Assembly (NCBI GenBank): GCA_964360785.1
Contig: CAYHXX010000002.1
Span: 92,107-156,106 of the forward strand
Length of the DNA stretch: 64,000 bases
Direction of reading: 5' to 3'
Source: an uncultured Gammaproteobacteria bacterium
GTDB lineage: Bacteria > Patescibacteriota > Microgenomatia > Woykebacterales > RBG-16-39-9b
The position numbers and the translations under genes are program-made. The notes beneath the pieces are model-generated. The model made no database searches, had not been told where the DNA came from, and saw nothing but the letters and a program-made list of their open reading frames with translations. The stretch's first letter is position 1. Every line of letters starts with the position of its first letter. This document shows positions 1 through 64,000 of this stretch, piece after piece.

Positions 1-10258: not shown

Positions 10259-11629
10259 ATGGACAAAAAAGATCTCTGGAAATCTGTTCTAACAGAACTA
10301 CAACTCTCTATTTCAGCGGCCAATTTCCAAACCTGGTTTAAGGGTAAGACGGAAGTTGTCGAAATGAACGAGACTTTGGTTGTAATTGGCTGCTCAACTA
10401 CTTATGTTAAAGACTGGCTCGAACAGCGTTATCTCGGTCAGCTCAAAGCGATCCTAGATCGCCTAACAGAGGAAAACAACTCCCTTACATTTGTAGTCTC
10501 CTCTTCCTTGAAGGAAGAGCCCGCCAAGGTTGTAAAAAAGGAAGCGGAGGCAACTGATACTTTATTTGGGAGTGCAGATTTTGATCGGCTTTCAGAAAAA
10601 ATTTCCAGGGCCAATCTGAACCCAGGCTATAAATTCGAGAATTTCATTGTTGGGGGAAGTAACCAACTCGCCTTTGCCGTCTGCCAGGCAATTGCAGAAA
10701 ACCCAAGTAATTCTTACAATCCTTTTTTTGTTTATGGAGGAGTCGGGCTTGGGAAAACTCATTTGATACAGGCAGTAGGCCATGAAATAATTCGACGTTC
10801 ATCGGGTTCAAAAGTCTACTACTCCTCTTCAGAGACATTTACCAATAATCTGATGGAAGCAATCCAGCAGCGTAAAACTAAAGAGCTACGCGAAAAATTT
10901 CGTAGTGTTGATGTCTTGATTATTGATGATATTCAGTTTATTGCTGGGAGAGAAAGTACCCAGGAGGAGTTTTTTCACACCTTCAATGATTTGTTTGGTA
11001 AGGGTAAGCAAATAATCTTGAGTAGCGACCGAGAGCCCTCACAAATCGCAAAGCTCGAGGATCGGTTGCGAAGCAGGTTTAGTGGCGGCATGATAGCTGA
11101 TATTCAGCCACCAGATGCGGATATGCGCCAGGCAATTCTAATATCAAAAATACGCAGGCAAAACCTAGAGATCCCCGAGGAGGTTGTTAGATACCTCGCC
11201 AACTCGATCTCAACTAATGTTCGTGATTTGGAAGGTTCGCTCTTGCGGCTTGTTACTCAGGCAAGGGTCAACAACTCAGAGCTCTCCCTGGAGCTTGCAA
11301 AAAGTTTTATTGACCAACGAAGAGGGCGCAACCTTGCTGCTAAGGTCGCTCCAAAAGAGGTTATTGACACTGTTTGTAACTACTTTAACCTGCGCCAAAC
11401 AGACCTAAGAGGCACCAGCCGCGTTGCTAAGGTAGTATTGCCGAGACAAATTACCATGTACTTGTTGCGTACGGACCTGGGTATACAATACGAAAACATT
11501 GCTCGGGAGTTGGGGGGTAGAGACCATTCAACGGTTATGCACGGTGTGGAAAAGATAGAGACAAATGTGGAAAAGTCGGACAAAATTCGCGGATTAGTTG
11601 CGGATATCAGAGCAAAACTCTACAGCTAA
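10259..11629 (+). CDS. dnaA: chromosomal replication initiator DnaA
   Basis: AAA+ Walker A GVGLGKTHL, DnaA C-terminal HTH. Confidence 0.95.
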   Translation: MDKKDLWKSVLTELQLSISAANFQTWFKGKTEVVEMNETLVVIGCSTTYVKDWLEQRYLGQLKAILDRLTEENNSLTFVVSSSLKEEPAKVVKKEAEATDTLFGSADFDRLSEKISRANLNPGYKFENFIVGGSNQLAFAVCQAIAENPSNSYNPFFVYGGVGLGKTHLIQAVGHEIIRRSSGSKVYYSSSETFTNNLMEAIQQRKTKELREKFRSVDVLIIDDIQFIAGRESTQEEFFHTFNDLFGKGKQIILSSDREPSQIAKLEDRLRSRFSGGMIADIQPPDADMRQAILISKIRRQNLEIPEEVVRYLANSISTNVRDLEGSLLRLVTQARVNNSELSLELAKSFIDQRRGRNLAAKVAPKEVIDTVCNYFNLRQTDLRGTSRVAKVVLPRQITMYLLRTDLGIQYENIARELGGRDHSTVMHGVEKIETNVEKSDKIRGLVADIRAKLYS

Positions 11630-11795
11630 CGGGTTTATCCACAACTTATCCACCGAGTTATCCGCACTTGGAGTCGGTGTTTGTTCGCAACAACTAACCC
11701 GAAACCTCAAGCGCAAAACCTTGGTTTTGTCCACTTGTCCACAAGGACTAATACTACTACTTTATCTTTTAATTAATATTTACTAGTATGAAGCT
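11630..11795. promoter_or_regulatory. oriC-like region: five DnaA boxes followed by an AT-rich unwinding element
   Basis: TTATCCACA 11635-43, TTATCCACC 11646-54, TTATCCGCA 11658-66, TTGTCCACT and TTGTCCACA 11727-43, then an AT-rich stretch up to the dnaN start. Confidence 0.6.
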
Positions 11796-11797
11796 CT

Positions 11798-12898
11798 ATG
11801 CATTCTAAAACCACCACAGAAACATTTAGACAAGCCCTAAATATATGCAACCGTTTTATTCCTTTAAGACCGAGCTTGCCGGTACTAGCTAATATAAAAA
11901 TTGAAAGCCAAAAAACAAAGCTAATCTTAACGGCAACCAACCTGGAAAACTCCATAATAGTTGAAACTCCGAGCAGCGGGGAGTTATGGGAGACAACAGT
12001 TCCGGCAAAGCTGCTAGTTGAGTTTTTGAACTTAGTAAAAAGTAGTGAAACCAAGATTGACTTTTCCAAAGAAAAACTAGACCTAAATTGCAACGACGCG
12101 CAAGGAAGTTTCAACACTATTGCTTCTAGCGAATTTCCTAAAATAAGCAGCGAGAAAAAAGAGGGCATAAACATTGCACAGAGGGACCTGCAGACAGCAG
12201 TCCAAAATATTGTGTTTGCGGCCTCGGCCGATGAGGGTAAACCAGTATTAAACGGGGTGTTGCTGCGCACGCAGAGCAGTAAAACAATTCTGGTAGCCAC
12301 AGACAGTTATCGACTGGCAAAATACCAGCTCAAGGAAGACTATAATCTAGCAGACACAATTGTTCCAGCACGCGCTCTGAGTGAAGCAATAAAAATAGCT
12401 GGAGAGCTAGGGGAAGAAACAGTTACCCTGAGTGTTTCGCCAGAAAACAACCAACTCTTTGTTTCCGGAGAAAGTTTCCAGATAGCCACGCGACTGATAG
12501 ATGGAGTTTACCCTGCTTTTGACCAGATAATACCAACTAGTTTTGTTTGTGAAGTTACTGTGGCCAAGGATGCTTTTGTACCTGCAGTGAAACAAGCCGC
12601 CGTGTTTGCGCGAGATACGGGGAATGTAGTCAAGCTATTTATTACCAAGAAAACCGGGGTAAAAATTTGGGCAAGTACAAAGCAGGTAGGTGAGGGGACA
12701 ACCAACGTTCCCGCTGAGGTTTCCGGAGAAGATATTGAAGCGGCTTTCAACTCGCACTTTTTACTAGAGGGCCTGGAGGCAATTAACGGGAAGGAAGTAA
12801 AACTTAAATTGTCAGGAAGTTTAAAGCCAGCGCTTATTGTCGGCGAGGCCGATAAGAGTTTTGATTATATTGTTATGCCTGTCAAACCACAAAACTAG
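11798..12898 (+). CDS. dnaN: DNA polymerase III beta sliding clamp
   Basis: 366 aa, position after dnaA, three-domain clamp layout. Confidence 0.9.
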   Translation: MHSKTTTETFRQALNICNRFIPLRPSLPVLANIKIESQKTKLILTATNLENSIIVETPSSGELWETTVPAKLLVEFLNLVKSSETKIDFSKEKLDLNCNDAQGSFNTIASSEFPKISSEKKEGINIAQRDLQTAVQNIVFAASADEGKPVLNGVLLRTQSSKTILVATDSYRLAKYQLKEDYNLADTIVPARALSEAIKIAGELGEETVTLSVSPENNQLFVSGESFQIATRLIDGVYPAFDQIIPTSFVCEVTVAKDAFVPAVKQAAVFARDTGNVVKLFITKKTGVKIWASTKQVGEGTTNVPAEVSGEDIEAAFNSHFLLEGLEAINGKEVKLKLSGSLKPALIVGEADKSFDYIVMPVKPQN

Positions 12899-12901
12899 AA
12901 G

Positions 12902-14002
12902 ATGTTTTTGGAAGAACTCCGAGTTTTGAATTTTCGCAACCTAACCCAACAAAAAATTTCCTTTAGTGAGGGTATCAATGTTTTTTACGGGGACAATGCC
13001 CAGGGCAAGACAAACTTTCTTGAGGCAATCTATTTACTTTCAACCAGCAAATCCTTTCGTACCAGAGCCGATCATGAACTGATTACTTGGGGTCAAGAAA
13101 GCTCCAAGGTGGTCGGTAAGGCATCTTTCCTGGAAATCGAGCTCCTCATAACACAGAACAAAAAAAGCTTGTTGGTTAATAAGCAGGAAAAGAGGCTGAC
13201 TGATTTGATTGGTTCTTTTCTCACCGTCCTCTTTACCCCAGCGGATATAGAGATTGTCAGTGGTTCTCCCGATAAGCGGCGTCGCTTTCTAGATCAGCTT
13301 GGCTGTTCTCTTAGTCGTGATTATCTGGTAAACCTCGTCAAGATTAGCCGAGTACTTAGATCCAGAAACCAGCTTTTGTGGGAGCTTAAGCAGGGTAGAA
13401 ACGTCGATCTGTCGGTTTGGGATCTGCAGTTAGCAAAACTTGCCAGTCTTATTTGGAGGTTTAGGTTTGAATTAATGCTAGCTTTACAAGAAAGTTTGCA
13501 AAAGCTTTCAAAAAAACTCACCGGAGGGGAACTGAAAATTATTTATGTGACCCAGGCTAAAGGGGAGAGCGACAAAAAAATAGAGGAAAACTTTTTGGAG
13601 GAACTACAGCTACTGCGAAACGAGGAGATACAAAAAAGCCAAACCCAGATCGGCCCACAAAGAGATGACTTCAAGATTTTATTGGAGGTAGAGGAGGGCG
13701 CAAAAGTAGTGAGTAAGGATTTGAATACTTACGGCTCTCGAGGAGAGCAGCGCGCGGCTAGTTTAGCTTTAAAGCTTTCAGAAATCGAGATTATCGAACA
13801 TGAAAAAAATACTCGACCCACTCTACTGCTGGATGATGTTTTGGGGGAGCTTGACCAAAACCACCAAAAATTGCTTTTAGCACAGCTGAAGAAGGGCCAA
13901 TCTTTTTTGACAACAACAAGCATTGAAAGCTTTGGCCAAAACCTAATCGGAAAGTTTAAAAAGCTCAAAGTAGAGAAGGGTATAGTTACTATTGCTGATT
14001 AG
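12902..14002 (+). CDS. recF: DNA replication and repair protein RecF
   Basis: Walker A GDNAQGKTN, dnaA-dnaN-recF synteny. Confidence 0.9.
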   Translation: MFLEELRVLNFRNLTQQKISFSEGINVFYGDNAQGKTNFLEAIYLLSTSKSFRTRADHELITWGQESSKVVGKASFLEIELLITQNKKSLLVNKQEKRLTDLIGSFLTVLFTPADIEIVSGSPDKRRRFLDQLGCSLSRDYLVNLVKISRVLRSRNQLLWELKQGRNVDLSVWDLQLAKLASLIWRFRFELMLALQESLQKLSKKLTGGELKIIYVTQAKGESDKKIEENFLEELQLLRNEEIQKSQTQIGPQRDDFKILLEVEEGAKVVSKDLNTYGSRGEQRAASLALKLSEIEIIEHEKNTRPTLLLDDVLGELDQNHQKLLLAQLKKGQSFLTTTSIESFGQNLIGKFKKLKVEKGIVTIAD

Positions 14003-15848
14003 TTTCTGGGGCAGTTGGTGGCTGCGCTTGTTCCTGTTTTGAATCCTGCTCCATCTGATTGAGCTCTTGTGGGTTGGAGGTAATCAGCAGGTGTTCGTGA
14101 GGAGCCGCCTGGACTCTGATAGCAACATGGTTATTACCAGCAAAGAATAGGCCTTCGCCGACATCGGCTGACAGTAACAAGTTGCGCTCTCCTTCTGAAA
14201 GATAGAACGTCTCGACAACCTGTTCGATTGAAGCAGAGGACTGCTTTAGCAATATTTGAATTGAAGAGTTGGTTACGATTGCTTTCCCAAAATCGGTTGC
14301 GAGGAAGTCCTCAACATCCTGAGTGACCGTGGTCAAACCCAGATAATATTTACGCGCTCTTTTTGCGATTGAGTAAATGAAGGAAGCGCTGTCCGGGTGT
14401 TTCATCATATACCAAGCCTCATCCACAAGTAGAAGTCTGCGTTTTCTTTCCTTTTTTACCCTCGTCCAGATGTAGTCAAGGATGATAAACATTCCGATTG
14501 GTCGCAATTCATCCTCCAGATCGCGAATGGAGAAAACAGTAAAGGTGTTTTTAATATCAATTGTCGAGGCCTGATCAAATATTCCTGAAAGTGAGCCTTT
14601 GATAAATTTCTCGATTCTCTCAGCCATGGATTTGGCTTCGGGCTCGGCACTGTTGAGCAGAACCTCGTACAGATCTTCCAAAACCGGAGGAGTCCTTGTT
14701 TGTGTATTTGGGTCTGGAGTGATCCCTTTGAGTTTGTAGGTTGTGATTAAGGCACGGTCCAAAATTGCATCTTCAGTTGGAGTCATGTTACCAAGAATTA
14801 TTCGGAAAAGGGAGTGCAGAGAAAGAATTTTTAGGCCCAATTCATTTTCCCCCTCAGTGTAAACCCCAGAAAGATCAAAAGGATTGATTTTCGAAGCCTG
14901 GTTTCCCGAAAATCGAATATACTCACCACCAATAGCTTCACACAAGGTTTGGTACTCGTTCTCTGGGTCGATGACTATCACCTCAGTTCCTAACATCAAG
15001 CTGCGCATCGCCTCTAACTTGGTCATGTAACTTTTACCCGCCCCGCTTTTGGCAAAGATGACACTGTTAGCATTCTCTAGACTGAAGCGATCAAAAATAA
15101 CCAAGGAACCATTGTGCTCGTTTATTCCATACAAAATTCCTTCGTTGGCGGTAAGTTCCGAGGAAGTAAATGGAAAAGTAGTTGCTAGGGAAGTCGTATC
15201 CATATTTCTGGTTACCAAGAGCTTATCAGTGAAAGTCGGAAGTGTGGTCTGAAAGCCCATCTCTTGCTGTAAGGTTGCGTGTTTTGACACGATCAGCAGG
15301 GAACCTAGTGTGGATTCGATCTGTTTAGTTATTGAGTTGAGTTCCTCCAGAGTTTCTGCTGGGATTGTGATGTAGAAAGAAAACTGGAAAAAGCGTTCAA
15401 TGCCAGCAACAAGTTGTTCTTGTAGTGATTGGGCATCTTCGAGCGCGATTCGGACAGCCGGGTCAATGACGTGACCTTTTTCAAAATCTCCTTGAACCGT
15501 AGCCTGCATCTCAGCGATCTTACGACGCAAGTCATCCAGAATACCCTTAGCCTCGACAGGATAGTAATAGAAGGCGATATCAAGTGTATGATCAAAATTG
15601 ATAATAGGTGCCAGCCAGTTTGCTCCAACAAAACGTGGGTAGCCGGAAATAAACAACGTTCGATAAAAGGTTTCTCCAACACGAACATGATCAAAATCCA
15701 CTTGCAGTGCTGGGGGTGCGATAATATCTTTGACGTCGACCATACCCCGGCCTAAGGTATTGCGTACCTTTTCTCTGGTTTGAGCTAGTTCAAGCTCTTC
15801 TTGAGTTGCTTTCTTATCTTTTTTCTTACCACCAAATAAAGACATCAT
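13989..15848 (-). CDS. VirB4/TrbE-like conjugation/T4SS ATPase
   Basis: Walker A FAKSGAGKSY, Walker B LLLVDEAWYMM, VirB4-like N-terminal region; last gene of a four-gene coupled operon. Confidence 0.7.
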   Translation of the reverse strand: MMSLFGGKKKDKKATQEELELAQTREKVRNTLGRGMVDVKDIIAPPALQVDFDHVRVGETFYRTLFISGYPRFVGANWLAPIINFDHTLDIAFYYYPVEAKGILDDLRRKIAEMQATVQGDFEKGHVIDPAVRIALEDAQSLQEQLVAGIERFFQFSFYITIPAETLEELNSITKQIESTLGSLLIVSKHATLQQEMGFQTTLPTFTDKLLVTRNMDTTSLATTFPFTSSELTANEGILYGINEHNGSLVIFDRFSLENANSVIFAKSGAGKSYMTKLEAMRSLMLGTEVIVIDPENEYQTLCEAIGGEYIRFSGNQASKINPFDLSGVYTEGENELGLKILSLHSLFRIILGNMTPTEDAILDRALITTYKLKGITPDPNTQTRTPPVLEDLYEVLLNSAEPEAKSMAERIEKFIKGSLSGIFDQASTIDIKNTFTVFSIRDLEDELRPIGMFIILDYIWTRVKKERKRRLLLVDEAWYMMKHPDSASFIYSIAKRARKYYLGLTTVTQDVEDFLATDFGKAIVTNSSIQILLKQSSASIEQVVETFYLSEGERNLLLSADVGEGLFFAGNNHVAIRVQAAPHEHLLITSNPQELNQMEQDSKQEQAQPPTAPETNQQ

Positions 15849-16573
15849 TTACTTTCTCCTTCCGTTGGGACCTGCACTGGAGGCTCACCCATGGTTGGCT
15901 GTAGTGCTGGTTCAACTATTGGTGTCGTGTACTCAGTAGTATTTAGGGCTGCCTTTTGCTCGAGCGAGACGTCAGGGTTGTATAGATCATAGAAAAACTC
16001 CACCAGTTCTTCAGTGGTGAGTTCGTGCGCTTTGACCCCAATACGGGAAACTTGTTTAACCAGATGGTCAACCTTTGGACCGAGATTTACCTTTGCTTTT
16101 TCCAAAATGTGCCACCTGTCTTCAACCGGAGCTTTTTTTGCAAAAAGACTTGGGATCGTTAGAGCCTGAGACAGTGTTGTGCCGGCGTAGGGAATGACAA
16201 TATAAAAACGTTTATCAAGAACTTGGTTTCGTGAAACTAGCTCCTTTATGAAATTTGAGTAGAGATTTATTTGGTAAGCGAGCTGTTGGTTAGTAGCTTT
16301 TTGCTCAGCCTCAGAGAGAAGTTTCAGATAATTTGAAATATCCATTCTCTTGGAGCGGACTATGACTTGAATTGGATAGGTCAAAGAGTTGAGTAAGGCT
16401 GCATAAGCAAAAATCATCGAGTCTTGCTCGCGCTCAGAAAGAAGGTCAAAATTTACGGCGGTTGTTTGTAGGATGGAAACAGCGTTACCGTTGCGAAGAA
16501 TGACGATATTATCGCGAATATCGTCGATGTCTAAGTGTTGCTGGGTAGATGCAATTGGTTTTTTGGCAGCCAT
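15845..16573 (-). CDS. hypothetical T4SS-associated protein (242 aa)
   Basis: Stop overlaps the ATPase start (ATGA coupling); no TM helix; no family recognised. Confidence 0.5.
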   Translation of the reverse strand: MAAKKPIASTQQHLDIDDIRDNIVILRNGNAVSILQTTAVNFDLLSEREQDSMIFAYAALLNSLTYPIQVIVRSKRMDISNYLKLLSEAEQKATNQQLAYQINLYSNFIKELVSRNQVLDKRFYIVIPYAGTTLSQALTIPSLFAKKAPVEDRWHILEKAKVNLGPKVDHLVKQVSRIGVKAHELTTEELVEFFYDLYNPDVSLEQKAALNTTEYTTPIVEPALQPTMGEPPVQVPTEGESK

Positions 16574-16601
16574 AATTTTTAAGTTACTCCTTGGTCTTCT
16601 C

Positions 16602-19466
16602 CTACCTTGCCTTTATTTCAATGGGTGGCAGTATTCCTCCATTAACTTCGACTTCTATAATATCAAAATCAAAGCCCGGTTTTTCAAGTTCCAGTGTATA
16701 AACACCGTTTGGTAGCGGTGTCGACACTGCAAACTGTCCAATCTTATTAGTTTTAAAGGCCCTGACCGGATCACCTTCTTGATCTTTAACTATAATGACT
16801 ACTGTGTCCATGAGCAAACCTTGGATGTTTTTAACTATTCCGTTGATGACATTAGGTACTGTCGGGGTGTTTGGTAGCATTTTTCCGTATGCGGGTACAG
16901 CCTTGACTACTGGACGAGAACGTTCCTCAAGTTTGCGAGCCTCCCTTTGGCGTTCGAGACCCTTTATTTCGGCGATTATTTTTGCCTTTTCCTCTGGGGA
17001 GCGCTCTTTCTTTTCCTGTACTTTCAGAGCCTCGACCTGAGTGTTTGTTGGGTTGCTACCTGTTTTAGGAGGTTGCCCGGACTTTACGGCTGCAGGTTTT
17101 TCGCCCATTTTCGCGAGCATAGTTTGCAATTCAGAATTTATTCTTCGCCGCTGTGCTACTGCTTTAATTTCGTCAAATTGTCTAGAAACTTCACTTTGAC
17201 GCCCAAGTGCCTCCAGGTTTTGCAGCATCTGAGATCTTTCCTCTTTTGAAAGAGCTTCCAAGGATTTGTTACCCGCTGTTGTGAGGCTATTTTTAAGTTT
17301 AATCAAATCCTCTTTCAAGGACTCTTGTGTTATAGCCTCGGTTTTTTCTGGGGCTTGGTTTTTACTTTGTGCTAGTTCCTTTTGCTTTTCCTCTTCAGTC
17401 CTCTTTTTTTGTTGCAGCTCTTCTTTGGCAGTGCGAATTGCCTCTTTCGCAGCCTCCTCTTTCGCAGCAGTCTCAAGTATTTGCTTTTCAATGTCGCCTT
17501 GAAGGGACATTGTCGCTCCAGTTGCAATTGTTGGTAGGTTCCCGGTTGGGTTACCGGTTGTTTGTACTGGAATTGCTTGAATATTTATTTGTGCTGTTGG
17601 GTTACCAGGTAGTACTCTGGGTTGCCCAACAGAAATATTAGCTGGAACTTCAATTGTTGCAGCGCTGTCGTTGGCGGGTGCGGAGGTTGCTACTGCTTTA
17701 ATATTGGCCTGACCAGGAGCACTACTTTGTTGCAATGAATCCACGGAAACGTTTGTTGGGATGGATGTCGTACCAGACTGTGCTGCTGTTAGTTGGTTTA
17801 CTGTTTGTGGAGCCTGCTTCTTCAAAGCTTCCGAGACTATTTTTTCGATTTCCTGAGTTGAAGTCGACGACTGTCCCATTTGTTTTTCAACAGCAGCATT
17901 AATTAGGGTTTGTACTCGGTCGTTATCCAGGTTTTGTACTTCTTTTACCGTCTCTCTTTCAATGACCTTTGGTTGCAGTTCCTGCGTCTTCTCCAAGATT
18001 GCTTTCTCAACTGCTGCTTGTACTTGCTCCGGCTGAGCCTCTTCCTTGCGTACAATTTCCTTAATTTCCGGAGGTTGGGTGACTGTGGATTGAATTACTG
18101 CCGCGTTTGAACCTACCGTGTCTGCGGGCAAATTGATCTTAATTCCTGCTGGTTCCTGAGCCTTAATTAAGTTTATCGGACTGGAAATTTGACGAGTCGG
18201 AAGAGCATCTATATTGCCAGTATCAACCCCAACTATCTTTATTGTCTCAGGTTGCTTTTCTATAACAGGTCTTGGTTTTTCCAGACCCTCAAGTTTAAAG
18301 CTGATTTCCCTAGGTTTACGATGCATTCGCTCATGTTTCTCACGATGGCCTTCGATATTTTCAACTTTGTCTGTGAGCCAGTCAGTTTTTTGCTTGAGAT
18401 ATTTCAAAGCAATAGAGTGGCTGTTGACCAAGTTGGTCAAAGTATATTTCCAATCTGAGACTGCTTGCATCATCTTTTCGTCATAGGCTAGCTTTTGTTC
18501 CAGGGCGGAAAGCTCTTCAAAACTACGCTCCTTTTCCAAATTGGAAATAGTTGTGTCGATATGAAGCACTTCCTTGGTCAGAGTTTCAATTTCCCTCTCC
18601 AGATTTTCAATATGGGACTGAAGATTAGCAGTCGGCTCTGAAATTTCCTTCGGTTTGCTAGTTCCCACAACTAGCCTCTTTGGGAGCTCAGGTTTATGAG
18701 GCTGGACAAGAGTTTGCTGAGGCTGGTTTATTTGCGAGACTCCAGCAGGTCTTGTAGCCACAGTCTGTGGGGTTTGAATGTTTACTGGCGGTTGAGAAAT
18801 TGGTTTTTGCAATGTTGGTGCAGCCGTGTTTTGGTTAGAGACCCTTGGAGTTTTAAATACCATTGTCTTAGCCTCATTTGAGGCTTTAGTATTAGGCTGA
18901 GTTTGCTGGTTAGCGATTTCAAGCGAGATTTTTTGCCTAAGTTGCTCAAAAAGGACCTTATTGATGCCTTCCAATTGCTTTTTCAAGTCTTCACTCCTGG
19001 CTTTGGCCTGCTCGGTTGTTAAGGTTGGGGCTGGTGCTGTCTTTGGTTGGGAGGGTTCCGGTGCTCTTTGGATGGAAGATTGAGCTGGTGGTGCCACTAG
19101 AGTCTGTTTTTGATAAACAGTTCCTTGATTCACCTTGGCTTTGATCTGTTCATGTAGGTTCGAAGCGAGCTCTATCAGGCCCGCACCTTTGATAGAAACC
19201 TGGCCATCCTTGTTAACAACGGTTGGGGATACGGATCTCTGGCTGGTATTCTTCACCGCGCGTACATAGGTGTCGCCGCTGGCAACGCTGATTGTTGCTA
19301 CAGGGGCAAAACCAACCTCGCCGGCAAGTTTTGGCTGGCTTGTTTTAGGAGTACTGACGCTGCGAGGGTTTTCTCCAGGCAGAAAACGATGCTGCACAAC
19401 TGGTTCAGGAGTAGGTGTATTTATCTTATTTCTTAATGTCGCGTTCACGGCTACTTGGGAATTCAT
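16602..19466 (-). CDS. large Pro/Gln-rich coiled-coil protein with C-terminal carboxypeptidase-regulatory-like beta domain (954 aa)
   Basis: Low-complexity and coiled-coil regions; C-terminal ...QFAVSTPLPNGVYTLELEKPGFDFD... beta-sandwich; translationally coupled to the prgI-like gene. Confidence 0.6.
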   Translation of the reverse strand: MNSQVAVNATLRNKINTPTPEPVVQHRFLPGENPRSVSTPKTSQPKLAGEVGFAPVATISVASGDTYVRAVKNTSQRSVSPTVVNKDGQVSIKGAGLIELASNLHEQIKAKVNQGTVYQKQTLVAPPAQSSIQRAPEPSQPKTAPAPTLTTEQAKARSEDLKKQLEGINKVLFEQLRQKISLEIANQQTQPNTKASNEAKTMVFKTPRVSNQNTAAPTLQKPISQPPVNIQTPQTVATRPAGVSQINQPQQTLVQPHKPELPKRLVVGTSKPKEISEPTANLQSHIENLEREIETLTKEVLHIDTTISNLEKERSFEELSALEQKLAYDEKMMQAVSDWKYTLTNLVNSHSIALKYLKQKTDWLTDKVENIEGHREKHERMHRKPREISFKLEGLEKPRPVIEKQPETIKIVGVDTGNIDALPTRQISSPINLIKAQEPAGIKINLPADTVGSNAAVIQSTVTQPPEIKEIVRKEEAQPEQVQAAVEKAILEKTQELQPKVIERETVKEVQNLDNDRVQTLINAAVEKQMGQSSTSTQEIEKIVSEALKKQAPQTVNQLTAAQSGTTSIPTNVSVDSLQQSSAPGQANIKAVATSAPANDSAATIEVPANISVGQPRVLPGNPTAQINIQAIPVQTTGNPTGNLPTIATGATMSLQGDIEKQILETAAKEEAAKEAIRTAKEELQQKKRTEEEKQKELAQSKNQAPEKTEAITQESLKEDLIKLKNSLTTAGNKSLEALSKEERSQMLQNLEALGRQSEVSRQFDEIKAVAQRRRINSELQTMLAKMGEKPAAVKSGQPPKTGSNPTNTQVEALKVQEKKERSPEEKAKIIAEIKGLERQREARKLEERSRPVVKAVPAYGKMLPNTPTVPNVINGIVKNIQGLLMDTVVIIVKDQEGDPVRAFKTNKIGQFAVSTPLPNGVYTLELEKPGFDFDIIEVEVNGGILPPIEIKAR

Positions 19467-20086
19467 TGCGAACCCTCCTCGGAGGAGCGCTCTTTAGTTT
19501 TTTCGATAACCTCGCTCATACGTTGAAAGCCAATTCCACTATCTGGAGTCAGAGTGGCCACTTTTGGAGAAAGGCTTGGGCTGGTAAATACTTGCCTATC
19601 CTTTTCGAAAGGTGACAAGTTTAGTTGCTCTAACCGACGTTCTTCGTTGATATCAACTAAGCTTTTTGATTTAATCTTGCGATGGCTTTGGAGATAGAGG
19701 TTTAGTTTTGTTGGGTCGGAGACTATCCTTGGTTCGACAGCTTCCGATTGTCTGTGCAGGTACATCGAAAATTGTGGCTCCAAAAAACCGATTTCTTTAG
19801 GTTCGCGGTGCCAAACCCGCACGTTCGGGGAGTAAACTGTATGAAAAAAAGCCGCGATCCAGCGTTCAAAAGGCATATTATTGAGACTAACAAAGGCCAA
19901 AGCCACTGCAAACGCAGCCACGGGGATTCCAACCAAGAGAACGACGAAAAAAGGAAGTTTGGCCGAGTAGATAATGAAGATAAAGATGGCCGCCGCAGCT
20001 AGATAGCCAAATTGGCGGATAGTTAGGAAACCAATGAGCTTGAATTCAAACCCAGTGATATTTTGTGGAACAGGGTGGCTTTGCAT
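19463..20086 (-). CDS. PrgI/TcpE-like (VirB3 analogue) two-TM conjugation membrane protein
   Basis: FEFKLIGFLTIRQFGYL motif and two TM helices typical of the PrgI/TcpE family. Confidence 0.5.
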   Translation of the reverse strand: MQSHPVPQNITGFEFKLIGFLTIRQFGYLAAAAIFIFIIYSAKLPFFVVLLVGIPVAAFAVALAFVSLNNMPFERWIAAFFHTVYSPNVRVWHREPKEIGFLEPQFSMYLHRQSEAVEPRIVSDPTKLNLYLQSHRKIKSKSLVDINEERRLEQLNLSPFEKDRQVFTSPSLSPKVATLTPDSGIGFQRMSEVIEKTKERSSEEGSQ

Positions 20087-20302
20087 ATGTTACTTGGAAA
20101 ACAGACAAAACACGCACGAAGTGCGCTTTTAGCTAAAAATTAGGTCAATTTTCCTTTTGTCCCTCTTTGACTCTCTTTTGTGGCTATTATTATGCCTAAA
20201 TAAACTTGCAATTACAACCCGTAACAAACCGTATCAGTTAGCCGTAATCAGTAATCAGTAATCAGGTAGTAGTAACCTGTAGAGGAGTGTTAAAATAATG
20301 TT

Positions 20303-20467
20303 GTGATAAAGTATACAAAACATGCTTTGACTAGGTTGGAGGAACGTAACATTGCAAAGGAGAATGTAGAAGAATTACTAGACAAACCTGATTATATATT
20401 GAAATCAAAGCTAAAGACAAATTATACGAAGACGTGTAATCGACTACAATTATATGTGGACATATAA
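20303..20467 (+). CDS. DUF4258-like small protein (putative toxin partner of the DUF2283 protein), GTG start
   Basis: 54 aa, ...HALTRLEERNIAKENVEELL..., ends 13 nt before the DUF2283 gene. Confidence 0.4.
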   Translation: MIKYTKHALTRLEERNIAKENVEELLDKPDYILKSKLKTNYTKTCNRLQLYVDI

Positions 20468-20479
20468 CTGACTACAATT

Positions 20480-20692
20480 ATGAAACTAGAATACGATAAA
20501 AAAGCAGATTCGGCCTATATATACTTAGGTAAAAGTAAGTTTACGGTTGAAGAAACAAAAGAACTTTCAGATGAAGTTTTTGTTGATTATGACAAGGATG
20601 GCAAACCTTTAGGTATAGAAATTATTGGTTTTAAGGATAAAGTCCCCTCGAAAACGCTAAAGCGCTTACAATCACAAACTATCACCAGTTAA
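20480..20692 (+). CDS. DUF2283 family protein
   Basis: MKLEYDKKADSAYIYLGK... signature. Confidence 0.6.
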   Translation: MKLEYDKKADSAYIYLGKSKFTVEETKELSDEVFVDYDKDGKPLGIEIIGFKDKVPSKTLKRLQSQTITS

Positions 20693-20859
20693 GAATTACC
20701 CAACTAAAATATTATAGGATTGACATTAGCTTCATTTTGTGCTAAACTGCAGCAAATTAATATACAGGAGTATTTGTGAACGTATTTAAACTAATCAAGA
20801 AGAAGACCTCAGAAGGACCGCCAAGGTAATTGGCGGTGCCCAAGCGTAAGCTTGAGCAA

Positions 20860-20903
20860 AGGGCTTCTGAGGACCAAGGTTGGTCAACAGAAGCCCTTTT
20901 CTT
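20860..20903 (+). terminator. rho-independent terminator (10-bp stem AGGGCTTCTG/CAGAAGCCCT plus T-run)
   Basis: Perfect 10-bp inverted repeat followed by TTTTCTT. Confidence 0.6.
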
Positions 20904-21175
20904 ATGCCCAAAAGTTGCACCTTAAAAACCAAATAGCAAGCAAAGAAAGAGAGAAACTCCTTGATCTCTCATCAGGGGACACTCCGCAGAAATTAGAAAT
21001 TGCTGAAGGGTGCCCCTTGATGAGAATGCATTTTGCACTCATCGAAGGGTTAACCACGTAACCATCTTCTTTTAAGCGCGCCTTAGGGTGCAGCTTGGGA
21101 GGGTGTTTGGGTAACCAATTCGGTAGTGCATAGGCACTTAGCTTTTGATGGCTAGGACCATCAAGGAGGATCAGA

Positions 21176-24007
21176 ATGGCGACGGACGACGAGAACCCGG
21201 GCGATGAGCCTGAGTATGATGAGGAAGTGCAAGTCAGGCTTTCCAGCGGTTCTGGAGTAATAGCGGAGGCAATCGCCCTAACTGCCAGAAAAGGGGAAAT
21301 TCCCCAAACCGGGCCTCTCACCGACGCAGAGTACAACAACCTCATGGTTCGTCAGTACGAGACGAGCCTTGATGGTCTGCTGCGAACTCTCGTAACCAAT
21401 ACCCGGGTCAACATGCAAGCAATAGACCAGATCGCCCGCACCCTCGGTGCGCTGCGACGCTGGGTCCCGGTTTGGTTTTGGGAGGAAAAAGAAGACAATG
21501 GGCAGTGGAAGACCAACAACCCCTGGAAGCGGGACGAAGCCGGCAAGCCAGCAATCCTATGCAAGGAAGTTAATGGTAAGTCGGTTCCCGACCTCAAGAA
21601 CGGTAAGATCCAGTACGTTCCAAACGATAGCCCAGAGGTAGTCTGGGTACCAGACGTCTCATGGAAATGGGTCTCAGGCCTGGGAATTGAGGCCCTTCGC
21701 AACCTCGGTGATCTGGACCGTAAGCTCGAGTCAGGTGAGATTCGCCACATTCGTAAGTGGTTTCTTTCACCGACGCACAACGAACGCAATGTCATCGGCC
21801 CGCGGGAAGCTTTTGCCAAAGTGCCTAAGCGGGTAGTGCGCCGCTACATTCGCTCACTCCAAAAGCTGCAGAAAATGTTGGAGCAGCGTGGTACGGACTA
21901 CCTCATCGATGACTTCTACACCGGCCGTCGCCCTGAAAAATGGGCTCCAAGCGACCAGTGGCCAGACCTCGAGACTCCTAGGATCAGCCTGAGGAAGCTC
22001 AATATCTACGAGCTCAGCAAGTACGCTGAGTATCGGATCGGTCTGTGTTTCTTTTCCGCCGAACGGCGGTGGAAGTATCTCATGCGTGAGAGGAAGATTG
22101 CCATTGCCTCTCACAAAGCCGTAGACAAGAACGGCAAACGCAAACCCATCACCGACAGGCAGCTCGAAAACGCCATTGAGAAGGCCTACGCGTGGTGGAC
22201 ACCATACGTTCAGCACGAGTTCGTACGACGTTATCTCCCGGACAAGATCAGGGTCAAGAAGCAACCAGATAGTGGGAAGATCCTCGACCTCAGTTTCCGG
22301 TTCGACGGCGTCGACCATCTGCAGACAATCACACCGGCTGAGAGAGCGGACGCTTTCTTCGACGTGGTGAACCAGATATCGTGGATCATTCGTTACCCGA
22401 CAGCTTCGGGAACCAACGAAGTCGATTGGAGCGACTTCCTCGTTTACTTTCCGATCAACGAGGAGATTCGTGACCTGGCTCGTATGGTTGGGCACTTCCA
22501 ACAGTCACGTTCTCGGCAGTGGCGCGCCGACAAGTTCAACTTCTCAGAGAACGAGGCCAACACTGCTGTGGGGGCAGACCACGGTGGTTGTGCCAGTGCC
22601 CGCAGGTGGGAAGACGACATTACCTTTGAAGTCGTTTACTACTTCTGCGAGGCAATGCGACCCGGACTGAAGCCTGAAGACGAGGCTAAAATCCGCTCGC
22701 AGATCGACGACATCACTCTCGAGATCATTCTGTCACAGCATCCGGAGGCATTTCATTCCCGGATGAGCATCAAGGACTGGCGCCAACTTCGGCGTGATCT
22801 AATCGGACCAGTCCATTCCCGTAAGCCCAGAGGCCGCATGCCGGCGAACACGGCTTTCTACGGAGAATTCGACCTTCGGGTCGTTGACATCACCAAAGGA
22901 GCCGGGGAAAATCGCTCCGCGATCTCAGTAGCTCGCGAGGGTGGGGGTTTGAAGTGGAATAGGGACCTCATCCTCAAGGATCTACCGAAGCTAAGACGCT
23001 ACACAGGGGGAGAAATCGCCTTGCTGGCGTCGGAGACTTACTTCTGGCTGTGCCCCTGGGACATCACCAAAAACAACGGGGGTCTCAAGTCAGAGGGGAT
23101 GATCAATGCGTTTGTCAACCGTCTGGGTATCTTCACCCGGGAAGACGGCGAACCGCTGATCGAGATCGTTGACCTTATGGAGTACTGGCAGGAGTACTAC
23201 CGCGACGGGAATATCAGGGCCAAGATGGAGGTCGCCACGATGAAAACCGTGGGTGCCGATACCCCGGTCCACAAACCGGTGAAGATCGACTGGTTCAACC
23301 AGACCGAGATTCGCCGGCAAATCATCTGGAAACAACCTGCCAAAAACATCATCCCGCACCTGCTGGACTACTTTGAAGACCAGAAGCGGGAGCGGGTGGT
23401 GCACATTCGGCCGAATCTCCGCAAGGAGTGGCTCAACGGTCTACCACACACTCTGTGGGAGGATCCTGAGTTCAAGACAGCGGTTGAGCAGCTGAACTAT
23501 CGCTCGGATGAACGCCTGATGGACTGGGCGGGATTCAAGAACCACGGCATTGGGGAATTCTCTGCCCGCGCGGTTCCCCAGAGTTTTGCCGATAGGTTCC
23601 TCGAGGATGGTTTCGCTACCGATAATGGTCTGCCGGACGAAATCGCTATCGAGTGGGCGACTAATCTCGCGATCCTAGGCTGGCTGAGCAGTCAGTTTGA
23701 CAAGGCCATGTATATGGCTCGCGAAATCGTCTACAACCACGAGAAAAACGTGAACGGGTTTGAGCAGGTAGAGATAGTCGGCAAGGCTATGGGTAGTGGT
23801 TTGCACCCGAGGATCGCTTACGCGACAGAGGAGGCAATCACCCATAACCGTATGATCCAATGGCAGCACTTCATAGAGGTTGATGTGCCAGAGGCATTAA
23901 CGGTTCTCGACACCATCTTCAATGAAGTAGAGGCCCACCTGCTAGGAAGGGAGTCATTAGAGGTTTCAAAGCGAGGCGGTGTTTTCGTAGCAATGCGCGC
24001 CGCCTAG
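21176..24007 (+). CDS. large hypothetical protein (943 aa), higher GC than flanking DNA, no recognisable domains
   Basis: Strong SD AAGGAGG 6 nt before the ATG; uninterrupted 2.8-kb ORF; no known catalytic motif identified by eye. Confidence 0.75.
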   Translation: MATDDENPGDEPEYDEEVQVRLSSGSGVIAEAIALTARKGEIPQTGPLTDAEYNNLMVRQYETSLDGLLRTLVTNTRVNMQAIDQIARTLGALRRWVPVWFWEEKEDNGQWKTNNPWKRDEAGKPAILCKEVNGKSVPDLKNGKIQYVPNDSPEVVWVPDVSWKWVSGLGIEALRNLGDLDRKLESGEIRHIRKWFLSPTHNERNVIGPREAFAKVPKRVVRRYIRSLQKLQKMLEQRGTDYLIDDFYTGRRPEKWAPSDQWPDLETPRISLRKLNIYELSKYAEYRIGLCFFSAERRWKYLMRERKIAIASHKAVDKNGKRKPITDRQLENAIEKAYAWWTPYVQHEFVRRYLPDKIRVKKQPDSGKILDLSFRFDGVDHLQTITPAERADAFFDVVNQISWIIRYPTASGTNEVDWSDFLVYFPINEEIRDLARMVGHFQQSRSRQWRADKFNFSENEANTAVGADHGGCASARRWEDDITFEVVYYFCEAMRPGLKPEDEAKIRSQIDDITLEIILSQHPEAFHSRMSIKDWRQLRRDLIGPVHSRKPRGRMPANTAFYGEFDLRVVDITKGAGENRSAISVAREGGGLKWNRDLILKDLPKLRRYTGGEIALLASETYFWLCPWDITKNNGGLKSEGMINAFVNRLGIFTREDGEPLIEIVDLMEYWQEYYRDGNIRAKMEVATMKTVGADTPVHKPVKIDWFNQTEIRRQIIWKQPAKNIIPHLLDYFEDQKRERVVHIRPNLRKEWLNGLPHTLWEDPEFKTAVEQLNYRSDERLMDWAGFKNHGIGEFSARAVPQSFADRFLEDGFATDNGLPDEIAIEWATNLAILGWLSSQFDKAMYMAREIVYNHEKNVNGFEQVEIVGKAMGSGLHPRIAYATEEAITHNRMIQWQHFIEVDVPEALTVLDTIFNEVEAHLLGRESLEVSKRGGVFVAMRAA

Positions 24008-24075
24008 CACCCAGACCGCCCGGTAGTTTCCGAAAGGAGCACCGGGCGGTTTTTCATATCTAAAGTACTTCATTC

Positions 24076-26052
24076 CTAAGGTTTACCTCGTCCCGGAGGT
24101 TTAACTGCTTTTTCCAAATCATCCACAGAGAGATGTGGGTTTTGTTTGCCCAGCTCACGCATTTGTTTAATCTGGTCAGTTGAGAAGTGTGTGAACTTAA
24201 CTCCCCGTGAACCAGCCCAATTTTGTAATTCCTCTACTTCTTCGCGACCTACCTCTCTCCGTACACTTGGATCCTCGGCACCAGGACTTGTCTGCACAAT
24301 ACCCCGAGCTATTTTTGCCCGTAAACCTGGATTTTCAGTCGCGCCCTCATGAATTTCTCCAACCTTTATACCAACTGGTTTACCATCCGGCCCCATGTGC
24401 GTAAACTGTTGAACATTTGTCGGTGCAGGTCTGGGTCCCCAACCGGCATTTCTCAAGCCAGTCAGACCCTGACCAACCGTTCCGCGCAAAGCGGTGACAC
24501 CACTCAGAGACCTACCTAAATTACCAGCAGCTTTTAGTCCGGCCATCGGTACAGCTACCGGAGCAGCGAGGACGCCGGCTCCGAGACCACCTTTGACATC
24601 AAAGCTATCAAGCTTGAACATTTTTTCCAGGAATACCGGGACTTTGGTGGCAAAGAAGATCATTCCCATGCCAATAAAGTAAGCAATATTTAGGATATCT
24701 CCTTGGAGGGGGTCTGGTGCTGAGATAGCCCCTTGCAGTTCTCCCCCGACTGGCCGCGTTTGGGCAATCAAACCCATTGCAAGATAAATCAAGAAAAGAA
24801 TTATTGGGAAGGCAATTGTATTGACAAACATGCGTTTGAACCAATTGATAGTAACTGACTCAAAACCAGGAATCGCGCCAAGCAAAAACATCAACGGTGC
24901 AAAGACAGTGTAAAGTACCATGTAAGCGAAGTTTTTGATCAAGATCCAGAAAAGATAAATACCGACAATCAAGAGCATCAGTCGTATGAAAATCTCAAAA
25001 ATAAGTGCAATGAAAAGTATAGAAAATGTCCCTCCTGGGAAGATTCCACCAATGGGAGAGCACAAGATAGATTGCCAATTGAAGGCTGTTCCTAGTGAGA
25101 AAGCTGTAAATAGTGGGAACCATACAAATTCTCCTCCAAAAGCTGAGGACCAGGTTGAAAGCGTTCCACCAAAGAAGTTACGAACCAGGGAGACAGAGAT
25201 ATTTATAAAATCGACAAATAAGCCGGAAATAGCAAAACTGAAGACAATCAGAACCAAAGCGATAGCAAAACGAGGCAGCGAGTTGGTTGCGGTTACCACG
25301 GTTTTTGGGTCAAGCCGACGGCGCAGCATCACCATAAAGCCAATAATGATCAGAGCAATAACCATGAAGACAATTGCGAGTTGTTCCATCTTGCTCCACA
25401 CTTTGCGGATACCTTCCCCAAGATGCTGGGTACCCTGACCCTGAGCGTTGGCATCTCTGATACCCAGGACGTTGCTCTTGAACTCATCCACTAGGTAAGT
25501 GCTGGAGTAACTATTAGAGGCAGAAGTGAAAAACCCATTAAGTCCAAAATCTAGAGCCACAAAAGCACTGAAGTCTGGCTGACCAGCGTTTGTCGTTGAT
25601 AGCGGTGCGGTGTCTGAGGCATCACTGATGAGGTTGTTAAAAACACCGTTACAGAAACTAGCCCAGAGGTCCATCCGAATACCCAGAACCTCGCCAACAA
25701 GCTTTAGGGCCTGGATGACAAATTTTTTGAGAAATTCGCCGAGATGGCTGGTAATATATTTAAAAATTTTCTCAGGTAGGTTGGTTATCGCTCCAACGAC
25801 TCCGCTAAGATCAATCCCACCAAATGGGTTGGGGATATCAACTTGTTGAACCCGACCAGTTTCTGTCCGACCACCAGGAACGGGAACTGTTTGTTGGTCT
25901 GTGGGAACAGTTTGCGTGTACTGGATGTTTGTGGGTAGTGTTTGGGCTTTTGTAGCTGGGGCCAAAATTGTGAAGGAAGAACAGAGAAGTACTAGCGAGA
26001 GGACTAGATTTCTAACGAAGTAGTATTTTTTGCGGCTTTGCAAAAACTTCAT
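24076..26052 (-). CDS. VirB6/TrbL-like polytopic membrane protein (658 aa)
   Basis: Signal peptide, large N-terminal exodomain, at least six TM helices, Gly-rich C-terminal tail. Confidence 0.5.
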   Translation of the reverse strand: MKFLQSRKKYYFVRNLVLSLVLLCSSFTILAPATKAQTLPTNIQYTQTVPTDQQTVPVPGGRTETGRVQQVDIPNPFGGIDLSGVVGAITNLPEKIFKYITSHLGEFLKKFVIQALKLVGEVLGIRMDLWASFCNGVFNNLISDASDTAPLSTTNAGQPDFSAFVALDFGLNGFFTSASNSYSSTYLVDEFKSNVLGIRDANAQGQGTQHLGEGIRKVWSKMEQLAIVFMVIALIIIGFMVMLRRRLDPKTVVTATNSLPRFAIALVLIVFSFAISGLFVDFINISVSLVRNFFGGTLSTWSSAFGGEFVWFPLFTAFSLGTAFNWQSILCSPIGGIFPGGTFSILFIALIFEIFIRLMLLIVGIYLFWILIKNFAYMVLYTVFAPLMFLLGAIPGFESVTINWFKRMFVNTIAFPIILFLIYLAMGLIAQTRPVGGELQGAISAPDPLQGDILNIAYFIGMGMIFFATKVPVFLEKMFKLDSFDVKGGLGAGVLAAPVAVPMAGLKAAGNLGRSLSGVTALRGTVGQGLTGLRNAGWGPRPAPTNVQQFTHMGPDGKPVGIKVGEIHEGATENPGLRAKIARGIVQTSPGAEDPSVRREVGREEVEELQNWAGSRGVKFTHFSTDQIKQMRELGKQNPHLSVDDLEKAVKPPGRGKP

Positions 26053-26235
26053 GGCAGGGTATAGGTATATTATACGCGGACGTATGCAGAAGTATACTGA
26101 CTACATAATACGTTGACGTATATTGATTACATTATACGAAGACGTGTAATGAATACATTATAGTTAGCCTGTATTTCAAAAAGCAAGGCCACGCTTGTCT
26201 TTGAAGACTTAAAAAGTTTAGAATTGAGCTAAACT

Positions 26236-28338
26236 ATGCCCTACTATCCTGACCCTGAAGAAGCTCCAGAACCCTCGGAAGACTTTTCCCCACAACAAAG
26301 TGGCGGTGGTTCCTCCGAAGAAGACGAACGCCGTAGTGGTCGTAGTCAACTAGACAATCTCCAAGATGCCAACCGTTTGCGCGAAAAACTTTCTGGAAAA
26401 GGCGAAGGCGGTGCTGGAGCGACAGATGCTGCTGGAACTGCTGGGGCTGGTGGAGAAATGGCGGGTGAGGGAGCAGGAACCGCAACTGGAAGTGCCGGAG
26501 GCGCTGCTGTTACAGGTTCAGGTGGTGCTGCAGCTAGCAGTGCTGGTGGGGCCGCAGCTTCTGCTACAGCAGGTGGTGCAGGTGCGGCAACCGGAACTAT
26601 TGCTACAGGAGGCGCGGCTGTCTCTACCTCAGCTGGGGTTGGGGTCGGAGGGGCACTTTCATCGACTGGAGTGGGTGCGTTAGTAGGAGCGCCATTAATA
26701 GCCGCGTCAGCGGCAACAAACGATAAAGGACGTAAAGCTATAATTTTTGGTGGTTGCGGTTGTTTAAGTCTAGTCGTATTTTTGGCGGTAGGAGTGATGG
26801 GAGCTTTTGTTGGTGGTGGGAACGGGGAGGCAGCGGGTGATGGTGGCAATAATTCAAGCCGCTTAACGATTTCTAAAACAGTAACTCCAAATATTATTCC
26901 CAAAGGAACGGCGAATGCCGTGGTTACCTATACCATTACTGTGAAAAATCAGTCGGATAAAGATGCCGCTAATGTGGTGGTCTCTGATACTTTTTCAAGC
27001 GCACCTGGGGAGGCAACGGCATTTGCAGCTAGCATTACTGGCTATGAAGCTTCTTATTCGATCGGTATACTCTCGCCTGGTCAAACCAACACCAAGACTT
27101 TTACTGTTACTATCCCCAACACCGATTTCGATCCTGGTTGGGTACTAACCAACCTAGCAACCGTCACCGGAAGCATTGATAGTGGTAATGAATCTTCAAG
27201 TGCAAATGCAACTATAATAATCGGCAACCCACCAATAATCCCGCCAACTGGTTGCCCGATGGATGGTGACATCACTACTCCTTATGGTTCTAATATCCCA
27301 GGCTATGTTGTCGTAGATGGTAAAATACTCGACCATGATGGTGTTGATTTGGGAAACCACAAAAAAGATAACGCGCCGGTTTACGCAACCATCAGTGGTA
27401 TTCTCACCTATGCAAACTACAACTCGCAAAACAACGGTGAACTAACCCAAAGGATTATTATCAGTAACGGGATTTATCAAGTGGAATACTTTCACCTTTC
27501 TGAAAACGGTAAAGCCCCTGAAGGCCCAGTTGTGATTGGACAAAAAATTGGTAATGAGGATGAGACTGGTTATACTGCTGGGGAGCACTTGCATTATGAA
27601 ATCAGGGTCAATGGTAACCGCGTCAACCCAACGGAGTTTATGTCAGCAAGTCTTAATTATACCCAACCAGCAGCTAATGACTTTACTGGCTTTGAGGACT
27701 TGGATCCTTGGGGGACTTGCAACACATTGCCGCAAGAGCCAATAACTAACCCCCCGCCACTGCCACCGGTTGCTTCCGAATACTTTAACTTTTCAGATGC
27801 TGGTGATAAAGCTTGGACCCAAGCTGAAAAAGACGCCGTTTCCAAAGCAATACTGACACCGGTACAATCAGCCACCTGGAAGAATTTGGTCTTTGGTGCT
27901 GGTAAGGTTACCATTACTCGCAGTTTTGCTGACACATCTTGCCCGGACGTTTGTAGTGGTTATGCATCTGGAGCAAACACCTTAATTTTAAGGGATTACT
28001 TTTTCACTCTCCCTGATAACGGTCAGGTATTTGTGATCACCCACGAGTTAACCCATATTCTTCAGAAAAGAAGTCCGCAAGTTGAAACAGCTTTTAGAGC
28101 AAGCCCTGCCTACCAAGAATTTTTGGATAAGGGAGTTGTCCGTAGCTACCCACTTTGTTCCGGCTCTGGTGAGACTTGCCCTGGATACGACGATATCACC
28201 CCTTTTAACGAAAATTTTGCAGAAATGGCGGGAAACTATGTTGCTGATCGGAATAATTACCCGCTGGATTTTCCGTTAGAATATCCAGAGCATTACAAAT
28301 TTGCACGCGACAGTCTTTTTGGAGGGACAAGCTTCTAA
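26236..28338 (+). CDS. multidomain cell-wall hydrolase: Gly/Ala-rich N-tail, TM, DUF11 repeat, M23 peptidase, HExxH metalloprotease-like domain
   Basis: M23 motifs HDGVDLG and GEHLHYEIRVNGNRVNP; HELTHILQ; DUF11-like TYTITVKNQSD. Confidence 0.75.
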   Translation: MPYYPDPEEAPEPSEDFSPQQSGGGSSEEDERRSGRSQLDNLQDANRLREKLSGKGEGGAGATDAAGTAGAGGEMAGEGAGTATGSAGGAAVTGSGGAAASSAGGAAASATAGGAGAATGTIATGGAAVSTSAGVGVGGALSSTGVGALVGAPLIAASAATNDKGRKAIIFGGCGCLSLVVFLAVGVMGAFVGGGNGEAAGDGGNNSSRLTISKTVTPNIIPKGTANAVVTYTITVKNQSDKDAANVVVSDTFSSAPGEATAFAASITGYEASYSIGILSPGQTNTKTFTVTIPNTDFDPGWVLTNLATVTGSIDSGNESSSANATIIIGNPPIIPPTGCPMDGDITTPYGSNIPGYVVVDGKILDHDGVDLGNHKKDNAPVYATISGILTYANYNSQNNGELTQRIIISNGIYQVEYFHLSENGKAPEGPVVIGQKIGNEDETGYTAGEHLHYEIRVNGNRVNPTEFMSASLNYTQPAANDFTGFEDLDPWGTCNTLPQEPITNPPPLPPVASEYFNFSDAGDKAWTQAEKDAVSKAILTPVQSATWKNLVFGAGKVTITRSFADTSCPDVCSGYASGANTLILRDYFFTLPDNGQVFVITHELTHILQKRSPQVETAFRASPAYQEFLDKGVVRSYPLCSGSGETCPGYDDITPFNENFAEMAGNYVADRNNYPLDFPLEYPEHYKFARDSLFGGTSF

Positions 28339-29352
28339 ATGGAAATTCAAAAACTGCGCTATTTGTTTGGGGACGTTTTCAAAATATGTTTGATAACGAC
28401 CTTAGTAGGTGTTGTAATCTTTGGTGTTTATGCCTTTGTTACGCGTGACAATGACATTTACGGAAAGCTGCCAAAACCCTATTTTCAAAACTCTCTTACC
28501 AGGGAAGTCGTCTGGGATGCCTCCGCAGTTTCACTTGATACACCAGCACAGGAGGTGGTGTTTAAAGTTAAAAACCGCAAAATTTCTCGGGAGCAGTCCT
28601 GGGGATTAGCAGGAAAGTTGGGATTACCCAGGGGTGGAACAATCGAGTTGGATAAAAATAAGGACGAGCATTACTACACAAAAAATGCTACATCTGAGTT
28701 ATCCATTAATCTTACAGACGGAAGTGTACATTACAAAAACTCAGGAGTAACTGCCTCCACCTTAGCAACTTCAACTATAAATAAAACCCAGGCTGCTGCT
28801 GAGGCAAAAAAGTTCGTCGCTGGTTTAGGTATAAATACAAAGACTTATGATCTAAAGCAACCTAAATATGAATTTTTGCAACGTACCCCAGGATCAAACC
28901 ATCTGAGTGAGGTAAAGGAAAACAAGGCAAACATCGTTTATGTTTCTTTTAATCGGAAAATTGATGGTGTTGATGTTGTGACAGTCGGTGGTTTTGACTC
29001 TCTGTCAATTGGTTTAAATAATCAAAATCAAGTAATAAGCCTTAACTACTCGGTACTTGAAGTAATTGCCGATACAAACGCTAGTTACAAACTAATTTCA
29101 GAGGGTAGTGCTCAAAGCAAAATCAAAAAAGGTCAGGGAAATCTAAACCGTTATCTTATCGATGCTGAAGAAGCAGTCGCTAATCCATCTTTAATCAGTG
29201 TTGGTAAAGGCAAGACTTATTTTTACAATGACCAAAAAACAGAATTCCTCCAACCAATTTATGTTTTCGAGGCCGATGCTGTAACTGGGAACCAGGCGGA
29301 AAAAGCAGAAATTTATCTACCTGCCTTAAAAGATACTTATTTCTCAAAATAG
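28339..29352 (+). CDS. hypothetical membrane-anchored protein (337 aa), coupled to the upstream hydrolase
   Basis: Start abuts the upstream stop; N-terminal TM helix. Confidence 0.6.
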   Translation: MEIQKLRYLFGDVFKICLITTLVGVVIFGVYAFVTRDNDIYGKLPKPYFQNSLTREVVWDASAVSLDTPAQEVVFKVKNRKISREQSWGLAGKLGLPRGGTIELDKNKDEHYYTKNATSELSINLTDGSVHYKNSGVTASTLATSTINKTQAAAEAKKFVAGLGINTKTYDLKQPKYEFLQRTPGSNHLSEVKENKANIVYVSFNRKIDGVDVVTVGGFDSLSIGLNNQNQVISLNYSVLEVIADTNASYKLISEGSAQSKIKKGQGNLNRYLIDAEEAVANPSLISVGKGKTYFYNDQKTEFLQPIYVFEADAVTGNQAEKAEIYLPALKDTYFSK

Positions 29353-29361
29353 CTAACTAGT

Positions 29362-29784
29362 TTATTTACAGAAAGTAGCTGCGTCAGAGCCGGCGGTTGG
29401 TAAGCAGAAACTTCCTAGTCCGGGAATAGCCACAAAACCCACAATAATTGAGATGATTATATAGGCAGAAAGAATCACAATCAAACCGACTACGGCCCAA
29501 GTAAGGGTACCTCGAGCGGAGGTAAGTGCTTTGGGATCTCCTTGGGCGGTAATGAAGGCAACGCCACCTCGGATAAACATAAAAAGTACGGCAAATCCTG
29601 CAAAAGTAGCTATAACGGACACTAGGTTGGCAAAGACAATAACTAAGTCAGAAAGCTTGGCAAAGCCCCCTTCTTGGGGAACAGGAGTTACTGCGAAAGT
29701 GGGGCTAGCAGAAACAATTACTGCAAATGCCGCTAGGAGTAGTGAGCGGAGAAATTTCATGATTACTTTTGAATTAATCACCAA
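29362..29784 (-). CDS. T4SS pilin (TrbC/VirB2-like, CPR type)
   Basis: FIRGGVAFITAQGDPKALTSARGTLTWAVVGLIVIL motif. Confidence 0.7.
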   Translation of the reverse strand: MVINSKVIMKFLRSLLLAAFAVIVSASPTFAVTPVPQEGGFAKLSDLVIVFANLVSVIATFAGFAVLFMFIRGGVAFITAQGDPKALTSARGTLTWAVVGLIVILSAYIIISIIVGFVAIPGLGSFCLPTAGSDAATFCK

Positions 29785-29814
29785 AAGGCTAGCTATTTGA
29801 TGCCTGGAAAAACC

Positions 29815-30210
29815 TTAGCTCCCGCTTCCAGCAGTGTTATCTGTCCCAGGGAACTTGAAATTAAATATATCAATTCCAAAGACTTGGCCCAGTATCAAGG
29901 TAATTGCATAGGCAGCCACGACAACAATCAAACCGACAACAGCGGCAGTGATTCGGTCCCGTGCAGATTGGGCCGCCTTAGCGTCTCCGCCAGCAGTAAT
30001 CCACTGAATACCACCAACAATGATAAAGAAGAAAGTCAGTAATCCAGCGAAAAAGAAGAGTAACGAAAGAGCATTACTCATTAGCTTACCCATTTCTGGA
30101 AAAGGGATTCCACTTTTGTCAAAACCGGTAACGTCTTGAGCAAACGCAGGAGTTGCGGATGCCAGTAAGACTATGGTTGATGAGGCAAGCGACAATAAAC
30201 GTCGCATCAA
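29815..30210 (-). CDS. T4SS pilin paralog
   Basis: GGIQWITAGGDAKAAQSARDRITAAVVGLIVVVAAY. Confidence 0.7.
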   Translation of the reverse strand: MMRRLLSLASSTIVLLASATPAFAQDVTGFDKSGIPFPEMGKLMSNALSLLFFFAGLLTFFFIIVGGIQWITAGGDAKAAQSARDRITAAVVGLIVVVAAYAITLILGQVFGIDIFNFKFPGTDNTAGSGS

Positions 30211-30304
30211 ATAGTCACCTCCTTGAGGTTAGGAATACAAGATTCCTGATTAGAACGCAGTAATAGAGTTATTATATTCATAACAAATCCAGCATTTCAA
30301 GTGG

Positions 30305-30721
30305 TCAACTAAAACTAAAGCCACTAACAATCCGAATTCCAAAAACTTTCTCCAAGATCAAAGCAATTGCATAGGCAGCAACGACAATGATCAGACCGAC
30401 GACAGCGTTGGTCAGGCGGCGGCGTGCCGAGTCCAGCGCTTTCTGATCTCCACCCGAACTGATCCACTGAATCCCGCCAATGACGAGATTGAAAAACATG
30501 GCTACCCCAGCAACAAAGAACGCAAGGGATAAGAGAATATTGAAAATATCCCCAAGATTATTAAGACTGGGCAAAGGATTTTTCAGGCTAAATATTGGGC
30601 TAGCATCACCACCACTGTCACCACTTCCTGAAGGCGGGGTTGTAGCCGCTGCTTTCACTGACGCTACCCGCGAGAGAAAGATAGCAAACCCAGAGAAAAA
30701 TGTAAGCAAATATCTTTTCAT
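30305..30721 (-). CDS. T4SS pilin paralog
   Basis: GGIQWISSGGDQKALDSARRRLTNAVVGLIIVVAAY. Confidence 0.7.
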   Translation of the reverse strand: MKRYLLTFFSGFAIFLSRVASVKAAATTPPSGSGDSGGDASPIFSLKNPLPSLNNLGDIFNILLSLAFFVAGVAMFFNLVIGGIQWISSGGDQKALDSARRRLTNAVVGLIIVVAAYAIALILEKVFGIRIVSGFSFS

Positions 30722-31119
30722 CCAAATTTTATAAAACTTTTAATTCCAAAGAGTGTAAAGAGCAGTTGGGTGATCAAAAAAGCGGCAACAACGATGACCA
30801 GACCGATGACAGCCTGGGTCAAGGTTGCACGAGCGGCCGTAGCTGCTTTCTCATCGCCACCGGACATAATGTAGCGGATACCACCAAGGATAAACATAAA
30901 GAAAAAGATAATACCAGCAACAGCGTAGAGTAGTTGCACTAGTTTGCCAATAATTTCGTTGATGTCGGTTGGCAGAAAAAGCTTGTCTTGGTCGATTATT
31001 CCGACTCCCTTCGTCCCACTATCTTTATCTTCAGGTAGAGCGGCGAGAATTGGGTTTGCAAATAAAGTAAGAAAAACTAGAACAGAGTAGAAAAGAGCTT
31101 GTATTTTGGCAAACTTCAT
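30718..31119 (-). CDS. T4SS pilin paralog
   Basis: GGIRYIMSGGDEKAATAARATLTQAVIGLVIVVAAF. Confidence 0.7.
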   Translation of the reverse strand: MKFAKIQALFYSVLVFLTLFANPILAALPEDKDSGTKGVGIIDQDKLFLPTDINEIIGKLVQLLYAVAGIIFFFMFILGGIRYIMSGGDEKAATAARATLTQAVIGLVIVVAAFLITQLLFTLFGIKSFIKFG

Positions 31120-32204
31120 GTAATCAATCCTCCACGGTTAAAGACAACTTGTGCGATTAATCTAATTATGACCAAAGCCGAGATGAGAAGCAATAACCCC
31201 ACGGCAGCGTTGGTCAAGGTACTGCGAGCTTCGGAAACAGCTTTTTCGTCCCCGCGGGCAATCATATAGCGCAAACCACCCCAGAGCAGCATAAAGAAAA
31301 AAGCTAAACAACCAACTGCCAATAAAGCAAGCAATATTTGGGTCACCAACTCACCAAAGCTTTGGTAATCTTTGCCAACACAATTTCCAGTAGCGAGTTG
31401 GAAAGCACAAGAAAGATCAAACGAGTTGTTAGTAATTTTTCCAACCTCGTTACTACCTCCAAAAAAACTAATTCCAAAACGTTTTTCGAAAACTCCGCTG
31501 ACAGCAGCCGACCCCAGCACTATTACAAGACCGATTACCGATCCGGTCATTGTCCCTCGAGCACTATCTACTGCTTTTGGATCACCTCGGGAGGTTAGAT
31601 AACGCAGAGCCCCGATCGAGAAGACTATGACAGCTAGGAAGCCAACCAAAGTAAAAACAATTACCAGAGCGTTGGTAATCAAACCCCCCAAACTAAATTT
31701 TCCTCCGGTCGGGTCCGTAACTTTACTTAGAGTAGCATCGGTTATAACACCAGAACCGTCAGGGCCGCTTGGCGAACCTTCGCTTGGAGATCCGTCACTA
31801 GGTGGTGGGGTAGTTGTTGGAGGTGTGGAGGTAGAGGTCCCAGGAGTAAAACTTTGCCCATCACTGGGTGAGCAGGGTCCAAAACCAACAAACCCAACCC
31901 TGGTGGTATAGGTATGCCCATTAATAAAGCCAAGGCCCTGGGGAAGAGTAATAGATTTTTGGCTTTCACCAGTTGAAATAGTTGCATTGATAACTTGACC
32001 AACTAAAGCCCCATTTTTGGAAGGGTCAACCACATAAACAGTATATTTCCCTGGTTGACCAGTAAGGCCCACAATTGCATCAGAATTGGAAGTTACTGTC
32101 GCGACAGAAAAACTACAAGTCGCCGCATTAACTTGCTGAGGGGTTTGAAGAAAGAAGGATCCAAAGGAAAATAGTAAGATTGGAAGAAAAAGAAATTTTT
32201 TCAT
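31116..32204 (-). CDS. large pilin-family protein: N-terminal Ig-like/ST-rich domain plus two pilin repeats
   Basis: Two copies of the G..RY..(S/A)RGD.KAV..AR.T.T..(V/A).GL motif in the C-terminal half. Confidence 0.65.
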   Translation of the reverse strand: MKKFLFLPILLFSFGSFFLQTPQQVNAATCSFSVATVTSNSDAIVGLTGQPGKYTVYVVDPSKNGALVGQVINATISTGESQKSITLPQGLGFINGHTYTTRVGFVGFGPCSPSDGQSFTPGTSTSTPPTTTPPPSDGSPSEGSPSGPDGSGVITDATLSKVTDPTGGKFSLGGLITNALVIVFTLVGFLAVIVFSIGALRYLTSRGDPKAVDSARGTMTGSVIGLVIVLGSAAVSGVFEKRFGISFFGGSNEVGKITNNSFDLSCAFQLATGNCVGKDYQSFGELVTQILLALLAVGCLAFFFMLLWGGLRYMIARGDEKAVSEARSTLTNAAVGLLLLISALVIIRLIAQVVFNRGGLIT

Positions 32205-32563
32205 TAAAGTGGTAATCCTAAAATATCGACTCCGATAAGATTTAGTAAAAATACGGAAAAAACTATCAGTAGTAGTCCAATGATTGCGCTCGTGATCGTC
32301 TCACGTGCTTCTTGAATCGCCTTTGGATCACCTTGGGAGAAGACCAGACGAAAGCCTCCGAAGACAATCATCAAAAAGGCAATCCCACCACCAACACCAA
32401 TGGCTATGGTCAAGATAGTATTGACTAATTCGGTGGGGTTAGTATTGATCTTCCCAAGAGCGGTGCAAACCGTGCCCTCTGGGCAATCCTCGGCTCGTAC
32501 AATGAACGCTGTTTTTAAAAAACCAAGAATAACAAAGGACCAAGCAAAGAGTTTTTTATACAT
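32204..32563 (-). CDS. T4SS pilin paralog
   Basis: GGFRLVFSQGDPKAIQEARETITSAIIGLLLIV. Confidence 0.7.
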   Translation of the reverse strand: MYKKLFAWSFVILGFLKTAFIVRAEDCPEGTVCTALGKINTNPTELVNTILTIAIGVGGGIAFLMIVFGGFRLVFSQGDPKAIQEARETITSAIIGLLLIVFSVFLLNLIGVDILGLPL

Positions 32564-32661
32564 AGGACAGATGTTCTAATCGTAGCTAAATAAGCTCTAA
32601 GTGTCAATTTTCGCTATCTTTGCTCAATTAGGGTAAAATTAGAGTACCTTAAAGAGGAGTT

Positions 32662-34326
32662 ATGGCCAAAAAATTAGGGTCTTTACTCGTCGTTAGCTGC
32701 TTCCTCATCTTTTTTACCTCTTCTATCAAAGCTGATGAACTGCTCGACGTTCAAAATCAAATAAACAAGAAAAATTCTCAACTCACTAACACTGAGAAAA
32801 CACTGGAACGTTTAAAAAAAGATATCGTTAGCCTCTCGTCGGGCATAACTGGAACACAGGCGGATTTGGAGAAAGCTAAGGTGCAAGCTGAAGAAGTTAG
32901 GAAAGAGCTTGATAAAACCGAAACAAGTCTGTCCGAACGGCGAGAGTCACTAAGCTATTTAATCGAAGTAAGAAATAAACAGATAAGAGCAATCTACCAA
33001 AATCCGCAAAGAACAAACCTAGAACTTTTCTTGACACAGGACCTAACAGGTTTTACTGAAATGCTGTCGTATCAATCTCAGGTATTTAACGACTCGCGTA
33101 ATTTGGTAAAAGCTGTAAATGAGGAAGTGGTTTCAATGGAAAAAGACCAAACTTCTTTGCGTAACTCAAAGACTGAGTTGGAAAATTTGGTTGCGGCACT
33201 TGATGCTCGTTACAAGGAACAAAAACAAAGTCTTGCTTCGGCAGCCTCAAGACAAGTCACCTTGTCCAAAGGTCTTGACTTGATCAAGTCAGATATTACA
33301 AGAGCTTTGATTCGAAAATCCGAACTCGATGAACAGCGTCGAGGTAGTTTTTCCGGCGCCCCACCAGTTCCATTTTCTCAAGGACCGCCGGGGACAGTTT
33401 ATTACTTTTTCTACGGGATTGGTAAGTATTCATCAATGGGGCACGGCATTGGAATGAGTCAGTGGGGGGCGAAAGGTTATGCCCAAAAAGGTTGGAGCGC
33501 GACCAGCATATTGCAAAAATATTACACCGGGGTGAATATTGGTGGGTACACCCAACCGGGAACTATACGGGTTCGAATTTACTCATCTTGTACTAGCAGT
33601 AACTTACTACGTGAAGAAGTTATGGACTTTAACACTTATTTGAAAGGGGTTAGTGAAATGTTTTCAGACTGGCCTTTAGAAGCGCAAAAAGCACAAGCGA
33701 TTGCGGCTCGAACTTATGCAATAAGGGTCGTTAACAACAAAGGCTTTATCGAAGGGAATACCTATGACCAATGTTACACTGGAAATACTTCACGGGCAAT
33801 TTGGAACCAAGCAGTGGATCAAACAAATGGTTTAGTAGTAACGTCCGGTGGTAGTCTTGCTGCTACTTATTATTCAGCCTCACATGGTGGTCACAGTGAA
33901 AACAACGAAAATGTTTGGCAGGGTTGGACTGGGAGTGGTTATCAAGGTTATCCAGTCAGCTATCTAAGAGGTGTTTCGGATGCTGATTCCGGAGGAGTCG
34001 GTCCTAATGATAATTGGGGTTGGAATACAAAATATTCTTATACCTTGCCGCAAATAAGGCAAATATTAAGAAAGCAAGGTTTGATAGCAGCTGAAAATGC
34101 TTGGATAGATAGCAGGGTAGGGACCTTAACAGGTCTGGGTATAGAAAGAGGTGTTTCTGGAAGGGTTGCTTGGGTTGTTCTTTACGGAACTTCTGGAACT
34201 GCTAAAATCCCAGGTATGGTGTTTAGAGCATCTTTCAACTCGTTTCCTGCGGATGGTAGTCCAGCAGTAAACGGGGACGATGCTATGTTTAGTGTCAATT
34301 TCAGCATTGGCAATCAAGTTAAGTGA
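32662..34326 (+). CDS. SpoIID/LytB domain protein with N-terminal coiled-coil
   Basis: AQKAQAIAARTYAI motif; signal peptide. Confidence 0.75.
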   Translation: MAKKLGSLLVVSCFLIFFTSSIKADELLDVQNQINKKNSQLTNTEKTLERLKKDIVSLSSGITGTQADLEKAKVQAEEVRKELDKTETSLSERRESLSYLIEVRNKQIRAIYQNPQRTNLELFLTQDLTGFTEMLSYQSQVFNDSRNLVKAVNEEVVSMEKDQTSLRNSKTELENLVAALDARYKEQKQSLASAASRQVTLSKGLDLIKSDITRALIRKSELDEQRRGSFSGAPPVPFSQGPPGTVYYFFYGIGKYSSMGHGIGMSQWGAKGYAQKGWSATSILQKYYTGVNIGGYTQPGTIRVRIYSSCTSSNLLREEVMDFNTYLKGVSEMFSDWPLEAQKAQAIAARTYAIRVVNNKGFIEGNTYDQCYTGNTSRAIWNQAVDQTNGLVVTSGGSLAATYYSASHGGHSENNENVWQGWTGSGYQGYPVSYLRGVSDADSGGVGPNDNWGWNTKYSYTLPQIRQILRKQGLIAAENAWIDSRVGTLTGLGIERGVSGRVAWVVLYGTSGTAKIPGMVFRASFNSFPADGSPAVNGDDAMFSVNFSIGNQVK

Positions 34327-34366
34327 TCTACTAATTCCCAAAGGCATTTGTTAGAATAGATCCGCG

Positions 34367-34909
34367 ATGCCAGATGAGATAAAACCCACAATTCATTTTG
34401 AAACCCAAGCAGCCGATGAAGAAATAATTTTGTTACTTAGAGCTCACGTGATCTCAAATTTGCCTTGGGTTTTTTTGGTAGTAATCTTGTTTCTTTTACC
34501 GCTGATTATTTCCCTAACCAACACCTTTGATCCCATCTTTGATCCCCTTGGTATATCAGAGACATCGGCAAGAATTTTGACACTTTCCTGGTATTTTTTA
34601 GCTTTTGCGGTTGCCTTGCAGAATATTTTGCATTGGTATTTCAATGTCTACATACTAACCAATAAAAGAATAGTCGATATTGATTTTCAACAGTTGCTTT
34701 ATCGAAAGATCAGTAGTACTGAGCTTTCCAACGTCCAGGATATTACCTATACCAAAGGGGGAATTCCGCAATCTCTATTTGATTATGGAGACTTGCATGT
34801 GCAGACAGCTGGGACCTTGCCTCAGTTTGAATTTCTCCGAGTACCAAACCCAGGAGAGGTACAGAAAGAAATAGAAAAAGCTGTAGGAGAATACAAAAAT
34901 GGACTTTAA
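34367..34909 (+). CDS. YdbS/YdbT-like membrane protein with bacterial PH domain
   Basis: Two TM helices then WYFNVYILTNKRIV... bPH_2-like region. Confidence 0.55.
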   Translation: MPDEIKPTIHFETQAADEEIILLLRAHVISNLPWVFLVVILFLLPLIISLTNTFDPIFDPLGISETSARILTLSWYFLAFAVALQNILHWYFNVYILTNKRIVDIDFQQLLYRKISSTELSNVQDITYTKGGIPQSLFDYGDLHVQTAGTLPQFEFLRVPNPGEVQKEIEKAVGEYKNGL

Positions 34910-35132
34910 TTTAACTGCTTTTTTCCAGGCCGACCCTGTTAATGTGGGAATTAGAATATTTACGATTTTGTTCCTGATTATTTTTGTTTTTTACTCTTTA
35001 CTTACCATCCGTCAAGTGAGTATTATGAATCATTCACTAGTTACTCGACTGGAGATTGGGATAGCTTTACTTGCTTGGTTTCAACTAGCTCTTGGTTTAC
35101 TAGCTTTGGGAATTGTCCTGTTTCTTATCTAG
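34899..35132 (+). CDS. small two-TM protein
   Basis: 77 aa, hydrophobic, overlaps the upstream stop. Confidence 0.35.
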   Translation: MDFNLTAFFQADPVNVGIRIFTILFLIIFVFYSLLTIRQVSIMNHSLVTRLEIGIALLAWFQLALGLLALGIVLFLI

Positions 35133-35210
35133 GTAATTGAAGATCTATATCCCGCTGAAGCGTGATATATTTTGAAGCTAGGAATTCTAGAATTAAGGTG
35201 GCTCCAAATT

Positions 35211-37220
35211 ATGGAAAAATCTCTTTACAACCAGGTCGGTGAAATAAAAGGTGCTTCTTCAGAAACTGAAGATGCCTTTAGTTTTCAATTCACCCCTCAA
35301 AATGAAAATCTTAAAAGAACTAGAGGTGCGCTTTTTACACTTGTTTCAATTTCCGGAAAAACTGATGAACGCTACGAAAAAGCCAAGGATATCTACCATC
35401 AATTCCAGAGCAGTTATTACGCCAAGGCCACGGGAAGTATTCTTCACGGGCTTTCTGAGACCTTGGAGCAGCTTTCTGAAGGGCCCTTAAGAAAACAAAA
35501 AGAGGAAGGGTTGAATATTTCAGTAATAGCTGCAGTTTTCTGGGGGACTGTCGTCTACCTTTCAAAATATGGGGAAGGTGCTGTTTTTGTTGCCCGAGCC
35601 GATAAAGTCAAAAAACTTGATTTCGCCAAAGTTGCTAGTGGGGTGCTCGAAGATCAAGATACTGTTTGTTTGGCAACAGAGAGTTTTGTTACCGCGGTGA
35701 CCTTGGACGAACTTACGGAAAGTTTGACAAAGGAAAAATTTGAAGACTCCTTGGAGACCCTGGATAAAAAAGTGGAGAAGGTTCAAGGAGCCGTGTGCGA
35801 TGTGATTCGGTTATCAGTTAATGCTCCAACGGAAACAACAGAGGACTTGGCGATCGCCGAAGTAAATGAAAAAGGTGAGATGGAATCAACGGAAGCTCCA
35901 GAGGAAAAGAGCGAAGATGAAACACAAAAAACGGAACATCTAGAATCAGACGCGGAGTCAGAGAAGCCTGTGGAAAGCAAAGCAAACGACCCGTTTGAAC
36001 AGGCAATAGAGAAGAAACAAAACCCGCTCAGTAAGGTTCTACCGACGGTTAAAGGTTTTGCAGGAAATTTCACCAAATCTATCCTTAAAGTTTGGAGAAG
36101 GCCAGAGCCCGGAGAGCATCACGATCCTGTTGCTATCCGTCGAACTAGAATCATTCAGGCGGTTGGTCTAATACTAATAATTTTGATAATTAGTATCGGT
36201 TTCGGAATATTTTCCCAAGGAGCAGAAAAGAAAGACAATAAAGTCAGTAATCTGATAACCTCAGCACAAAATGGTTTAAATGAAGCCAGCAACATCAAAA
36301 CAATCGATCCAAACAGGGCACTATCATTGGTAAACAAAGCCCAAAAGGATTTAGAAGAGGCAAAGAAAACTGATGAAGATAACAAGCAAATTACAGAACT
36401 GCAGAGTAAAAGTACTGATCTCGAGGCGGAGATAACCAAAACAACAAAGATTAAGGATCTGGAAACCGTATTTGATTTTGGTACTCTACACAAAGGTACC
36501 GCTATCACAGACGCGGCCCTCTTGGGTAACCAATTGCTTTTGATTGATGCTAATCAAGGATTTCTGTATGAACTGTTGTTAGATGACAAGAGGGCAACAG
36601 AGGTGAGTAAAACAGATACTTCGGTGCAGACAATCGTTTCTTATCCAGCTGGTTTCTATCTCAGCGGGCAAAGTGGTATTTCCAAGGTGGATTCTAGTTT
36701 GAAAATTTCTTCAATCGGAACAAACGCCAATTGGGGAAAAATTCGAAGCTCAGCAACCTATCAAAATAACCTCTACCTACTGGACACTGAAAAAAATGAA
36801 ATCTGGCGGTACCTCTCAACCTCAACTGGCCTGGGCAGTGCCCGAGCTTATGTCAGCGGGGAAAAACCTGACATGAGCGCCGCAGTGGCAATTGCGATTG
36901 ACGACCTTGTGTGGGTAGCAAATAAAAATGGTACTGTTTATAAATTTGCTTCTGGTAAGCAACAAGAAAATTTCGCAATCTCTGCTCTTGCCGATCCGAT
37001 TGGAGAGCTTTCAGACATGTTTACTAGCAGCTCGACCAAAAATCATTATTTTCTGGATAAGGGAAAAGCACGGATTGTATCAGTAGATAAAAAAGGTGTT
37101 TACCAAGCTTCTTATACAAATAACCAGCTTCACAAGGCCGATACTTTGTTGGTAGACGAAACACAAAAAATTGTGTACTTTACAGCGGAATCCAAACTTT
37201 ACCAATTTAAACTGCCATAA
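35211..37220 (+). CDS. hypothetical protein (~669 aa) with central TM helix and C-terminal beta-rich domain
   Basis: AAGGTGG SD before MEKSLYNQ; the track ORF starts earlier at 35172. Confidence 0.6.
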   Translation: MEKSLYNQVGEIKGASSETEDAFSFQFTPQNENLKRTRGALFTLVSISGKTDERYEKAKDIYHQFQSSYYAKATGSILHGLSETLEQLSEGPLRKQKEEGLNISVIAAVFWGTVVYLSKYGEGAVFVARADKVKKLDFAKVASGVLEDQDTVCLATESFVTAVTLDELTESLTKEKFEDSLETLDKKVEKVQGAVCDVIRLSVNAPTETTEDLAIAEVNEKGEMESTEAPEEKSEDETQKTEHLESDAESEKPVESKANDPFEQAIEKKQNPLSKVLPTVKGFAGNFTKSILKVWRRPEPGEHHDPVAIRRTRIIQAVGLILIILIISIGFGIFSQGAEKKDNKVSNLITSAQNGLNEASNIKTIDPNRALSLVNKAQKDLEEAKKTDEDNKQITELQSKSTDLEAEITKTTKIKDLETVFDFGTLHKGTAITDAALLGNQLLLIDANQGFLYELLLDDKRATEVSKTDTSVQTIVSYPAGFYLSGQSGISKVDSSLKISSIGTNANWGKIRSSATYQNNLYLLDTEKNEIWRYLSTSTGLGSARAYVSGEKPDMSAAVAIAIDDLVWVANKNGTVYKFASGKQQENFAISALADPIGELSDMFTSSSTKNHYFLDKGKARIVSVDKKGVYQASYTNNQLHKADTLLVDETQKIVYFTAESKLYQFKLP

Positions 37221-37224
37221 GCAT

Positions 37225-37755
37225 ATGAGCAGTGAAATCGTTAATAAAAAAGCCGGTTTTAACTATTTTCTTCAAGACCGCCTCGAAGCAGGAATTGCTT
37301 TGACCGGTGGTGAGGTCAAGTCAGTTAGATCCGGAAGTGGTAGCTTAGACGAGGCTTATGTGAGGATAATCGATGGCCAAGCCATACTAGTTAATTGCTA
37401 CATAGCTCCCTATAAGTTTGCTCTCGACCCTTCTTATGATCCAAAAAGAGAAAGAAAGCTACTTTTGAATAAGCAAGAAATCGAGCACTTGGCGGGGAAG
37501 GTAGGTTCAAAGCACTTGACAAATTCTGATTTGCGAACCCGCTCTGGCGGGTTGACTTTCAGCAAGAATGCGAAGCCGTCAGGCTTGACAATTGTGCCTA
37601 CAAAGGTGTATAATTCGCACAACCTAATAAAGGTTGAAGTAGCAATTGGTACCCCGAAGAAAAAATTTGATAAGCGTGAGGATTTGAAGAAAAAAGCAAT
37701 CCAACGCGAGACTGAAGGGTTCCTGAGAGCAGAAAAAGCTAAAAACAAAAATTAG
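37225..37755 (+). CDS. smpB: SsrA-binding protein SmpB
   Basis: AGFNYF..LEAGIALTGGEVKSVR motif; the track ORF 37171 has an N-terminal over-extension. Confidence 0.85.
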   Translation: MSSEIVNKKAGFNYFLQDRLEAGIALTGGEVKSVRSGSGSLDEAYVRIIDGQAILVNCYIAPYKFALDPSYDPKRERKLLLNKQEIEHLAGKVGSKHLTNSDLRTRSGGLTFSKNAKPSGLTIVPTKVYNSHNLIKVEVAIGTPKKKFDKREDLKKKAIQRETEGFLRAEKAKNKN

Positions 37756-37766
37756 GTACTTATCTT

Positions 37767-38125
37767 GGGGATGTTGTAATTCGACGAGATGCACTTTTCA
37801 TTCAGAGCAGGCCGACCGTGATCAAATAAGTCGTAAAACTGATTGATTAATCATAAATGCTAATAAGGCATTTTCTCCTTCTTACGCTTACGCCTAAGAA
37901 GCATCCTGACTACTCTCTCTTGACGGAGTTTTTATGGGTGTAAACAAGACAAGACTAATCTAGAAAGAGTTGGTCCCTTTTTCTAGGTACAGACCTTATC
38001 AACAACCTTACTCCGTACAAGTTGGTGGCTGGTAACTACGGAGGAAATATTTCAGTCACCTAAGCTTGTAGTTGCTGCTGGAAATTGTTTTTCGGACCTC
38101 GGTTTGAATCCGAGCATCTCCACCA
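37767..38125 (+). ncRNA. ssrA: tmRNA (ssrA)
   Basis: 5' GGGGATGTTGTAATTCGACGAG and 3' GGACCTCGGTTTGAATCCGAGCATCTCCACCA tRNA-like ends; candidate tag ORF GCT AAT AAG GCA TTT TCT CCT TCT TAC GCT TAC GCC TAA (ANKAFSPSYAYA). Confidence 0.75.
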
Positions 38126-38132
38126 TCACGAA

Positions 38133-38164
38133 GACCCACTCAAAAAGTGGGTTTTTGTGTTTTT
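38133..38164 (+). terminator. rho-independent terminator after tmRNA
   Basis: CCCACT/AGTGGG stem plus T-run. Confidence 0.6.
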
Positions 38165-38213
38165 AGCCCACGAAGTGGTCGCAAAGCGCGGAGCGATTTT
38201 ATAGAATGGATCC

Positions 38214-38879
38214 ATGAATCTGTTGGATTTTATTTTTCCGAAGCAATGTGTCGCCTGCAAAAAGTTTGGTTCTTACCTATGTGGAGATTGTTTAGAAAGA
38301 ATTGAGTATTTGGAAATTCAAACCTGTGCTTATTGTTATAAACCTGCAATTTCGGGCAAAACCCACCCCAAGTGTTTCAAGAAGTTTGGTCTTGACGGCG
38401 TAGTGTCTCTAACTAATTACAAAACTCCAGTAAAAGAGCTGATTAAAAGTTTGAAGTATCGCTACACTACGGATTTGTTAAAAGAAATTGAGGAGAAATT
38501 TACTTTTCGAGATGAGGTTATCTTAGAAAGAAATTCAGTACTTCTACCTTTGCCCTTGTTCGAATCACGCAGAAATTACCGAGGTTTTAACCAAGCAGAA
38601 CTTTTAGGCCAAATTGTGGCCAAGAGGCTAGGGCTTTCTTACAAAGACGATTTGTTGCAACGAATAGTAGCGACGAAACCTCAGGTTGGACTGTCCCAGA
38701 AACAGAGGGCTGAGAATGTCAGAAACGCTTTTGGTTTGAAAAATGAATTGGAAAAGACAACCTACTATGTCTTTGATGATGTTTGGACCTCAGGTGCTAC
38801 CTTGAAAGAAGTCGCGAAAATACTGAAACAAGCAGGAGCTGAAGTAGTCTGGGGTTTGACATTTTCCCACCCTCGTTGA
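38214..38879 (+). CDS. ComF family protein (phosphoribosyltransferase-like, ComFC)
   Basis: N-terminal zinc-finger cysteines plus C-terminal PRTase motif VFDDVWTSGATL. Confidence 0.7.
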   Translation: MNLLDFIFPKQCVACKKFGSYLCGDCLERIEYLEIQTCAYCYKPAISGKTHPKCFKKFGLDGVVSLTNYKTPVKELIKSLKYRYTTDLLKEIEEKFTFRDEVILERNSVLLPLPLFESRRNYRGFNQAELLGQIVAKRLGLSYKDDLLQRIVATKPQVGLSQKQRAENVRNAFGLKNELEKTTYYVFDDVWTSGATLKEVAKILKQAGAEVVWGLTFSHPR

Positions 38880-38918
38880 AGGAAAGGTAATCTTCTGCTA
38901 AAATGTCCAGGTTCATGT

Positions 38919-39007
38919 GGAGGGTTGCCCGAGTGGCTTAAGGGGACGGTTTGCTAAACCGTTGGCGCGAAAGTGTCACACAGGTTCGAATCCTGTACCC
39001 TCCGCCA
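38919..39007 (+). tRNA. tRNA-Ser(GCT)
   Basis: Cloverleaf with long variable arm, anticodon loop TTGCTAA, GGTTCGAATCC T-loop, CCA encoded. Confidence 0.85.
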
Positions 39008-39046
39008 GAACTAGTATTAAAAACTTCTCGAAAAAGTAGTATATTA

Positions 39047-39136
39047 GGAGGGGTGGCCGAGTGGTTTAAGGCGTTGGTCTTGAAAACCAATGTAGCAGAA
39101 ATGTTACCGGAGGTTCGAATCCTCCTCCCTCCGCCA
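39047..39136 (+). tRNA. tRNA-Ser(TGA)
   Basis: Long variable arm, anticodon loop CTTGAAA. Confidence 0.85.
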
Positions 39137-39211
39137 CGTACGAAATCAAAGATTTCTACGTGGCTAGAGACGTAGTTTTGAATACAAAACGTACGTCTCG
39201 CCAAAGAAATT

Positions 39212-39817
39212 ATGCCCAAACAAACTGCTAAAAAAGAATCAATTGAAGAACTCAAGAAACAGCTTAACAACCTTCAAGGCAAAGTAGCCGAATATGAGAC
39301 TGTTTCGGTACCAGCACAACAACCTACATTTGAAGTCAAAGAACTTTATTTCTGGAAAGCTCCTGAACGAATTTTTATTCCCAGAAACCGTAAATGGTAC
39401 ACCTATCTTTTTCTGATGCTACTGATAATGATCTTGGTACTGCTTTTCCTCAAGCAATTTATCATCATCGCGCCAATCGCCGCCTTAGGTTTTGTTACTT
39501 ATGTGCTGGCGAGTGTACCGCCTCACAATGTTACTCACAAACTAACAAATGAAGGAATCAATTCTGAGAATAAAAGTTATTTGTGGACAGAACTTTATGA
39601 TTTTTGGTTAACCAAAAAAGGAGATCAAGGAATGATCCATATAGATACTTACCTAAATTACCCGCGGAGGTTGATTCTCCTTGTGGGGGAGGGTGATGTA
39701 GAAAAGATAAAGCAAACCATGTTGCAGTTCATACCATTCCGAGAACTACCTAAAGAAAGTTTCATGGACAAGGCCGCTAATTTCCTCTCAGAAAAATTCC
39801 ACAAAATTGCCAGTTAA
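39212..39817 (+). CDS. hypothetical two-TM membrane protein (201 aa)
   Basis: ORF between tRNA genes with central hydrophobic helices. Confidence 0.55.
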   Translation: MPKQTAKKESIEELKKQLNNLQGKVAEYETVSVPAQQPTFEVKELYFWKAPERIFIPRNRKWYTYLFLMLLIMILVLLFLKQFIIIAPIAALGFVTYVLASVPPHNVTHKLTNEGINSENKSYLWTELYDFWLTKKGDQGMIHIDTYLNYPRRLILLVGEGDVEKIKQTMLQFIPFRELPKESFMDKAANFLSEKFHKIAS

Positions 39818-39855
39818 TTTCCCTACATAAGTTATAATAGTTAAACCCAGAATTT

Positions 39856-39881
39856 GTCCCAGTAGCTCAGTTGGATAGAAC
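39856..39881 (+). other. tRNA 5' fragment (acceptor plus D-arm) matching tRNA-Arg(CCG) at 42662
   Basis: GTCCCAGTAGCTCAGTTGGATAGAAC matches the first 25 nt of the 42662 tRNA with one change. Confidence 0.4.
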
Positions 39882-39945
39882 TTTTTTGAGAGCTAGATCA
39901 AAAAAGGTTCTGCGTCCTTCGGACTAAGAGCGTAGGTAATGATAT

Positions 39946-40021
39946 GCCCCCGTAGCTCAGTGGATAGAGCGCAACGTTGCGGACGTTGAGGCCGTAGGTT
40001 CGAATCCTATCGGGGGTACCA
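39946..40021 (+). tRNA. tRNA-Arg(GCG)
   Basis: Standard cloverleaf, anticodon loop TTGCGGA, G1-T72 wobble in the acceptor stem. Confidence 0.7.
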
Positions 40022-40068
40022 GAATTGGAGTTCGACTTTTTGCGAAGCAAAATGTGCGTAGTGTCCTC

Positions 40069-40080
40069 TCTGGGACGCCA
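40069..40080 (+). other. tRNA 3' fragment (CTCTGGGACGCCA), complementary partner of the 39856 5' fragment
   Basis: Identical to the acceptor 3' strand plus discriminator-CCA of tRNA-Arg(CCG). Confidence 0.35.
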
Positions 40081-40095
40081 TTTGTTATTTAACGT

Positions 40096-40185
40096 GGAGG
40101 GGTGGCTGAGCGGTTGAAGGCGCTGGTTTCGAAAACCAGTGTACTGGAAACGGTACCGGAGGTTCGAATCCTCCTCCCTCCGCCA
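40096..40185 (+). tRNA. tRNA-Ser(CGA)
   Basis: Long variable arm, anticodon loop TTCGAAA. Confidence 0.85.
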
Positions 40186-41091
40186 ATAGTTAACGAAAGG
40201 TTTGTTTCAATCATTTTCAAATAAATAATGAATATCTTTGTATCGGGTTCCCTCGCCTTTGATAACATCATGGATTTTCCTGACCATTTTCGAAATCATA
40301 TTTTGCCTGGTAAAACGCACAACCTAAATGTCAGTTTTTTGATAAACAGTTTAAAAACTAATTTTGGGGGAACAGCTGGAAACATTGCATATAGTTTGGC
40401 TTTGCTGGGGGAAAGGCCAATTATTCTGGCCACCGCTGGAAAAGATTTTGATAAATATAAAGATTGGTTGAGTATACACGGGGTCGACATTTCCCACGTC
40501 AAAATAATTGATAATGAGATGACAGCAACGGCCCATATTATTACAGATAAAAGCGATAATCAAATTACTGCATTTTACCCAGGTTCGATGAAATATCCTG
40601 GAGTAGCATTAAGTGCTGGGTTACTAAGTAGAGACTCGTTGGCGATAGTTTCTCCAGGCTACATGGGGGACATGTTAAGTTATGTCTCTAGTTATAATAA
40701 AAATAAAGTTTCCTATATTTTTGACCCCGGTCAGCAGATTCCAGCACTAACCCCTGAAGAAATTAAAAAAGGCATAGCAGGAGCTAAAATTTTTATTTCA
40801 AATGACTACGAAGTGTCTCTAATTTTGGAGAAAACTGGTTGGACTGAGACTGATATAATGGGCAAAGTTGAAATTTTAGTTACCACTTTCGGAGGGAAGG
40901 GTTCGGTAATCAAAAGTAAAGGGAAAATATATTCAATTCCAGCAGCAAAACCTAAAAATCTTAAAGACCCAACAGGAGCGGGGGATGCTTATCGGGCGGG
41001 TTTTATTAAAGGTCTTATTGATGGTTTGACTCTAGATAAAATTGGCCGATTAGCAAGTGTAGTTTCGGCCTATGCGGTTGAGACATATGGA

Positions 41092-42627
<1,536 letters not shown>

Positions 42628-42661
42628 TTGTCGAAACCAGATTGCTGTAAATAAAATGAAT

Positions 42662-42737
42662 GTCCCAGTAGCTCAGTGGATAGAGCGTTAGCCTCCGGAG
42701 CTAAAGGTCGAAGGTTCGAATCCTTTCTGGGACGCCA
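42662..42737 (+). tRNA. tRNA-Arg(CCG)
   Basis: Cloverleaf, anticodon loop CTCCGGA. Confidence 0.85.
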
Positions 42738-42743
42738 GAATCT

Positions 42744-43160
42744 ATGTTCAAATTTGAAGAATCCGCCGGTGGGATAGTTTTCAAAAAAGAAAATTCTCAA
42801 ACTTACATTCTCGTGACCCAACACTCCCAACACCATGGTTGGGTTTTCCCAAAAGGCCTGATCGATAAAGGTGAAGATAAACAAACAACAGCAGTTCGTG
42901 AGGTTAAGGAGGAAGGTGGGGTTGAGGCAAAAATAACCAAAGAACTTTCATCAGTTGAGTATTTCTATAAATTTGAAGGCAACACAATCAAAAAGAAAGT
43001 TACCTACTTTCTGATGGAGTATGTTTCCGGAAATATACAAGATCATGATTGGGAGATGGAAGCTGCGGAATGGTTGTTCATAGAGCAAGTAGAAGAGCGT
43101 CTCACCTACAAAACCGATAAGCAAGTATGGAGTAAAGCTTTAGAAATTCTCACCAAATAA
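42744..43160 (+). CDS. NUDIX hydrolase
   Basis: Nudix box REVKEEGGVE. Confidence 0.75.
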   Translation: MFKFEESAGGIVFKKENSQTYILVTQHSQHHGWVFPKGLIDKGEDKQTTAVREVKEEGGVEAKITKELSSVEYFYKFEGNTIKKKVTYFLMEYVSGNIQDHDWEMEAAEWLFIEQVEERLTYKTDKQVWSKALEILTK

Positions 43161-43175
43161 AATTTAAAAGAATTT

Positions 43176-43214
43176 GGGGCTCGCAACACACGGGAGGATG
43201 TGTGGTGAGAGCCC
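43176..43214. terminator. long GC-rich hairpin, putative bidirectional terminator at the edge of a high-GC islet
   Basis: GGGGCTCGCAACACAC...GTGTGGTGAGAGCCCC inverted repeat. Confidence 0.4.
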
Positions 43215-43223
43215 CGGGAGCTG

Positions 43224-43805
43224 TTACAGGACCAGAGGGTTCGCGCTGCTACTAGCTGTCGACGAGGTGCCGAGCGATCCTACGACGGTCGCAAGGCGGT
43301 GAGCTATTCCGGCGACGGAGGAGGGATTCGCTGCCACTCTTCCTCTCAGCCGTCGGGCTTTCTTCACGTCGTCGATACCGCCGTCAAACGTTGTCGCGCC
43401 GGACGTGCGCTGCCGCCACATCGGGTTGCCGTGCTGCGCCTCGGATAACAGGGACGCGAACGTTCGTCTGAGGTAGTCGAGAGCCGAGCTTGTCAACAGG
43501 ATCGCGCCGGTCGCCAGCAGCAAAGCCATGATCGCTAAAGCTGCCGTTGGGTGACCGGTCGCCGTCGCCGTGATCATCGACGCTGTCTTCGCCGCGTCGC
43601 TCGTGACGAACGCCGCTGCTCGAGGGACGTCAGTGGTCGGTGTCAGCACGACCTGGGCGCGCTGAGTCATCTGGCTCACGATCGTCATCCCGTCGGAGAG
43701 CGACGGTGGGGAGATCGAGCCATCGTGTGCCGTGCGGTAGCCGAAGCCCAGTACCAGGGCCGCGACCGCTGCTAGCACCGCGAATCGGAAGGTTAACTCC
43801 CGCAT
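43224..43805 (-). CDS. hypothetical Ala-rich membrane protein (193 aa) in a high-GC islet
   Basis: Around 62% GC against a ~40% background; N-terminal and central hydrophobic helices. Confidence 0.5.
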   Translation of the reverse strand: MRELTFRFAVLAAVAALVLGFGYRTAHDGSISPPSLSDGMTIVSQMTQRAQVVLTPTTDVPRAAAFVTSDAAKTASMITATATGHPTAALAIMALLLATGAILLTSSALDYLRRTFASLLSEAQHGNPMWRQRTSGATTFDGGIDDVKKARRLRGRVAANPSSVAGIAHRLATVVGSLGTSSTASSSANPLVL

Positions 43806-44099
43806 CTAATTGCCTCCTTGGTCAGTTGGGTGATCCTTCACCCGGATCTGGCCGATTCTTGTCTTTTCAGTGCCTCACAACGAGAGGTTTACTGGTAACT
43901 AACCGTCATCCTCGGCCGAGTTATGACAACAGCGTAGCCAGTTTCTTTCTCGTCACTTGGCCTTCTACCTCCTTTCTTCCTCCAAGTCGCGGCAAATCCG
44001 CAATCCACGCGGGGTCCGTTATAAAATATTTATATGCTTGCTTGACCGTTTTGTCAAACCTAACTAGCGGTGATGTAATATAATGTTGTTTCGACTTCT

Positions 44100-44191
<92 letters not shown>

Positions 44192-44197
44192 AATATC

Positions 44198-44470
44198 ATG
44201 GAAAATGAAACCAGAGTTAAAAGACTCGAAGAAGAAATTGAAAAAATAAAAGCCCGTAATGAAAAAGTGGAGCGGGATAAGAGGTGGGAAACAAGTTTGT
44301 TCCGGGCTGTGAGTGTTGGGTTACTAACTTATTCTGTAATGGTTGTTTTTATGCTCTCTATTTCTATTGAGAAGCCTTTTATTAACGCGATCATTCCAAC
44401 TCTTGGGTTTTTGTTGTCCACATTTTCCCTCCCGTTTCTAAAGAATTTTTGGATAAGAAAACAAAAATAG
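44198..44470 (+). CDS. small coiled-coil plus two-TM membrane protein
   Basis: The track ORF 44132 begins inside the tRNA; first ATG lies after the tRNA. Confidence 0.5.
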   Translation: MENETRVKRLEEEIEKIKARNEKVERDKRWETSLFRAVSVGLLTYSVMVVFMLSISIEKPFINAIIPTLGFLLSTFSLPFLKNFWIRKQK

Positions 44471-44515
44471 AGCCTGGCTTGCCTTACGTTACTTTATCCT
44501 CTATTATGCTTTTCA

Positions 44516-46291
44516 ATGGAATCCCAAGTTCAAGAAGTTAAAAATAAAATAGATATTGTTCAACTAGTTTCAGGCTATGTTTCTTTGAAAAAAGCTGGTC
44601 GAAACTACAAAGGTCTTTGTCCATTTCATAGTGAGAAAACCGGATCTTTCATGGTCTCACCGGAACGACAAATATTTAAATGCTTCGGCTGTAATGAAGG
44701 TGGTGACGCCCTTACTTTTTATCAGAAGATCGAAGGTGTGGAGTTTGTAGATGCTCTAAAAGCTTTAGCAGCAAAAGCCGGAGTACAAATAAAGGAGTAC
44801 AAGACTAATCCTAACGAATCGCAGAGAGAAGAGTTTGTTCGCATAAATTCGTTGGCAGCTGAGTTTTATCATTTTCTCCTTACCAAACACCAAAGTGGAA
44901 AGAAAGCACTAGAGTATTTAAAAGGTCGGGGTTTGACGGAAAAAACCATTGTTGACTGGCAAATAGGATTTGCCCCTGATTCCTGGGACACAACCTACAA
45001 ATTCCTAATAAAGAAAAAACTTAACCCAAAAGATATTAGCGCCTCTGGTTTGGCAATACCTTCAACAAGGCAGAGCCTGCCTGCCGGCGGGCAGGGAGCC
45101 TATGACCGCTTTCGCAAACGGATCATGTTTCCGATCCGTAATATTTCTGGGACAATAGTTGGTTTTTCAGGAAGGATTTTTGGAGAAGGCGAGCCAAAAT
45201 ATCTCAATTCCCCAGACAACCTGCTTTTCAACAAAAGTAACAATCTTTTTGGATTGGACAAGGCAAAAGGCGAGATTAAAAAAGAGAATCTAGCTGTCCT
45301 AGTGGAAGGAAATCTTGATGTGATCATGTCTCACCAAATCGGAGTCGCCAATGTAATCTGTCCATTGGGTACGGCCCTCACCGAGAAACAACTAGATTTG
45401 CTGAGGCGATTTGCTGACCAGCTGGTGGTGAGTTTTGACCAAGATGTTTCTGGACAAAAAGCCGCCTTGAGAGCAGTCGAGCTTGCTGAAAACCAGGGGT
45501 TAACCTTGAAACTAACAGAACTATCGGAAAAAGATCCGGATGAGCTGATACGCAAAAATCCAAGTGCCTGGAAAAAAGCACTTGCGAATTCAGTACCAAT
45601 CTACGATTTTCTAATAAATTCTTTACAAAACCGTTACGGTACAAAAGATCATAGTGCTCTGAGAAAAATCACCAAAGAAGTACTACCTTATATTGCCAGA
45701 ATTGATAATGATATTACCCGGTCTCATTATGAAAGGTTACTAGCTTCTAACCTGGGTGTAAGCGAGGATTCAATAAAAACTGAACTCTCAAAGCTAGGTA
45801 CACCTGAGACTTCAGTAAAATTGGCAGATACAGTAAAGCCATTGAGTAGCGAAAGGTTGAAACTGGAAACCTATCTTCTGGAGCTGATTTTCCAATCTGG
45901 AATAATTCCAGAAGGAGTAGAGAGTGAGCAGTTTGAGGTCAGACAATTTTGTACTTTATTTGAACTAGCTAAACAAAGCTCTCGCAACAAGCACTTTTCT
46001 GTCAAGGAAATTGAAATTCCAGAGGAGCTGTCCGAAATATTTGACAGACTTACACTTGTCGAGATTGGTGAAGATATATTGAATAGTCAAGCAGAAATGC
46101 AGAAAGAGATTGATACTTGCACCCTCCGTTTAAAAGCGTTAAACTTACGAACTGAATTAAAGAAAATAACGCTTGCTATCAAGCAAGCTGAAATAACTAA
46201 GGATAGTATTCAAGTAGAAAACTTCACAAAGAAGTTTCAAGATTATTCCAATAAGCTTGCGCTGCTTGAGAAGCAAAAAGAACTTATTTAA
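44516..46291 (+). CDS. dnaG: DNA primase
   Basis: CHC2 zinc finger CPFHSEKTGSF..CFGC, Toprim domain. Confidence 0.9.
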   Translation: MESQVQEVKNKIDIVQLVSGYVSLKKAGRNYKGLCPFHSEKTGSFMVSPERQIFKCFGCNEGGDALTFYQKIEGVEFVDALKALAAKAGVQIKEYKTNPNESQREEFVRINSLAAEFYHFLLTKHQSGKKALEYLKGRGLTEKTIVDWQIGFAPDSWDTTYKFLIKKKLNPKDISASGLAIPSTRQSLPAGGQGAYDRFRKRIMFPIRNISGTIVGFSGRIFGEGEPKYLNSPDNLLFNKSNNLFGLDKAKGEIKKENLAVLVEGNLDVIMSHQIGVANVICPLGTALTEKQLDLLRRFADQLVVSFDQDVSGQKAALRAVELAENQGLTLKLTELSEKDPDELIRKNPSAWKKALANSVPIYDFLINSLQNRYGTKDHSALRKITKEVLPYIARIDNDITRSHYERLLASNLGVSEDSIKTELSKLGTPETSVKLADTVKPLSSERLKLETYLLELIFQSGIIPEGVESEQFEVRQFCTLFELAKQSSRNKHFSVKEIEIPEELSEIFDRLTLVEIGEDILNSQAEMQKEIDTCTLRLKALNLRTELKKITLAIKQAEITKDSIQVENFTKKFQDYSNKLALLEKQKELI

Positions 46292-46325
46292 ATATCCCGC
46301 TAAAGCGTGATATAAATATGAACTT

Positions 46326-47390
46326 ATGGCAAAAGCAGATTCCCCAATCCAAGAACTAATTACTCGTGGTCGTGAGCAGGGTTTTGTGACCCAAGAAGAC
46401 ATCCTCGCACTTTTTCCTGAAGCCGAAAGCAATGTCGAAGAACTTGATGACCTTTATAGCCGTTTGGCAGAAGAAGGTGTTGATGTCTTTGACACTGCGG
46501 AAGAAGACCAAAAACAAAGTGAACTTGAGAAAGAACTCGAAATAATCCAGGCAGTTGAGGAAGCCCAGATCACCGATCCAGTGAGAATGTATCTCAAGGA
46601 AATTGGTAGAATCTCCCTGCTGACAGGTAAAGAAGAAATCGATTTGGCGCAAAGAGCGGAAAACGGTGAGATTGAGGCAGTTGAAAAGTTGACCCAGGCA
46701 AACCTGAGGTTGGTTGTATCGATTGCAAAAAAATATGTTGGTCGAGGACTTACTTTGCTGGATCTTATCCAAGAAGGCAATATTGGTTTGATCCGAGCAG
46801 TCGAGAAGTTTGACTGGCGTAAAGGTTTTAAATTCTCAACCTATGCCACCTGGTGGATCCGCCAAGCAATTACCCGGGCAATTGCCGATCAAGCCCGAAC
46901 TATCCGAATTCCTGTCCACATGGTGGAAACAATCAACCGTTTCATCCGTACTTCCCGTAAACTTATGCAAGAACTCGGAAGAGAACCGTCCCCTGAAGAA
47001 ATTGCCAAAGAAATGGGAATTGAACCCGAGAAGGTACGGGAAATTATCAAAGTTTCCCAAGAACCAACCTCACTCGAAGCTCCGGTTGGGGAAGAAAAAG
47101 ACTCAACGCTTGGAGATTTTATTCCCGATGACGAGATCCGACCAGAAGATCAGGCCAGTGCTGAGCTGCTTAAGGCTCACCTTGGCGAAGTACTCGATAC
47201 ACTTAATGACCGCGAGAAAAAAGTTCTCAAACTGCGTTTCGGTCTCGAAGACGGTCGACAACGAACTTTGGAGGAGGTTGGAAAAGAGTTTGGTGTCACT
47301 CGAGAGCGTATTCGTCAGATCGAAGCTAAGGCCCTGCGCAAACTGCGCCACCCCACGCGCTCCAAAAAGCTCAAAGATTACCTTGAATAG
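46326..47390 (+). CDS. rpoD: RNA polymerase sigma-70 factor (RpoD/SigA)
   Basis: Regions 2-4 present, [18 protein letters not shown]. Confidence 0.9.
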
Positions 47391-47438
47391 TAGTAAGAAT
47401 TTGCAGCAAATTTATTTTTTAAGTAAAATATTTCGTTC

Positions 47439-47909
47439 ATGGGATTTAATTCACTTACATTTGGTTTTCTTGAATATCACCAGGTGATTGAGAAGATAGC
47501 CGCTTATATCAAAGAAGACGCTGATTCGGTCTACAAAATTATTGTCGGTAGCGACTCTGAAGCCAAAATTGGAGATGTTGATTTTGTCACTGCGATTATC
47601 GTCCACCGCCTGGGCAAGGGTGGAATCTATTTCTGGCAAAAACAAAAAATACGAAACCAATACAACATGCAGCAACGCATCGGTCATGAAACCCAACTTT
47701 CCCTTGAACTGGCCTGGAAGATTCGCGACAGCTTTCAGCACAACGGGCTTTCAGGTTATGAACCTGAAGTTCATATAGATATTGGTTTGATCGGAGTTTC
47801 CCGCGATATGGTCAAATGGGTGACCGGAATGGTCTTGGGTAGCGGGTTTGCCTATAAGATCAAACCAGAAAGTTTTGCTGCCTCAACAGTTGCTGATCGT
47901 TATACTTAA
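47439..47909 (+). CDS. hypothetical protein (possibly DUF458/YkuK-like RNase H-fold)
   Basis: 156 aa; weak resemblance only. Confidence 0.45.
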   Translation: MGFNSLTFGFLEYHQVIEKIAAYIKEDADSVYKIIVGSDSEAKIGDVDFVTAIIVHRLGKGGIYFWQKQKIRNQYNMQQRIGHETQLSLELAWKIRDSFQHNGLSGYEPEVHIDIGLIGVSRDMVKWVTGMVLGSGFAYKIKPESFAASTVADRYT

Positions 47910-48013
47910 GCGATTTTGATTACCAACCAACGAAACCATAAAACCAGAATAACTATAATCGATAAAACAAGAAGAGCAAAAGTAGTAATCGCAAAAGCAG
48001 CTAAGGGAATTTT

Positions 48014-48334
48014 TCATCTTACCTTTTTTATATCGTTCTTAACTTTCTCTTTTATCTCAGAGCCTCTTCTTTTAATTTTTTCTTCAATTTCTGGGTCCAT
48101 ATTTTTCAGATGCGCTAGTAGAGATTCGTCATTAGGTTCTTTATTAAACTGAACTATAAAACTTTCATGATGCTCAATTGGTAAACAGTCTAGACAAATT
48201 GCCAAGATCTCGTGGTGAAACGTTGAGTCAATCAAGTTAAGTAGGTGATAGTGCTCTTGAGTAGGTAGCTTGAGAACCAGTAAGTCTTGGTGCAGTTCGT
48301 CCAAACCAACTAAATGGTCATAAAAAACACTCAT
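48014..48334 (-). CDS. hypothetical protein (106 aa), coupled to the upstream His-rich gene
   Basis: 4-nt overlap with 48331..48912. Confidence 0.45.
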   Translation of the reverse strand: MSVFYDHLVGLDELHQDLLVLKLPTQEHYHLLNLIDSTFHHEILAICLDCLPIEHHESFIVQFNKEPNDESLLAHLKNMDPEIEEKIKRRGSEIKEKVKNDIKKVR

Positions 48335-48912
48335 AGTTCTTTCTCCTGATGATTTATTCCTAAGTCTTCAGGGTGAGGCCCTGGGCTTTTTGCTTTACCG
48401 TGGTCGTTATCCTCACCACGGTGCAATCCTAAATCATGAAACCCATGCTCTTTTGGTGGAGCCATATAGCTACGACCGTGAATGTGGCCTTGGGATTTCT
48501 TGTCATCGCTGTCTCGGCCATTTACCTGTGAAGGTGAGTGACCAGCCAGGTTGTTATGAATATTTGTGTTTGAAGTTGGTGTTTGCTGGTTCTTGTGCGA
48601 CAAGCCTCCGTCTGGCTTTTCTATCTGTTTTTCAATACTCAAGGTTTTCAAATTTGGTTCATGTTTTGTTTCGAGAGGAGGATTTCCCAGTAAATGGGGA
48701 AATGCCAAAAAAGCTCCCAAAACTGTTGCTGCAGTAGCCGCCTTGACTCCTTTGCGGCGAATTTGTTGTAAATCAATATTGTGACGGGCAAAGATATCTC
48801 TGGTGTGAGGGTGTTTTTCATGGAGAGCCTGTTTAGAAGAGCGTTCGTTGTGGGATAAGATTCTCGCTATATCTTGGAATTTATTTTGATTACGGAAGTT
48901 AAAAAAGGACAT
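48331..48912 (-). CDS. His-rich membrane-anchored protein (193 aa)
   Basis: Single TM helix, C-terminal half with many His/Gly/Asp. Confidence 0.5.
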   Translation of the reverse strand: MSFFNFRNQNKFQDIARILSHNERSSKQALHEKHPHTRDIFARHNIDLQQIRRKGVKAATAATVLGAFLAFPHLLGNPPLETKHEPNLKTLSIEKQIEKPDGGLSHKNQQTPTSNTNIHNNLAGHSPSQVNGRDSDDKKSQGHIHGRSYMAPPKEHGFHDLGLHRGEDNDHGKAKSPGPHPEDLGINHQEKEL

Positions 48913-48987
48913 TAAGGTTATTATAAGTTATGAATAACTTCCCAGCAAGCTAGCCTTGGTTGGCAGTATTCTTAGAATGCAACGGAG

Positions 48988-49015
48988 TTGATTTTGATCT
49001 GAGCTTGTGTATAAT
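48988..49015 (+). promoter_or_regulatory. sigma-70-like promoter for tRNA-Asn (TTGATT-16-TATAAT with TGTG extension)
   Basis: -35 at 48988-93, -10 at 49010-15, about 20 nt before the tRNA 5' end. Confidence 0.45.
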
Positions 49016-49035
49016 AATCGAGTCCAAGTCTACAT

Positions 49036-49110
49036 TCCCCGGTAGCTCAACGGTAGAGCACCTCGCTGTTAACGAGATTGTTGTAGGTTCGAATCCTACC
49101 CGGGGAGCCA
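49036..49110 (+). tRNA. tRNA-Asn(GTT)
   Basis: Cloverleaf, anticodon loop CTGTTAA, CCA encoded. Confidence 0.85.
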
Positions 49111-49150
49111 GAAAAAGGCGATTGAGTTTATCTCAAGCGTCTTTTTCTTG
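49111..49150 (+). terminator. conserved terminator-like hairpin (copy 1 of 3)
   Basis: GAAAAAGGCGATTGAG-TTTA-TCTCAAGCGTCTTTTTC; homologous copies at 53109 and 54295. Confidence 0.5.
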
Positions 49151-49214
49151 TTTTCAGGGATGAGAACCTATGTGAGAATCCCTAGCTTTCTTAAGCGCAG
49201 GTCGCGCTAGCGAT

Positions 49215-49229
49215 CTACCCGGGGAGCCA
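49215..49229 (+). repeat. 15-nt direct repeat of the tRNA-Asn 3' end (CTACCCGGGGAGCCA), att-like
   Basis: Exact copy of 49096-49110, 105 nt downstream of the tRNA. Confidence 0.6.
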
Positions 49230-49290
49230 AATATTTTAGCCTCAAACTCTACGCATTCCTCAAAAGTAAAGTTTATTATATAATCCACTC

Positions 49291-49605
49291 GTGACTTTAA
49301 AGAAACTACAGAAAAGAATCTTTGCAAACAAAATTAAACAGGGTTTTAATATCTCTTCAGACTACAAGGGTATCAGTCATGAAATTTCGTTGTTGGTAGA
49401 GGAGTTAGGTGAGTTGGCACGAAGTCATAGGAGAGGTAACAAGGAAGGCATTGTTGATGCTAACATCGATTTATTAGTTCATATATTGGGGCTGATGGAA
49501 ATATTGGGATTAGATGGAGATGAAGAGGTGGGAAAAGTATTGATTGAAGTAGAAAAAAGGAAGTATGCCAAGGGTGCTGACGGAACTTATAAAAGACTTA
49601 AATAA
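49291..49605 (+). CDS. MazG-like nucleotide pyrophosphohydrolase (small)
   Basis: EELGELA motif, 104 aa. Confidence 0.55.
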   Translation: MTLKKLQKRIFANKIKQGFNISSDYKGISHEISLLVEELGELARSHRRGNKEGIVDANIDLLVHILGLMEILGLDGDEEVGKVLIEVEKRKYAKGADGTYKRLK

Positions 49606-49641
49606 AAAGTTTCCACATACTGAGTCATAGCAGAAAGATAG

Positions 49642-50061
49642 TCAGGATTTTTTTAAAGCCTCTACCAAAATTTCGTTTGTCCCTGGAAGGGAATCTAGAT
49701 CCTTTACTTTATCTAGTTCCACCCAATCAACTTTCTGGACGTGATGGTCTTCTGGTTTTTCATCTTGCGAAACGAAATCGCACACAAAAATAAAGCATAG
49801 AGTTTGCTGATTGCCCCAATCATACTTCCAGTAATTTGTCTGCACGTAGGGAAGTAAGCGGTTTACTGTTACCTTAACACCTGTTTCCTCTAGTACCTCT
49901 CGAACAATTGCCTCTTGTGGAGTTTCACCGAAATCAGCTTTACCACCAGGATATTCCCATTTTAGATGAGCGTCAGGAAGCTCACTTTCCTTACGCAATG
50001 TCATCAATAATTTGTTGTCTTTGATTACAACTGCCGAGAAAACAGTAATTTGCTTATCCAT
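49642..50061 (-). CDS. NUDIX hydrolase
   Basis: Nudix box GGKADFGETPQEAIVREVLEETG. Confidence 0.7.
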   Translation of the reverse strand: MDKQITVFSAVVIKDNKLLMTLRKESELPDAHLKWEYPGGKADFGETPQEAIVREVLEETGVKVTVNRLLPYVQTNYWKYDWGNQQTLCFIFVCDFVSQDEKPEDHHVQKVDWVELDKVKDLDSLPGTNEILVEALKKS

Positions 50062-50150
50062 AAGTTAAATTATAACAACTTTATGGTCCTGAGTGCTTTG
50101 AAAGGCTAGTTTTTTGTTGGGGAAAGTCTTCATAACAGAAATACTGAAAG

Positions 50151-50243
50151 CTGATATACAAATATTTTTGGTATATCAGGTGTTATATACCCGCAGATTA
50201 AGTATATCAGAATATTGACATTCTGTTATACACAAGGTATTAT
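50151..50243 (+). promoter_or_regulatory. Fic promoter (TTGACA-17-TATTAT) preceded by and overlapping a CTGATATAC/GTATATCAG operator
   Basis: 9-bp inverted repeat 50151-59/50171-79, third half-site 50202-10 abutting the -35 at 50215-20; -10 at 50238-43. Confidence 0.45.
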
Positions 50244-50250
50244 TTACTTA

Positions 50251-51339
50251 ATGGCAACTCACCATCTTCCAAAATCCTTACCTCCAACACTTAACTATGG
50301 GGAATTTGCGAAAGAGCTAGCAAAAGCTACTTATCAAATTGGACTATTACAAGGCTCCCAGGCAAGGCTACAAAATGCTTTCCACCTGATTGGACCTCTT
50401 GTTGCTAAAGAAGCTGCAGTTAGTTCAAAAATTGAAGGAACGCAAAGTACATCATCAGATATATACATCTACGATGCTGGTGGTAAGCCTAAATACTCTG
50501 ATACACCAGTCGTGTCAAATTATCGGGCGGCTATGTTGGATGCAATTTCATCAATAAAAGCAGGAAGAAATTTAACAAATAGTTTGATAAAGTCACTTCA
50601 CGCAACTTTGTTAAAGGATGTTAGGCACAAAGGTGTATTAGGTGATTTTAGAGATAAGCCAGTTTGGATTGCTGAAAAAGAAGGAGACCCGATTGAGAAA
50701 GCGTTGTACATACCCCCCGAACATTTCCATGTACCCTCGTATATGGAAAATATACTAGATTATGTTGAGAACAATAAGGACGATTTAAATATTGTTAAGG
50801 CTGGGGTGGTACATTACCAATTTGAAGCGGTTCACCCGTTTGAAGATGGCAACGGAAGAATAGGGCGATTATTGATTCCCCTAATCCTGTTTTACAAAAG
50901 AGAATTATCATTGCCTATTGTTTATAGTAGCGGTTATTTTGAAGCTAGGGCTTCAGAGTACAGGGATGCATTAAGAATTGTTGATGAGACAGGTAAGTAT
51001 GAAAAGTGGCTAGTGTTCTTTTTTGATGCGATTTCGGAACAAGCAAAAGAAACTATTAACTTAATTGATAGAATACTTTTGTTGCGTAACACAATTCAAT
51101 CTAAGTACGAAAGTTCTAAATCTCCTTACATGAATAGGTTTATAGACTATTTATTTGAATCACCAATATTTACTATTCCACAAATGCAAAACAAAATTTC
51201 TATTGGTGTTAGGTTAACGGCGGTCAGATTGGTCGAGCAACTTGAAAAAGACAATGTGATTCAAGAAGTAAGAGGAACTAAGGGTCCTAGAGGCTCTAAA
51301 TTATTCGCCTTCAATAACTTGTTAGCAATAATTAGGTAG
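50251..51339 (+). CDS. Fic family protein (AMPylase-type)
   Basis: HPFEDGNGRIGR Fic motif. Confidence 0.8.
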   Translation: MATHHLPKSLPPTLNYGEFAKELAKATYQIGLLQGSQARLQNAFHLIGPLVAKEAAVSSKIEGTQSTSSDIYIYDAGGKPKYSDTPVVSNYRAAMLDAISSIKAGRNLTNSLIKSLHATLLKDVRHKGVLGDFRDKPVWIAEKEGDPIEKALYIPPEHFHVPSYMENILDYVENNKDDLNIVKAGVVHYQFEAVHPFEDGNGRIGRLLIPLILFYKRELSLPIVYSSGYFEARASEYRDALRIVDETGKYEKWLVFFFDAISEQAKETINLIDRILLLRNTIQSKYESSKSPYMNRFIDYLFESPIFTIPQMQNKISIGVRLTAVRLVEQLEKDNVIQEVRGTKGPRGSKLFAFNNLLAIIR

Positions 51340-51349
51340 AAGTATAGAA

Positions 51350-51379
51350 GGTTCCAACATACTCGACCAGAGCGAGCCA
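51350..51379 (+). repeat. 30-nt cassette-boundary repeat R1 (GGTTCCAACATACTCGACCAGAGCGAGCCA)
   Basis: One of five same-orientation copies (see findings). Confidence 0.6.
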
Positions 51380-51472
51380 TTACCCCATAGTATTGATTTC
51401 TTTATTTATTTCCTATATAATGTGCCTTGTCTGCGGTGGATGTAAAGGCCACGAGACAAGGAGAGTTGATCG

Positions 51473-51829
51473 ATGGTTAGTCTCAATCTAACTGCAGTAC
51501 TCGAAGAAAGTGAAGTGAAAGGACTTCGAGCGGGTCTCAAAGAGCTCCTTCGTTGCCAGAAAGAGTTAAGGTCATTAGTACCTGACCTTGACCATACAGG
51601 GCAGGTTGATATAGAGAATCTTCTCTTGACCGACCGACCAGAATTTGCACCACGGATTAGAATCCTGCTAAACACAATGCAGGACGTGAGGCAAGAAGTG
51701 CAGAAGGTCGCAGAGAAGGCATCTAAACGACTCCGAGAGTCTTTGTGTTCTGCATTGCTGCCTGGTTCTGAAACCTTCGTAGACAAGTTGGAGTACGAAG
51801 ACCTTCTAGATCAGGTGATGTCTTCGTAA
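51473..51829 (+). CDS. hypothetical protein (118 aa)
   Basis: Preceded by a TATAAT and a 5'-UTR hairpin CCTTGTCT/AGACAAGG. Confidence 0.45.
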   Translation: MVSLNLTAVLEESEVKGLRAGLKELLRCQKELRSLVPDLDHTGQVDIENLLLTDRPEFAPRIRILLNTMQDVRQEVQKVAEKASKRLRESLCSALLPGSETFVDKLEYEDLLDQVMSS

Positions 51830-52004
51830 GCCAGTCCCATTCCGCTCAACGAGACTCTAAATTTTATTTGGGGAGAAAGTGTCCTTTGGGTGCGAGGTGG
51901 GACAAAAGAGAAATCTTAAATCCTCGCCAATCCCAAGCAAATCTTTAAACAAGGTTTCCTTAGGACAAGTAACTAGCTGAAAGGCTAGTTTTTTGTTGGT
52001 AAAA

Positions 52005-52034
52005 AGTTCCCACATAATCGACTAGAGCGAGCCA
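52005..52034 (+). repeat. 30-nt repeat R2 (variant TCGACTAGAGCGAGCCA), directly after the CTAGC..GCTAG terminator at 51973-51994
   Basis: Sequence identity to R1, R3, R4 and R5. Confidence 0.6.
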
Positions 52035-52143
52035 ATAAGGCAAGTAATTGTGGTCTTGAAAAATAGGATTAAATTCATTAAGATTTTGACTAGGAATTAA
52101 GAGAACCGTTCGGATAAATCGAAGCGGTCTTTTGATTCTTTGG

Positions 52144-52167
52144 CTAGCTATTAAAGGCTAGTTTTTT
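52144..52167 (+). terminator. CTAGC-TATTAAAG-GCTAG hairpin plus T-run (copy of the AAAGGCTAGTTTTTTGTT element)
   Basis: Perfect 5-bp stem plus a T-run of six. Confidence 0.45.
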
Positions 52168-52181
52168 GTTACACTAAGGAA

Positions 52182-53048
52182 ATGGACATATTATTTGCTT
52201 GGGTTGCTTCTATTTCCTCAGGTATCTCACCGCTTGTAGTTAAAGCCTCAAGTAAATCGCTAATAAAGAACCCCTGGCTTTTTAATCTGTTGTGGATTGC
52301 CTTTGGTATCCCGCTAATAGTAGCTCTGGCTCTGTGGCAGGGTGGGGGTTTACCGAAAGATTGGTTGTCAATAACATTTTTAGCAATCAGCTCAGCCTTG
52401 TTTTACGCGTTGTACACAATTTCACTTTACAAGATTGACGTTACAACAATGGGGCCATTGTTTAGCCTTAGGACAGTCTTCGCCGTTATATTAGGAGTTG
52501 TAGTCCTACACGAAAATGTTAGTCCTTTTGGGTTAGGACTAATTTTACTGATTGTATTGATGAGCCCTTTTGCCGCGTACAACGAGAACTTAAAAATGAG
52601 AGCTTTTTTCCAGAAATACGTTCTAGTAGCAGTTGCTTCTATGGTCTTTCTCGCTCTTGATGGTTATTTTACTAATATCTCAGTTAATAAAAATGGTTAC
52701 GCAACAACTTTGTTATGGCAGGACCTCCTTACGCTAGCTCTACTTCTACCAACATTAAAGTTCGTAAAAAAGGAGGAAACAGGGGAGTTTAAGACCAAAA
52801 ATTTCTACCCATTTATGCTACTTGGACTAACCCACTTTGGGTATCTTGTTACTGCCAATCTGGCTTACGCCCACAATCTTGCTCTGAGTAGTGTCGTTGT
52901 GTCTCTACCGCTATCAATGGTGTTTGCCTATTTGTTGTCTCGACGATACCCGAAATTTTTGGAAAATCATTCTTCAAAAGTGTACTTGATACGTTTTTCT
53001 GCCGCATTAGTGATGGTTAGTTGTGCTATTTGGTTGAGTTTTCTCTAG
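52182..53048 (+). CDS. ten-TM membrane protein, DMT/EamA-like transporter (weak call)
   Basis: 288 aa, hydrophobicity pattern of an EamA duplication. Confidence 0.55.
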   Translation: MDILFAWVASISSGISPLVVKASSKSLIKNPWLFNLLWIAFGIPLIVALALWQGGGLPKDWLSITFLAISSALFYALYTISLYKIDVTTMGPLFSLRTVFAVILGVVVLHENVSPFGLGLILLIVLMSPFAAYNENLKMRAFFQKYVLVAVASMVFLALDGYFTNISVNKNGYATTLLWQDLLTLALLLPTLKFVKKEETGEFKTKNFYPFMLLGLTHFGYLVTANLAYAHNLALSSVVVSLPLSMVFAYLLSRRYPKFLENHSSKVYLIRFSAALVMVSCAIWLSFL

Positions 53049-53078
53049 ATTCTAATTAGCGTAAGTTGTTTGGTAGTG

Positions 53079-53108
53079 GGTTCCTACGTAATCGACCAGA
53101 GCGAGCCA
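53079..53108 (+). repeat. 30-nt repeat R3 followed by a conserved hairpin (53109..53153)
   Basis: GGTTCCTACGTAATCGACCAGAGCGAGCCA then GAAAAAGGCGACCGAAATCCTTCAGGCGTCTTTTTC. Confidence 0.6.
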
Positions 53109-53213
53109 GAAAAAGGCGACCGAAATCCTTCAGGCGTCTTTTTCTAGTTTTGGAGTCGGTGGGAGCCTTTTGGGTTATTTGACATGTAAGTAGCAACTTG
53201 AGAGCATGGTTTT

Positions 53214-54260
53214 ATGGAGTCAAATCAGAAAACTCATCCTAAACCATTATCCCAACCAATTATTCAACATCAACCATCCAATACCACCCCAACTAATTCT
53301 CCTTCAAAATCAAAACTAAAAATTTATATTGCAACCTTTGTAATAGCTATTTTGCTGATTAGCATTGGCGGGCATATGTTAAGTAAAACTAAATTCACAA
53401 AACCGACATCGACACAAGACTCTGTGTATTCGCCAGCGTCTATCCCGACAATACCCGCAACAAGCGCATCCGCCATTACTTCACCCCCATCAAGTATGGA
53501 AGGTATTAATACTCATACGGAATTGTATAGTAATACTGGTGCTGATCAAAATCTAATTACACTTGGTCCCAAAATTGACAGTTATTCAAGATCGATGCCC
53601 TATCTTGGAAAACGTGGATTCGAATTCGAACTTGATAGTAAAGCACCGCTACTTGCGCCTATGGATATGATATTAACAGGATTTCAAAATAATAGTACCG
53701 AATATGGGATTGGAGCAGACGGGCAAAAATACACACCAATGAACGACCTCATGTTGTCTTTTGAATCCGACAGTCCTGATTGGCCAGGCGTAGTTATTGT
53801 TTTATATCATTTATATACCTCACCTTTAATACCTGGGCACTATCAAAATTCAGATTGCGGCGATATTGAAATAGGTTCTAATAAATTCCAATCCGAGGGA
53901 CATCTTTTCTTTGCATATGATGATTACACAGTCTCACCAAAAAATAACGCAGAAGCTTGCCAAGCGCTCATCGGATACAAGGTAAAGCGTGGTGAACTGA
54001 TTGGATATGCAGGCAATGTAGGCGAGCACTCCTTTGCTTCATTCTGTTTCAAGGTGCCAGACAAATCAATAAGTCCGATTGTAAAAAAGGGAAACCAAAA
54101 TCTGCATTGGGTTCAGCCGGCATCGTTCTTCTATTGGAAGAGTTACAGCCCTGATGCGGATTTCCCGCCTGGAGTGCTTGCGTACCCCTTTGAAATTGAC
54201 GGCTATCAGCTTCCTGCTAAACAACATGATGTGAATTTTAAGTACACCTCAACGAAATAA
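53214..54260 (+). CDS. hypothetical membrane-anchored/secreted protein (348 aa)
   Basis: Pro/Thr-rich N-terminus, TM anchor, large exodomain. Confidence 0.55.
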   Translation: MESNQKTHPKPLSQPIIQHQPSNTTPTNSPSKSKLKIYIATFVIAILLISIGGHMLSKTKFTKPTSTQDSVYSPASIPTIPATSASAITSPPSSMEGINTHTELYSNTGADQNLITLGPKIDSYSRSMPYLGKRGFEFELDSKAPLLAPMDMILTGFQNNSTEYGIGADGQKYTPMNDLMLSFESDSPDWPGVVIVLYHLYTSPLIPGHYQNSDCGDIEIGSNKFQSEGHLFFAYDDYTVSPKNNAEACQALIGYKVKRGELIGYAGNVGEHSFASFCFKVPDKSISPIVKKGNQNLHWVQPASFFYWKSYSPDADFPPGVLAYPFEIDGYQLPAKQHDVNFKYTSTK

Positions 54261-54287
54261 AATATGTTCTAACATCGCCCACTAGGT

Positions 54288-54361
54288 GGAGCCAGAAAAA
54301 GGCGACTGAAATCTTTCAGGCGTCTTTTCTCGTTTTCAGGGATGAGAACCTACGTGAGAAT
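54288..54361 (+). repeat. degenerate repeat end (GGAGCCA), then a conserved hairpin (54295..54332), then the 30-nt element GTTTTCAGGGATGAGAACCTACGTGAGAAT
   Basis: The same hairpin-plus-30-mer arrangement follows tRNA-Asn at 49111..49179. Confidence 0.55.
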
Positions 54362-54477
54362 AGTACTTTTGCGAAGCAAATGCAGAGAGCGTTGGCGACC
54401 CACCTACGAAGCCAGTTTATTCCGTTACCTATTGACAATAATTAAGAAAACTCAGAACATTGATACAATGCCAGATC

Positions 54478-55106
54478 AAGTTTTATCACATCCTCAAGAT
54501 CGTTCGGGACCCAACACTAAAATAATAAGTCTTATTATTTTTGTTCTTGGGGCAGTTGTAATTTTATCCGTGGCTGGTTTTTGGTATTTAAGAGACAAAC
54601 AGTCTCCAGATTCAAATGAAACCTCAACAAATAGTAGTTCTTTAAATAAAAAGGAAAGCCTTGAATTCTACGCCCCTGCTTTTGTGCCTGAAGGTTATAA
54701 AATTTATGAGAGTTCATTAAAAGACTATTTCAATTACGGGCCAAACTATTATGAGATTGTTTACATTTATGGAAACAACAATAGTAATGATCCTTTTCCA
54801 TTTAATATCACCTCTTTTGCTAAACCATCTTATTTCAACCCCCCTACTGACTGTGGTTGGCAAAGACCTGACCCAAGCACCCGAAAAGGCAATCATGTGG
54901 AACAAAAATGCCGGTTGGTTGCAACACTAGCTAATGGGTCGGACGTGTTTTATGCGGAACTTTTAAACGATGCTGGGTCAGTGTATTACACCAAAATAGA
55001 TAATACTGAGATTACTTTAGGAACGGGTATAGGAACTTCTAGAGCCCTAATAAACGAACATGATGCAATAAAGGTACTTAACTCTCTAGAGAAGAAATCA
55101 CAATAG
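54478..55106 (+). CDS. hypothetical membrane-anchored protein (true start likely MPDQVL.., codon 43 of the track ORF, which starts inside the repeat)
   Basis: The track ORF 54342 begins within the conserved 30-nt element; TM helix after the internal Met; a promoter-like TTGACA lies upstream. Confidence 0.5.
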
Positions 55107-55139
55107 TAGTTAAATACGAACTTAACCCCTTTTGTAAAA

Positions 55140-55170
55140 ACTTCCCAACACACTCGACCAGAGCGAGCTA
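55140..55170 (+). repeat. 30-nt repeat R4 (ends GAGCTA)
   Basis: ACTTCCCAACACACTCGACCAGAGCGAGCTA. Confidence 0.55.
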
Positions 55171-55174
55171 AGAA

Positions 55175-55726
55175 TTATTTTATTTTCCTCTTCCATGCAA
55201 GGACTAACAAAATCAGACCAGCTGCCTCTAGTAGAATACCTATTAGCTGCATAGTGCTTGCAGCCGAAACCCAACTTGCAGCTTCTTCCAAATACCAAGT
55301 TCTCTTTAGTTCTATTGCAGAAGAAACCCACTTGACCACTTCGATTCTGTAAAGAGCGGCGTTAAAAAAGAAAACCAAGGCCACCGACGCCAGGGTAAGT
55401 CCAAGTAAGGCCTTGATTTGGTTTAGATCCAGCTTGTTAAATAGAGGCTTGGATATATCAGTAGCCGCTTTGTTCTTAAGAAGCATCAGAAAGCTAACCA
55501 CCAAAAGTATAAAAGCTATAACGAAAGCAATCCCTGCACCCCTAATCCAATTCCAGCCAACTTCGGCATAGGCATCCAGAGGCTCTTCTTTATAAGCAGC
55601 TAGCCAACCGAAGCCTTCAAACAAATAAACTGTAGCAAAAACGAGTAAGCTTATACCGATAGAGACGAAAACAACACTTATCCAACCGCTCTTTTTGTTA
55701 AAGTCAAAACGCTGAAGGTAATTCAT
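55175..55726 (-). CDS. four-TM membrane protein (183 aa)
   Basis: Hydrophobicity profile. Confidence 0.5.
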   Translation of the reverse strand: MNYLQRFDFNKKSGWISVVFVSIGISLLVFATVYLFEGFGWLAAYKEEPLDAYAEVGWNWIRGAGIAFVIAFILLVVSFLMLLKNKAATDISKPLFNKLDLNQIKALLGLTLASVALVFFFNAALYRIEVVKWVSSAIELKRTWYLEEAASWVSAASTMQLIGILLEAAGLILLVLAWKRKIK

Positions 55727-55881
55727 TTATTTAATTATACAAAATTTCTAAGATAAAAAGCTCCTGACTTCGTTTACAAACGGTGCCAATTTGTTTTCCT
55801 TCCCTCAAGTTGCTTTTCCAAAATTTTAGTACTAAAATTCCGACAACCAAGCAAGCATGGGGAGCGGTTACGGAGGGATCC

Positions 55882-56676
55882 ATGAGTAACCTAAACAGTA
55901 CGGTGCTGGTGGCCGACAACGATCTTGGTGCGCAGAGGCTGTTCAGGATTGCGCTGCTAAAGCAGTTCAACGTCCACACAGTGGTGCCAAACGGCGATCA
56001 AACCACGCTTGAGATGTTTGCAGCTCTTGCACAGACGGTTCTTCCTGATCTGATCATACTTGATCCACAGACGACGGGATTGTCAGTGCAGGCTGTCCGA
56101 AAGGAGCTGAAGACACCACTCATGGTAGTTTCGGGTCTATGTGCGGACACCAATATACGTTTGTCCTATCTGAACGACGGTGCCGACGACAGTCAGACAA
56201 AGCCGTTTGGCGGTGATGAGCTAGCTGCCAGAATTCGGGCTGTTCTTCGGCCCTACGCCCGCCGCACTTCTGAGCTGAGAGATGTGATCGAGATTGGAGA
56301 TGTCTGCATCGACCTGAATAGCAGGCTCATCACCAAAAGTGGAAAGAGCATCACGCTCACCCGGACTGAGTTCAATCTTCTTGAGATGATGGTGGGTAAG
56401 GTAAATTGTCTGCTTAGCTACGGACAAATCCTTGCGCACGTTTGGGGTCCTGAGTATGTAAACGATTCCTCAAACCTGCAAAACTGGGTCTACAGGCTGC
56501 GGGGCAAGCTCGAAGACGACCCACGACACCCGCGTCTGATAAAGACCTTCCAAGGAATTGGCTACATGTTGTGTCAGCTGGGTGTAGAGCCAGAGTTGAC
56601 CGACCAGTTCTCAACTGTAGACAAGACAATAGAGTTGCCTCACGAGATTCAAGAGAGAACTCCGGCATTGGTTTAG
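55882..56676 (+). CDS. OmpR-family response regulator (orphan, high-GC)
   Basis: Receiver domain features (LIILDP, VVSG, KPF) plus a winged-helix C-terminus (LTRTEFNLLEMM..VWG); about 55% GC; no histidine kinase nearby. Confidence 0.7.
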   Translation: MSNLNSTVLVADNDLGAQRLFRIALLKQFNVHTVVPNGDQTTLEMFAALAQTVLPDLIILDPQTTGLSVQAVRKELKTPLMVVSGLCADTNIRLSYLNDGADDSQTKPFGGDELAARIRAVLRPYARRTSELRDVIEIGDVCIDLNSRLITKSGKSITLTRTEFNLLEMMVGKVNCLLSYGQILAHVWGPEYVNDSSNLQNWVYRLRGKLEDDPRHPRLIKTFQGIGYMLCQLGVEPELTDQFSTVDKTIELPHEIQERTPALV

Positions 56677-56851
56677 CCCTGTCCGGAGCGTAAATTGGAT
56701 GTCAACTAGGCCAGCATCCCACCGCACCCGAAGCGCCCTAGTTACTATGACGGGCGTATGCGACACGACGGTGGGGTTTGGTACGGGAGGTTGTTGTGAA
56801 AGCACGGCCTTCCTTCTTTATTTAAGAACAGAATAAAGTAAAATTGAAAAA

Positions 56852-57394
56852 CTAATTTAAGGGTTGAATGTTTGGGTGCTCGGCTTTTTCATCGACGAGA
56901 TATTTATAACCAATTGGTTCGACTGTATCGATTCCTAAAACTTTTACTAAATCTATTAGCTTATCTTCAGCGAAAACGTGTTTAGAAGAAAAGACGTTAT
57001 TAATTTGATCTTCAGTAACACCTTCTTTAGCAATTTCTTTAAGCAGGGCACCGTGATTATTTTCTGTTATAAGCTTTTGAGTATCCTCGGACTCATCTTC
57101 AATAAATTCCTCCAAACTTGTAAACGCATCAATTAAGTCACCATTTTTGTAGTAATAGTAAATGAGAGCATCGCTATCGTGTACAAGAAAAGCTATCGCA
57201 GGACATCTAAACATACTTGAACAGGTTTGAGTGAAAGCATGGAGTGTAGCAATGTCTTGTTCCTCAGTTTCTTGAGGGTAAATAGTTATCCAAATTGGAT
57301 TCGAAGAAACAAAAACCTTTTTGTCTTTTAAGGCTACTTTAATAGTCTCAAGATCGTTGGTTTTAAGACTAATATTTGTGAAGAAAGCTCCCAT
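56852..57394 (-). CDS. hypothetical protein (180 aa)
   Basis: ORF only. Confidence 0.45.
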   Translation of the reverse strand: MGAFFTNISLKTNDLETIKVALKDKKVFVSSNPIWITIYPQETEEQDIATLHAFTQTCSSMFRCPAIAFLVHDSDALIYYYYKNGDLIDAFTSLEEFIEDESEDTQKLITENNHGALLKEIAKEGVTEDQINNVFSSKHVFAEDKLIDLVKVLGIDTVEPIGYKYLVDEKAEHPNIQPLN

Positions 57395-57460
57395 TAAGAA
57401 AATAATAGCAACTATTATTGAAAATAAAAAGTTTCAACCCTCCTTCGCTAAAGCTTCGTA

Positions 57461-57490
57461 AGGTCAGGCATTCTCGACCAGAGCGATCCA
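57461..57490 (+). repeat. 30-nt repeat R5 (AGGTCAGGCATTCTCGACCAGAGCGATCCA) followed by GGTTTTTTGTTGGTTAA
   Basis: Sequence identity with R1-R4. Confidence 0.55.
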
Positions 57491-57562
57491 GGTTTTTTGT
57501 TGGTTAAATTAAAAGGGACGGGCCATCGGTTCGAGAGCCCATCCCTTTGCTGACATTTTGTC

Positions 57563-58261
57563 CTATCTTCGGGCGAGCAATATTTGCGGTGTCTTAGCCT
57601 CTTCCTCAGCGGTTCTCTTCCGTTCTGCCTCGCCAGTCATTGGAACAAAGGCCACCGAATCCAGATAGTGCTGCTCGAATCCCCCAGCCGTCTTTGTCAA
57701 GACAAATAGGTTCTGCATTGAGTCTTGAGGGCCAACCGGAATCACCAACTTGCCTCCAAGAGCAAGCTGCTCTTTGAGTGCAGGTGGAATTTCAACCGGT
57801 GCAGCCGCGACAACAATTGCATCGAATGGCGCTTTTTCGGGCCAACCAAAGTAGCCGTCACCTACTCGAATTTCGACTGAGTAACCGAGCCGTGACAGAC
57901 ATTCACTTGCGGTGCGAGCCAGAAGCTCGTTGATCTCAACCGAGTAAACTTCCACACCCATCGCTGCTAACACTGCGGCCTGATATCCGGAACCAGTGCC
58001 AATGTCAAGAACTCGCTGACCTGGTTTGGCACCAGACAGTTGGATCGTGGCAGCAACAATGAAAGGCTGACTGATCGTCTGACCCTCTTCTATTTGTGAT
58101 GCGTGGTCGTGGTAGGCGTGTTCAGACACTTTCGGAGGCATGAATTTGTGTCTTGGCACTTTGTACATGGCAGAGAGAACTAGCTCATCATTGATCCCCC
58201 AAGGTCTAAGGTGCTCTCGGATCATCTGTAACCTGTCCAGGCAATAGTCGAGTGTCATCAT
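57563..58261 (-). CDS. pcm: protein-L-isoaspartate O-methyltransferase
   Basis: SAM motif VLDIGTGSGYQAAVLA and ISQPFIVA; start probably MMTLDY (the track ORF extends to 58312). Confidence 0.8.
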   Translation of the reverse strand: MMTLDYCLDRLQMIREHLRPWGINDELVLSAMYKVPRHKFMPPKVSEHAYHDHASQIEEGQTISQPFIVAATIQLSGAKPGQRVLDIGTGSGYQAAVLAAMGVEVYSVEINELLARTASECLSRLGYSVEIRVGDGYFGWPEKAPFDAIVVAAAPVEIPPALKEQLALGGKLVIPVGPQDSMQNLFVLTKTAGGFEQHYLDSVAFVPMTGEAERKRTAEEEAKTPQILLARR

Positions 58262-58422
58262 CAGACACGCTCCTTTCGAAGTCTCACCGGCGATCTTACC
58301 AGTGAATCCCAATTTCCGGAGAAATTATACCAGAAGTGTGCAAAAGTACCTTGGCTAGTTTTTTGTTGGTGTAACAATATTTCTCCTGTGTCGGCATTTC
58401 CCGACATAGGCTGTTCGTACCG

Positions 58423-59361
58423 TTATTCTGGGGTTTCAAGTTCGACTTGAATGTGGTGGACTGTCGGTTCTTTAGTTTGTACAACCTGTTTGATCCGATC
58501 AGTGAGTTTTTCAATCTCATCCGTATCGAGATCATCCTGCAAATGCACTTCCAGATTTACCAAAAGCTTTTCCGGCCCGAGGTGCATAGTCCGTAGGTCC
58601 AAGACCTCCTTTACTTCTGGTATTTCTAAAGCCGCTGTTCGTATGTTCTTTTCTACTTCGGGAGCAGCGCTGTGGCCAACTAGTAAATCCTTGACACTTT
58701 TAATAAGTAGGAAGGCAAGAATTGCCAGGCTCAGTCCAATTACCATTGCACCGAGACCATCAAAACGTTGTTCGCCTGTAATACCATATAGAAATAGAGA
58801 CAGAAGCCCAATAATTGAGGCTATTGTCCCCATTAGGTCAAGGACAAAGGCAGTTTTGGTCTCAATCAAGGCAGAAGAGAAGAACTTGTGCAAAATTGTT
58901 CCCGAACCACCAGTTTGGCCGAGTCGTCGATAGCTAAGTGAAAAAGAGTAAGCATTGGTCAGGGCTGTTACTACCAAGACAATATAGGCAAGTAGAAGGT
59001 TGTGGACTTCTTCTGGGTGTAAAAACCGCTCAAAGCCAAAATAAAAAGAAAAAGTAGCAGTGACAAAAAGTGTGATCTGGGCAGATATCATCGCCCAGAA
59101 ATACATTTCCCGGCCATGTCCAAAAGGGTATTTTTTGTCAGGAAGTTTGTTTGACGCTCTGACCCCGAGCAAAAGAATCCCCGAGCTGGCCAGATCCGCA
59201 ACTCCTTGTAGTACTTGAGCAAGCATGACTACACTTCCTGACATGAGTGTAATGACCAGGCTTGAGCCAACATCCAAAGCATCAACGATAAAACTAGTCA
59301 GGACAATTTTCTTTGCTGATGGAGCGGAAGAGACTTTTGGCGGAGATTCGAAATCGTTCAC
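58423..59361 (-). CDS. cation diffusion facilitator family transporter
   Basis: Six TM helices plus a C-terminal cytoplasmic domain with HSAAPEVE. Confidence 0.8.
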   Translation of the reverse strand: MNDFESPPKVSSAPSAKKIVLTSFIVDALDVGSSLVITLMSGSVVMLAQVLQGVADLASSGILLLGVRASNKLPDKKYPFGHGREMYFWAMISAQITLFVTATFSFYFGFERFLHPEEVHNLLLAYIVLVVTALTNAYSFSLSYRRLGQTGGSGTILHKFFSSALIETKTAFVLDLMGTIASIIGLLSLFLYGITGEQRFDGLGAMVIGLSLAILAFLLIKSVKDLLVGHSAAPEVEKNIRTAALEIPEVKEVLDLRTMHLGPEKLLVNLEVHLQDDLDTDEIEKLTDRIKQVVQTKEPTVHHIQVELETPE

Positions 59362-59560
59362 AGGTAATTATTATAACAAAGTTAGCTGCTTTTGAGGAGC
59401 AGGAAAGCGAGTTTTTTAGAATATAAGTTTCGAAAAGACTTATAGTGTTGTCTTTTTAAGATTAATTTGCTATAATTTCCCAGAAATTACGGTTCCAATC
59501 GGAATTGGACCTGTTCTTTGACAACAAGTACCTCAACAGAGGTTAGCGGAGGAGATCAAC

Positions 59561-60538
59561 GTGGTCACGGTAATTAAGGATCTTTCGGGGGTGTTTGGGC
59601 GCAAGATCAACACCTTAGTCGGGCACGAACGCCCCGATGCCGATGTCTTTCTCTGTTTCTGGATCGCCCTGCGGTTTGGGCTTTGTATAGTCAATCCCCT
59701 GTACCGTTTTGTTCGGTCTGGGGAAAGACTGGAAAGTGGTGAAGGCGACCCCCAAGTTCTACACGTAGACACAGGTTTGGGGGAGTTCGATACTCACGGT
59801 AAGGGCCTAGGACGAACTTGTGCTGCAGCTCTGCTGGCGGAACGGCTTGGTATAGAAGACCTCCCCGGAATTGCTGATCTGCTGGAGTGGGTGACCAAGA
59901 TCGACAACGCCGAGCTGCTGCTGGACTACACCGACATGTCCTACTACATACTGGATCTTCCGAAACTCGAGGAGGTCAAGGACTGGCGGGGAAGGGTTGA
60001 ATGGGTCAAGGTAGTTAATCTGGCCTACAGGGAGTTTGACAGGCAGTACCAACGGGGTCTTCAGAGGCATCAGAACCGAACCATCGACCTACCCAAGTAC
60101 GCGCAGTGGATCATGACCCCAAAGAAGGAGATTCGTGTCTGCACAATACTTGATCGCAGCTACCTTCGGATCACCGCCTTTGAGGCCGGAGCTGATGTGG
60201 TTGTTTGGACGCAACCCATGGACGGAGCTTTCCACGCTGGGGTTGACATCAACCCAACCGGCGAGAGCCCTGATCGAGTAGAACTGCGGGAGTCTCTCAG
60301 TCTACAGGCAGCTGCGGCTGTGCTCCGTTGGCAGGAGGGACAGAAGCGAGGGTTGGATCTGGATGTGAGCGAATTGGTTTACTGGGGTCAACTACCACCA
60401 GTTCCTAACTGGTTCCTGTATGACTCCAACAAACTGATACGCTGTGGAAGTGGCACACACCCATTGCGTAAGGAGGAGGAGTTCACCAAACTAACCGGTG
60501 AGGAAATAGTACAGGCTGTCATCGCTTCACTGGACTAG
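59561..60538 (+). CDS. hypothetical protein, possible DHH-family phosphoesterase-like, higher GC
   Basis: GHERPDADVF resembles DHH motif I; about 54% GC. Confidence 0.45.
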   Translation: MVTVIKDLSGVFGRKINTLVGHERPDADVFLCFWIALRFGLCIVNPLYRFVRSGERLESGEGDPQVLHVDTGLGEFDTHGKGLGRTCAAALLAERLGIEDLPGIADLLEWVTKIDNAELLLDYTDMSYYILDLPKLEEVKDWRGRVEWVKVVNLAYREFDRQYQRGLQRHQNRTIDLPKYAQWIMTPKKEIRVCTILDRSYLRITAFEAGADVVVWTQPMDGAFHAGVDINPTGESPDRVELRESLSLQAAAAVLRWQEGQKRGLDLDVSELVYWGQLPPVPNWFLYDSNKLIRCGSGTHPLRKEEEFTKLTGEEIVQAVIASLD

Positions 60539-60637
60539 TTGACAGACAAGTCGGAAAAATCACGGTATCAGGGCTAACCGACAATAGCCTTTTTCTAAAG
60601 ATAATCTCTAGACAAGAGGATAGCTTTAGACAAGCAG

Positions 60638-60675
60638 CAACCCGAAGCTTAACGCGAAGGGTTGTTTTTTGTTGG
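60638..60675 (+). terminator. rho-independent terminator (CAACCC/GGGTTG stem) plus TTTTTTGTTGG
   Basis: 6-bp stem, 15-nt loop, T-run. Confidence 0.5.
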
Positions 60676-60742
60676 TTAATAAATTTTATTTAAGTAACTA
60701 TTCAACCTTGGTTTAATCTCGAGAAAAAGCTAAAATATATTC

Positions 60743-61309
60743 ATGCCCTTGAAAAGAATAGTACCGATCGCGATAACTGATGATGAGAAAGATGGGGTAG
60801 GTCTGCTTTTGCGACTGCGGGTACCTTGGCTTATTCTCGGTTTGATTGGTGGTACGGCAGCTTCTTTTATCGTTTCCCGTTTTGAAACAGTTTTGTCAAA
60901 CAACATCTCCTTAGCCTTCTTTTTGCCAGTGATTGTTTATATGAGTGATGCTGTTGGTACTCAGACGGAAACAATTTTTGTTCGCGATTTGGCAAAAGGA
61001 ACAGCTAGTTTTACTGGCTATTTAATAAAAGAATTTGCGTTGGGTCTTGTGATTGGTTCAGTTTTTGGAGTACTAATCGGCCTAATCTCCTACTTCTGGA
61101 TTGGTTCTGTCGGTATTGCCTTGACAGTTGGACTGGCCATGAGTGTTAATGTTGCCTTAGCGCCAATCATAGCTTTACTTGTGCCAGAGATACTATTTAA
61201 AGAACACACAGACCCAGCGTTGGGCGGGGGGCCTTTTACAACTATAATTCAGGATATAGTGAGTATTTTAGTGTATTTTCTTATTGCCACTATTATTCTG
61301 TTTCGTTAA
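60743..61309 (+). CDS. MgtE-like divalent cation transporter, transmembrane domain only
   Basis: Five TM helices, GGGPFTTIIQDIVS motif. Confidence 0.6.
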   Translation: MPLKRIVPIAITDDEKDGVGLLLRLRVPWLILGLIGGTAASFIVSRFETVLSNNISLAFFLPVIVYMSDAVGTQTETIFVRDLAKGTASFTGYLIKEFALGLVIGSVFGVLIGLISYFWIGSVGIALTVGLAMSVNVALAPIIALLVPEILFKEHTDPALGGGPFTTIIQDIVSILVYFLIATIILFR

Positions 61310-61337
61310 TATAGACTAATAATTTAAATAAGTTCCT

Positions 61338-61814
61338 ATGAAAAACCTAATCAACTTTTTGTTTCCAATTAAAACTGCTTACGCTCATTGCGACATTCCC
61401 TGTGGGATATACGATCCCCACGCTGCTCAAGTAGCAGCCCACACCGTGCTTCGAATGACCGGTTTGATAAATGAACTTAGTGGAGATACTAGAGAAACTG
61501 AGCACAAACTGGCTCGTTACACCAAGGTTAAAGAAAAGCACGCTGAAATTGTTAAACACGAAGTTGTAGTTTTGTGGGGAGATTATTTCAAGGAAGAACA
61601 TTTGAAGGAATACCCGCAGTTGTCAGAAACAGTTTACCGAACCTTGAAGCTTGCCTCGAAATCCAAGCAGGAAATTAACATTGAGGTAGCAAAGGACTTA
61701 CTCACCCAGGTACAAGTGATTGCTGAGATTTTCTATAAATCTAAGGATTTAACGCCAATTAAAGTTAAACCACCGTTTCCAACTGAGGGTGAAATTGTCA
61801 GTTTTAAAGCTTAG
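61338..61814 (+). CDS. sodN: nickel superoxide dismutase precursor
   Basis: Ni-hook HCDIPCGIYDP directly after a 16-aa leader. Confidence 0.8.
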   Translation: MKNLINFLFPIKTAYAHCDIPCGIYDPHAAQVAAHTVLRMTGLINELSGDTRETEHKLARYTKVKEKHAEIVKHEVVVLWGDYFKEEHLKEYPQLSETVYRTLKLASKSKQEINIEVAKDLLTQVQVIAEIFYKSKDLTPIKVKPPFPTEGEIVSFKA

Positions 61815-62094
61815 AGTACCATTTTCTCGTTATAAAATTTCCGGTCACAGCATGGAAGCGACTCTGAAAGCAGGCGAAATTGTTTGGGTCAACAACTGGT
61901 CCTATCTCTTTTCCAAACCCAAAGTTGGCGATATAGTTGTTTTTCGCTTTCAGAATAAGGAAATGGTGAAAAGAATTACTCAGGTTAAATCAGATTCGGT
62001 AGAAGTTGTGGGTGACAACAAGGTAGATAGTCTTGGTAGTCAGGATATTGGGAGTATCTTAATAAGAAATATTGTGGGTAAAGTTTGGTTTTGA
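61789..62094 (+). CDS. sodX: Ni-SOD maturation protease (S26 signal-peptidase-like SodX)
   Basis: ISGHSMEATL catalytic Ser motif; overlaps the sodN 3' end. Confidence 0.65.
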   Translation: MKLSVLKLRVPFSRYKISGHSMEATLKAGEIVWVNNWSYLFSKPKVGDIVVFRFQNKEMVKRITQVKSDSVEVVGDNKVDSLGSQDIGSILIRNIVGKVWF

Positions 62095-62136
62095 TTGTTT
62101 GACAAGTACAGGTTTTTCCTCTACTATTTTGTGTAA

Positions 62137-62802
62137 ATGAAAAAGCTTCTGCTTCCGTTAATCTTATTGTCAGTACTACTCATTTCCCAAACATCTATAG
62201 TTCTTGCAGAATCAGATGATGACGATAATAATTCTTCTGGTAACCAATCAAGTGATTCTGGCAGAGACTCCAATAAATCAAGAAGAGAATCTCTAAAAGA
62301 AAAGGTAAAAGGTGAGATTGAAGATAAGCTTAAAGAGGTTAAAGAAAAGCTAGCTTCTAAAGCTGCACTCCGAAAAGAAAAACTTGAAGCAACCAAACTT
62401 AAAGTTTGCGAAAAAAGAAAAGAAATAATTATCCGTCGTTCCACAAAACTTGCCGAAAGAGCAGAAAGGCAAATAACTAACTTCACCGCTAAAGTAGAAA
62501 GAGTTGATAATTATTACAATAACAAGTTGTTGCCAAAAGGTGGCGTAGTTGCTAATTACGATTCCTTGATAGCTGATATCGAAGCTAAAAAACAAGCTGC
62601 TCAGACTGCTGTCGACTCTGCCAAGACTACCGCACAAAACTTTGATTGTGCAGGTGATGACCCCAAAGGACAACTGACAAACTTCCGTACTGACATGCAG
62701 AACGCCATCAAAACACTAAAAGAGTACCGAACAAGTATTAAAAACTTAATTGTGGCAGTTAGAACTGCCAACAAGACAGCTACTAGCTCAGCTGATAATT
62801 AA
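62137..62802 (+). CDS. secreted coiled-coil protein (221 aa)
   Basis: Signal peptide, acidic then Lys/Glu-rich helical region. Confidence 0.5.
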   Translation: MKKLLLPLILLSVLLISQTSIVLAESDDDDNNSSGNQSSDSGRDSNKSRRESLKEKVKGEIEDKLKEVKEKLASKAALRKEKLEATKLKVCEKRKEIIIRRSTKLAERAERQITNFTAKVERVDNYYNNKLLPKGGVVANYDSLIADIEAKKQAAQTAVDSAKTTAQNFDCAGDDPKGQLTNFRTDMQNAIKTLKEYRTSIKNLIVAVRTANKTATSSADN

Positions 62803-62805
62803 ACC

Positions 62806-63138
62806 ATGGAAGAACAAAACCAAACTGCAAACCCAATACAGCCTGAACTCACTGCTACTCCAGCCCCAACTGTTCCAGCAGAAGTGCCGGGAAAGAAAAG
62901 CAAAGCTACACTTTACGTTATCCTAGGTCTTGTAGTACTGCTCTTAGCGTTTGTTGGAGTGATAATGGCTCTAAACAGTTCTGCAGAAAAAACTCCAGCA
63001 CCCACCACAACAGCCCAAACGACAGAGATAAATAGTACTGCTGATTTGGATAAGACCTCAGAGGAATTGGACAACGCTGACCTTGATAGTTACGAAACTG
63101 ATCTTCAGCTCAACGACAACGACGCTTCTACTTTCTAA
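62806..63138 (+). CDS. small membrane-anchored Thr/Pro-rich protein
   Basis: A TM helix after the Pro-rich N-terminus. Confidence 0.45.
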   Translation: MEEQNQTANPIQPELTATPAPTVPAEVPGKKSKATLYVILGLVVLLLAFVGVIMALNSSAEKTPAPTTTAQTTEINSTADLDKTSEELDNADLDSYETDLQLNDNDASTF

Positions 63139-63140
63139 TT

Positions 63141-64000
63141 TCAAATTGGATAAGTTAATAAACCTTTAAGTGCTGGTAAGTTGCGGCTGTACTCATTTGC
63201 TGTTTGCGAGATAAACTCAATCACCAAAGTTGAAATACCTCTTTTAGTAGCCCATTCCTCGTAAGTTCCAGTAATTATATAACCCAGAGCCGAGATTTCA
63301 CTTTCCTCACCGCTACTTTGACTGCGTGTGTAACCGGTTAAGTTTGAGTACCAATCCCCAAAACCTTGAGCGATTCCGTCTCCCAAGACTAAATTGGCGT
63401 TTGAGTGGTAAGTAATACTTAAAGTTGGGTTTTCGCTATAGACCAAGTCTCTTAGAGCCCTTGTTTCCGGTTCTGAAAACGGACCACTACCGCCTCCGGC
63501 TGGGTAAGAGCGGTTTTGCCAATAAGTTAATGCTTGCCAGTCTGGTAGATCCCAATTACGGTTAAGATCGACGTCGTTGGCATTAAAGCGGTTATTAGCT
63601 GCTCTTCCATCAGGATTGGCATAAGGGACAATGATAAAGGTTCGGTCGCTACCAATTTGGTTTTGGTTAGCCCGTAAATAACTGATCCAAGAATTGAGCA
63701 TAGTACCAGTATTGGCTTCGGAGCCATGCATTGCCCCGATCAAAAGGATTTTCTTTGAACCCGTTCCGAAGTAGGTTGCAGTAATGGAACGTTTTTTGAC
63801 TGAGTAGCCAATTGTACGGGATCGTTCACTTGTAGTTGTAAAACTTGAAGAGAAGTTCTGGGTACTGTCCTCACCGCCCAAACTTTTGACACCGGCACGA
63901 ACATTGATAGTATAGCTAGTTAGCATGGCTAAGCCGCTAGTTTTGTAGTACAGAGTGTTACCAGACCAGGAAAAGGTACCTTCGAGACTTGGTGTGGTTG
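63141..64000 (-). CDS. M14 zinc carboxypeptidase family protein (N-terminus beyond the window end)
   Basis: GAMHGSE, ANPDG, DLNRNW motifs; the frame stays open upstream of the first Met to position 64000. Confidence 0.7.
   Translation of the reverse strand, partial: TTPSLEGTFSWSGNTLYYKTSGLAMLTSYTINVRAGVKSLGGEDSTQNFSSSFTTTSERSRTIGYSVKKRSITATYFGTGSKKILLIGAMHGSEANTGTMLNSWISYLRANQNQIGSDRTFIIVPYANPDGRAANNRFNANDVDLNRNWDLPDWQALTYWQNRSYPAGGGSGPFSEPETRALRDLVYSENPTLSITYHSNANLVLGDGIAQGFGDWYSNLTGYTRSQSSGEESEISALGYIITGTYEEWATKRGISTLVIEFISQTANEYSRNLPALKGLLTYPI

What the first reader, a model, noticed from the sequence alone, without database searches (positions are those of the whole stretch)
13989..32563. 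Dispersed Gram-positive-type T4SS-like apparatus
Components recognisable by motif are spread over ~19 kb. They are a PrgI/TcpE-like protein, a 954-aa low-complexity protein, a 242-aa protein and a VirB4-like ATPase (a 4-nt-overlap coupled operon). A VirB6-like polytopic protein and an M23/HExxH lytic enzyme follow. Six consecutive TrbC/VirB2-like pilin paralogs share a G-x-I/R-x-x-x-x-G-D-x-K-A-x-x-x-A-R-x-x-I/L-T-x-A-V-V-G-L core. No relaxase, coupling protein (VirD4) or oriT is visible. That fits the non-conjugative, possibly host-interaction or DNA-uptake T4SS-like systems reported in CPR bacteria, whose function is unresolved.
Basis: partly seen in the sequence, partly recalled or inferred. 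Interest (0 to 1): 0.7.

Follow-up and report, generated by a model that had tools for sequence, protein, structure and literature searches.

The report
Patescibacterial type IV secretion gene cluster

Summary
Window 13989-32563 is one contiguous locus next to dnaA-dnaN-recF. It encodes these parts:
- a VirB4 ATPase split into a TrsD-like N-terminal protein (242 aa) and a 619-aa body;
- PrgI/VirB3;
- a membrane-anchored DUF11-M23 hydrolase;
- six Sec-type pilin genes carrying seven PF18895 domains.

No coupling protein or relaxase turned up among the 42 window ORFs scanned.

This is the Patescibacteria T4SS of Wang 2023 (PMC10633639) and Quinonero-Coronel 2025 (PMC12102498), including the pilin array and the position near oriC.

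- The 242-aa protein is the VirB4 N-domain (TrsD), not VirB8.
- The locus is contiguous, not dispersed.

Additions:
- The 954-aa protein belongs to a conserved family defined by a Cna-B/CarboxypepD_reg-like C-terminal domain.
- The skipped 943-aa GC-rich ORF belongs to a rare family (39 representatives in 1.84 billion). It has no detectable domain and sits in the same slot in seven related loci.
- Behind its conserved promoter lies a leader with a 17-aa upstream ORF and alternative antiterminator/terminator pairings.
- In 50 of 69 related loci this slot holds a large, acidic, mostly TM-less protein. These proteins are not detectably homologous between lineages.

The parts
13989..15848 (-). VirB4-family ATPase, C-terminal two-thirds (619 aa). 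Walker A is GAGKS and Walker B is LLLVDEAW.
   Evidence: NF045971 scores 395 bits (cut-off 325) and covers profile positions 184-735 of 752. P-loop_TraG 1.1e-29 and AAA_10. PDB 4ag5 1e-56 and TrwK 2.7e-4.
15845..16573 (-). TrsD-like protein (242 aa), homologous to the N-terminal region of VirB4. A 4-nt overlap couples it translationally to the ATPase gene.
   Evidence: NF041427 TrsD 6.8e-9, which is below the curated cut-off. It matches VirB4_plasma profile positions 102-233 and TIGR00929 positions 19-129, while the 619-aa protein matches positions 292-883 and 238-726 of the same profiles. The two proteins therefore tile one VirB4. The homologue in L002 is flagged TraC-like.
16602..19466 (-). 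954-aa low-complexity, coiled-coil-like protein with no TM segment. It ends in a conserved beta-sandwich domain (about residues 860-953). Its family is a conserved partner of PrgI, TrsD and VirB4.
   Evidence: PF13620 CarboxypepD_reg 3.5e-6, sub-threshold. In more than 25 loci only the C-terminal domain is conserved, in proteins of 285-954 aa; in the loci mapped it lies next to PrgI. A profile of this domain hits the SdrD B-type domain at 2.9e-5 and carboxypeptidase M at 1e-3 in PDB.
19463..20086 (-). PrgI/VirB3-like membrane protein (207 aa, two TM segments).
   Evidence: PF12666 4.5e-12, above the gathering score. TM segments at residues 21-39 and 48-66.
20303..20692 (+). Small DUF4258-like (54 aa, 20303-20467) and DUF2283 (70 aa, 20480-20692) gene pair. 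It looks like a toxin-antitoxin-type insert and is probably not part of the apparatus.
   Evidence: PF14076 2.9e-7 and PF10049 1e-15.
20720..21175 (+). Promoter and leader (about 420 nt) of the 943-aa gene. It contains TTGACA-N17-TAAACT (20720-20748), a 17-codon upstream ORF (20776-20829, VNVFKLIKKKTSEGPPR*), an intrinsic terminator hairpin (about 20858-20905) and a further structured region up to the SD/ATG.
   Evidence: RNA fold z = -8.8. 69% nt identity over 482 nt with L006. The promoter, upstream ORF and terminator recur in L006, L002, L008, L009 and L085. The 3' end of the upstream ORF is complementary to the 5' arm of the terminator, beating 97-100% of shuffles in the five loci tested.
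21176..24007 (+). 943-aa soluble, acidic, Trp/Arg-rich orphan protein (GC 0.55 against about 0.44 in the flanks). It is a lineage-specific gene that occupies a fixed slot in this locus type.
   Evidence: No match in Pfam, NCBIfam, PHROGs, PADLOC or PDB. 39 relatives among 1.84e9 representatives. Same slot in L002, L003, L004, L006, L007, L008 and L085, with a weak match (E 1.6e-4) in L009.
24076..26052 (-). VirB6-fold polytopic membrane protein (658 aa): the putative translocon channel subunit.
26236..28338 (+). Membrane-anchored cell-wall hydrolase (700 aa). It has a Gly/Ala-rich N-terminal segment, a TM segment at 169-187, DUF11, Peptidase_M23 with its motifs intact (HDGVD, HLH), and a variable C-terminal HExxH extension. 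It is a functional analogue of VirB1.
   Evidence: PF01551 8.7e-15 and PF01345 2.5e-9. TM segment. M23 motifs are conserved in the L002, L007 and L009 homologues, whereas HExxH occurs only here and in L006.
28339..29352 (+). 337-aa bitopic protein (TM at 16-34 plus an extracytoplasmic domain of about 300 aa). Its function is unknown. Its topology makes it a candidate VirB8/TcpC-like scaffold, but this was not tested.
   Evidence: No family or PDB match. Only four homologues. Proteins of 320-346 aa sit at the same position in L002, L003, L007, L009 and L085.
29362..32563 (-). Array of six VirB2-like pilin genes: 29362-29784, 29815-30210, 30305-30721, 30718-31119, 31116-32204 (two pilin domains) and 32204-32563.
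   Evidence: PF18895 is above its gathering score in all six. TrbC and Mbov_0395 pilin-like matches are sub-threshold. Invariant motif G..GD.KA...AR...T....GL and 23-36% identity to the first pilin (29362-29784). A promoter-like site lies at 32607-32579.
32662..34326 (+). SpoIID-domain protein (a putative lytic transglycosylase with an N-terminal coiled coil).
   Evidence: PF08486 4.8e-14. It is adjacent to the pilin array in L002 and L006-L009 and present in about 21 of the fetched loci.

Best explanation
The region is one contiguous, chromosomal, origin-proximal type IV secretion locus of the Patescibacteria type, derived from the monoderm MPF-FATA conjugation machinery.

Shown here by homology or fold:
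- an energising VirB4 ATPase encoded as two translationally coupled pieces, a TrsD-like N-domain and a 619-aa body;
- its membrane partner PrgI/VirB3;
- a VirB6-fold polytopic channel protein;
- a membrane-anchored M23 endopeptidase, with a neighbouring SpoIID-type enzyme, in the place where VirB1 would open the wall;
- six Sec-exported VirB2-like pilins.

Inferred mechanism. VirB3, VirB4 and VirB6 form the cytoplasmic-membrane translocon. VirB4 extracts the sequence-diverse pilins from the membrane to build an extracellular pilus or conduit at the contact site with a host bacterium. Because no coupling protein or relaxase is present in the neighbourhood, the machine moves something other than conjugative DNA. 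The most likely cargo is proteins exported to the host, or host molecules taken up.

Two lineage-conserved extras probably belong to the system: the 954-aa protein with a Cna-B-like C-terminal domain, and the 943-aa soluble acidic protein. The 943-aa gene has its own promoter and a leader arranged like a leader-peptide transcription attenuator. It is the best candidate in the locus for a secreted substrate or specificity factor, but that role is speculation.
For: - Component identities: VirB4, TrsD, PrgI, pilins, M23; VirB6 fold.
- Location beside dnaA-dnaN-recF, with rnpA and yidC upstream.
- Whole-locus synteny, dnaA through VirB4, TrsD, the 954-aa-like protein, PrgI, the large orphan, the VirB6-like gene, M23, a protein of about 330 aa, the pilins and SpoIID. 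It holds in independent metagenomes and MAGs (L002, L006-L009, L085).
- Across the 80 loci fetched, the VirB6-like gene usually co-occurs with 2-9 pilin ORFs.
- No T4CP or relaxase domain in the 42 window ORFs scanned.
- Literature. The same component set, pilin arrays of 2-11 genes, oriC proximity and absence of a relaxase from most of these clusters are described across Patescibacteria (PMC12102498). The homologous cluster, including its pilins, is essential for epibiotic growth of Southlakia epibionticum (PMC10633639. Review PMC12857230).
- The 943-aa gene. It holds a fixed slot in seven further loci. Its leader is conserved, with upstream-ORF/terminator complementarity that covaries between loci.
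Against: - Function is inferred from homology and from one cultivated saccharibacterium. Nothing shows that a pilus forms or what is transported.
- The pilin fold was not modelled here, and PF04956 (TrbC) matches are below threshold.
- VirB6 assignment rests on a predicted structure. Foldseek E-values were only 0.035-0.11, and there is no sequence-level match to any VirB6/TrbL family.
- No VirB8-like component was identified.
- A T4CP could be encoded elsewhere in the genome: the 2025 survey found VirD4-like genes far from virB4 in many Patescibacteria. Only 64 kb was available here.
- The 943-aa and 954-aa proteins have no signal peptide, no TM segment and no recognisable secretion signal, so their link to the apparatus is positional only.
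- The AF2 model of the 943-aa protein failed (pLDDT 38).
Confidence: 0.85

Rival explanations
1. The apparatus is a DNA-import machine, like the archaeal Ced system or the Helicobacter ComB system. On this reading the pilus contacts a host cell or free DNA, and VirB4 powers the uptake of host DNA as a nucleotide source.
For: - The VirB4 body also matches the archaeal DNA-import ATPases CedB (5.7e-14) and CedD (1.1e-7), though far below their cut-offs.
- No relaxase or T4CP is present.
- A ComF-type double-zinc-ribbon protein lies about 6 kb downstream, at 38214-38879.
- The authors of PMC12102498 propose import of DNA or other macromolecules.
Against: - The Ced matches are generic VirB4-superfamily similarity. 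The best match by far is the monoderm conjugative CD1110 family.
- In S. epibionticum, comEC-dependent DNA uptake is dispensable while the T4SS is essential. This shows that nucleotide supply does not depend on that route, but says nothing for or against T4SS import.
- No CedA or CedA1-like proteins were seen here.
Confidence: 0.2
2. The locus is a decayed integrative conjugative element or a plasmid-derived remnant that no longer has a cellular function.
For: - VirB4 is closest to conjugative-element families (CD1110, Mycoplasma ICE Mbov_0397).
- A toxin-antitoxin-like pair and a GC-rich gene lie inside the locus.
Against: - All genes are intact, and several are translationally coupled.
- Gene order is conserved next to dnaA-dnaN-recF across divergent lineages with only 35-60% protein identity.
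- No integrase, relaxase or repeats typical of an ICE were found.
- The GC-rich gene is syntenic and GC-rich in relatives too.
- Tn-seq shows that the homologous cluster is essential in a cultivated relative.
Confidence: 0.03
3. The six small proteins are not pilus subunits. They are membrane-resident components, for example of a channel collar or a signalling complex, and the system makes no extracellular filament, as in canonical Gram-positive T4SSs.
For: - Gram-positive MPF-FATA systems lack pili.
- The VirB6-like protein itself carries a weak pilin-like hairpin match at residues 196-282 (TrbC 0.005, Mbov_0395 0.008). This suggests the hairpin module can be an integral membrane part.
- No pilus has been imaged.
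Against: - All six have the VirB2 architecture, with a Sec-type leader and two hydrophobic helices joined by a charged loop.
- Multiplication and sequence divergence (23-36% identity to the first pilin) are typical of surface-exposed subunits under diversifying pressure.
Confidence: 0.15

Closest known systems
Patescibacteria T4SS as defined in Southlakia epibionticum ML1 (SEML1_0006-0019; Wang et al. 2023, PMC10633639) and surveyed by Quinonero-Coronel et al. 2025 (PMC12102498)
   Same: - VirB4, TrsD, PrgI/VirB3, VirB6 and wall hydrolases, plus an array of about six divergent VirB2-like pilins.
- No relaxase or T4CP in the cluster.
- Chromosomal, next to dnaA/dnaN.
- Pilin identity in the published range (about 25% on average).
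   Different: - This member is of the Microgenomatia type; its nearest named relatives are Woykebacteria MAGs. The survey found sequence-recognisable VirB6 scarce in that class. Here the VirB6 role is assigned by fold to a 658-aa family with no sequence-level VirB6 match.
- It carries a 954-aa Cna-B-tailed protein between PrgI and TrsD, and a 943-aa orphan gene with an attenuator-like leader. Neither the carboxypeptidase-regulatory-like domain nor such an orphan is mentioned in the main text of the survey.
Staphylococcal pGO1/pSK41 trs conjugation module (TrsC-TrsD-TrsE), an MPF-FATA subclass
   Same: Gene order is a VirB3-like gene, then a TrsD-like gene, then VirB4, with TrsD as a separate protein related to the VirB4 N-terminus.
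   Different: - The plasmid systems are conjugative, with a relaxase, a T4CP and oriT.
- They have no VirB2 pilins.
- Their lytic enzyme, TrsG, is of the lytic-transglycosylase/CHAP type rather than M23.
- Here an extra 954-aa gene separates the VirB3-like gene from TrsD.
VirB6/TrwI of plasmid R388 and DotA of the Legionella Dot/Icm system
   Different: - Sequence identity is 8-13%, and there is no sequence-level match to any VirB6/TrbL family.
- The protein has a long N-terminal extracytoplasmic region and a disordered C-terminal tail of about 170 aa.
- The host is a monoderm, so there is no VirB5 or outer-membrane core complex.
Mycoplasma ICE conjugation proteins (Mbov_0397 VirB4, Mbov_0395 pilin-like protein)
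   Same: The second-best NCBIfam family for the ATPase is NF045975 (5.5e-79). The TrsD-like protein also matches its N-terminal part. The pilins give near-threshold matches to the Mbov_0395 pilin-like family (37.4 bits against a cut-off of 40).
   Different: All scores are below the curated cut-offs. Those are mobile ICE genes in wall-less bacteria, whereas this is a fixed chromosomal locus with wall hydrolases.
Leader-peptide transcription attenuators (trp/his-type attenuation; stalling peptides of the ermCL/tnaC type)
   Same: For the leader of the 943-aa gene: a short upstream ORF with its own SD, whose 3' part can pair with the 5' arm of a downstream intrinsic terminator. This gives mutually exclusive antiterminator and terminator structures.
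   Different: - There is no run of regulatory codons for a single amino acid.
- Most of the peptides examined have proline within the last four residues (GPPR*, IPI*, TPT*, ISP*, SPPG*), which suggests but does not prove stalling.
- The signal sensed is unknown.
- There is no Rfam family for it; the only match is a chance-level 22-bit hit to ctRNA_p42d.

Membership tests
Patescibacteria-type T4SS (Wang 2023; Quinonero-Coronel 2025) | VirB4 ATPase related to the monoderm (MPF-FATA) class | tested here: met
   NF045971 CD1110-family VirB4 scores 395 bits, above the 325 cut-off. PDB 4ag5 1e-56. No phylogeny placing it in the Patescibacteria clade was run.
Patescibacteria-type T4SS (Wang 2023; Quinonero-Coronel 2025) | Separate TrsD-like protein adjacent to virB4 | tested here: met
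   NF041427 TrsD 6.8e-9 and matches to the N-terminal region of VirB4 profiles, with a 4-nt overlap onto virB4. The score is below NCBIfam's curated cut-off, so homology is supported but equivalog status is not.
Patescibacteria-type T4SS (Wang 2023; Quinonero-Coronel 2025) | PrgI/VirB3 homologue near virB4 | tested here: met
   PF12666 scores 46.8 bits, above the 27-bit threshold.
Patescibacteria-type T4SS (Wang 2023; Quinonero-Coronel 2025) | VirB6-like polytopic protein | tested here: met
Patescibacteria-type T4SS (Wang 2023; Quinonero-Coronel 2025) | Array of divergent VirB2-like pilin genes in the cluster | tested here: met
   Six ORFs with seven PF18895 domains, all above the gathering score, at 23-36% identity to the first pilin.
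Patescibacteria-type T4SS (Wang 2023; Quinonero-Coronel 2025) | No relaxase or coupling protein in the cluster; chromosomal, often near oriC | tested here: met
   No such domains in the 42 window ORFs scanned. dnaA-dnaN-recF abut virB4. The rest of the genome was not available.
Patescibacteria-type T4SS (Wang 2023; Quinonero-Coronel 2025) | Required for epibiotic growth on a host | not testable with these tools
   The organism is an uncultivated groundwater bacterium. Essentiality is known only for S. epibionticum.
Conjugative MPF-FATA T4SS (pCF10, pGO1, CTn2, ICESaNEM316 prototypes) | Relaxase, oriT and a VirD4/TcpA-type coupling protein | tested here: not met
   None was found within the 64-kb window. 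No oriT search was possible without a cognate relaxase.
Conjugative MPF-FATA T4SS (pCF10, pGO1, CTn2, ICESaNEM316 prototypes) | VirB8-like (PrgL/TcpC/TraM, NTF2-like) scaffold protein | not tested
   The 337-aa bitopic protein has the right topology but no sequence-level match.
Conjugative MPF-FATA T4SS (pCF10, pGO1, CTn2, ICESaNEM316 prototypes) | VirB1-type hydrolase (lytic transglycosylase plus CHAP) | tested here: not met
   The hydrolase here is DUF11-M23, with a SpoIID-domain neighbour. It is a functional analogue, not a homologue.
VirB2/TrbC pilins | Cleavable signal peptide followed by two hydrophobic helices joined by a short charged loop | tested here: met
   Hydropathy and alignment of all seven domains. 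Signal peptides were judged by eye from the sequences.
VirB2/TrbC pilins | Sequence membership in PF04956 (TrbC/VirB2) | tested here: inconclusive
   Sub-threshold matches only: E 0.002 and 0.04 for two of the six. PF18895 is met for all six. There are no PDB sequence hits to solved pilins.
VirB2/TrbC pilins | Helical-hairpin fold and assembly into a filament | not tested
   No pilin model was built here. Published structure-based annotation exists for the S. epibionticum pilins.

The most novel reading that the evidence does not exclude
Next to the VirB6-like gene, these Patescibacteria T4SS loci keep a dedicated slot for a large (700-1400 aa), acidic, mostly TM-less protein. The protein is replaced or diverges beyond recognition between lineages; the 943-aa protein is one such family.

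On this reading these proteins are the long-sought transported substrates or host-specificity factors of the CPR T4SS. In the 943-aa family their production is gated by a translation-sensing leader-peptide attenuator.
Probability: 0.2. Interest if true: 0.7.

Novelty: new member of a known kind. Interest (0 to 1): 0.33.

Why it matters
The T4SS of Patescibacteria is thought to underlie their obligate epibiotic life. It is essential in the one species tested, yet what it transports is unknown.

This locus adds no new kind of system. It does supply three concrete handles:
- a fold-based VirB6 assignment for the Microgenomatia-type polytopic family, in a class where sequence searches found VirB6 scarce;
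- a conserved partner protein with a Cna-B-like tail;
- a fixed, hypervariable slot for a large protein, with an attenuator-like leader, which is a testable candidate for the missing substrate.

Tried and rejected
- AF2 on the 943-aa protein with five sequences failed (pLDDT 38), so no fold search was attempted on it.
- Sequence and profile searches of the 943-aa family found nothing: Pfam for 32 members, NCBIfam, PHROGs, PADLOC, PDB, and tblastn against the plasmid collection.
- I tested whether the large 'slot' proteins of other lineages are remote homologues of the 943-aa family or of each other. hhalign probabilities were all <=2.5%, so that idea is rejected. The conservation is positional only.
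- The 242-aa protein as VirB8: rejected, because it matches TrsD and the VirB4 N-terminus.
- The GC-rich 943-aa gene as a recent foreign insertion: rejected, because it is syntenic and GC-rich in relatives at 35-47% identity.
- The 337-aa, 658-aa and pilin profiles against PDB sequences gave no meaningful hits.
- Rfam on the leader gave only a 22-bit chance-level ctRNA match on the terminator hairpin.
- The GC-rich island at window 1-4000 was compared with the 943-aa family, the fetched loci and the phage records. Nothing matched.

Full report
**1. What is there**

The window is a low-GC (about 0.42-0.45) genome segment around a replication origin. Upstream lie genes reading as RNase H, Jag, YidC and RnpA. 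Then come dnaA (10259-11629), dnaN (11798-12898) and recF (12902-14002), and recF converges on the first gene of the finding. The dnaA, dnaN, recF and rnpA assignments carry Pfam support from an identical contig; the other names are my reading of the translations. That identical 7.5-kb piece is in an ENA assembly of Hainich groundwater (0.1 um fraction), and the proteins are also on a 169-kb NCBI contig. The nearest named relatives are Microgenomatia-type CPR MAGs: Woykebacteria first, then Curtiss-, Gottesman-, Woese- and Pacebacteria. Many MAG titles are obviously mislabelled.

**2. Checking the observation**

*VirB4.* The 619-aa protein is a VirB4:
- NCBIfam NF045971 (CD1110-family VirB4-like conjugal transfer ATPase) scores 395 bits against a cut-off of 325.
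- Pfam gives P-loop_TraG and AAA_10.
- The solved VirB4 C-terminal domain 4ag5 matches at 1e-56, and TrwK at 2.7e-4.

*The 242-aa protein.* It is not a VirB8 candidate. It matches TrsD (6.8e-9) and the N-terminal parts of VirB4 profiles: VirB4_plasma positions 102-233 and TIGR00929 positions 19-129. The 619-aa protein covers positions 292-883 and 238-726 of the same profiles. The two genes overlap by 4 nt and together tile a complete VirB4. This is the TrsD arrangement of pGO1 and of Patescibacteria.

*Other components:*
- The 207-aa protein is PrgI/VirB3, above the Pfam threshold.
- The six small ORFs all pass the PF18895 T4SS_pilin threshold. The 362-aa ORF holds two pilin domains behind an N-terminal extra region.
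Each domain has a leader-like segment and two hydrophobic helices.
- The 700-aa protein has one TM segment followed by DUF11, an M23 domain with intact HxxxD and HxH motifs, and a C-terminal HELTH extension. That extension is present only here and in L006.

*Small corrections.* The 954/242 junction is a 28-nt gap, not an overlap. The locus is contiguous, not dispersed.

**3. The VirB6 question**

The 658-aa polytopic protein has no sequence-level VirB6, TrbL or PrgH match. It has only a weak pilin-like hairpin match at residues 196-282. I collected 37 homologues and predicted the structure from a 36-sequence alignment. Overall mean pLDDT is 67.6. The membrane core, residues 206-480, is mostly 85-96.

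- Foldseek against PDB: the top five hits are all TrwI/VirB6 chains of the R388 T4SS (probability 0.98-1.0, E 0.035-0.11, target-normalised TM-score 0.44-0.52). The next hit has probability 0.12.

I take the VirB6 fold as established at the level of a predicted model. This matters a little, because the 2025 survey found sequence-recognisable VirB6 scarce in Microgenomatia and suspected extreme divergence.

**4. Comparative context**

A genome-collection scan with the VirB6-like family returned 80 loci. In them the VirB6-like gene usually sits beside 2-9 pilin ORFs. Where the flank reaches far enough, it also sits near PrgI, a 954-aa-like gene, TrsD and VirB4.

The closest loci (L002, L006-L009, L085) reproduce most or all of the window's order: dnaA, dnaN, recF, VirB4, TrsD, the 954-aa-like gene, PrgI, a large orphan, the VirB6-like gene, M23, a protein of about 330 aa, the pilins and SpoIID. 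L002 shows the full order; the other loci reach less far. The SpoIID-domain gene at 32662-34326 therefore probably belongs to the locus as a second wall-remodelling enzyme.

**5. The 954-aa protein**

Only its last 90-110 residues are broadly conserved (E 1e-8 to 1e-24 in more than 25 loci), at the end of proteins of 285-954 aa; in the loci mapped these lie next to PrgI. A profile of that domain hits SdrD B-type/Cna-B-like and carboxypeptidase-regulatory beta-sandwiches in PDB. The protein has no signal peptide or TM segment. Its role is unknown; possibilities include a scaffold, a wall-spanning element or a substrate. The main text of the 2025 survey does not mention a carboxypeptidase-regulatory-like domain.

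**6.

Between PrgI and the VirB6-like gene lie a DUF4258/DUF2283 pair and a 943-aa ORF (21176-24007). This ORF stands out at GC 0.55.

- It has no TM segment and is acidic and Trp/Arg-rich.
- It has no match in Pfam, NCBIfam, PHROGs, PADLOC or PDB.
- Only four homologues appear among 5.8e9 clusters, and a profile search of 1.84e9 representatives finds 39. None of the 32 members scanned carries a Pfam domain.
- It is not a stray insertion. Homologues at 35-47% identity occupy the same slot in L002, L003, L004, L006, L007, L008 and L085, with a weak match in L009. They are also GC-rich compared with their flanks.
- One distant relative that shares only the C-terminal domain of about 230 aa lies in a non-T4SS context.
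- AF2 failed on it (pLDDT 38).

Looking wider, 50 of 69 loci with enough downstream sequence have an ORF of at least 700 aa that converges on the VirB6-like gene and ends within 250 nt of it. Forty of these 50 have no TM-like segment, and their mean D+E content is 15.8%. For comparison, ORFs of at least 700 aa make up 7% of all ORFs of at least 100 aa in these loci. These slot proteins fall into several families with no detectable profile-profile similarity (hhalign probabilities <=2.5%) and no Pfam domains. The conservation is therefore positional and physicochemical, not a matter of sequence.

**7. A regulatory leader**

The 481 nt from 20700 to 21180, upstream of the 943-aa gene, fold far better than shuffled sequence (z = -8.8). 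They are 69% identical to L006 over 482 nt. The leader contains, in order:
- a promoter with TTGACA-N17-TAAACT, conserved in five further loci;
- an SD-preceded 17-codon upstream ORF (VNVFKLIKKKTSEGPPR*);
- one or two small hairpins;
- a strong intrinsic terminator.

Equivalent upstream ORFs of 17-22 codons are present in L006, L002, L008, L009 and L085, and most end in proline-containing tails.

In every case examined the 3' part of the upstream ORF is complementary to the 5' arm of the terminator, although the sequence itself differs between loci:
- window: CCUCAGAAG pairs with CUUCUGAGG
- L008: GCCCAGAGC pairs with GCUCUGGG
- L009: AAAGCCCGCC pairs with GGUGGGCUUU
- L085: CCAGAGCC pairs with GGCUCUGG

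In the five loci tested (window, L006, L002, L008, L009), duplex energies beat 97-100% of shuffled controls. This is the anatomy of a ribosome-dependent transcription attenuator. The mechanism is inferred, not shown. L007 has lost the upstream-ORF part.

**8. What is absent**

No VirD4/TcpA-type coupling protein, relaxase or integrase domain occurs in the 42 window ORFs scanned. A VirB8-like protein was not identified.

**9. Comparison with what is known**

Wang et al. 2023 showed that the homologous cluster of Southlakia epibionticum is essential for epibiotic growth. That cluster is Gram-positive-like, carries an essential pilin series and has no recognisable coupling protein or relaxase.

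Quinonero-Coronel et al. 2025 surveyed Patescibacteria and reported the same component set:
- VirB4, TrsD, PrgI/VirB3, VirB6 and VirB2-like pilins;
- arrays of 2-11 pilins at about 25% mean identity, especially in Microgenomatia and Saccharimonadia;
- proximity to dnaA/dnaN;
- relaxases in only about 100 of the genomes surveyed, and rarely near virB4.

A 2025 review lists these systems as a recognised T4SS subtype.

New relative to those papers, as far as I could check, and modest in weight:
- the fold-level VirB6 assignment for this polytopic family;
- the family with the Cna-B-like tail;
- the large hypervariable slot protein with its attenuator-like leader.

**10. Mechanism and confidence**

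I am about 0.85 confident of the identity and general architecture: a VirB3/VirB4(+TrsD)/VirB6 translocon, wall hydrolases and VirB2-like pilins, in a non-conjugative system.

The functional reading is inference from homology and from one cultivated relative. On that reading the system is a contact-dependent pilus or conduit to a host bacterium that moves proteins or host molecules rather than conjugative DNA. DNA import in the manner of the Ced or ComB systems remains a live rival (about 0.2).

The idea that the 943-aa-type slot proteins are the transported substrates or specificity factors is the most novel reading the data allow. I put it at about 0.2.

Noticed in passing
Its family is rare (39 representatives in 1.84e9) and has no known domain. 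It occupies the same slot in related loci. Its most conserved motif is YFPINEEIRDxARMxGHxQQ.
   Followed up: yes
window 20720-21175 (+): A conserved promoter and a structured leader of about 420 nt (z = -8.8). The leader holds a 17-codon upstream ORF whose 3' end can pair with the 5' arm of a downstream intrinsic terminator. The pairing covaries across six loci. It looks like a leader-peptide attenuator and has no Rfam family.
   Followed up: partly
L005-L084 (loci fetched with the VirB6-like family): In 50 of 69 loci a large (700-1420 aa), acidic, mostly TM-less, domain-less ORF converges on the VirB6-like gene. These proteins form several families with no detectable mutual homology, so this is a positionally conserved, sequence-hypervariable slot.
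   Followed up: partly
window 1-4000: A second GC-rich island (0.53-0.54 against about 0.42). It has only short ORFs on both strands (for example 421-1101, 2640-3146 and 3456-3860, all on the minus strand). It has no significant Pfam or PADLOC match (only sub-threshold Pfam hits at E about 0.01-0.06), no similarity to the 943-aa family or the fetched loci, and no phage match. Its nature is unknown.
   Followed up: partly
window 20303-20692 (+): A DUF4258-like (54 aa) and DUF2283 (70 aa) gene pair, of toxin-antitoxin type, is inserted between PrgI and the 943-aa gene's promoter. No equivalent gene is called in that intergenic gap of L002 or L085.
   Followed up: partly
window 24076-26052 (-), residues 196-282: The VirB6-fold protein carries a weak VirB2/TrbC-like and Mbov_0395 pilin-like hairpin match at the start of its membrane core. 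One homologue (P0055) has a precomputed PF04956 hit. This hints at a shared origin of, or a docking mimicry between, VirB6 and the pilins.
   Followed up: no
window 31116-32204 (-): One pilin gene encodes a tandem fusion. It has a signal peptide, an extra N-terminal region of about 140 aa with a Pro/Ser/Thr-rich linker, and then two complete pilin domains.
   Followed up: no
window 34367-37220 (+): bPH_2 (180 aa), a 77-aa ORF and a 682-aa protein without domains follow SpoIID. L002 has the same order (bPH_2, DUF5657, 672 aa), so the conserved neighbourhood may extend beyond the pilin array.
   Followed up: no
window 37767-44189 and 49036-49110: A tmRNA gene (tag ANKAFSPSYAYA) and seven tRNA genes (four Ser, two Arg, one Asn) are interspersed with housekeeping genes downstream of the locus. 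A ComF-type double-zinc-ribbon protein lies at 38214-38879 and a Fic-domain protein at 50215-51339.
   Followed up: no

Follow-up and report, generated by a model that had tools for sequence, protein, structure and literature searches.

A positionally fixed, hypervariable gene of unusual composition in the dnaA-proximal type IV secretion locus of a Patescibacteria clade

What does a large gene of foreign-looking composition do inside a type IV secretion system (T4SS) locus, and has it only lately arrived there? The question was raised by a sequence-only reading of a stretch of 64,000 nucleotides (hereafter the window), which singled out one open reading frame as a recent horizontal acquisition. 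This frame, here called gene X, lies at 21176..24007 on the forward strand and is a real gene that encodes 943 amino acids from an ATG start codon. The near-consensus Shine-Dalgarno (SD) sequence ascribed to it is present as AAGGAGG at 21163-21169, 6 nt before the ATG. The high GC content that had been noticed was likewise borne out. Gene X has a GC content of 0.550 (GC1/GC2/GC3 of 0.587/0.393/0.671), and per-gene GC3 and codon usage set it apart from the rest of the window, where 37 of the 41 other ORFs examined have a GC3 of 0.27-0.46; only the background had been placed too low, at about 40% GC instead of a window mean of 44%. The codon shift is global, with G-ending and C-ending codons both raised. 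Translational selection was rejected as its cause, given that both kinds of codon rise and that the gene for ribosomal protein L25 in the window has an ordinary GC3 of 0.41, which argues against an expression-linked codon bias. Strand or origin proximity was also rejected, dnaA, dnaN and recF on the same strand having ordinary GC3. Antisense ORFs are present inside X; as TTA, CTA and TCA are seldom used in the gene, we take these ORFs to arise incidentally from its GC3-rich coding. Directly after the stop codon a terminator-like hairpin (ACCGCCCGG...CCGGGCGGU) followed by U5 can be read from the sequence (24015..24054, forward strand); the automatic scan missed it because its loop is longer than 8 nt.

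The surroundings of X agree with the T4SS neighbourhood described in the earlier reading. To the left, a conserved block on the reverse strand (13989..20086; assigned by Pfam and by precomputed Pfam annotations of the orthologues) encodes VirB4 (13989-15848; PF19044 at 1e-29 together with PF12846, TraG P-loop/AAA_10), a TraC/TrsD-like protein (15845-16573), a 954-aa protein with a CarboxypepD_reg-like end (16602-19466) and PrgI/VirB3 (19463-20086; PF12666). To the right, convergent to X on the reverse strand, lies the gene for a 658-aa polytopic membrane protein (24076..26052), which we call VirB6-like because the hydropathy scan showed a signal peptide and about six transmembrane (TM) segments; its Pfam match to TrbC is weak. 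The cluster also holds an M23 cell-wall hydrolase (PF01551) and arrays of T4SS_pilin (PF18895), and dnaA is located at 10259. VirB4, PrgI/VirB3, a VirB6-like protein (by TM segments only), a hydrolase, pilins and the proximity of dnaA are therefore all found in the cluster, and no coupling protein or relaxase was detected among the window ORFs scanned. The locus resembles the MPF-FATA-like T4SS of CPR bacteria (Quinonero-Coronel et al. 2025, PMC12102498; Wang et al. 2023, PMC10633639) both in its components (VirB4, TrsD/TraC-like, PrgI/VirB3, VirB6-like, M23 and PF18895 pilin arrays) and in its place beside dnaA-dnaN-recF with no relaxase or coupling protein nearby. Patescibacteria T4SS lack a relaxase and are believed to export cargo other than DNA (PMC12102498, PMC10633639). 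Gene X is not among the catalogued components of these systems (PMC12102498, PMC10633639); because none of Pfam, NCBIfam and TIGRFAM provides a profile for it, it would be left without annotation.

A homologue of X is found at the corresponding position in each of 10 independent assemblies from related Patescibacteria, a clade of the Microgenomates group in which one relative is labelled Ca. Woykebacteria. The loci are L001 (= L005 = L006), L002, L003, L004, L007, L008/L009, L010, L013 and L014/L015, and X is present in all those examined, a count limited to loci that were themselves retrieved through X. Gene order is conserved as dnaA-dnaN-recF / virB4-traC-like-big-prgI / leader / X / VirB6-like / M23 / pilin array, the VirB6-like gene standing to the right of X in all syntenic loci. 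The fixed position goes together with a very fast divergence of the protein. Between the window and L013, VirB4 is 92%, the TraC-like protein 88%, PrgI 76% and RecF 72% identical and the leader is visibly near-identical, whereas X reaches about 19% identity (BLASTP E 0.32); between L008 and L010, PrgI shares 85% and X 21%. Across the orthologues identities are 72-92% for VirB4 and 58-88% for the TraC-like protein, and X falls to about 20%, a divergence similar to what VirB6-like and M23, as membrane and surface parts, display. Gene X is a positionally fixed, hypervariable member of a chromosomal, dnaA-proximal T4SS locus of the monoderm-conjugation type (MPF-FATA-like).

The same comparison overturned the proposed recent horizontal acquisition. 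In every syntenic locus the GC3 of X (0.49-0.72) lies above that of its neighbours (0.26-0.47), and this excess of +0.1 to +0.3 is kept across orthologues down to about 20% identity. Because both the slot and the GC3 anomaly are common to 10 assemblies at such identities, X was not imported recently: high GC3 is an old, maintained trait of the family and not the mark of an un-ameliorated arrival. A misassembly, which the earlier reading had wished to see excluded, is excluded by the repeated synteny. It is thus hardly credible that X is an assembly chimera or a foreign gene recently taken from a higher-GC donor. Such an origin would fit the atypical GC content and codon usage and the presence of distant family members in mobile elements of about 59% GC (58-59%). 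One of these, P0039, carries the central motif of the X family and sits in L016 (59% GC), where a Replic_Relax gene and a TraG/TrwB-like coupling ATPase immediately precede it and an SNF2 helicase follows; another, P0023, belongs to an integrase-HTH-X-cupin-SIR2 island. Yet slot and anomaly recur in 10 assemblies made independently from different samples, promoter and leader have been conserved along with the host lineage, and no close high-GC donor was found among 15 billion proteins, where the family amounts to 39 clusters only; all full-length clusters with examined context, bar two, sit in the CPR locus. Like classical genomic islands, X differs sharply from its genome in GC and codon usage. 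Unlike them, it is not absent from related syntenic loci, its anomaly is common to positional orthologues and is maintained instead of decaying, and neither mobility genes nor target-site repeats occur at X, no integrase or direct repeats being found on its flanks.

A repeat does exist around X, and the earlier reading had taken it as an identical 19-nt near-palindrome that brackets the whole block. The repeat is real but is an exact 20-mer, ATTATACGAAGACGTGTAAT, at 20421 and 26131 (chance expectation for the pair, 0), and it is part of two tandem arrays of 26-28-nt units with 5 copies in total: a left array of 2 copies including ATTATACGAAGACGTGTAAT (20420..20475, forward strand) and a right array of 3-4 copies (26066..26166, forward strand) in the divergent intergenic region between the VirB6-like and M23 genes. 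Enclosed by the arrays is not only X but also DUF2283, the leader and the VirB6-like gene. None of the 16 related loci carries the arrays, and they are hence specific to the window genome, which rules out the 20-nt repeat as a conserved operator and removes it as the boundary of a mobile block. X is indeed flanked by a DUF4258/DUF2283 pair and the VirB6-like gene, as had been described, but the pair does not belong to the conserved locus. This toxin-antitoxin-like pair (20303..20692, forward strand; Pfam), consisting of a truncated DUF4258 (20303-20467) and DUF2283 (20480-20692), is inserted in the prgI-X gap and missing from the other loci. In L004 the gap holds a different, RelE-like pair on the opposite strand.

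Transcription of X is predicted to start from a conserved sigma-70-type promoter (20720..20748, forward strand; TTGACA, 17 nt, TGcTAAACT with extended -10), which gave a 10/12 match with TG in the promoter scan and lies about 430 nt upstream of the ATG; the block TTGACATT...TGTGnTAnA aligns in L007, L008, L010, L013 and L004. The leader that follows (about 430 nt; 431 nt folded) is strongly structured (z -7.86) and, as the earlier reading had proposed, can form alternative hairpins, with pairings that involve the SD. Hairpin A (CCGCC...GGCGG; 20818..20836, forward strand) is predicted by both the 7-locus consensus fold and the MFE fold of the single sequence. Hairpin B (20850..20907, forward strand; inverted repeat I1) is a long G+C-rich stem followed by UUUUCUU. 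RNAalifold of both hairpins over 7 loci gave 24 consensus pairs, of which 13 are compensatory, all 13 in hairpin B. The latter is predicted to be intrinsic-terminator-like and could serve as an attenuator or form the end of a small RNA of about 150 nt.

Further along the leader (all forward strand), an upstream anti-SD-like element (ACUCCUUGAUC; 20957..20967), conserved in alignment A4, pairs in the MFE fold with the SD region (CCAUCAAGGAGG; 21158..21169), which contains AAGGAGG. Element 1 (CCCCUUGAUGAG; 21013..21024) has two predicted partners, the SD region and element 2 (CUCAUCGAAGGG; 21038..21049), an SD-like decoy with which it forms the local hairpin C. In the window the duplex energies of its two pairings are about equal (-15.4 and -15.3 kcal/mol); they are similar in 8 loci whose upstream sequence is complete and weaker in a ninth, L001, which is also the exception to the AAGGAGG kept in all other aligned loci (AAGGAGA in L001). 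Pairing in the anti-SD:SD helix amounts to 91%, compared with 31-56% for slid controls, and covariation in the helix comes from 7 sequences with one compensatory pair. The element 2 pairing is 69% paired column-wise, a weak support because the register differs between clades. As predicted from these folds, the leader helices can occlude the SD. Rfam 15 gave no match at the gathering threshold in the leader or coding sequence of the window or in L001, L004, L007 and L008; the sub-threshold matches were at chance level, among them ctRNA_p42d at hairpin B, whose 22 bits compare with a gathering score of 50. A promoter that is conserved, a leader that is long and structured and a terminator-like hairpin are features that X shares with genes under SD-sequestering riboregulators or attenuators, and its predicted helices, which exclude each other and of which one hides the SD, recall translational riboswitches, RNA thermometers and attenuators. 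The leader differs from riboswitches in being much longer than is typical, and from described riboregulators in its lack of an Rfam match at the gathering threshold.

The coding region is itself unusually structured. In 10 of 10 loci the X mRNA folds more stably than shuffles that preserve the protein, the codon boxes and the dinucleotides (z -2.3 to -11.5), while neighbour genes under the same shuffles gave z of -2.05 to +0.39. Other shuffle schemes concur, and the sense strand is stabler than the antisense strand. The excess is diffuse, no discrete conserved RNA element having been found inside the coding sequence. High GC3 is accompanied by significantly more mRNA structure than protein sequence and dinucleotide content demand, and we infer that GC3, mRNA structure and regulation are linked.

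The product is a soluble, mainly alpha-helical protein of about 105 kDa from an undescribed family, with an acidic and disordered N-terminus (net charge of the first 40 residues -5 to -11 in 20 of 25 members). In keeping with a cytoplasmic protein, signal peptides are absent from the family members, and TM segments are lacking in 24 of 25, with one weak segment in P0013. The label "orphan" holds in so far as no known family takes it in, but relatives exist, 4 in 90% clusters and 39 in an exhaustive profile search, so that X is not a strict orphan. A word-indexed search with the family alignment brought no extra sequences, 72,556 plasmids searched by tblastn with P0001 and P0039 yielded no match, and neither did a scan of viral contigs. 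There was no match of X to Pfam, NCBIfam, PADLOC (0 defence families at E <= 1), PHROGs or PDB sequences, none of Pfam and NCBIfam profiles to any of the 25 family members, and none of the family profile to PDB sequences. AlphaFold with 5 close homologues alone reached a pLDDT of 38, and the 25-sequence alignment was used instead, giving a usable model (pLDDT 74) with a confident core of 246 residues above pLDDT 90. A fold search with this model found no match. The sequence-only reading had recognised no catalytic or structural motif, and the family comparison agrees, with no domain or fold match and no conserved Walker A or HExxH. Walker A occurs in just 3 of 25 members at differing positions and H.H sporadically at non-homologous ones. 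Neither X nor its 25 relatives match a relaxase in Pfam or NCBIfam or show a domain with HUH/His-triad and catalytic Tyr. A VirD4/TcpA-like coupling protein is likewise not indicated, there being no conserved Walker A, no TM segment to serve as an N-terminal membrane anchor and no profile match. Invariant residues across the family show clear conservation at the protein level. The extreme C-terminus is conserved in two types, ...LGR..LE.VK.G...AA-COOH and ...GRFFEINQ-COOH, which resemble no characterised signal; among the 30 family sequences listed, 9 end in -AA (8 if the 25 full-length ones are taken by themselves) and about 6 have an -FFEINQ-like end.

What could such a protein do? The roles first suggested for it were those of effector, conjugation accessory or defence factor, and the former two are still the most plausible. 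Our favoured but tentative reading is that X may have come down from conjugative elements and serve the T4SS as a substrate or accessory protein whose expression is conditional. It would descend from an accessory gene in the DNA-processing module of such elements. In a relaxase-less T4SS it would be cargo for translocation, acting as an effector or 'establishment' protein in a host or neighbour cell and being recognised via its conserved extreme C-terminus, and its rapid divergence would reflect an arms race with the target cell. Its expression would be conditional, with transcription read-through and SD release gated by a signal, and the structured, GC-rich coding region could stabilise an mRNA that may sit untranslated. 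In common with conjugative T4SS substrates and 'establishment' proteins, X is large, soluble and fast-evolving, it has a C-terminal tail that could be a recognition signal, and a distant relative is encoded in a 59% GC element immediately behind the genes for Replic_Relax and a T4CP. It differs from them in having no homology to a described substrate, ArdC or a primase, methylase or helicase domain, and the CPR locus differs from conjugative elements in having no DNA-processing genes. Against a substrate role stand the lack, among the scanned window ORFs, of a coupling protein or relaxase to explain recruitment and the lack of a conserved enzymatic or toxin motif or a fold match.

The missing coupling protein leads to a somewhat doubtful alternative, in which X would be a cytoplasmic structural or adaptor subunit and not a secreted substrate, for example a receptor or platform that replaces the coupling protein and docks on VirB4, the TraC-like or the VirB6-like protein. 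Its fixed position in 10 assemblies, the lack of a T4CP near virB4 in the window, the large, all-helical, soluble nature of the protein and the relative placed immediately after the T4CP in L016 would all be in accordance with this. Tight docking would however predict less divergence than the fall to about 20% identity next to well-conserved VirB4 and TraC-like proteins; X has no nucleotide-binding motif, and it forms a separate, divergent transcription unit with an elaborate leader, unlike the core operon. The strict position in the T4SS locus in 10 assemblies argues against a defence or anti-defence protein that merely resides beside the T4SS, acting in the producer against phages or incoming DNA or protecting transferred DNA as do the polyvalent and anti-restriction proteins of conjugative elements. 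We regard this as improbable: defence genes usually change place, just two non-T4SS contexts were found among those examined, PADLOC gave no match, and no nuclease, NTPase or sensor motif is conserved, even though relatives adjoin SIR2_2 (L012) and an SNF2 helicase in a conjugative module (L016), hypervariability is typical for conflict genes, and the prgI-X gap gathers toxin-antitoxin pairs.

The GC3 and folding excess, kept in 10 of 10 orthologues despite saturated protein divergence, would also be expected if the nucleic acid and not the protein alone were selected, the X transcript or single-stranded DNA being functional in its own right as a stored or exported RNA or as cargo expressed in a higher-GC host cell. 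The transcript or single strand might then be stored or delivered by the T4SS, with GC3 and pairing serving function, stability or expression in the target cell, by analogy with T-DNA genes that are tuned for their recipient, here from prokaryote to prokaryote. The sense-strand bias of folding and a machine whose ancestors move nucleic acids are compatible with this, but we consider it very improbable in view of the clear protein-level conservation (invariant residues, 246 residues above pLDDT 90), the absence of a relaxase or oriT, of a discrete conserved RNA element in the coding sequence and of an Rfam match, and a GC3 (0.49-0.72) well below typical actinobacterial values. A milder version of this long shot would have a new riboregulator hold a structure-stabilised, silent effector mRNA for contact-triggered translation.

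The substrate or accessory reading has a bearing on the biology of CPR bacteria. The only CPR bacteria that are amenable to genetics cannot do without a T4SS in their epibiotic life, and we know of no cargo of the relaxase-less CPR T4SS. In Southlakia, a cultured Saccharibacterium, the essential cluster SEML1_0004-0019 is ordered differently and the Tn-seq tables show no evident equivalent of X, from which we conclude that X is clade-specific and not a general part of the CPR T4SS. For one large CPR clade X is a concrete candidate substrate or substrate-handling factor, a status strengthened by its relatives beside relaxase and coupling-protein genes, and its leader is a candidate new regulatory RNA. 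X is also a clean natural case for studying gene-specific selection, or biased conversion, on nucleotide composition in reduced genomes, and it warns against equating atypical GC with recent transfer. Taken together, X may encode the protein that is secreted by the T4SS of this CPR clade.

Gene X (21176-24007, + strand) is confirmed as an open reading frame of 943 aa with a strong Shine-Dalgarno (SD) sequence, AAGGAGG (21163-21169), spaced 6 nt from the ATG. The sequence-only reading had described it as rich in GC and devoid of a recognisable motif, and both points hold, with a GC content of 0.550 and zero matches to Pfam, NCBIfam, PADLOC or PDB sequences; the background, given there as ~40% GC, is 44% over the window. 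The excess is concentrated at third positions (GC1/2/3 of 0.587/0.393/0.671), GC3 lying between 0.27 and 0.46 in 37 of the 41 other window ORFs examined. Codon usage is shifted throughout (AAG, GAG, CAG, CTG/CTC, CGC/CGG and NNC up; TTA, AGA, ATA and NNT down) and the amino acids are likewise “GC-like” (Arg 8.4% versus 3.8%; Trp 3.3% versus 0.8%). Neither expression level nor strand accounts for the anomaly, since GC3 is ordinary both in ribosomal protein L25 (4937-5638; 0.41) and in dnaA, dnaN and recF on the same strand as X.

Other parts of the window are also GC-rich. Its first ~4 kb (1-4000; 52-56% GC) hold only short ORFs (e.g. 421-1101, 2640-3146 and 3456-3860, all - strand), with no significant Pfam match (RcnB only, at E 0.0096, below its threshold) and no rRNA or other Rfam match, and may be another GC-rich island. 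The highest GC (0.64; GC3 0.76) is found in a 193-aa ORF (43224-43805, - strand) between tRNA-Arg (42662-42737) and tRNA-Ser (44100-44189); Ala/Thr/Ser-rich, with hydrophobic segments and without Pfam match, it may be a small insertion beside tRNA genes or no gene at all. GC3 is raised as well in an OmpR-type response regulator (55783-56676, +; 0.57) and a 325-aa protein without Pfam match (59561-60538, +; 0.60), whose mRNA-folding z values under global synonymous shuffles are mildly negative (-2.6 and -1.95, respectively).

X belongs to a real, undescribed family of soluble proteins. Only four relatives were found among 5.8 billion 90%-clusters, and 39 when 1.84 billion representatives were searched exhaustively with a profile. 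Transmembrane segments are absent from 24 of 25 members (P0013 has one weak segment) and no Walker A, HExxH or CxxC motif is conserved in the family. The AlphaFold model (25-sequence alignment; pLDDT 73.8, pTM 0.69) is largely alpha-helical with small beta elements; disorder is predicted for the acidic N-terminus (1-44) and for loops at 114-187 and 355-383. In the most conserved stretch, DW...YFPINEEIRDLARMVGHFQQ...D.GG, the E/E/R/D/R/H residues are predicted to line one face of a long helix. Despite the overall divergence the extreme C-termini fall into two conserved types, ...LGR..LE.VK.G...AA-COOH and ...GRFFEINQ-COOH.

The family is fixed in a relaxase-less, dnaA-proximal, monoderm-conjugation-type T4SS locus, a type described for Patescibacteria (PMC12102498) and essential in Southlakia (PMC10633639). 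X is not listed among the Patescibacteria T4SS components as catalogued, and the Southlakia cluster differs in its arrangement, with no evident X. The gene order is (rnpA)-dnaA-dnaN-recF, then virB4(-), a TraC/TrsD-like gene(-), a large protein(-) and prgI(-), followed by a gap of 0.7-1.1 kb, X(+), a VirB6-like gene(-), an M23 peptidase(+) and, further on, PF18895 pilin arrays. It is kept wherever the DNA suffices (L001, the same locus as L005 and L006; L004, L007, L008/L009, L010, L013 and L014/L015), L002 and L003 being partial loci. The VirB6-like membrane protein (signal peptide and ~6 TM segments) and the upstream DUF4258/DUF2283 pair, both recognised in the sequence-only reading, were confirmed. 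The depositor label of the L007 VirB4 is “Candidatus Woykebacteria bacterium” (Microgenomates group). The labels of L005 (DATBWR010000016.1, “Candidatus Nanoarchaeia archaeon”) and L004 (CAYIWY010000009.1, “uncultured Gammaproteobacteria bacterium”) probably reflect mislabelling or misbinning, because these contigs hold a bacterial dnaA-dnaN-recF and a CPR-type T4SS locus. Toxin-antitoxin pairs insert into the prgI-X gap: in the window (20087-21175) it carries a truncated DUF4258 and DUF2283 on the + strand and in L004 (8734-9886) a RelE/YafQ-like toxin and an antitoxin-like ORF on the - strand, and no such pair was found in the gap of the other loci. A Fic/DOC family protein (Fic_N and Fic; 50215-51339, +), encoded ~26 kb downstream of the X gene, may be a toxin or an enzyme of effector type.

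The composition of X had been taken as a sign of recent horizontal acquisition. This is not supported, as GC3 is raised in every syntenic locus (0.67 in the window, 0.58 in L001, 0.54 in L002, 0.56 in L003, 0.49 in L004, 0.72 in L007, 0.63 in both L008 and L010, 0.55 in L013 and 0.68 in L014, against 0.26-0.47 in neighbouring genes) despite orthologue identities of only 19-64%. At such identities synonymous sites are long saturated, and the anomaly is therefore maintained and not residual. An assembly chimera is ruled out by the recurrence of the synteny in independent assemblies. Two loci carry an extra lipoprotein-like gene, without Pfam match, in the interval separating the VirB6-like and M23 genes: L008 (14935-15588, -; 217 aa) and L010 (7186-7914, -; 242 aa). 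GC3 is raised in these as well (0.54 and 0.56), so the variable half of the locus holds GC3-rich genes other than X.

Transcript folding was assessed in 120-nt windows, by setting their mean MFE against that of shuffles preserving protein, codon box and exact dinucleotide counts. The z values are -2.3 to -11.5 for the 10 X orthologues (window -4.3, L013 -9.4, L004 -11.5) and -2.05 to +0.39 for neighbouring genes. The excess, likewise maintained, is also seen with global and 40-codon-local synonymous shuffles, and the sense strand is stabler than the antisense in most cases. It is diffuse (76-84% of windows below zero), with a central cluster at ~22976-23500 in the window. Since folding exceeds the shuffles, GC3 may plausibly be maintained by selection for base pairing in the transcript; an alternative would be a recombination hot spot with GC-biased gene conversion.

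X is hypervariable. The closest genome pair, the window and L013, shares 61% identity in DnaN, 72% in RecF, 92% in VirB4, 88% in the TraC-like protein and 76% in PrgI, with leaders near-identical by eye in the alignment, and only ~19% in X (BLASTP E 0.32); L008 and L010 share 85% in PrgI and 21% in X. The X proteins nearest to that of the window come from L003 and L004, though their housekeeping genes are more distant, which points either to extremely fast divergence or to exchange of old alleles between lineages. Variation like that of X is seen in the VirB6-like and M23 proteins but not in the cytoplasmic ATPase module. In the window (13989-16573, -) and its orthologues, VirB4 (72-92% identity) and the TraC/TrsD-like protein beside it (58-88%) are conserved far above DnaN (35-61%) and RecF (38-72%), a degree of conservation, compared with replication proteins, that is uncommon in a secretion ATPase.

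The ATG is preceded, at a distance of ~430 nt, by a conserved promoter (20720-20748), and the structured leader between them is conserved; in the window it spans 431 nt (folding z = -7.86) and matches no Rfam family. The consensus fold of its first part (7 loci) comprises 24 pairs in hairpins A and B. Compensatory changes affect 13 of them, all in hairpin B (20850-20907), which precedes a U-run and would serve as an attenuator or form the end of a small RNA of ~150 nt. The alternative hairpins proposed earlier were borne out and extended: element 1 (CCCCUUGAUGAG, 21013-21024) has two possible partners, the SD-like element 2 next to it (21038-21049) and the genuine SD region (21158-21169), with pairing energies about equal in 8 loci and weaker in L001. 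Pairing in the anti-SD:SD helix reaches 91%, against 31-56% when the helix is slid as a control, and one pair is compensatory; a second anti-SD-like element (20957-20967) covers the SD in the MFE fold. Support for a switch involving the SD is moderate, coming from 7 sequences, and the local hairpin is out of register between clades.

The near-palindrome of 19 nt said to bracket the block is a real repeat, an exact 20-mer (ATTATACGAAGACGTGTAAT) at 20421 and 26131 (chance expectation 0), and represents a unit in each of two tandem arrays with a repeat length of 26-28 nt. The left array (20420-20475, 2 copies) lies between the truncated DUF4258 and DUF2283, the right one (26066-26166, 3-4 copies) in the region holding the divergent promoters of the VirB6-like and M23 genes; their core, ATWATAYGNNGACRT, occurs in 5 copies at these two places only in 64 kb. 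They enclose DUF2283, the leader, X and the VirB6-like gene, not X alone, and none of the 16 related loci has the motif. The repeat is genome-specific and not the boundary of a mobile X module; the arrays could be operators, iterons or a small mobile repeat.

Two relatives lie outside the CPR locus, with the same GC as their surroundings. P0039 (L016, 59% GC) has the central motif in common with X and is encoded directly 3' of a Replic_Relax gene and a TraG/TrwB-like coupling ATPase, with an SNF2 helicase after it. This stretch (160-11118, 59% GC), which also holds a 175-aa and a 474-aa ORF, looks like a DNA-processing module of a conjugative or mobilisable kind and is the only locus found to pair the family with a relaxase-like gene. 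P0023 (L012, 58.5% GC) lies in an island of integrase, HTH, X, cupin and SIR2_2. These contexts tie the family to conjugative and integrative elements, in line with the proposal that the CPR T4SS arose from monoderm conjugative elements (PMC12102498). X could also be a cytoplasmic adaptor, or a conflict protein merely co-located with the T4SS; we consider both less likely than a secreted substrate. X would descend from an accessory gene of a conjugative element, its expression would be conditional, and the protein itself would be a substrate of the T4SS.

Follow-up and report, generated by a model that had tools for sequence, protein, structure and literature searches.

A probable relic of tRNA allele replacement around an intact tRNA-Arg(GCG) gene in a candidate-phyla-radiation bacterium

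How does an intact tRNA-Arg(GCG) gene come to lie between two pieces of another tRNA gene, and do these pieces still work as a tRNA? The question is raised by nucleotides 39856 to 40080 of the window, by which we mean the whole stretch of 64,000 nucleotides that was analysed. That tRNA-like fragments flank the intact tRNA-Arg(GCG), as had been reported in the earlier note on this DNA, is confirmed by our reading of the sequence together with ARAGORN and chance-match counts. The 13-nt 3' fragment described there is present as CTCTGGGACGCCA, but it occupies 40068-40080 and thus starts one base before the position given for it (40069); and while it is indeed the end of a tRNA, the 3' fragment is longer than had been claimed, comprising 40064-40080 plus the 5' part of the T-arm at 40027-40035. 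The features of the locus are as follows.

39833..39838, plus strand: TATAAT box, 17 nt 5' of the 5' relic, a putative -10 element of a tRNA operon promoter
39856..39881, plus strand: 5' relic of a T-type tRNA-Arg(GCG), tRNA positions 1-25, sequence GTCCCAGTAGCTCAGTTGGATAGAAC
39882..39923, plus strand: palindrome-rich insert in the D-arm of the relic, with hairpin 1, a TGCG motif and hairpin 2
39924..39945, plus strand: second D-arm piece CTAAGAGCGTAGGT and AT-rich leader up to the inner tRNA
39946..40021, plus strand: inner intact tRNA-Arg(GCG), G-type allele with acceptor GCCCCCG (ARAGORN; Rfam tRNA, 69.4 bits, E 9e-14)
40022..40035, plus strand: GAATT trailer, then the T-stem 5' strand GGAG of the relic and the first half of its T-loop, TTCGA
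40036..40063, plus strand: 28-nt insert in the T-loop of the relic, with a perfect hairpin TTTTGC-GAA-GCAAAA at 40038-40052
40064..40080, plus strand: 3' relic TCCTCTCTGGGACGCCA, made of T-loop TCC, T-stem 3' strand, acceptor 3' strand CTGGGAC, discriminator G and CCA
40096..40185, plus strand: tRNA-Ser(CGA) (ARAGORN), 15 nt 3' of the 3' relic, forming the conserved Arg(GCG)-Ser(CGA) pair
42662..42737, plus strand: tRNA-Arg(CCG) on the same GTCCCAG acceptor backbone (ARAGORN, Rfam), the paralog used by the earlier note

The 5' relic holds the acceptor 5' strand GTCCCAG, TA, the D-stem 5' strand, the D-loop and a mutated D-stem 3' strand GAAC. Hairpin 1, which includes the T6/A6-flanked hairpin at 39882-39905, has the arms GAAC-T6 (39878-39887) and A6-GGTTC (39900-39910) with a loop of 12 nt, and it is followed by the TGCG motif at 39911-39914 and by hairpin 2, TCC-TTC-GGA, at 39915-39923. 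The second D-arm piece, CTAAGAGCGT at 39924-39933, lies 5' of the inner tRNA; in its longer form it comprises the 3' part of the D-loop, the D-stem 3' strand GAGC, position 26 and about 5 nt more, with GAGC pairing with the GCTC of the relic, just as the corresponding strands in relatives form GTTC/GAAC or GCTC/GAGC pairs. On the other side, the T-stem 5' strand and half T-loop read GGAGTTCGA (40027-40035), and GAATYGGAGTTCG is common to the window and the related locus L025, a one-G deletion included. The two outer acceptor strands, GTCCCAG and CTGGGAC, pair perfectly with each other along 7 bp. The inner gene, which is presumably functional, is set apart from the outer fragments by no more than 64 and 42 nt of DNA without an ORF. 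It is also noted that a 201-aa ORF ends 38 nt upstream, and that tmRNA and SmpB lie just upstream.

In relatives the spacing between the TATAAT box and the start of either the intact tRNA or the 5' relic is 14-18 nt, and from this conservation we infer a putative promoter role for the box; a strict sigma-70 consensus scan made no call for the box at 39833-39838, the -35 element being poor.

The fragments are not chance matches. At one mismatch or fewer, tRNA-Arg(CCG) is the only other place where the 13-mer is present, with 0.06 occurrences expected by chance. An ungapped search with the 25-nt 5' consensus of the Arg tRNAs at three or fewer mismatches matches only the two intact Arg tRNAs (0 expected), and it misses the 5' relic owing to a 1-nt insertion relative to the consensus; the first 16 nt of the relic are an exact match in the relic census.

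Nor are they likely to have been made by assembly. The source is a metagenome, and elsewhere the window has a tandem duplication of about 209 bp that is absent from two other assemblies, so that two strain alleles could be imagined to have been stitched together. However, the upstream 201-aa ORF is found on two contigs of separate assemblies from the 0.1-µm fraction of Hainich groundwater, and both agree with the window at every position of the tRNA region (100% identity). Since two independent assemblies of the same population agree in this way, an artefact is excluded for practical purposes, and we give it next to no weight; moreover, the spacers hold unique sequence that is in neither allele, and comparable nests occur in samples from other pipelines (NCBI, JGI, Logan, ENA). 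The host is a small-celled candidate-phyla-radiation (CPR) bacterium. One source gives homologues of the upstream ORF the label Saccharimonadales.

From which gene, then, do the fragments descend? Syntenic loci were found through homologues of the upstream ORF in many samples, and 24 non-redundant loci (given L numbers below) were compared. The closest relative among them is L090, with 173/204 aa identity in the upstream ORF. At the same position it has one intact tRNA-Arg(GCG) with acceptor GTCCCAG, GTCCCAGTAGCTCAGTTGGATAGAGCGTCAGTTTGCGGAACTGAAGGTCGGAGGTTCGAATCCTCTCTGGGACGCCA, which sits behind the same TATAAT box and TATAATAGTTAAACC-AGAATTT leader and is followed by a similar spacer and Ser(CGA), the window and L090 aligning collinearly save for the inserted block. 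This intact gene matches the 5' fragment at 25/26 positions, including an unusual extra T in the D-loop, and the 3' fragment at 17/17. By contrast, the Arg(CCG) gene at 42662 matches at 24/26 and 16/17, and its T-stem differs. The earlier proposal that the fragments represent a paralog of tRNA-Arg(CCG) thus gives way to a better fit, an allele of tRNA-Arg(GCG); what holds of the proposed kinship is that the same GTCCCAG backbone carries CCG at 42662. The GCG anticodon, which had been regarded as uncommon, is no oddity here either: tRNA-Arg(GCG) is present in every related locus examined that covers this position, and because the order ORF, Arg(GCG), Ser(CGA) is conserved across relatives, the lineage has GCG as its normal Arg anticodon.

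We now consider whether the outer copy could still function. One may suppose that it is a nested, split or intron-bearing tRNA whose halves are joined after excision, or that it is a tRNA-like scaffold RNA, the outer acceptor stem and T-arm folding round the inner tRNA and aiding its processing or stability. The perfect 7-bp outer acceptor helix, the complementary outer T-stem strands, the minimum-free-energy fold of the 226 nt, which pairs both ends (z = -2.2), and the stem changes between L071 and L074, which keep the pairing through G-U, would all be in favour of this. Against it, the anticodon arm of the outer copy is absent. In the window region ARAGORN calls the inner Arg gene only and leaves the outer fragments uncalled, and the same holds with introns allowed (-i) on the excised 226 nt; Rfam cmscan at E<=1 over 37000-50000 finds no family over the relics and spacers, and no Intron_gpI or ribozyme. 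Even after the three interruptions are removed by hand, the spliced outer copy gives no ARAGORN tRNA call at default stringency, and at -ps80 only a 'tRNA-???' with a 2-base anticodon.

Moreover, the 5' and 3' halves occur together in only 4 loci and 10/24 loci are free of relics, with parts missing or decayed in many relatives, and in L019 disruptive substitutions break the relic hairpins. Single-sequence folds of leaders and spacers are mostly no better than shuffles, with the exception of the L021 leader (z = -3.1), and by eye no obvious helix flanks the inner tRNA. Matching T-stem strands are seen in the window (GGAG/CTCT), in L021 (GTAG/CTAT) and in relics of Ser tRNAs (GTGAG/CTCAC and GAAGG/CCTTC), and they show that each relic was once one contiguous tRNA. 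Since the complementarity of the outer acceptor helix and of the T-stem is thus inherited from the parent tRNA, it is not evidence of function. The outer copy is best read as a tRNA pseudogene relic, which lacks a full cloverleaf and is unrecognised by tRNA models, and the functional intron- or nested-type arrangement that had been offered as one option is very improbable.

Relics of this kind recur across the related loci. The order of the ORF, tRNA-Arg(GCG), tRNA-Ser(CGA) and often tRNA-Arg(CCG) is kept down to about 30% protein identity. A 5' relic is present in 13/24 loci and a 3' relic in 5/24. Both halves are present in the window, L021, L029 and L073 only; a 5' relic only is present in L019, L066, L071, L072, L074, L081, L082 and L089, and in L027, where it is truncated; a 3' relic only is present in L025; and L023, L028, L032, L068, L076, L078, L080, L084, L087 and L090 are free of relics by inspection. 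The parsed 5' relics (window, L019, L021, L027, L029) start 15-18 nt past the TATAAT box, and the relic-free genomes start their intact gene at the same spacing. The exact reciprocal of the window is seen in L021, where an intact T-type gene stands between G-type fragments (5' ACTCCCGTAGCT..., 3' ...ATCCTATCGGGGGTGCCA). L029 is nested too, and in L073 a T-type 5' relic is followed by another that is G-like, by an intact gene of a third allele type (GCGCTCG) and by a T-type 3' relic. In the closely related L071 and L074 the relic has changed faster than its functional neighbours: 5/69 of its positions differ, against 0/58 in the promoter region and 0/77 in the tRNA, which is a small sample.

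Other tRNAs are affected as well: a library search with the ends of 135 intact tRNAs found relics of Ser(CGA), Ser(TGA) and Ser(GCT), and one of Asn in the window (49214-49229). The Ser(GCT) 3' relics of L021 and L025 have their last 16 nt identical despite an ORF identity of about 62%, which could reflect selection or gene conversion.

The alleles at the locus do not follow the divergence of the genomes. In a comparison of eight related genomes, with tRNA-Ser(TGA) of the same cluster as the control, the Arg(GCG) alleles are 69-100% identical and those of Ser(CGA) 62-93%, with no relation to the divergence of the adjacent ORF; for the control the identity is 91-100% among seven of the genomes, and only L021 departs from this (81-84%). 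The window and L025 have Arg(GCG) alleles that are 100% identical while their ORFs have 62.6% nt identity, whereas the window and L019 have alleles that are 77.6% identical with ORFs at 71.9%. The acceptor stems found at the locus include GCCCCCG, GTCCCAG, GTCCTCG, GCGCTCG, GTACTCG and GCCTTCG. Judged from these sequences, the patterns point to repeated horizontal replacement, which would sometimes be clean and sometimes leave a relic. The same cluster has acquired other DNA in the window: a two-gene insert of 2.4 kb, a PfkB-AdoHcy hydrolase pair at 40228-42627 that is missing from the relatives at this site, and a GC-rich island at 43.2-43.9 kb. A search of genome contigs for the PfkB kinase returned only Chloroflexia, Actinomycetota and Acidobacteria at 37-48% identity and no syntenic relatives. 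Note also that an R-type backbone carries GCG in L073 and CCG in L019, so that switches of anticodon, or exchanges between the two Arg genes, take place as well.

We propose that the fragments are the pseudogene relic of an allele replacement at a recombination hotspot, a reading to which we assign a probability of roughly 0.78. This reading follows from four things: in L090 the site is free of the insert; the outer copy has lost its anticodon arm; the relics recur and are also found in reciprocal form; and the identity of the alleles does not match the divergence of the genomes. The acquisition of further DNA by the same cluster in the window is in keeping with it. Among the options listed in the earlier note, that of a tRNA gene disrupted by insertion of another tRNA, or an integration scar, is the one borne out by the undisrupted orthologue in L090 and by the relics that recur in relatives. 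In the proposed course of events, a resident T-type tRNA-Arg(GCG) would once have stood directly behind this promoter, and approximately positions 26-57 of it would have been replaced by about 185 nt of incoming DNA carrying the G-type allele, most likely from a divergent relative by recombination at the tRNA cluster. The horizontal origin would have been by transformation or recombination. The outer ends would then have been stranded on both sides, one in the 5' leader of the precursor transcript and the other in its Arg-Ser spacer, with no part in decoding; the relic would be co-transcribed and then removed by RNase P and 3' trimming. We infer the insertion step, since no recombinase, target-site duplication or donor element was identified. 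What speaks against this reading is that the layout of the relics is more orderly than random decay predicts, and that stems of divergent sequence still pair. The identical ends of the Ser(GCT) 3' relics in L021 and L025 count against it too.

A classical att-site scar has also to be weighed, in which a tyrosine-integrase element entered the tRNA gene, gave it a replacement part and was later deleted. tRNA genes are standard integration targets, and partial tRNA copies are a known footprint of integration. In relatives, several 3' relics are copies of the 3' end of the intact gene beside them, such as those of Ser(GCT) in L021 and L025 and that of Asn at 49214 in the window, and the cluster is an insertion hotspot. 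However, the fragments flank a complete but different allele (GTCCCAG versus GCCCCCG) and do not directly repeat its end. They comprise positions 1-25 on the 5' side and 49-76 on the 3' side with the anticodon arm lost, which strand exchange in a single loop would not yield; the T-loop is interrupted and not regenerated, and no integrase is present among the ORFs flanking the cluster. Such a scar is therefore regarded as improbable.

The orderliness of the relics is most evident in their loops. On the left, the break lies in the D-loop, never more than about 2 nt from GGATAG, and after it come hairpin 1, (C/T)TGCG, hairpin 2 and CT(A/T)AGA-N-CG. This layout, with differing stem sequences, is present in the window, L021, L066, L071, L072, L073 (both layers) and L074; the copy in L019 is decayed, with TGAGA in place of TGCGA, and a stand-alone copy is present in L029 at 5454, upstream of Ser(GGA). 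In those 3' relics that retain the 5' strand of the T-arm, the T-loop is broken inside GGTTCG^ATCC by one or two small palindromes. The palindrome TTTGCGAAGCAAA occurs in the window at 40039 and at 54368 and in the T-loop of the L029 relic; CGGATTGGATGCGAAGCATC occurs in the Arg relic of L025 and the Ser relic of L032; and TTTTCGC-N-GCGAAAA occurs in L029, L073 and L089, and also in L032 beside a minus-strand Ser relic. Families of palindromes are thus common to relics of different tRNAs in different genomes, and they are essentially absent outside relic contexts.

The loop palindromes matched no known element type. The ends of IS200/IS605-type or IS91-type elements and integron attC sites were set aside, their defining features being missing, and so were the K-turn, the 11-nt tetraloop receptor and uptake sequences; as to genome-wide REP elements, only two GCGAAGC palindromes are present in the 64 kb, both in tRNA-relic contexts. 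A separate idea is that TGCG is a leftover anticodon and that the hairpins are fold-back copies of neighbouring tRNA segments, which is plausible for L021 and L081 and unconvincing for the window.

A dedicated miniature mobile cassette could account for this order. It would be a hairpin-bounded unit of about 150-200 bp with no ORF, carrying a complete tRNA-Arg(GCG) and inserting specifically into the resident cognate gene, past its D-loop and before its T-loop or anticodon loop, where repeated hits would give nests in the manner of Russian dolls; the host would survive because the element supplies a working copy of the tRNA. The constant left junction at GGATAG, the nested layers in L073 and the identical palindromic strings of 13-20 nt in T-loops of relics of different tRNAs and genomes (such as CGGATTGGATGCGAAGCATC and TTTGCGAAGCAAA) are as expected from it, and so is a leader module of TGCG, hairpin 2 and CTAAGA-N-CG, which precedes three inner allele types and stands alone in L029 at 5454. 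The right junctions, however, vary, lying in the T-loop or past the 3' end, and no transposase or integrase is present inside the unit or consistently beside it. The D-stem and T-stem strands that flank the inserts mostly match, which suggests separate small insertions in one old gene. Searches of viral, phage and plasmid collections found no copy: a scan of viral contigs for GTTCG..GCGAAGC..TTCATCC gave 30 matches, all in GC-rich phage ORFs and about as many as estimated by chance, the core of the G-type allele gave 0 matches in the viral scan, and BLAST of the whole unit against phages and plasmids returned generic tRNA-Arg over the inner tRNA only, the flanks being empty. We regard such a cassette as unlikely, though it deserves mention.

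A related and similarly doubtful idea is that in this CPR lineage the D-loops and T-loops of tRNA genes are attacked recurrently, either by a structure- or sequence-specific nuclease, possibly small GIY-YIG proteins, or by a tiny palindromic mobile element. Cells would survive through a foreign allele placed in the damaged gene, which would make the turnover of tRNA within tRNA self-perpetuating, and the relics would be immune because the palindromes destroy the loop motifs. Two GIY-YIG domains (PF01541) lie within the tRNA cluster, in L091 at 1338-1619 (E 1.4e-16), in an ORF between Ser(GCT) and Ser(TGA), and in L029 at 5749-5985 (E 2.9e-16); the ORFs have 78-93 aa, with the catalytic domain and no DNA-binding domain. 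A crude regular expression for the GIY-YIG motif matched no ORF in the 64 kb of the window. A parallel is given by SegB of phage T4 (Brok-Volchanskaya et al. 2008, PMC2330249). This homing endonuclease of the GIY-YIG type is encoded within a cluster of tRNA genes; it drives the preferential replacement of the tRNA region of a rival phage, and its recognition site includes a conserved 11-bp motif of the T-psi-C stem-loop (PMC2330249). The T-psi-C target is the exact place at which the relics are interrupted, and GIY-YIG ORFs are present in the clusters of L091 and L029. By contrast, the ORFs here are short, the regex search of the window was empty, and SegB homing is not reported to leave nested relics; the evidence for cleavage of the T-psi-C motif is positional. 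By analogy, a SegB-like replacement driven by GIY-YIG nucleases is put forward as a hypothesis and as a lead.

It is instructive to compare the proposed allele replacement with other known systems. In Caldiarchaeum subterraneum, a 5' fragment of tRNA-Thr(GGU) lies upstream of another allele across a 1.8-kb element encoding a recombinase (Sugahara et al. 2012, PMC3293823), which its authors read as replacement through mobile DNA (PMC3293823). The heterogeneity of the population or lineage at one tRNA locus and the 5' fragment stranded upstream of another intact allele are alike in the two cases. In the archaeon, however, the outcome is tied to introns and splitting, whereas here the host is a bacterium, the intervening DNA is less than 100 nt and has no ORF, and there is no splicing. 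The partial tRNA genes left by integrative elements as att duplications resemble the present locus as dead tRNA ends beside an intact gene at a transfer hotspot that go uncalled by tRNA finders; they differ in that here the fragments are on both sides and belong to another allele, the anticodon arm has gone, neither an integrase nor the body of an element is seen, and the loops contain palindromes.

The split, permuted and multi-intron tRNA genes of Nanoarchaeum, Caldivirga and Cyanidioschyzon (PMC4390854, PMC3978253) are also interrupted in the regions of the D-loop, anticodon and T-loop, and their 5' and 3' parts, too, can pair via the acceptor stem. Those genes, however, are complete once processed and have BHB motifs and a splicing endonuclease, whereas here the anticodon arm is absent, the host is a bacterium (with tmRNA and SmpB adjacent) and the pieces decay in relatives. 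The group I introns in the anticodon loops of bacterial tRNA genes (PMC3984707) resemble the locus in that a tRNA gene of a bacterium, in the present case tRNA-Arg, is broken close to its anticodon loop. By contrast, no group I core is present at this locus, the 185-nt insert consists of a tRNA (76 nt) and short hairpins, and the exons cannot rebuild a tRNA. In a full-text literature search of incomplete coverage, no description was found of nested tRNA relics with loop palindromes in bacteria. On the sequence comparisons made here, the recurrence, the reciprocity and the loop-specific palindromes appear to set this locus apart from known partial-tRNA relics.

For annotation, the fragments are dead and are not to be called tRNAs, and the Arg(GCG) between them is the ordinary tRNA of the lineage. 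For evolution, the locus would provide an unusually clear, dated case of the displacement of a tRNA allele in place, for which empty-site, reciprocal and doubly nested forms are available, indicating that core tRNA genes of reduced-genome groundwater bacteria turn over by horizontal exchange. The origin of tRNA interruption has so far been argued mainly from archaeal split and intron-bearing tRNAs. If recurrent attack on the loops proved true, it would be a bacterial counterpart to the mobile-element model of archaeal tRNA gene disruption, and if the loop palindromes mark a targeted process, the locus would offer a bacterial model for tRNA gene interruption.

In the window, tRNA-Ser(CGA) and tRNA-Arg(CCG) are separated by a two-gene block (40228-42627), which is composed of the following ORFs.

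40228-41163, PfkB-family kinase ORF
41368-42627, S-adenosylhomocysteine (AdoHcy) hydrolase ORF

In the relatives the spacing between these two tRNA genes is 1-52 nt, or a sortase gene occupies the slot downstream of the tRNAs. The nearest PfkB genes found by searching a species-level genome collection are those of Chloroflexia, with about 47% identity, and this suggests that the PfkB and AdoHcy hydrolase pair would have entered the tRNA cluster by horizontal acquisition. Between the two ORFs about 209 bp are duplicated in tandem (41092-41503). The duplication is missing from two further assemblies that cover the same population, where the gap between the PfkB and AdoHcy hydrolase genes is 3 bp, and either an assembly artefact or strain variation may account for it.

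Besides this block, GC-rich islands are present at 1-4000, 21000-24000 and 43200-43900 of the window, with 52-57% GC versus about 41% in the remainder. The last of them separates the NUDIX gene from tRNA-Ser(GGA), which adjoin each other in the relatives, is possibly foreign DNA, and contains an Ala-rich ORF.

43224-43805, minus strand, Ala-rich ORF

Note also that the longest ORF for SmpB (37171-37755), read from an upstream TTG start, has 194 aa, compared with 152-164 aa in the relatives, and the window SmpB seems to have an additional internal segment.

Relics, that is, probable dead end fragments of tRNA genes, are also present elsewhere. The tRNA-Asn(GTT) gene has its own 3' relic, TCTACCCGGGGAGCCA (49214-49229), about 100 nt past the gene, and the region containing it (49111-49229) is paralogous to a segment of about 120 nt at 54283-54410, inside the 54270-54410 region. 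This segment opens with a second Asn-like 3' end, ...GGTGGAGCCA, shares with the Asn region GAAAAAGGCGA, a terminator-like hairpin and GGGATGAGAACCTAYGTGAGAAT, also contains the same palindrome TTTGCGAAGCAAA as the Arg relic T-loop and terminates with ...CCTACGAAGCCA. Similar GGGATGAGAAG... inserts occupy the T-loops of the Ser relics in L066 and L082, two of the syntenic tRNA-cluster loci from related genomes. Moreover, the leader module of the Arg 5' relics, with the sequence ATAGAGCGC-TAAA-GCACTC-TGCGA-CCAC-TTCG-GTGG-GCTAAGATCG, stands alone at L029 5440-5480, and also in L030, L031, L064 and L065, where it is located between NUDIX and the tRNA-Ser(GGA) promoter with no adjoining Arg tRNA.

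In two of the relatives the same tRNA cluster contains small GIY-YIG ORFs, each having only the catalytic domain (Pfam E ~1e-16).

L091 1338-1619, 93 aa
L029 5749-5985, 78 aa

The former is flanked by tRNA-Ser(GCT) and tRNA-Ser(TGA), with a Ser 3' relic adjoining. In the cluster spacers of two distant relatives the perfect palindrome GTGTAAACGTTTACAC and its variants are repeated, and it resembles a protein-binding site.

L066, ~3330-3350
L073, ~640-665 and ~870-890

Finally, we note that one tRNA backbone, GCGCTCGTAGGTCAG...CGAGCGCGCCA, carries the CCG anticodon in L019 (4953-5028) and the GCG anticodon in L073 (469-544), a common backbone which implies that the anticodon would have switched, or that an exchange would have involved both Arg loci.

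Follow-up and report, generated by a model that had tools for sequence, protein, structure and literature searches.

The 64,000-nucleotide stretch analyzed here (the window) comes from an uncultured, Woykebacteria-like groundwater bacterium of the Candidate Phyla Radiation (CPR). Approximately 40 kb from dnaA it carries an array of small cargo units downstream of tRNA-Asn (Table 1), and re-derivation of the tRNA, the repeat copies, and the gene calls confirmed the observation of the initial annotation as a whole. The left flank (DnaG-sigma70-RNaseH_like-tRNA-Asn) and the right flank (MgtE-Sod_Ni-S26-M14) were kept in relatives, whereas the content between them was wholly different and very different in length. 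The distance from tRNA-Asn to Sod_Ni was 12.2 kb in the window versus 4.0 kb in the related locus L029 and 0.9 kb in L032, and homology with L029 picked up again at 60780. Inside this hypervariable region, only the repeat and terminator modules could be aligned across relatives. The related genomes thus showed insertion polymorphism and not an identical gene order. There was no sign of an excised circle, an empty site, or a different arrangement, and the contigs of this strain from three projects were all collinear with the window. T4SS-like genes are also present in the window. The array covers 49.1-57.5 kb and probably continues to 60.7 kb; the last part (57491-60740) contains terminator tails typical of the lineage (58350 and 60656) and no recognizable 30-nt site.

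Table 1 Features of the tRNA-Asn array and of the tRNA-Ser insertion point (positions in the window)
Feature	Position	Strand	Evidence or remark
Second, smaller polymorphic insertion point	44100-44480	+	
tRNA-Ser(GGA)	44100-44189	+	
tRNA-Asn(GTT), anchor	49036-49110	+	ARAGORN; Rfam 69 bits
Module B copy 1	49111-49229	+	Terminator hairpin GAAAAAGGCGA..TCTTTTT, two small hairpins, 15-nt tRNA copy
MazG-like/NUDIX/Fic unit	49230-51379	+	Closes with site 51350-51379
PRA-PH/MazG-like	49291-49605	+	Pfam
NUDIX	49642-50061	-	Pfam
Fic	50251-51339	+	Pfam
30-nt site	51350-51379	+	Exact match to consensus of initial annotation; profile 39.1 bits
Single-gene unit, 118-aa ORF (51473-51829)	51380-52034	+	Closes with site 52005-52034
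30-nt site	52005-52034	+	3 mismatches; profile 38.5 bits
Single-gene unit, EamA-family membrane protein (52182-53048)	52035-53108	+	Pfam EamA 3.6e-15; closes with site 53079-53108
30-nt site	53079-53108	+	2 mismatches; profile 33.0 bits
Module B copy 2, short	53109-53167	+	Same terminator; ends GGTGGGAGCC
Single-gene unit, 348-aa hypothetical protein (53214-54260)	53168-54294	+	No family match in Pfam; closes with divergent site 54265-54294
30-nt site, divergent, TGTTCTAACATCGCCCACTAGGTGGAGCCA	54265-54294	+	Profile 21.0 bits, E 9e-5
Module B copy 3, full length	54295-54414	+	Ends degenerate tRNA-3'-like CGAAGCCA
Single-gene unit, hypothetical protein (ORF 54342-55106; likely start 54468)	54415-55170	+	Closes with site 55141-55170
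30-nt site, tip GAGCTA	55141-55170	+	Profile 31.7 bits
Three-gene unit	55171-57490	+	Closes with long site 57430-57490
183-aa ORF	55175-55726	-	
OmpR-type response regulator, higher-GC	55783-56676	+	Pfam
180-aa ORF	56852-57394	-	
30-nt site, tip GATCCA	57461-57490	+	Profile 15.1 bits
Rest of variable region up to conserved right flank	57491-60740		
PCMT	57563-58312	-	Pfam
CDF transporter (Cation_efflux)	58423-59361	-	Pfam
325-aa ORF	59561-60538	+	

Six co-oriented copies of a 30-nt site lie downstream of tRNA-Asn on the + strand. All five copies listed in the initial annotation were recovered in the same orientation, with one start corrected from 55140 to 55141, and a sixth, divergent copy that it had missed was added. 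Its claim that every copy ends in GAGCCA held for three of the five, the exceptions being the fourth and fifth on that list, and each copy is indeed intergenic, following a gene or a group of genes. The consensus, (A/G)GTTCC(N)ACATAnTCGACCAGAGC-GAGCCA, resembles the tRNA segment from T-loop to CCA but is five bases longer, and its six terminal bases are identical to the tRNA terminus. Alignment of the 30-mer with the tRNA-Asn 3' end (...GGTTCGAATCCTACCCGGGGAGCCA) beat shuffled sequences (p about 0.0002; 0.014 without the hexamer) and was better than with the other tRNAs of the window. Compared with the tRNA, the 30-mer has 5 bp more between its GGTTC motif and the tip. The chance expectation was 0.00 for the 30-mer and 0.07 for its 17-nt core, and no copy was found in the 64 kb window outside the array. 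Long versions (approximately 60 nt) carry an insert of approximately 30 nt inside the site; the one that ends at 57490 is approximately 61 nt long and 79% identical to two long copies in the CPR genome L022. The repeats had been taken for decaying copies of the tRNA end, but the 30-mer is a conserved, element-borne site of which only the tip matches the tRNA.

A second module (module B, approximately 60-125 nt, three copies) consists of the terminator that lies downstream of the tRNA itself, closed by a 3' fragment of tRNA-Asn. It is not expected by chance and has no copies in the window outside the array. An exact 15-nt duplicate of the tRNA 3' end, correctly reported at 49215, occupies 49215-49229 and closes copy 1. 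The 75-125 nt downstream of the tRNA (terminator GAAAAAGGCGA...) are repeated directly after the sites ending at 53108 and 54294, and copy 3 is 92-95% identical to copy 1 over aligned stretches of 22 and 37 nt. Copy 1 is 82% identical to its counterpart in L022 and is present in L027 too.

The units between these modules range from 0.06 to 2.3 kb and mostly hold one gene, and Pfam reproduced the earlier gene calls (PRA-PH/MazG-like, NUDIX, Fic, EamA, response regulator, PCMT, and Cation_efflux). The unit start at 49230 (AATATTTTAGCCTCA) is also the start of a unit in L021. The 51380 unit has a shared start (TTACCCCATAGTATTGA) with a promoter-like site at 51393-51421 and a shared terminator (AACTAGCTGAAAGGCTAGTTTTTTGTTGG) at 51971-52000, and in L022 the same two modules enclose a different ORF sequence. 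The 52005 copy of the site, one copy in L021, and one remnant in L022 lie 3' of an intrinsic terminator and 5' of the next promoter-like site, which means that the site is largely outside transcripts. An RNA-level element, either a tRNA-like 3' end directing the processing of cassette transcripts ("punctuation") or reverse-transcriptase copying from CCA ends, would explain the CCA tip, the likeness to the T-loop-to-acceptor segment, and junctions exactly at CCA. But with several copies 3' of an intrinsic terminator, no stable fold, no Rfam or tRNA-model signal at any copy, and no reverse transcriptase seen, this is hardly credible, and an RNA copy would lack the promoter-like sequences that follow the junctions and belong to the units.

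The site family was also found beside tRNAs in four other CPR genomes (L021, L022, L025, and L027), always co-oriented with the tRNA. L021, a Woykebacteria genome, has three copies, L022 has four, and L025 has a variant similar to the divergent site at 54265-54294. A scan of the genome collection gave one locus in each of two family-carrying genomes, so the site is not a dispersed repeat. A REP-like element was ruled out, since the repeat is limited to the array here and to comparable tRNA-adjacent arrays elsewhere. A smaller insertion point lies at tRNA-Ser(GGA), where the window has a 90-aa ORF between the tRNA and the conserved DnaG upstream sequence TTGCCTT, and relatives have other inserts. 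L027 has a 75-nt insert closing with a 16-nt tRNA-Ser copy. In L036, L037, and L039 a 1.3-kb insert between the tRNA and its conserved downstream sequence closes with a Ser-type site, AAGTTCCAACATAGTCAACCAAGCACCGCCA, whose tip CCGCCA is the hexamer of tRNA-Ser(GGA); this co-variation of the tip with a second tRNA is a single example from one lineage.

At the junctions, homology stops immediately 3' of ..GAGCCA, and left halves are combined with right halves in different ways. The sequence GAAAAAGGCGA.. stands behind both the tRNA (window, L027) and the 30-mer (53108, 54294, L022, L025), TTTACCCCATAGTATTGAC follows the 30-mer (51379, L022, L027) and a tRNA-3' fragment (L027), and AATAyTTTAGCCTCA follows the tRNA-3' fragment at 49229 and a 30-mer in L021. 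Such junctions suggest that sequences were joined site-specifically at the tRNA terminus. Homologous recombination with DNA of relatives could instead swap cassettes at a hotspot without a dedicated recombinase, in the style of a "minimal mobile element," using the conserved flanks and the promoter/terminator modules, and the 30-mer would then be an intergenic protein-binding or regulatory element. Such exchange would suit the unrelated content inside conserved flanks, the conserved 20-125-nt modules common to several cassettes, the recombinase-free window, and its T4SS-like genes. But it would not put all homology breaks at one base after CCA or join the same right halves to tRNA, tRNA fragment, and 30-mer, it leaves the tip match to the adjacent tRNA (including CCGCCA behind tRNA-Ser) unexplained, and the modules are short for efficient RecA-mediated exchange, so we regard it as improbable.

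The explanation that we favor, with moderate confidence, is that micro-islands without an integrase have accreted in tandem through site-specific recombination at the tRNA-Asn terminus, with the enzyme supplied in trans. The serial integration at a regenerated tRNA 3' end put forward in the initial annotation is supported by the junctions and the insertion polymorphism. Very small mobile units without their own recombinase would pile up at the tRNA 3' terminus, which we propose as the chromosomal attachment half-site, and each unit would carry the 30-nt site at its right end. Strand exchange may occur within or beside the shared hexamer, so that each insertion would leave a new, reusable ..GAGCCA end and units would stack in one orientation, with the best-preserved sites nearest the tRNA.

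The recombinase would be encoded elsewhere. As stated earlier for integrases, none was found in the window: the larger ORFs scanned (about 50 of the 69 with at least 70 aa) included no recombinase or transposase. In L036, L037, and L039, a large serine recombinase (LSR) gene of 525-560 aa lies on the opposite strand directly against the 3' end of tRNA-Asn and is followed by Prim-Pol, DUF669, and a small terminase fragment; the element was covered only as far as the contig ends, and its far end lies outside the assembled sequence. An LSR like the one on this Prim-Pol element, which is inserted at exactly this junction, is the best candidate. A 5-bp offset between attP and attB half-sites has been reported for serine integrases (PMC3783163), and the GGTTC offset would be a compatible geometry. 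The fit to the textbook serine-integrase reaction is weak, because no dyad symmetry was seen between the 30-mer and its right-hand flanks, an intact-looking downstream module still lies 3' of the tRNA, and the junctions of 30-mer and cassette start (51379, 52034) would amount to intact attP-like sites, a product not expected from attP x attB integration by itself. A tyrosine recombinase is an equally good candidate, since a shared tip of 6 nt that differs from one target tRNA to another is what one would more typically expect of the overlap region of a tyrosine recombinase.

Other enzymes acting in trans were also considered. Non-autonomous single-strand or rolling-circle insertion (IS200/IS605-, IS91-, or Helitron-like) by an HUH enzyme, with elements defined mainly by a conserved 3' end and inserting 3' of ..GCCA, would account for asymmetric ends, of which only the right is conserved and the left fall into several classes, and for strictly oriented insertion directly 3' of a short motif restored by the right end. 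We consider it very improbable, since no HUH transposase (TnpA, TnpB, Rep) was found in the window or the related loci examined, the 30-mer has no subterminal hairpin, and duplications of 15-17 nt of the tRNA end are seen more typically at integrase att sites. In a true platform of the integron type, a dedicated recombinase from another part of the chromosome would excise and reinsert single cassettes, the 30-mer plus the following promoter module being attC-like and the tRNA terminus attI-like. As in integrons and CALINs, the array is co-oriented with one fixed anchor point, its mostly single-gene cassettes have no recombinase of their own and each close with a short conserved site, and, as in attC, conservation is almost entirely confined to one side of the crossover, left of the junction. 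The conserved modules that enclose different ORFs in the window and L022 (a promoter at the start, terminator and site at the end), the varying array position of module B between genomes, and the near identity of the site to that of L021 from the same lineage (29/30 positions, one insertion) also speak for it. But no IntI-like or other recombinase is nearby, and the anchor is a tRNA terminus. The site is no folded imperfect palindrome: it folds no better than shuffled sequence and has neither R''/L''-L'/R' symmetry nor a GTTRRRY core. Cassettes carry their own promoter-like sites and terminators, some genes are inverted, and no rearranged variants were found in the same population. The sites also degrade with distance from the tRNA (from 39.1 to 15.1 bits, Table 1), which suggests that old units are no longer mobilized. 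A platform of this kind is therefore rather unlikely, and a canonical integron attC was ruled out by the lack of a hairpin and of IntI.

Tandem ssrA islands of Dehalococcoides have a reverse-strand 540-aa serine recombinase adjoining attL, and about half of them lack the integration module and are cis-mobilizable (2011, PMC3146451). Like the array here, they are stacked downstream of a tRNA-like gene, their boundaries are copies of its 3' end, their content differs between strains, and the reverse-strand recombinase is placed as at tRNA-Asn in L036, L037, and L039. However, their anchor is tmRNA and not tRNA-Asn (and tRNA-Ser), the units here are 10-100 times smaller, an integration module is missing from every window unit, and most boundaries, instead of being simple 20-nt copies of the anchor, are a separate conserved site of 30 nt, which has just its last 6 nt and a T-loop-like motif in common with the anchor. 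Prochlorococcus tycheposons are 10-20 kb long and encode an integrase and replication genes of their own (Hackl et al., bioRxiv 10.1101/2020.12.28.424599). Their islands are likewise seeded by tRNA genes, beside which new DNA enters and pushes older DNA outward, and consist mostly of cargo without hallmark genes, with partial tRNA copies and degenerate elements; the element in the relatives also has a recombinase and a Prim-Pol replication gene. Here, in contrast, the hosts belong to the CPR, and the very small, modular units are built from a promoter, one gene, a terminator, and a dedicated, conserved site at the end. Further examples of integrase-less DNA mobilized in trans are the accretion of CIMEs and ICEs at streptococcal tRNA genes and the IMEX or pdif modules that depend on Xer; the sites used are complete att repeats of the tRNA end or 28-bp sequences resembling dif, located at the terminus or on plasmids. 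They share with this array integrase-less modules flanked by short recombination sites in tandem at one chromosomal site, but the site here is matched to the tRNA tip and the array lies approximately 40 kb from dnaA. If the integron-like reading were true, the array would be an actively shuffled gene library and not a graveyard of accreted islands; under the accretion that we favor, it would be a miniature variant of the known tRNA/tmRNA island arrays.

Pattern and core searches of the 64 kb bore out the central observation of the initial annotation, a 30-nt repeat (the 30-mer) in one orientation downstream of tRNA-Asn. The 17-nt core of the 30-mer was expected to match 0.07 times by chance in the 64-kb window, and no match was found outside the array. 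All five copies reported at first were present, but one of them starts at 55141 and not at 55140, and a sixth, divergent copy had been overlooked; the tip was also said to be ..GAGCCA throughout, which does not hold for the last two copies. A family profile built from 12 members was used to score the copies, which all lie on the strand of the tRNA and, as had been claimed, in intergenic gaps, each behind a gene or gene group. The array begins directly 3' of the tRNA in the same orientation, and so do those of L022, L025, and L027, three other genomes of the Candidate Phyla Radiation (CPR).

Anchor tRNA, 30-mer copies, and internal module B copies of the array
Feature	Position	Strand	Basis or remark
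tRNA-Asn(GTT), anchor	49036-49110	+	ARAGORN and Rfam
30-mer copy 1	51350-51379	+	exact to the consensus of the initial annotation; profile 39.1 bits
30-mer copy 2	52005-52034	+	3 mismatches; profile 38.5 bits
30-mer copy 3	53079-53108	+	2 mismatches; profile 33.0 bits
30-mer copy 4, divergent	54265-54294	+	repeat finder and family profile; 21.0 bits
30-mer copy 5, tip GAGCTA	55141-55170	+	17-nt core search; profile 31.7 bits
30-mer copy 6, tip GATCCA	57461-57490	+	17-nt core search; profile 15.1 bits
Module B, short form	53109-53167		directly after the 30-mer copy ending at 53108
Module B, full form	54295-54414		directly after the 30-mer copy ending at 54294

The array can be read as a chain of units, every one closing in a ..G(A/C)GCCA-like sequence. 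This closing sequence is an exact 15-nt copy of the tRNA-Asn 3' end at 49215-49229 (correctly noticed at first reading), a degenerate copy at 53158-53167 and 54400-54414, and the 30-mer at six other boundaries. The order of units is module B, MazG/NUDIX/Fic, a 118-aa ORF, EamA, and module B, then a 348-aa ORF, module B, an approximately 212-aa ORF, and a three-gene unit with a response regulator. Module B, the 75-125 nt 3' of tRNA-Asn, contains a terminator hairpin (GAAAAAGGCGA...TCTTTT), two small hairpins, and a tRNA-Asn 3' fragment at its end. Pfam agreed with the earlier gene calls (PRA-PH/MazG-like, NUDIX, Fic, EamA, OmpR-type response regulator, PCMT, and CDF transporter), and several array ORFs matched no Pfam family. 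The response regulator sits in a patch of higher GC. Patches of 48-57% GC occur at 1-4000, 21000-24000, 43224-43805, and 55783-56800 against a window background of about 42%; they hold a 943-aa ORF and a 193-aa ORF without Pfam match as well as the response regulator, and are probably foreign DNA. The replication origin region, marked by dnaA-dnaN-recF, is about 40 kb from the array. Type-IV-secretion-like genes for PrgI, a T4SS pilin, and a P-loop protein of the TraG/VirB4-like kind lie beside it, and all of these are within 10259-20086 and 31116-32204.

At all junctions compared side by side (window, L021, which is a Woykebacteria genome, L022, L025, and L027), similarity stops just past ...CCA, and the same right half was found behind different left halves. 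The right half GAAAAAGGCGA... of module B follows the tRNA itself in the window and L027 and the 30-mer at 53108, at 54294, in L022, and in L025; none was seen after the tRNA-Asn 3' fragment among the compared junctions. The right half TTTACCCCATAGTATTGAC, with a promoter-like -35, follows the tRNA-Asn 3' fragment in L027 and the 30-mer at 51379, in L022, and in L027, and AATAyTTTAGCCTCA follows the tRNA-Asn 3' fragment at 49229 and the 30-mer in L021; neither was seen after the tRNA itself among these junctions. A breakpoint that stays constant while the halves on either side are shuffled is the mark of site-specific breaking and joining of DNA, and homologous exchange would not give rise to it. 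Because GAGCCA is common to all left halves, the crossover position is only narrowed to the hexamer or its edge, and we infer that it lies within GAGCCA or next to it.

A terminator with the tail ...GGCTAGTTTTTTGTTGG was present at 50101, 51980, 52153, and 58350, and the one at 51980 leads straight into a 30-mer, which places the site between a terminator and the next promoter-like sequence (the promoter-like site of a unit start lies at positions of the 51393-51421 type). This location points to a DNA-level rather than an RNA-level role of the 30-mer. Neither module B nor this shared terminator had been noted in the initial annotation. The likeness of the 30-mer to the T-loop-to-CCA segment of tRNA-Asn was above chance (p about 0.0002, and 0.014 without the hexamer), and among the tRNAs of the window it is closest to tRNA-Asn, relative to which it has five extra bases; GGTTC to CCA spans 30 nt in the 30-mer vs 25 nt in tRNA-Asn and tRNA-Ser. 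A partial tRNA or pseudo-tRNA was rejected because Rfam at permissive thresholds found only the true tRNA-Asn in 49000-58600; the 30-mer gave no signal with any Rfam model, and module B was not tRNA-like by covariance model. An attC-like or terminator hairpin was rejected as well, since short and long copies, when folded as single-strand DNA, scored no better than shuffles (z -1.4 to +0.9) and fell inside the shuffle distribution. A dyad pattern between the 30-mer and the post-junction sequence, first seen by eye, was not significant: mirror symmetry of the 30-mer with 12 right flanks, including the flank of the serine-recombinase element of relatives, was no better than in shuffles (p 0.22-0.98). 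The tmRNA 3' end, considered as a possible origin of the repeat, showed no resemblance, and a dif/Xer-like 11-6-11 reading made by eye was dropped because the inner arms do not form a palindrome and the array is near the origin. The 30-mer also does not fit an HUH element (IS200/IS605-type, PATE-like), as it has no hairpin, and no TnpA/HUH gene was found among the larger window ORFs scanned or in the related loci examined. In the viral collection, the core pattern gave chance matches only, without upstream similarity, and there was no match to a pattern for the 5' part of the site, to the element flank of the relatives, or to their recombinase protein; phage and plasmid collections matched neither the site plus promoter module nor module B.

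A 20-nt pattern run against the species-representative genome collection had two real matches (L021 and L022) and two chance matches, and the 30-mer was at a single locus per genome in both. L021 has three copies, which divide a TauE-like gene, a regulator group, and a VOC-type gene, and the last copy is 11 nt ahead of another tRNA; this tRNA (795-869, minus strand) was called Gly, with the unusual anticodon ACC. In L022, tRNA-Asn is followed by toxin-antitoxin-like genes, small ORFs, and a Fic gene, with four 30-mer copies and one full module B; two of the four are the long form of the site (GTTCCAACCC, about 30 nt, and GGCAGGCATACTCGACCAGAGCGAGCCA), which L022 has in common with window 57430-57490. 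Arrays again behind tRNA-Asn were found in L025 by a metagenome scan and in L027 by a protein-anchored look-up. Identical proteins traced the window sequence to groundwater metagenomes from Hainich (wells H51/H52; ERZ1292616/17, ERR3858111), and homologues of its RNaseH-like (YkuK) neighbour protein are labelled Candidatus Woykebacteria/Patescibacteria. The L025 array also contains a 404-aa protein (3801-5015, plus strand) that has a pair of excisionase/MerR-type HTH domains at its C-terminus behind a 260-aa uncharacterised N-terminal part and in which no catalytic domain was recognised; the 3' end of its gene adjoins a remnant ...GTAGCGAGCCA junction, as the recombinase adjoins the tRNA in L036, one of three relatives with a large serine recombinase (LSR) element at tRNA-Asn. 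A dispersed repeat of the REP/BIME/MITE type, named at the outset as the finding that would overturn the integration reading, was rejected: the copies are confined to the array in 64 kb and are not palindromic, and the single-locus matches in L021 and L022 argue against it.

Relatives keep both flanks, with DnaG, sigma-70, RNaseH-like, and tRNA-Asn to the left and MgtE, Ni-SOD, S26 peptidase ... M14 peptidase to the right, but tRNA-Asn and the Ni-SOD gene, 12.2 kb apart in the window, are separated by 4.0 kb in L029 and by 0.9 kb in L032. Gene content of this interval was different in every genome compared, so the insertion polymorphism proposed as a test was observed and the identical gene order that would have spoken against integration was not; only the tRNA, 30-mers, module B, and terminator module were nucleotide-alignable between genomes. 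Homology with L029 restarts at 60780, so the variable region probably takes in PCMT, CDF, and a 325-aa ORF. The profile scores drop with distance from the tRNA (table), a trend that fits units entering close to or at the tRNA while older sites decay, and the module B copies inside the array mean that insertion occurred at internal sites too. Thus, serial site-specific integration at the tRNA 3' end, the main reading offered at first, is supported by the fixed and shuffled junctions, the polymorphism, and the score decay. Same-strain contigs from three sequencing projects showed no alternative arrangement, and those with Fic, sigma-70, or EamA were collinear with the window. The same-strain short-read contigs (L001, L041, and L043) begin or end exactly in repeats, within the tRNA (49081), the shared terminator (51981), and the 30-mer (53099), so arrays of this type are likely under-assembled in MAGs.

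A second polymorphic insertion point lies directly 3' of tRNA-Ser(GGA). The family profile search found a Ser-type 30-mer (AAGTTCCAACATAGTCAACCAAGCACCGCCA) in L036, L037, and L039, which closes a 1.3-kb insert of a small GIY-YIG gene and a high-GC DUF7736 cassette (L036 5785-7090) between tRNA-Ser(GGA), ending in ...CTCCGCCA, and conserved DnaG upstream sequence. Its body agrees with the Asn-type site, but its tip agrees with tRNA-Ser. After the same tRNA, L027 (2757-2842) has a 75-nt insert closing in a 16-nt copy of the tRNA-Ser end, and the window (44190-44480) has a 90-aa membrane ORF. These sequences would fit a 30-mer that serves in recombination and needs a terminal hexamer identical to that of its target, and it appears to be retargeted through its tip, but the Ser-tip case is known from a single lineage and is suggestive, not conclusive. 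Orphan pieces of tRNA-Arg(CCG), the real gene of which is at 42662, were seen in the window at 39857-39882 (a 5' fragment of approximately 26 nt) and 40069-40080 (a 12-nt copy of the 3' end, TCTGGGACGCCA, 47 nt after tRNA-Arg(GCG)). Upstream of the latter is a hairpin, CTTTTTGCGAAGCAAAATG, similar to that of module B copy 3 (54368-54386), which suggests that similar mini-inserts may act at other tRNAs. The interval between tRNA-Ser(CGA) and tRNA-Arg(CCG) holds a PfkB kinase and S-adenosylhomocysteine hydrolase in the window (40186-42661), only 2-13 nt in L032, L033, and L036, and a PMT glycosyltransferase in L038; no 30-mer was found in it.

A scan of the larger window ORFs turned up no transposase, no HUH protein, and no recombinase of the serine or tyrosine type, in agreement with the early statement that no integrase is visible. 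In L036, L037, and L039, the gene of a 525-560-aa LSR, encoded on the opposite strand, extends into the final 15 nt of tRNA-Asn, with Prim-Pol, DUF669, and HTH genes and a 60-aa terminase-small fragment behind it, and this LSR family has thousands of homologues of about 60% identity in CPR assemblies. The element (L036/L037 10630-20477, L039 1-11397) is phage-satellite-like, also encodes zinc-ribbon membrane proteins, and sits exactly at the tRNA-Asn 3' end; beyond it, three independent assemblies end within about 1.2-1.5 kb of one another. In serine integrases, the distance between the centre and the outer (zinc-ribbon-domain) motif is 5 bp greater in attP than in attB (PMC3783163), and GGTTC of the 30-mer is shifted outward by the same 5 bp relative to the tRNA, so the geometry of the two sequences would fit this att rule. 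However, the symmetry test of the 30-mer with its right flanks was negative, the junctions at 51379 and 52034, among others, would amount to intact attP-like sites, and a tip that matches over 6 nt is seen more typically with tyrosine recombinases. A serine recombinase as the enzyme acting on the array is possible, though less likely than not.

Like integrons and CALINs, the array consists of co-oriented cassettes, each closed by a site (six plus-strand copies at boundaries), but no intI was found beside it among the larger ORFs, and the 30-mer has no hairpin, dyad symmetry, or GTTRRRY core. The integron-like cassette system proposed as an alternative is thus true of the architecture, not of membership. 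Among known systems, it comes closest to tandem tRNA/tmRNA island arrays that include cis-mobilisable members, namely the Dehalococcoides ssrA islands and tycheposon-seeded islands. The Dehalococcoides islands lie in tandem behind tmRNA, half of them without any integration module, and a reverse-strand serine recombinase of approximately 540 aa adjoins attL (PMC3146451), which resembles the reverse-strand LSR at tRNA-Asn in our three relatives. As in these arrays, content varies between relatives while flanks are kept; unlike them, the window has no recombinase-bearing unit, and an LSR is at the junction only in the three relatives. The half-sites also lack the imperfect dyad symmetry of LSR att sites, and the window array lacks the integrase and replication hallmark genes of a tycheposon, LSR and Prim-Pol being found in relatives only. 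What is unusual here is the miniature, modular, integrase-less units, the tRNA-mimicking 30-nt end site, and the host lineage.

A bolder reading, which we consider unlikely, is a retargetable micro-cassette platform in CPR. Each one-gene cassette would carry a promoter, an ORF, a terminator, and a recombination site of about 30 nt; the body of the site would mimic the universal T-loop region of tRNAs, and its last six bases would be "programmed" to the 3' end of one chosen tRNA (GAGCCA for Asn, CCGCCA for Ser). A recombinase in trans, possibly of the abundant CPR LSR family, would capture and stack the cassettes at tRNA termini. If true, this would be a functional analogue of the integron with different chemistry and a different site. 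Should the array instead be no more than the remains of larger islands, it would be a tRNA hotspot of the ordinary kind, if a neatly resolved one. How CPR/Patescibacteria, with their tiny genomes, gain genes is poorly understood. The locus described here is a case of compact modular gene addition at a tRNA terminus by units that themselves encode no integrase, and the accessory genes added are nucleotide-cleaning enzymes, Fic, transporters, secreted proteins, and a foreign regulator. If the 30-mer is the substrate of a recombinase in trans, the units would be a new, very small class of cis-mobilisable elements, the profile would serve to find flexible gene pools in uncultured lineages, and the apparent change of tip with the target tRNA may give a naturally retargetable integration site.
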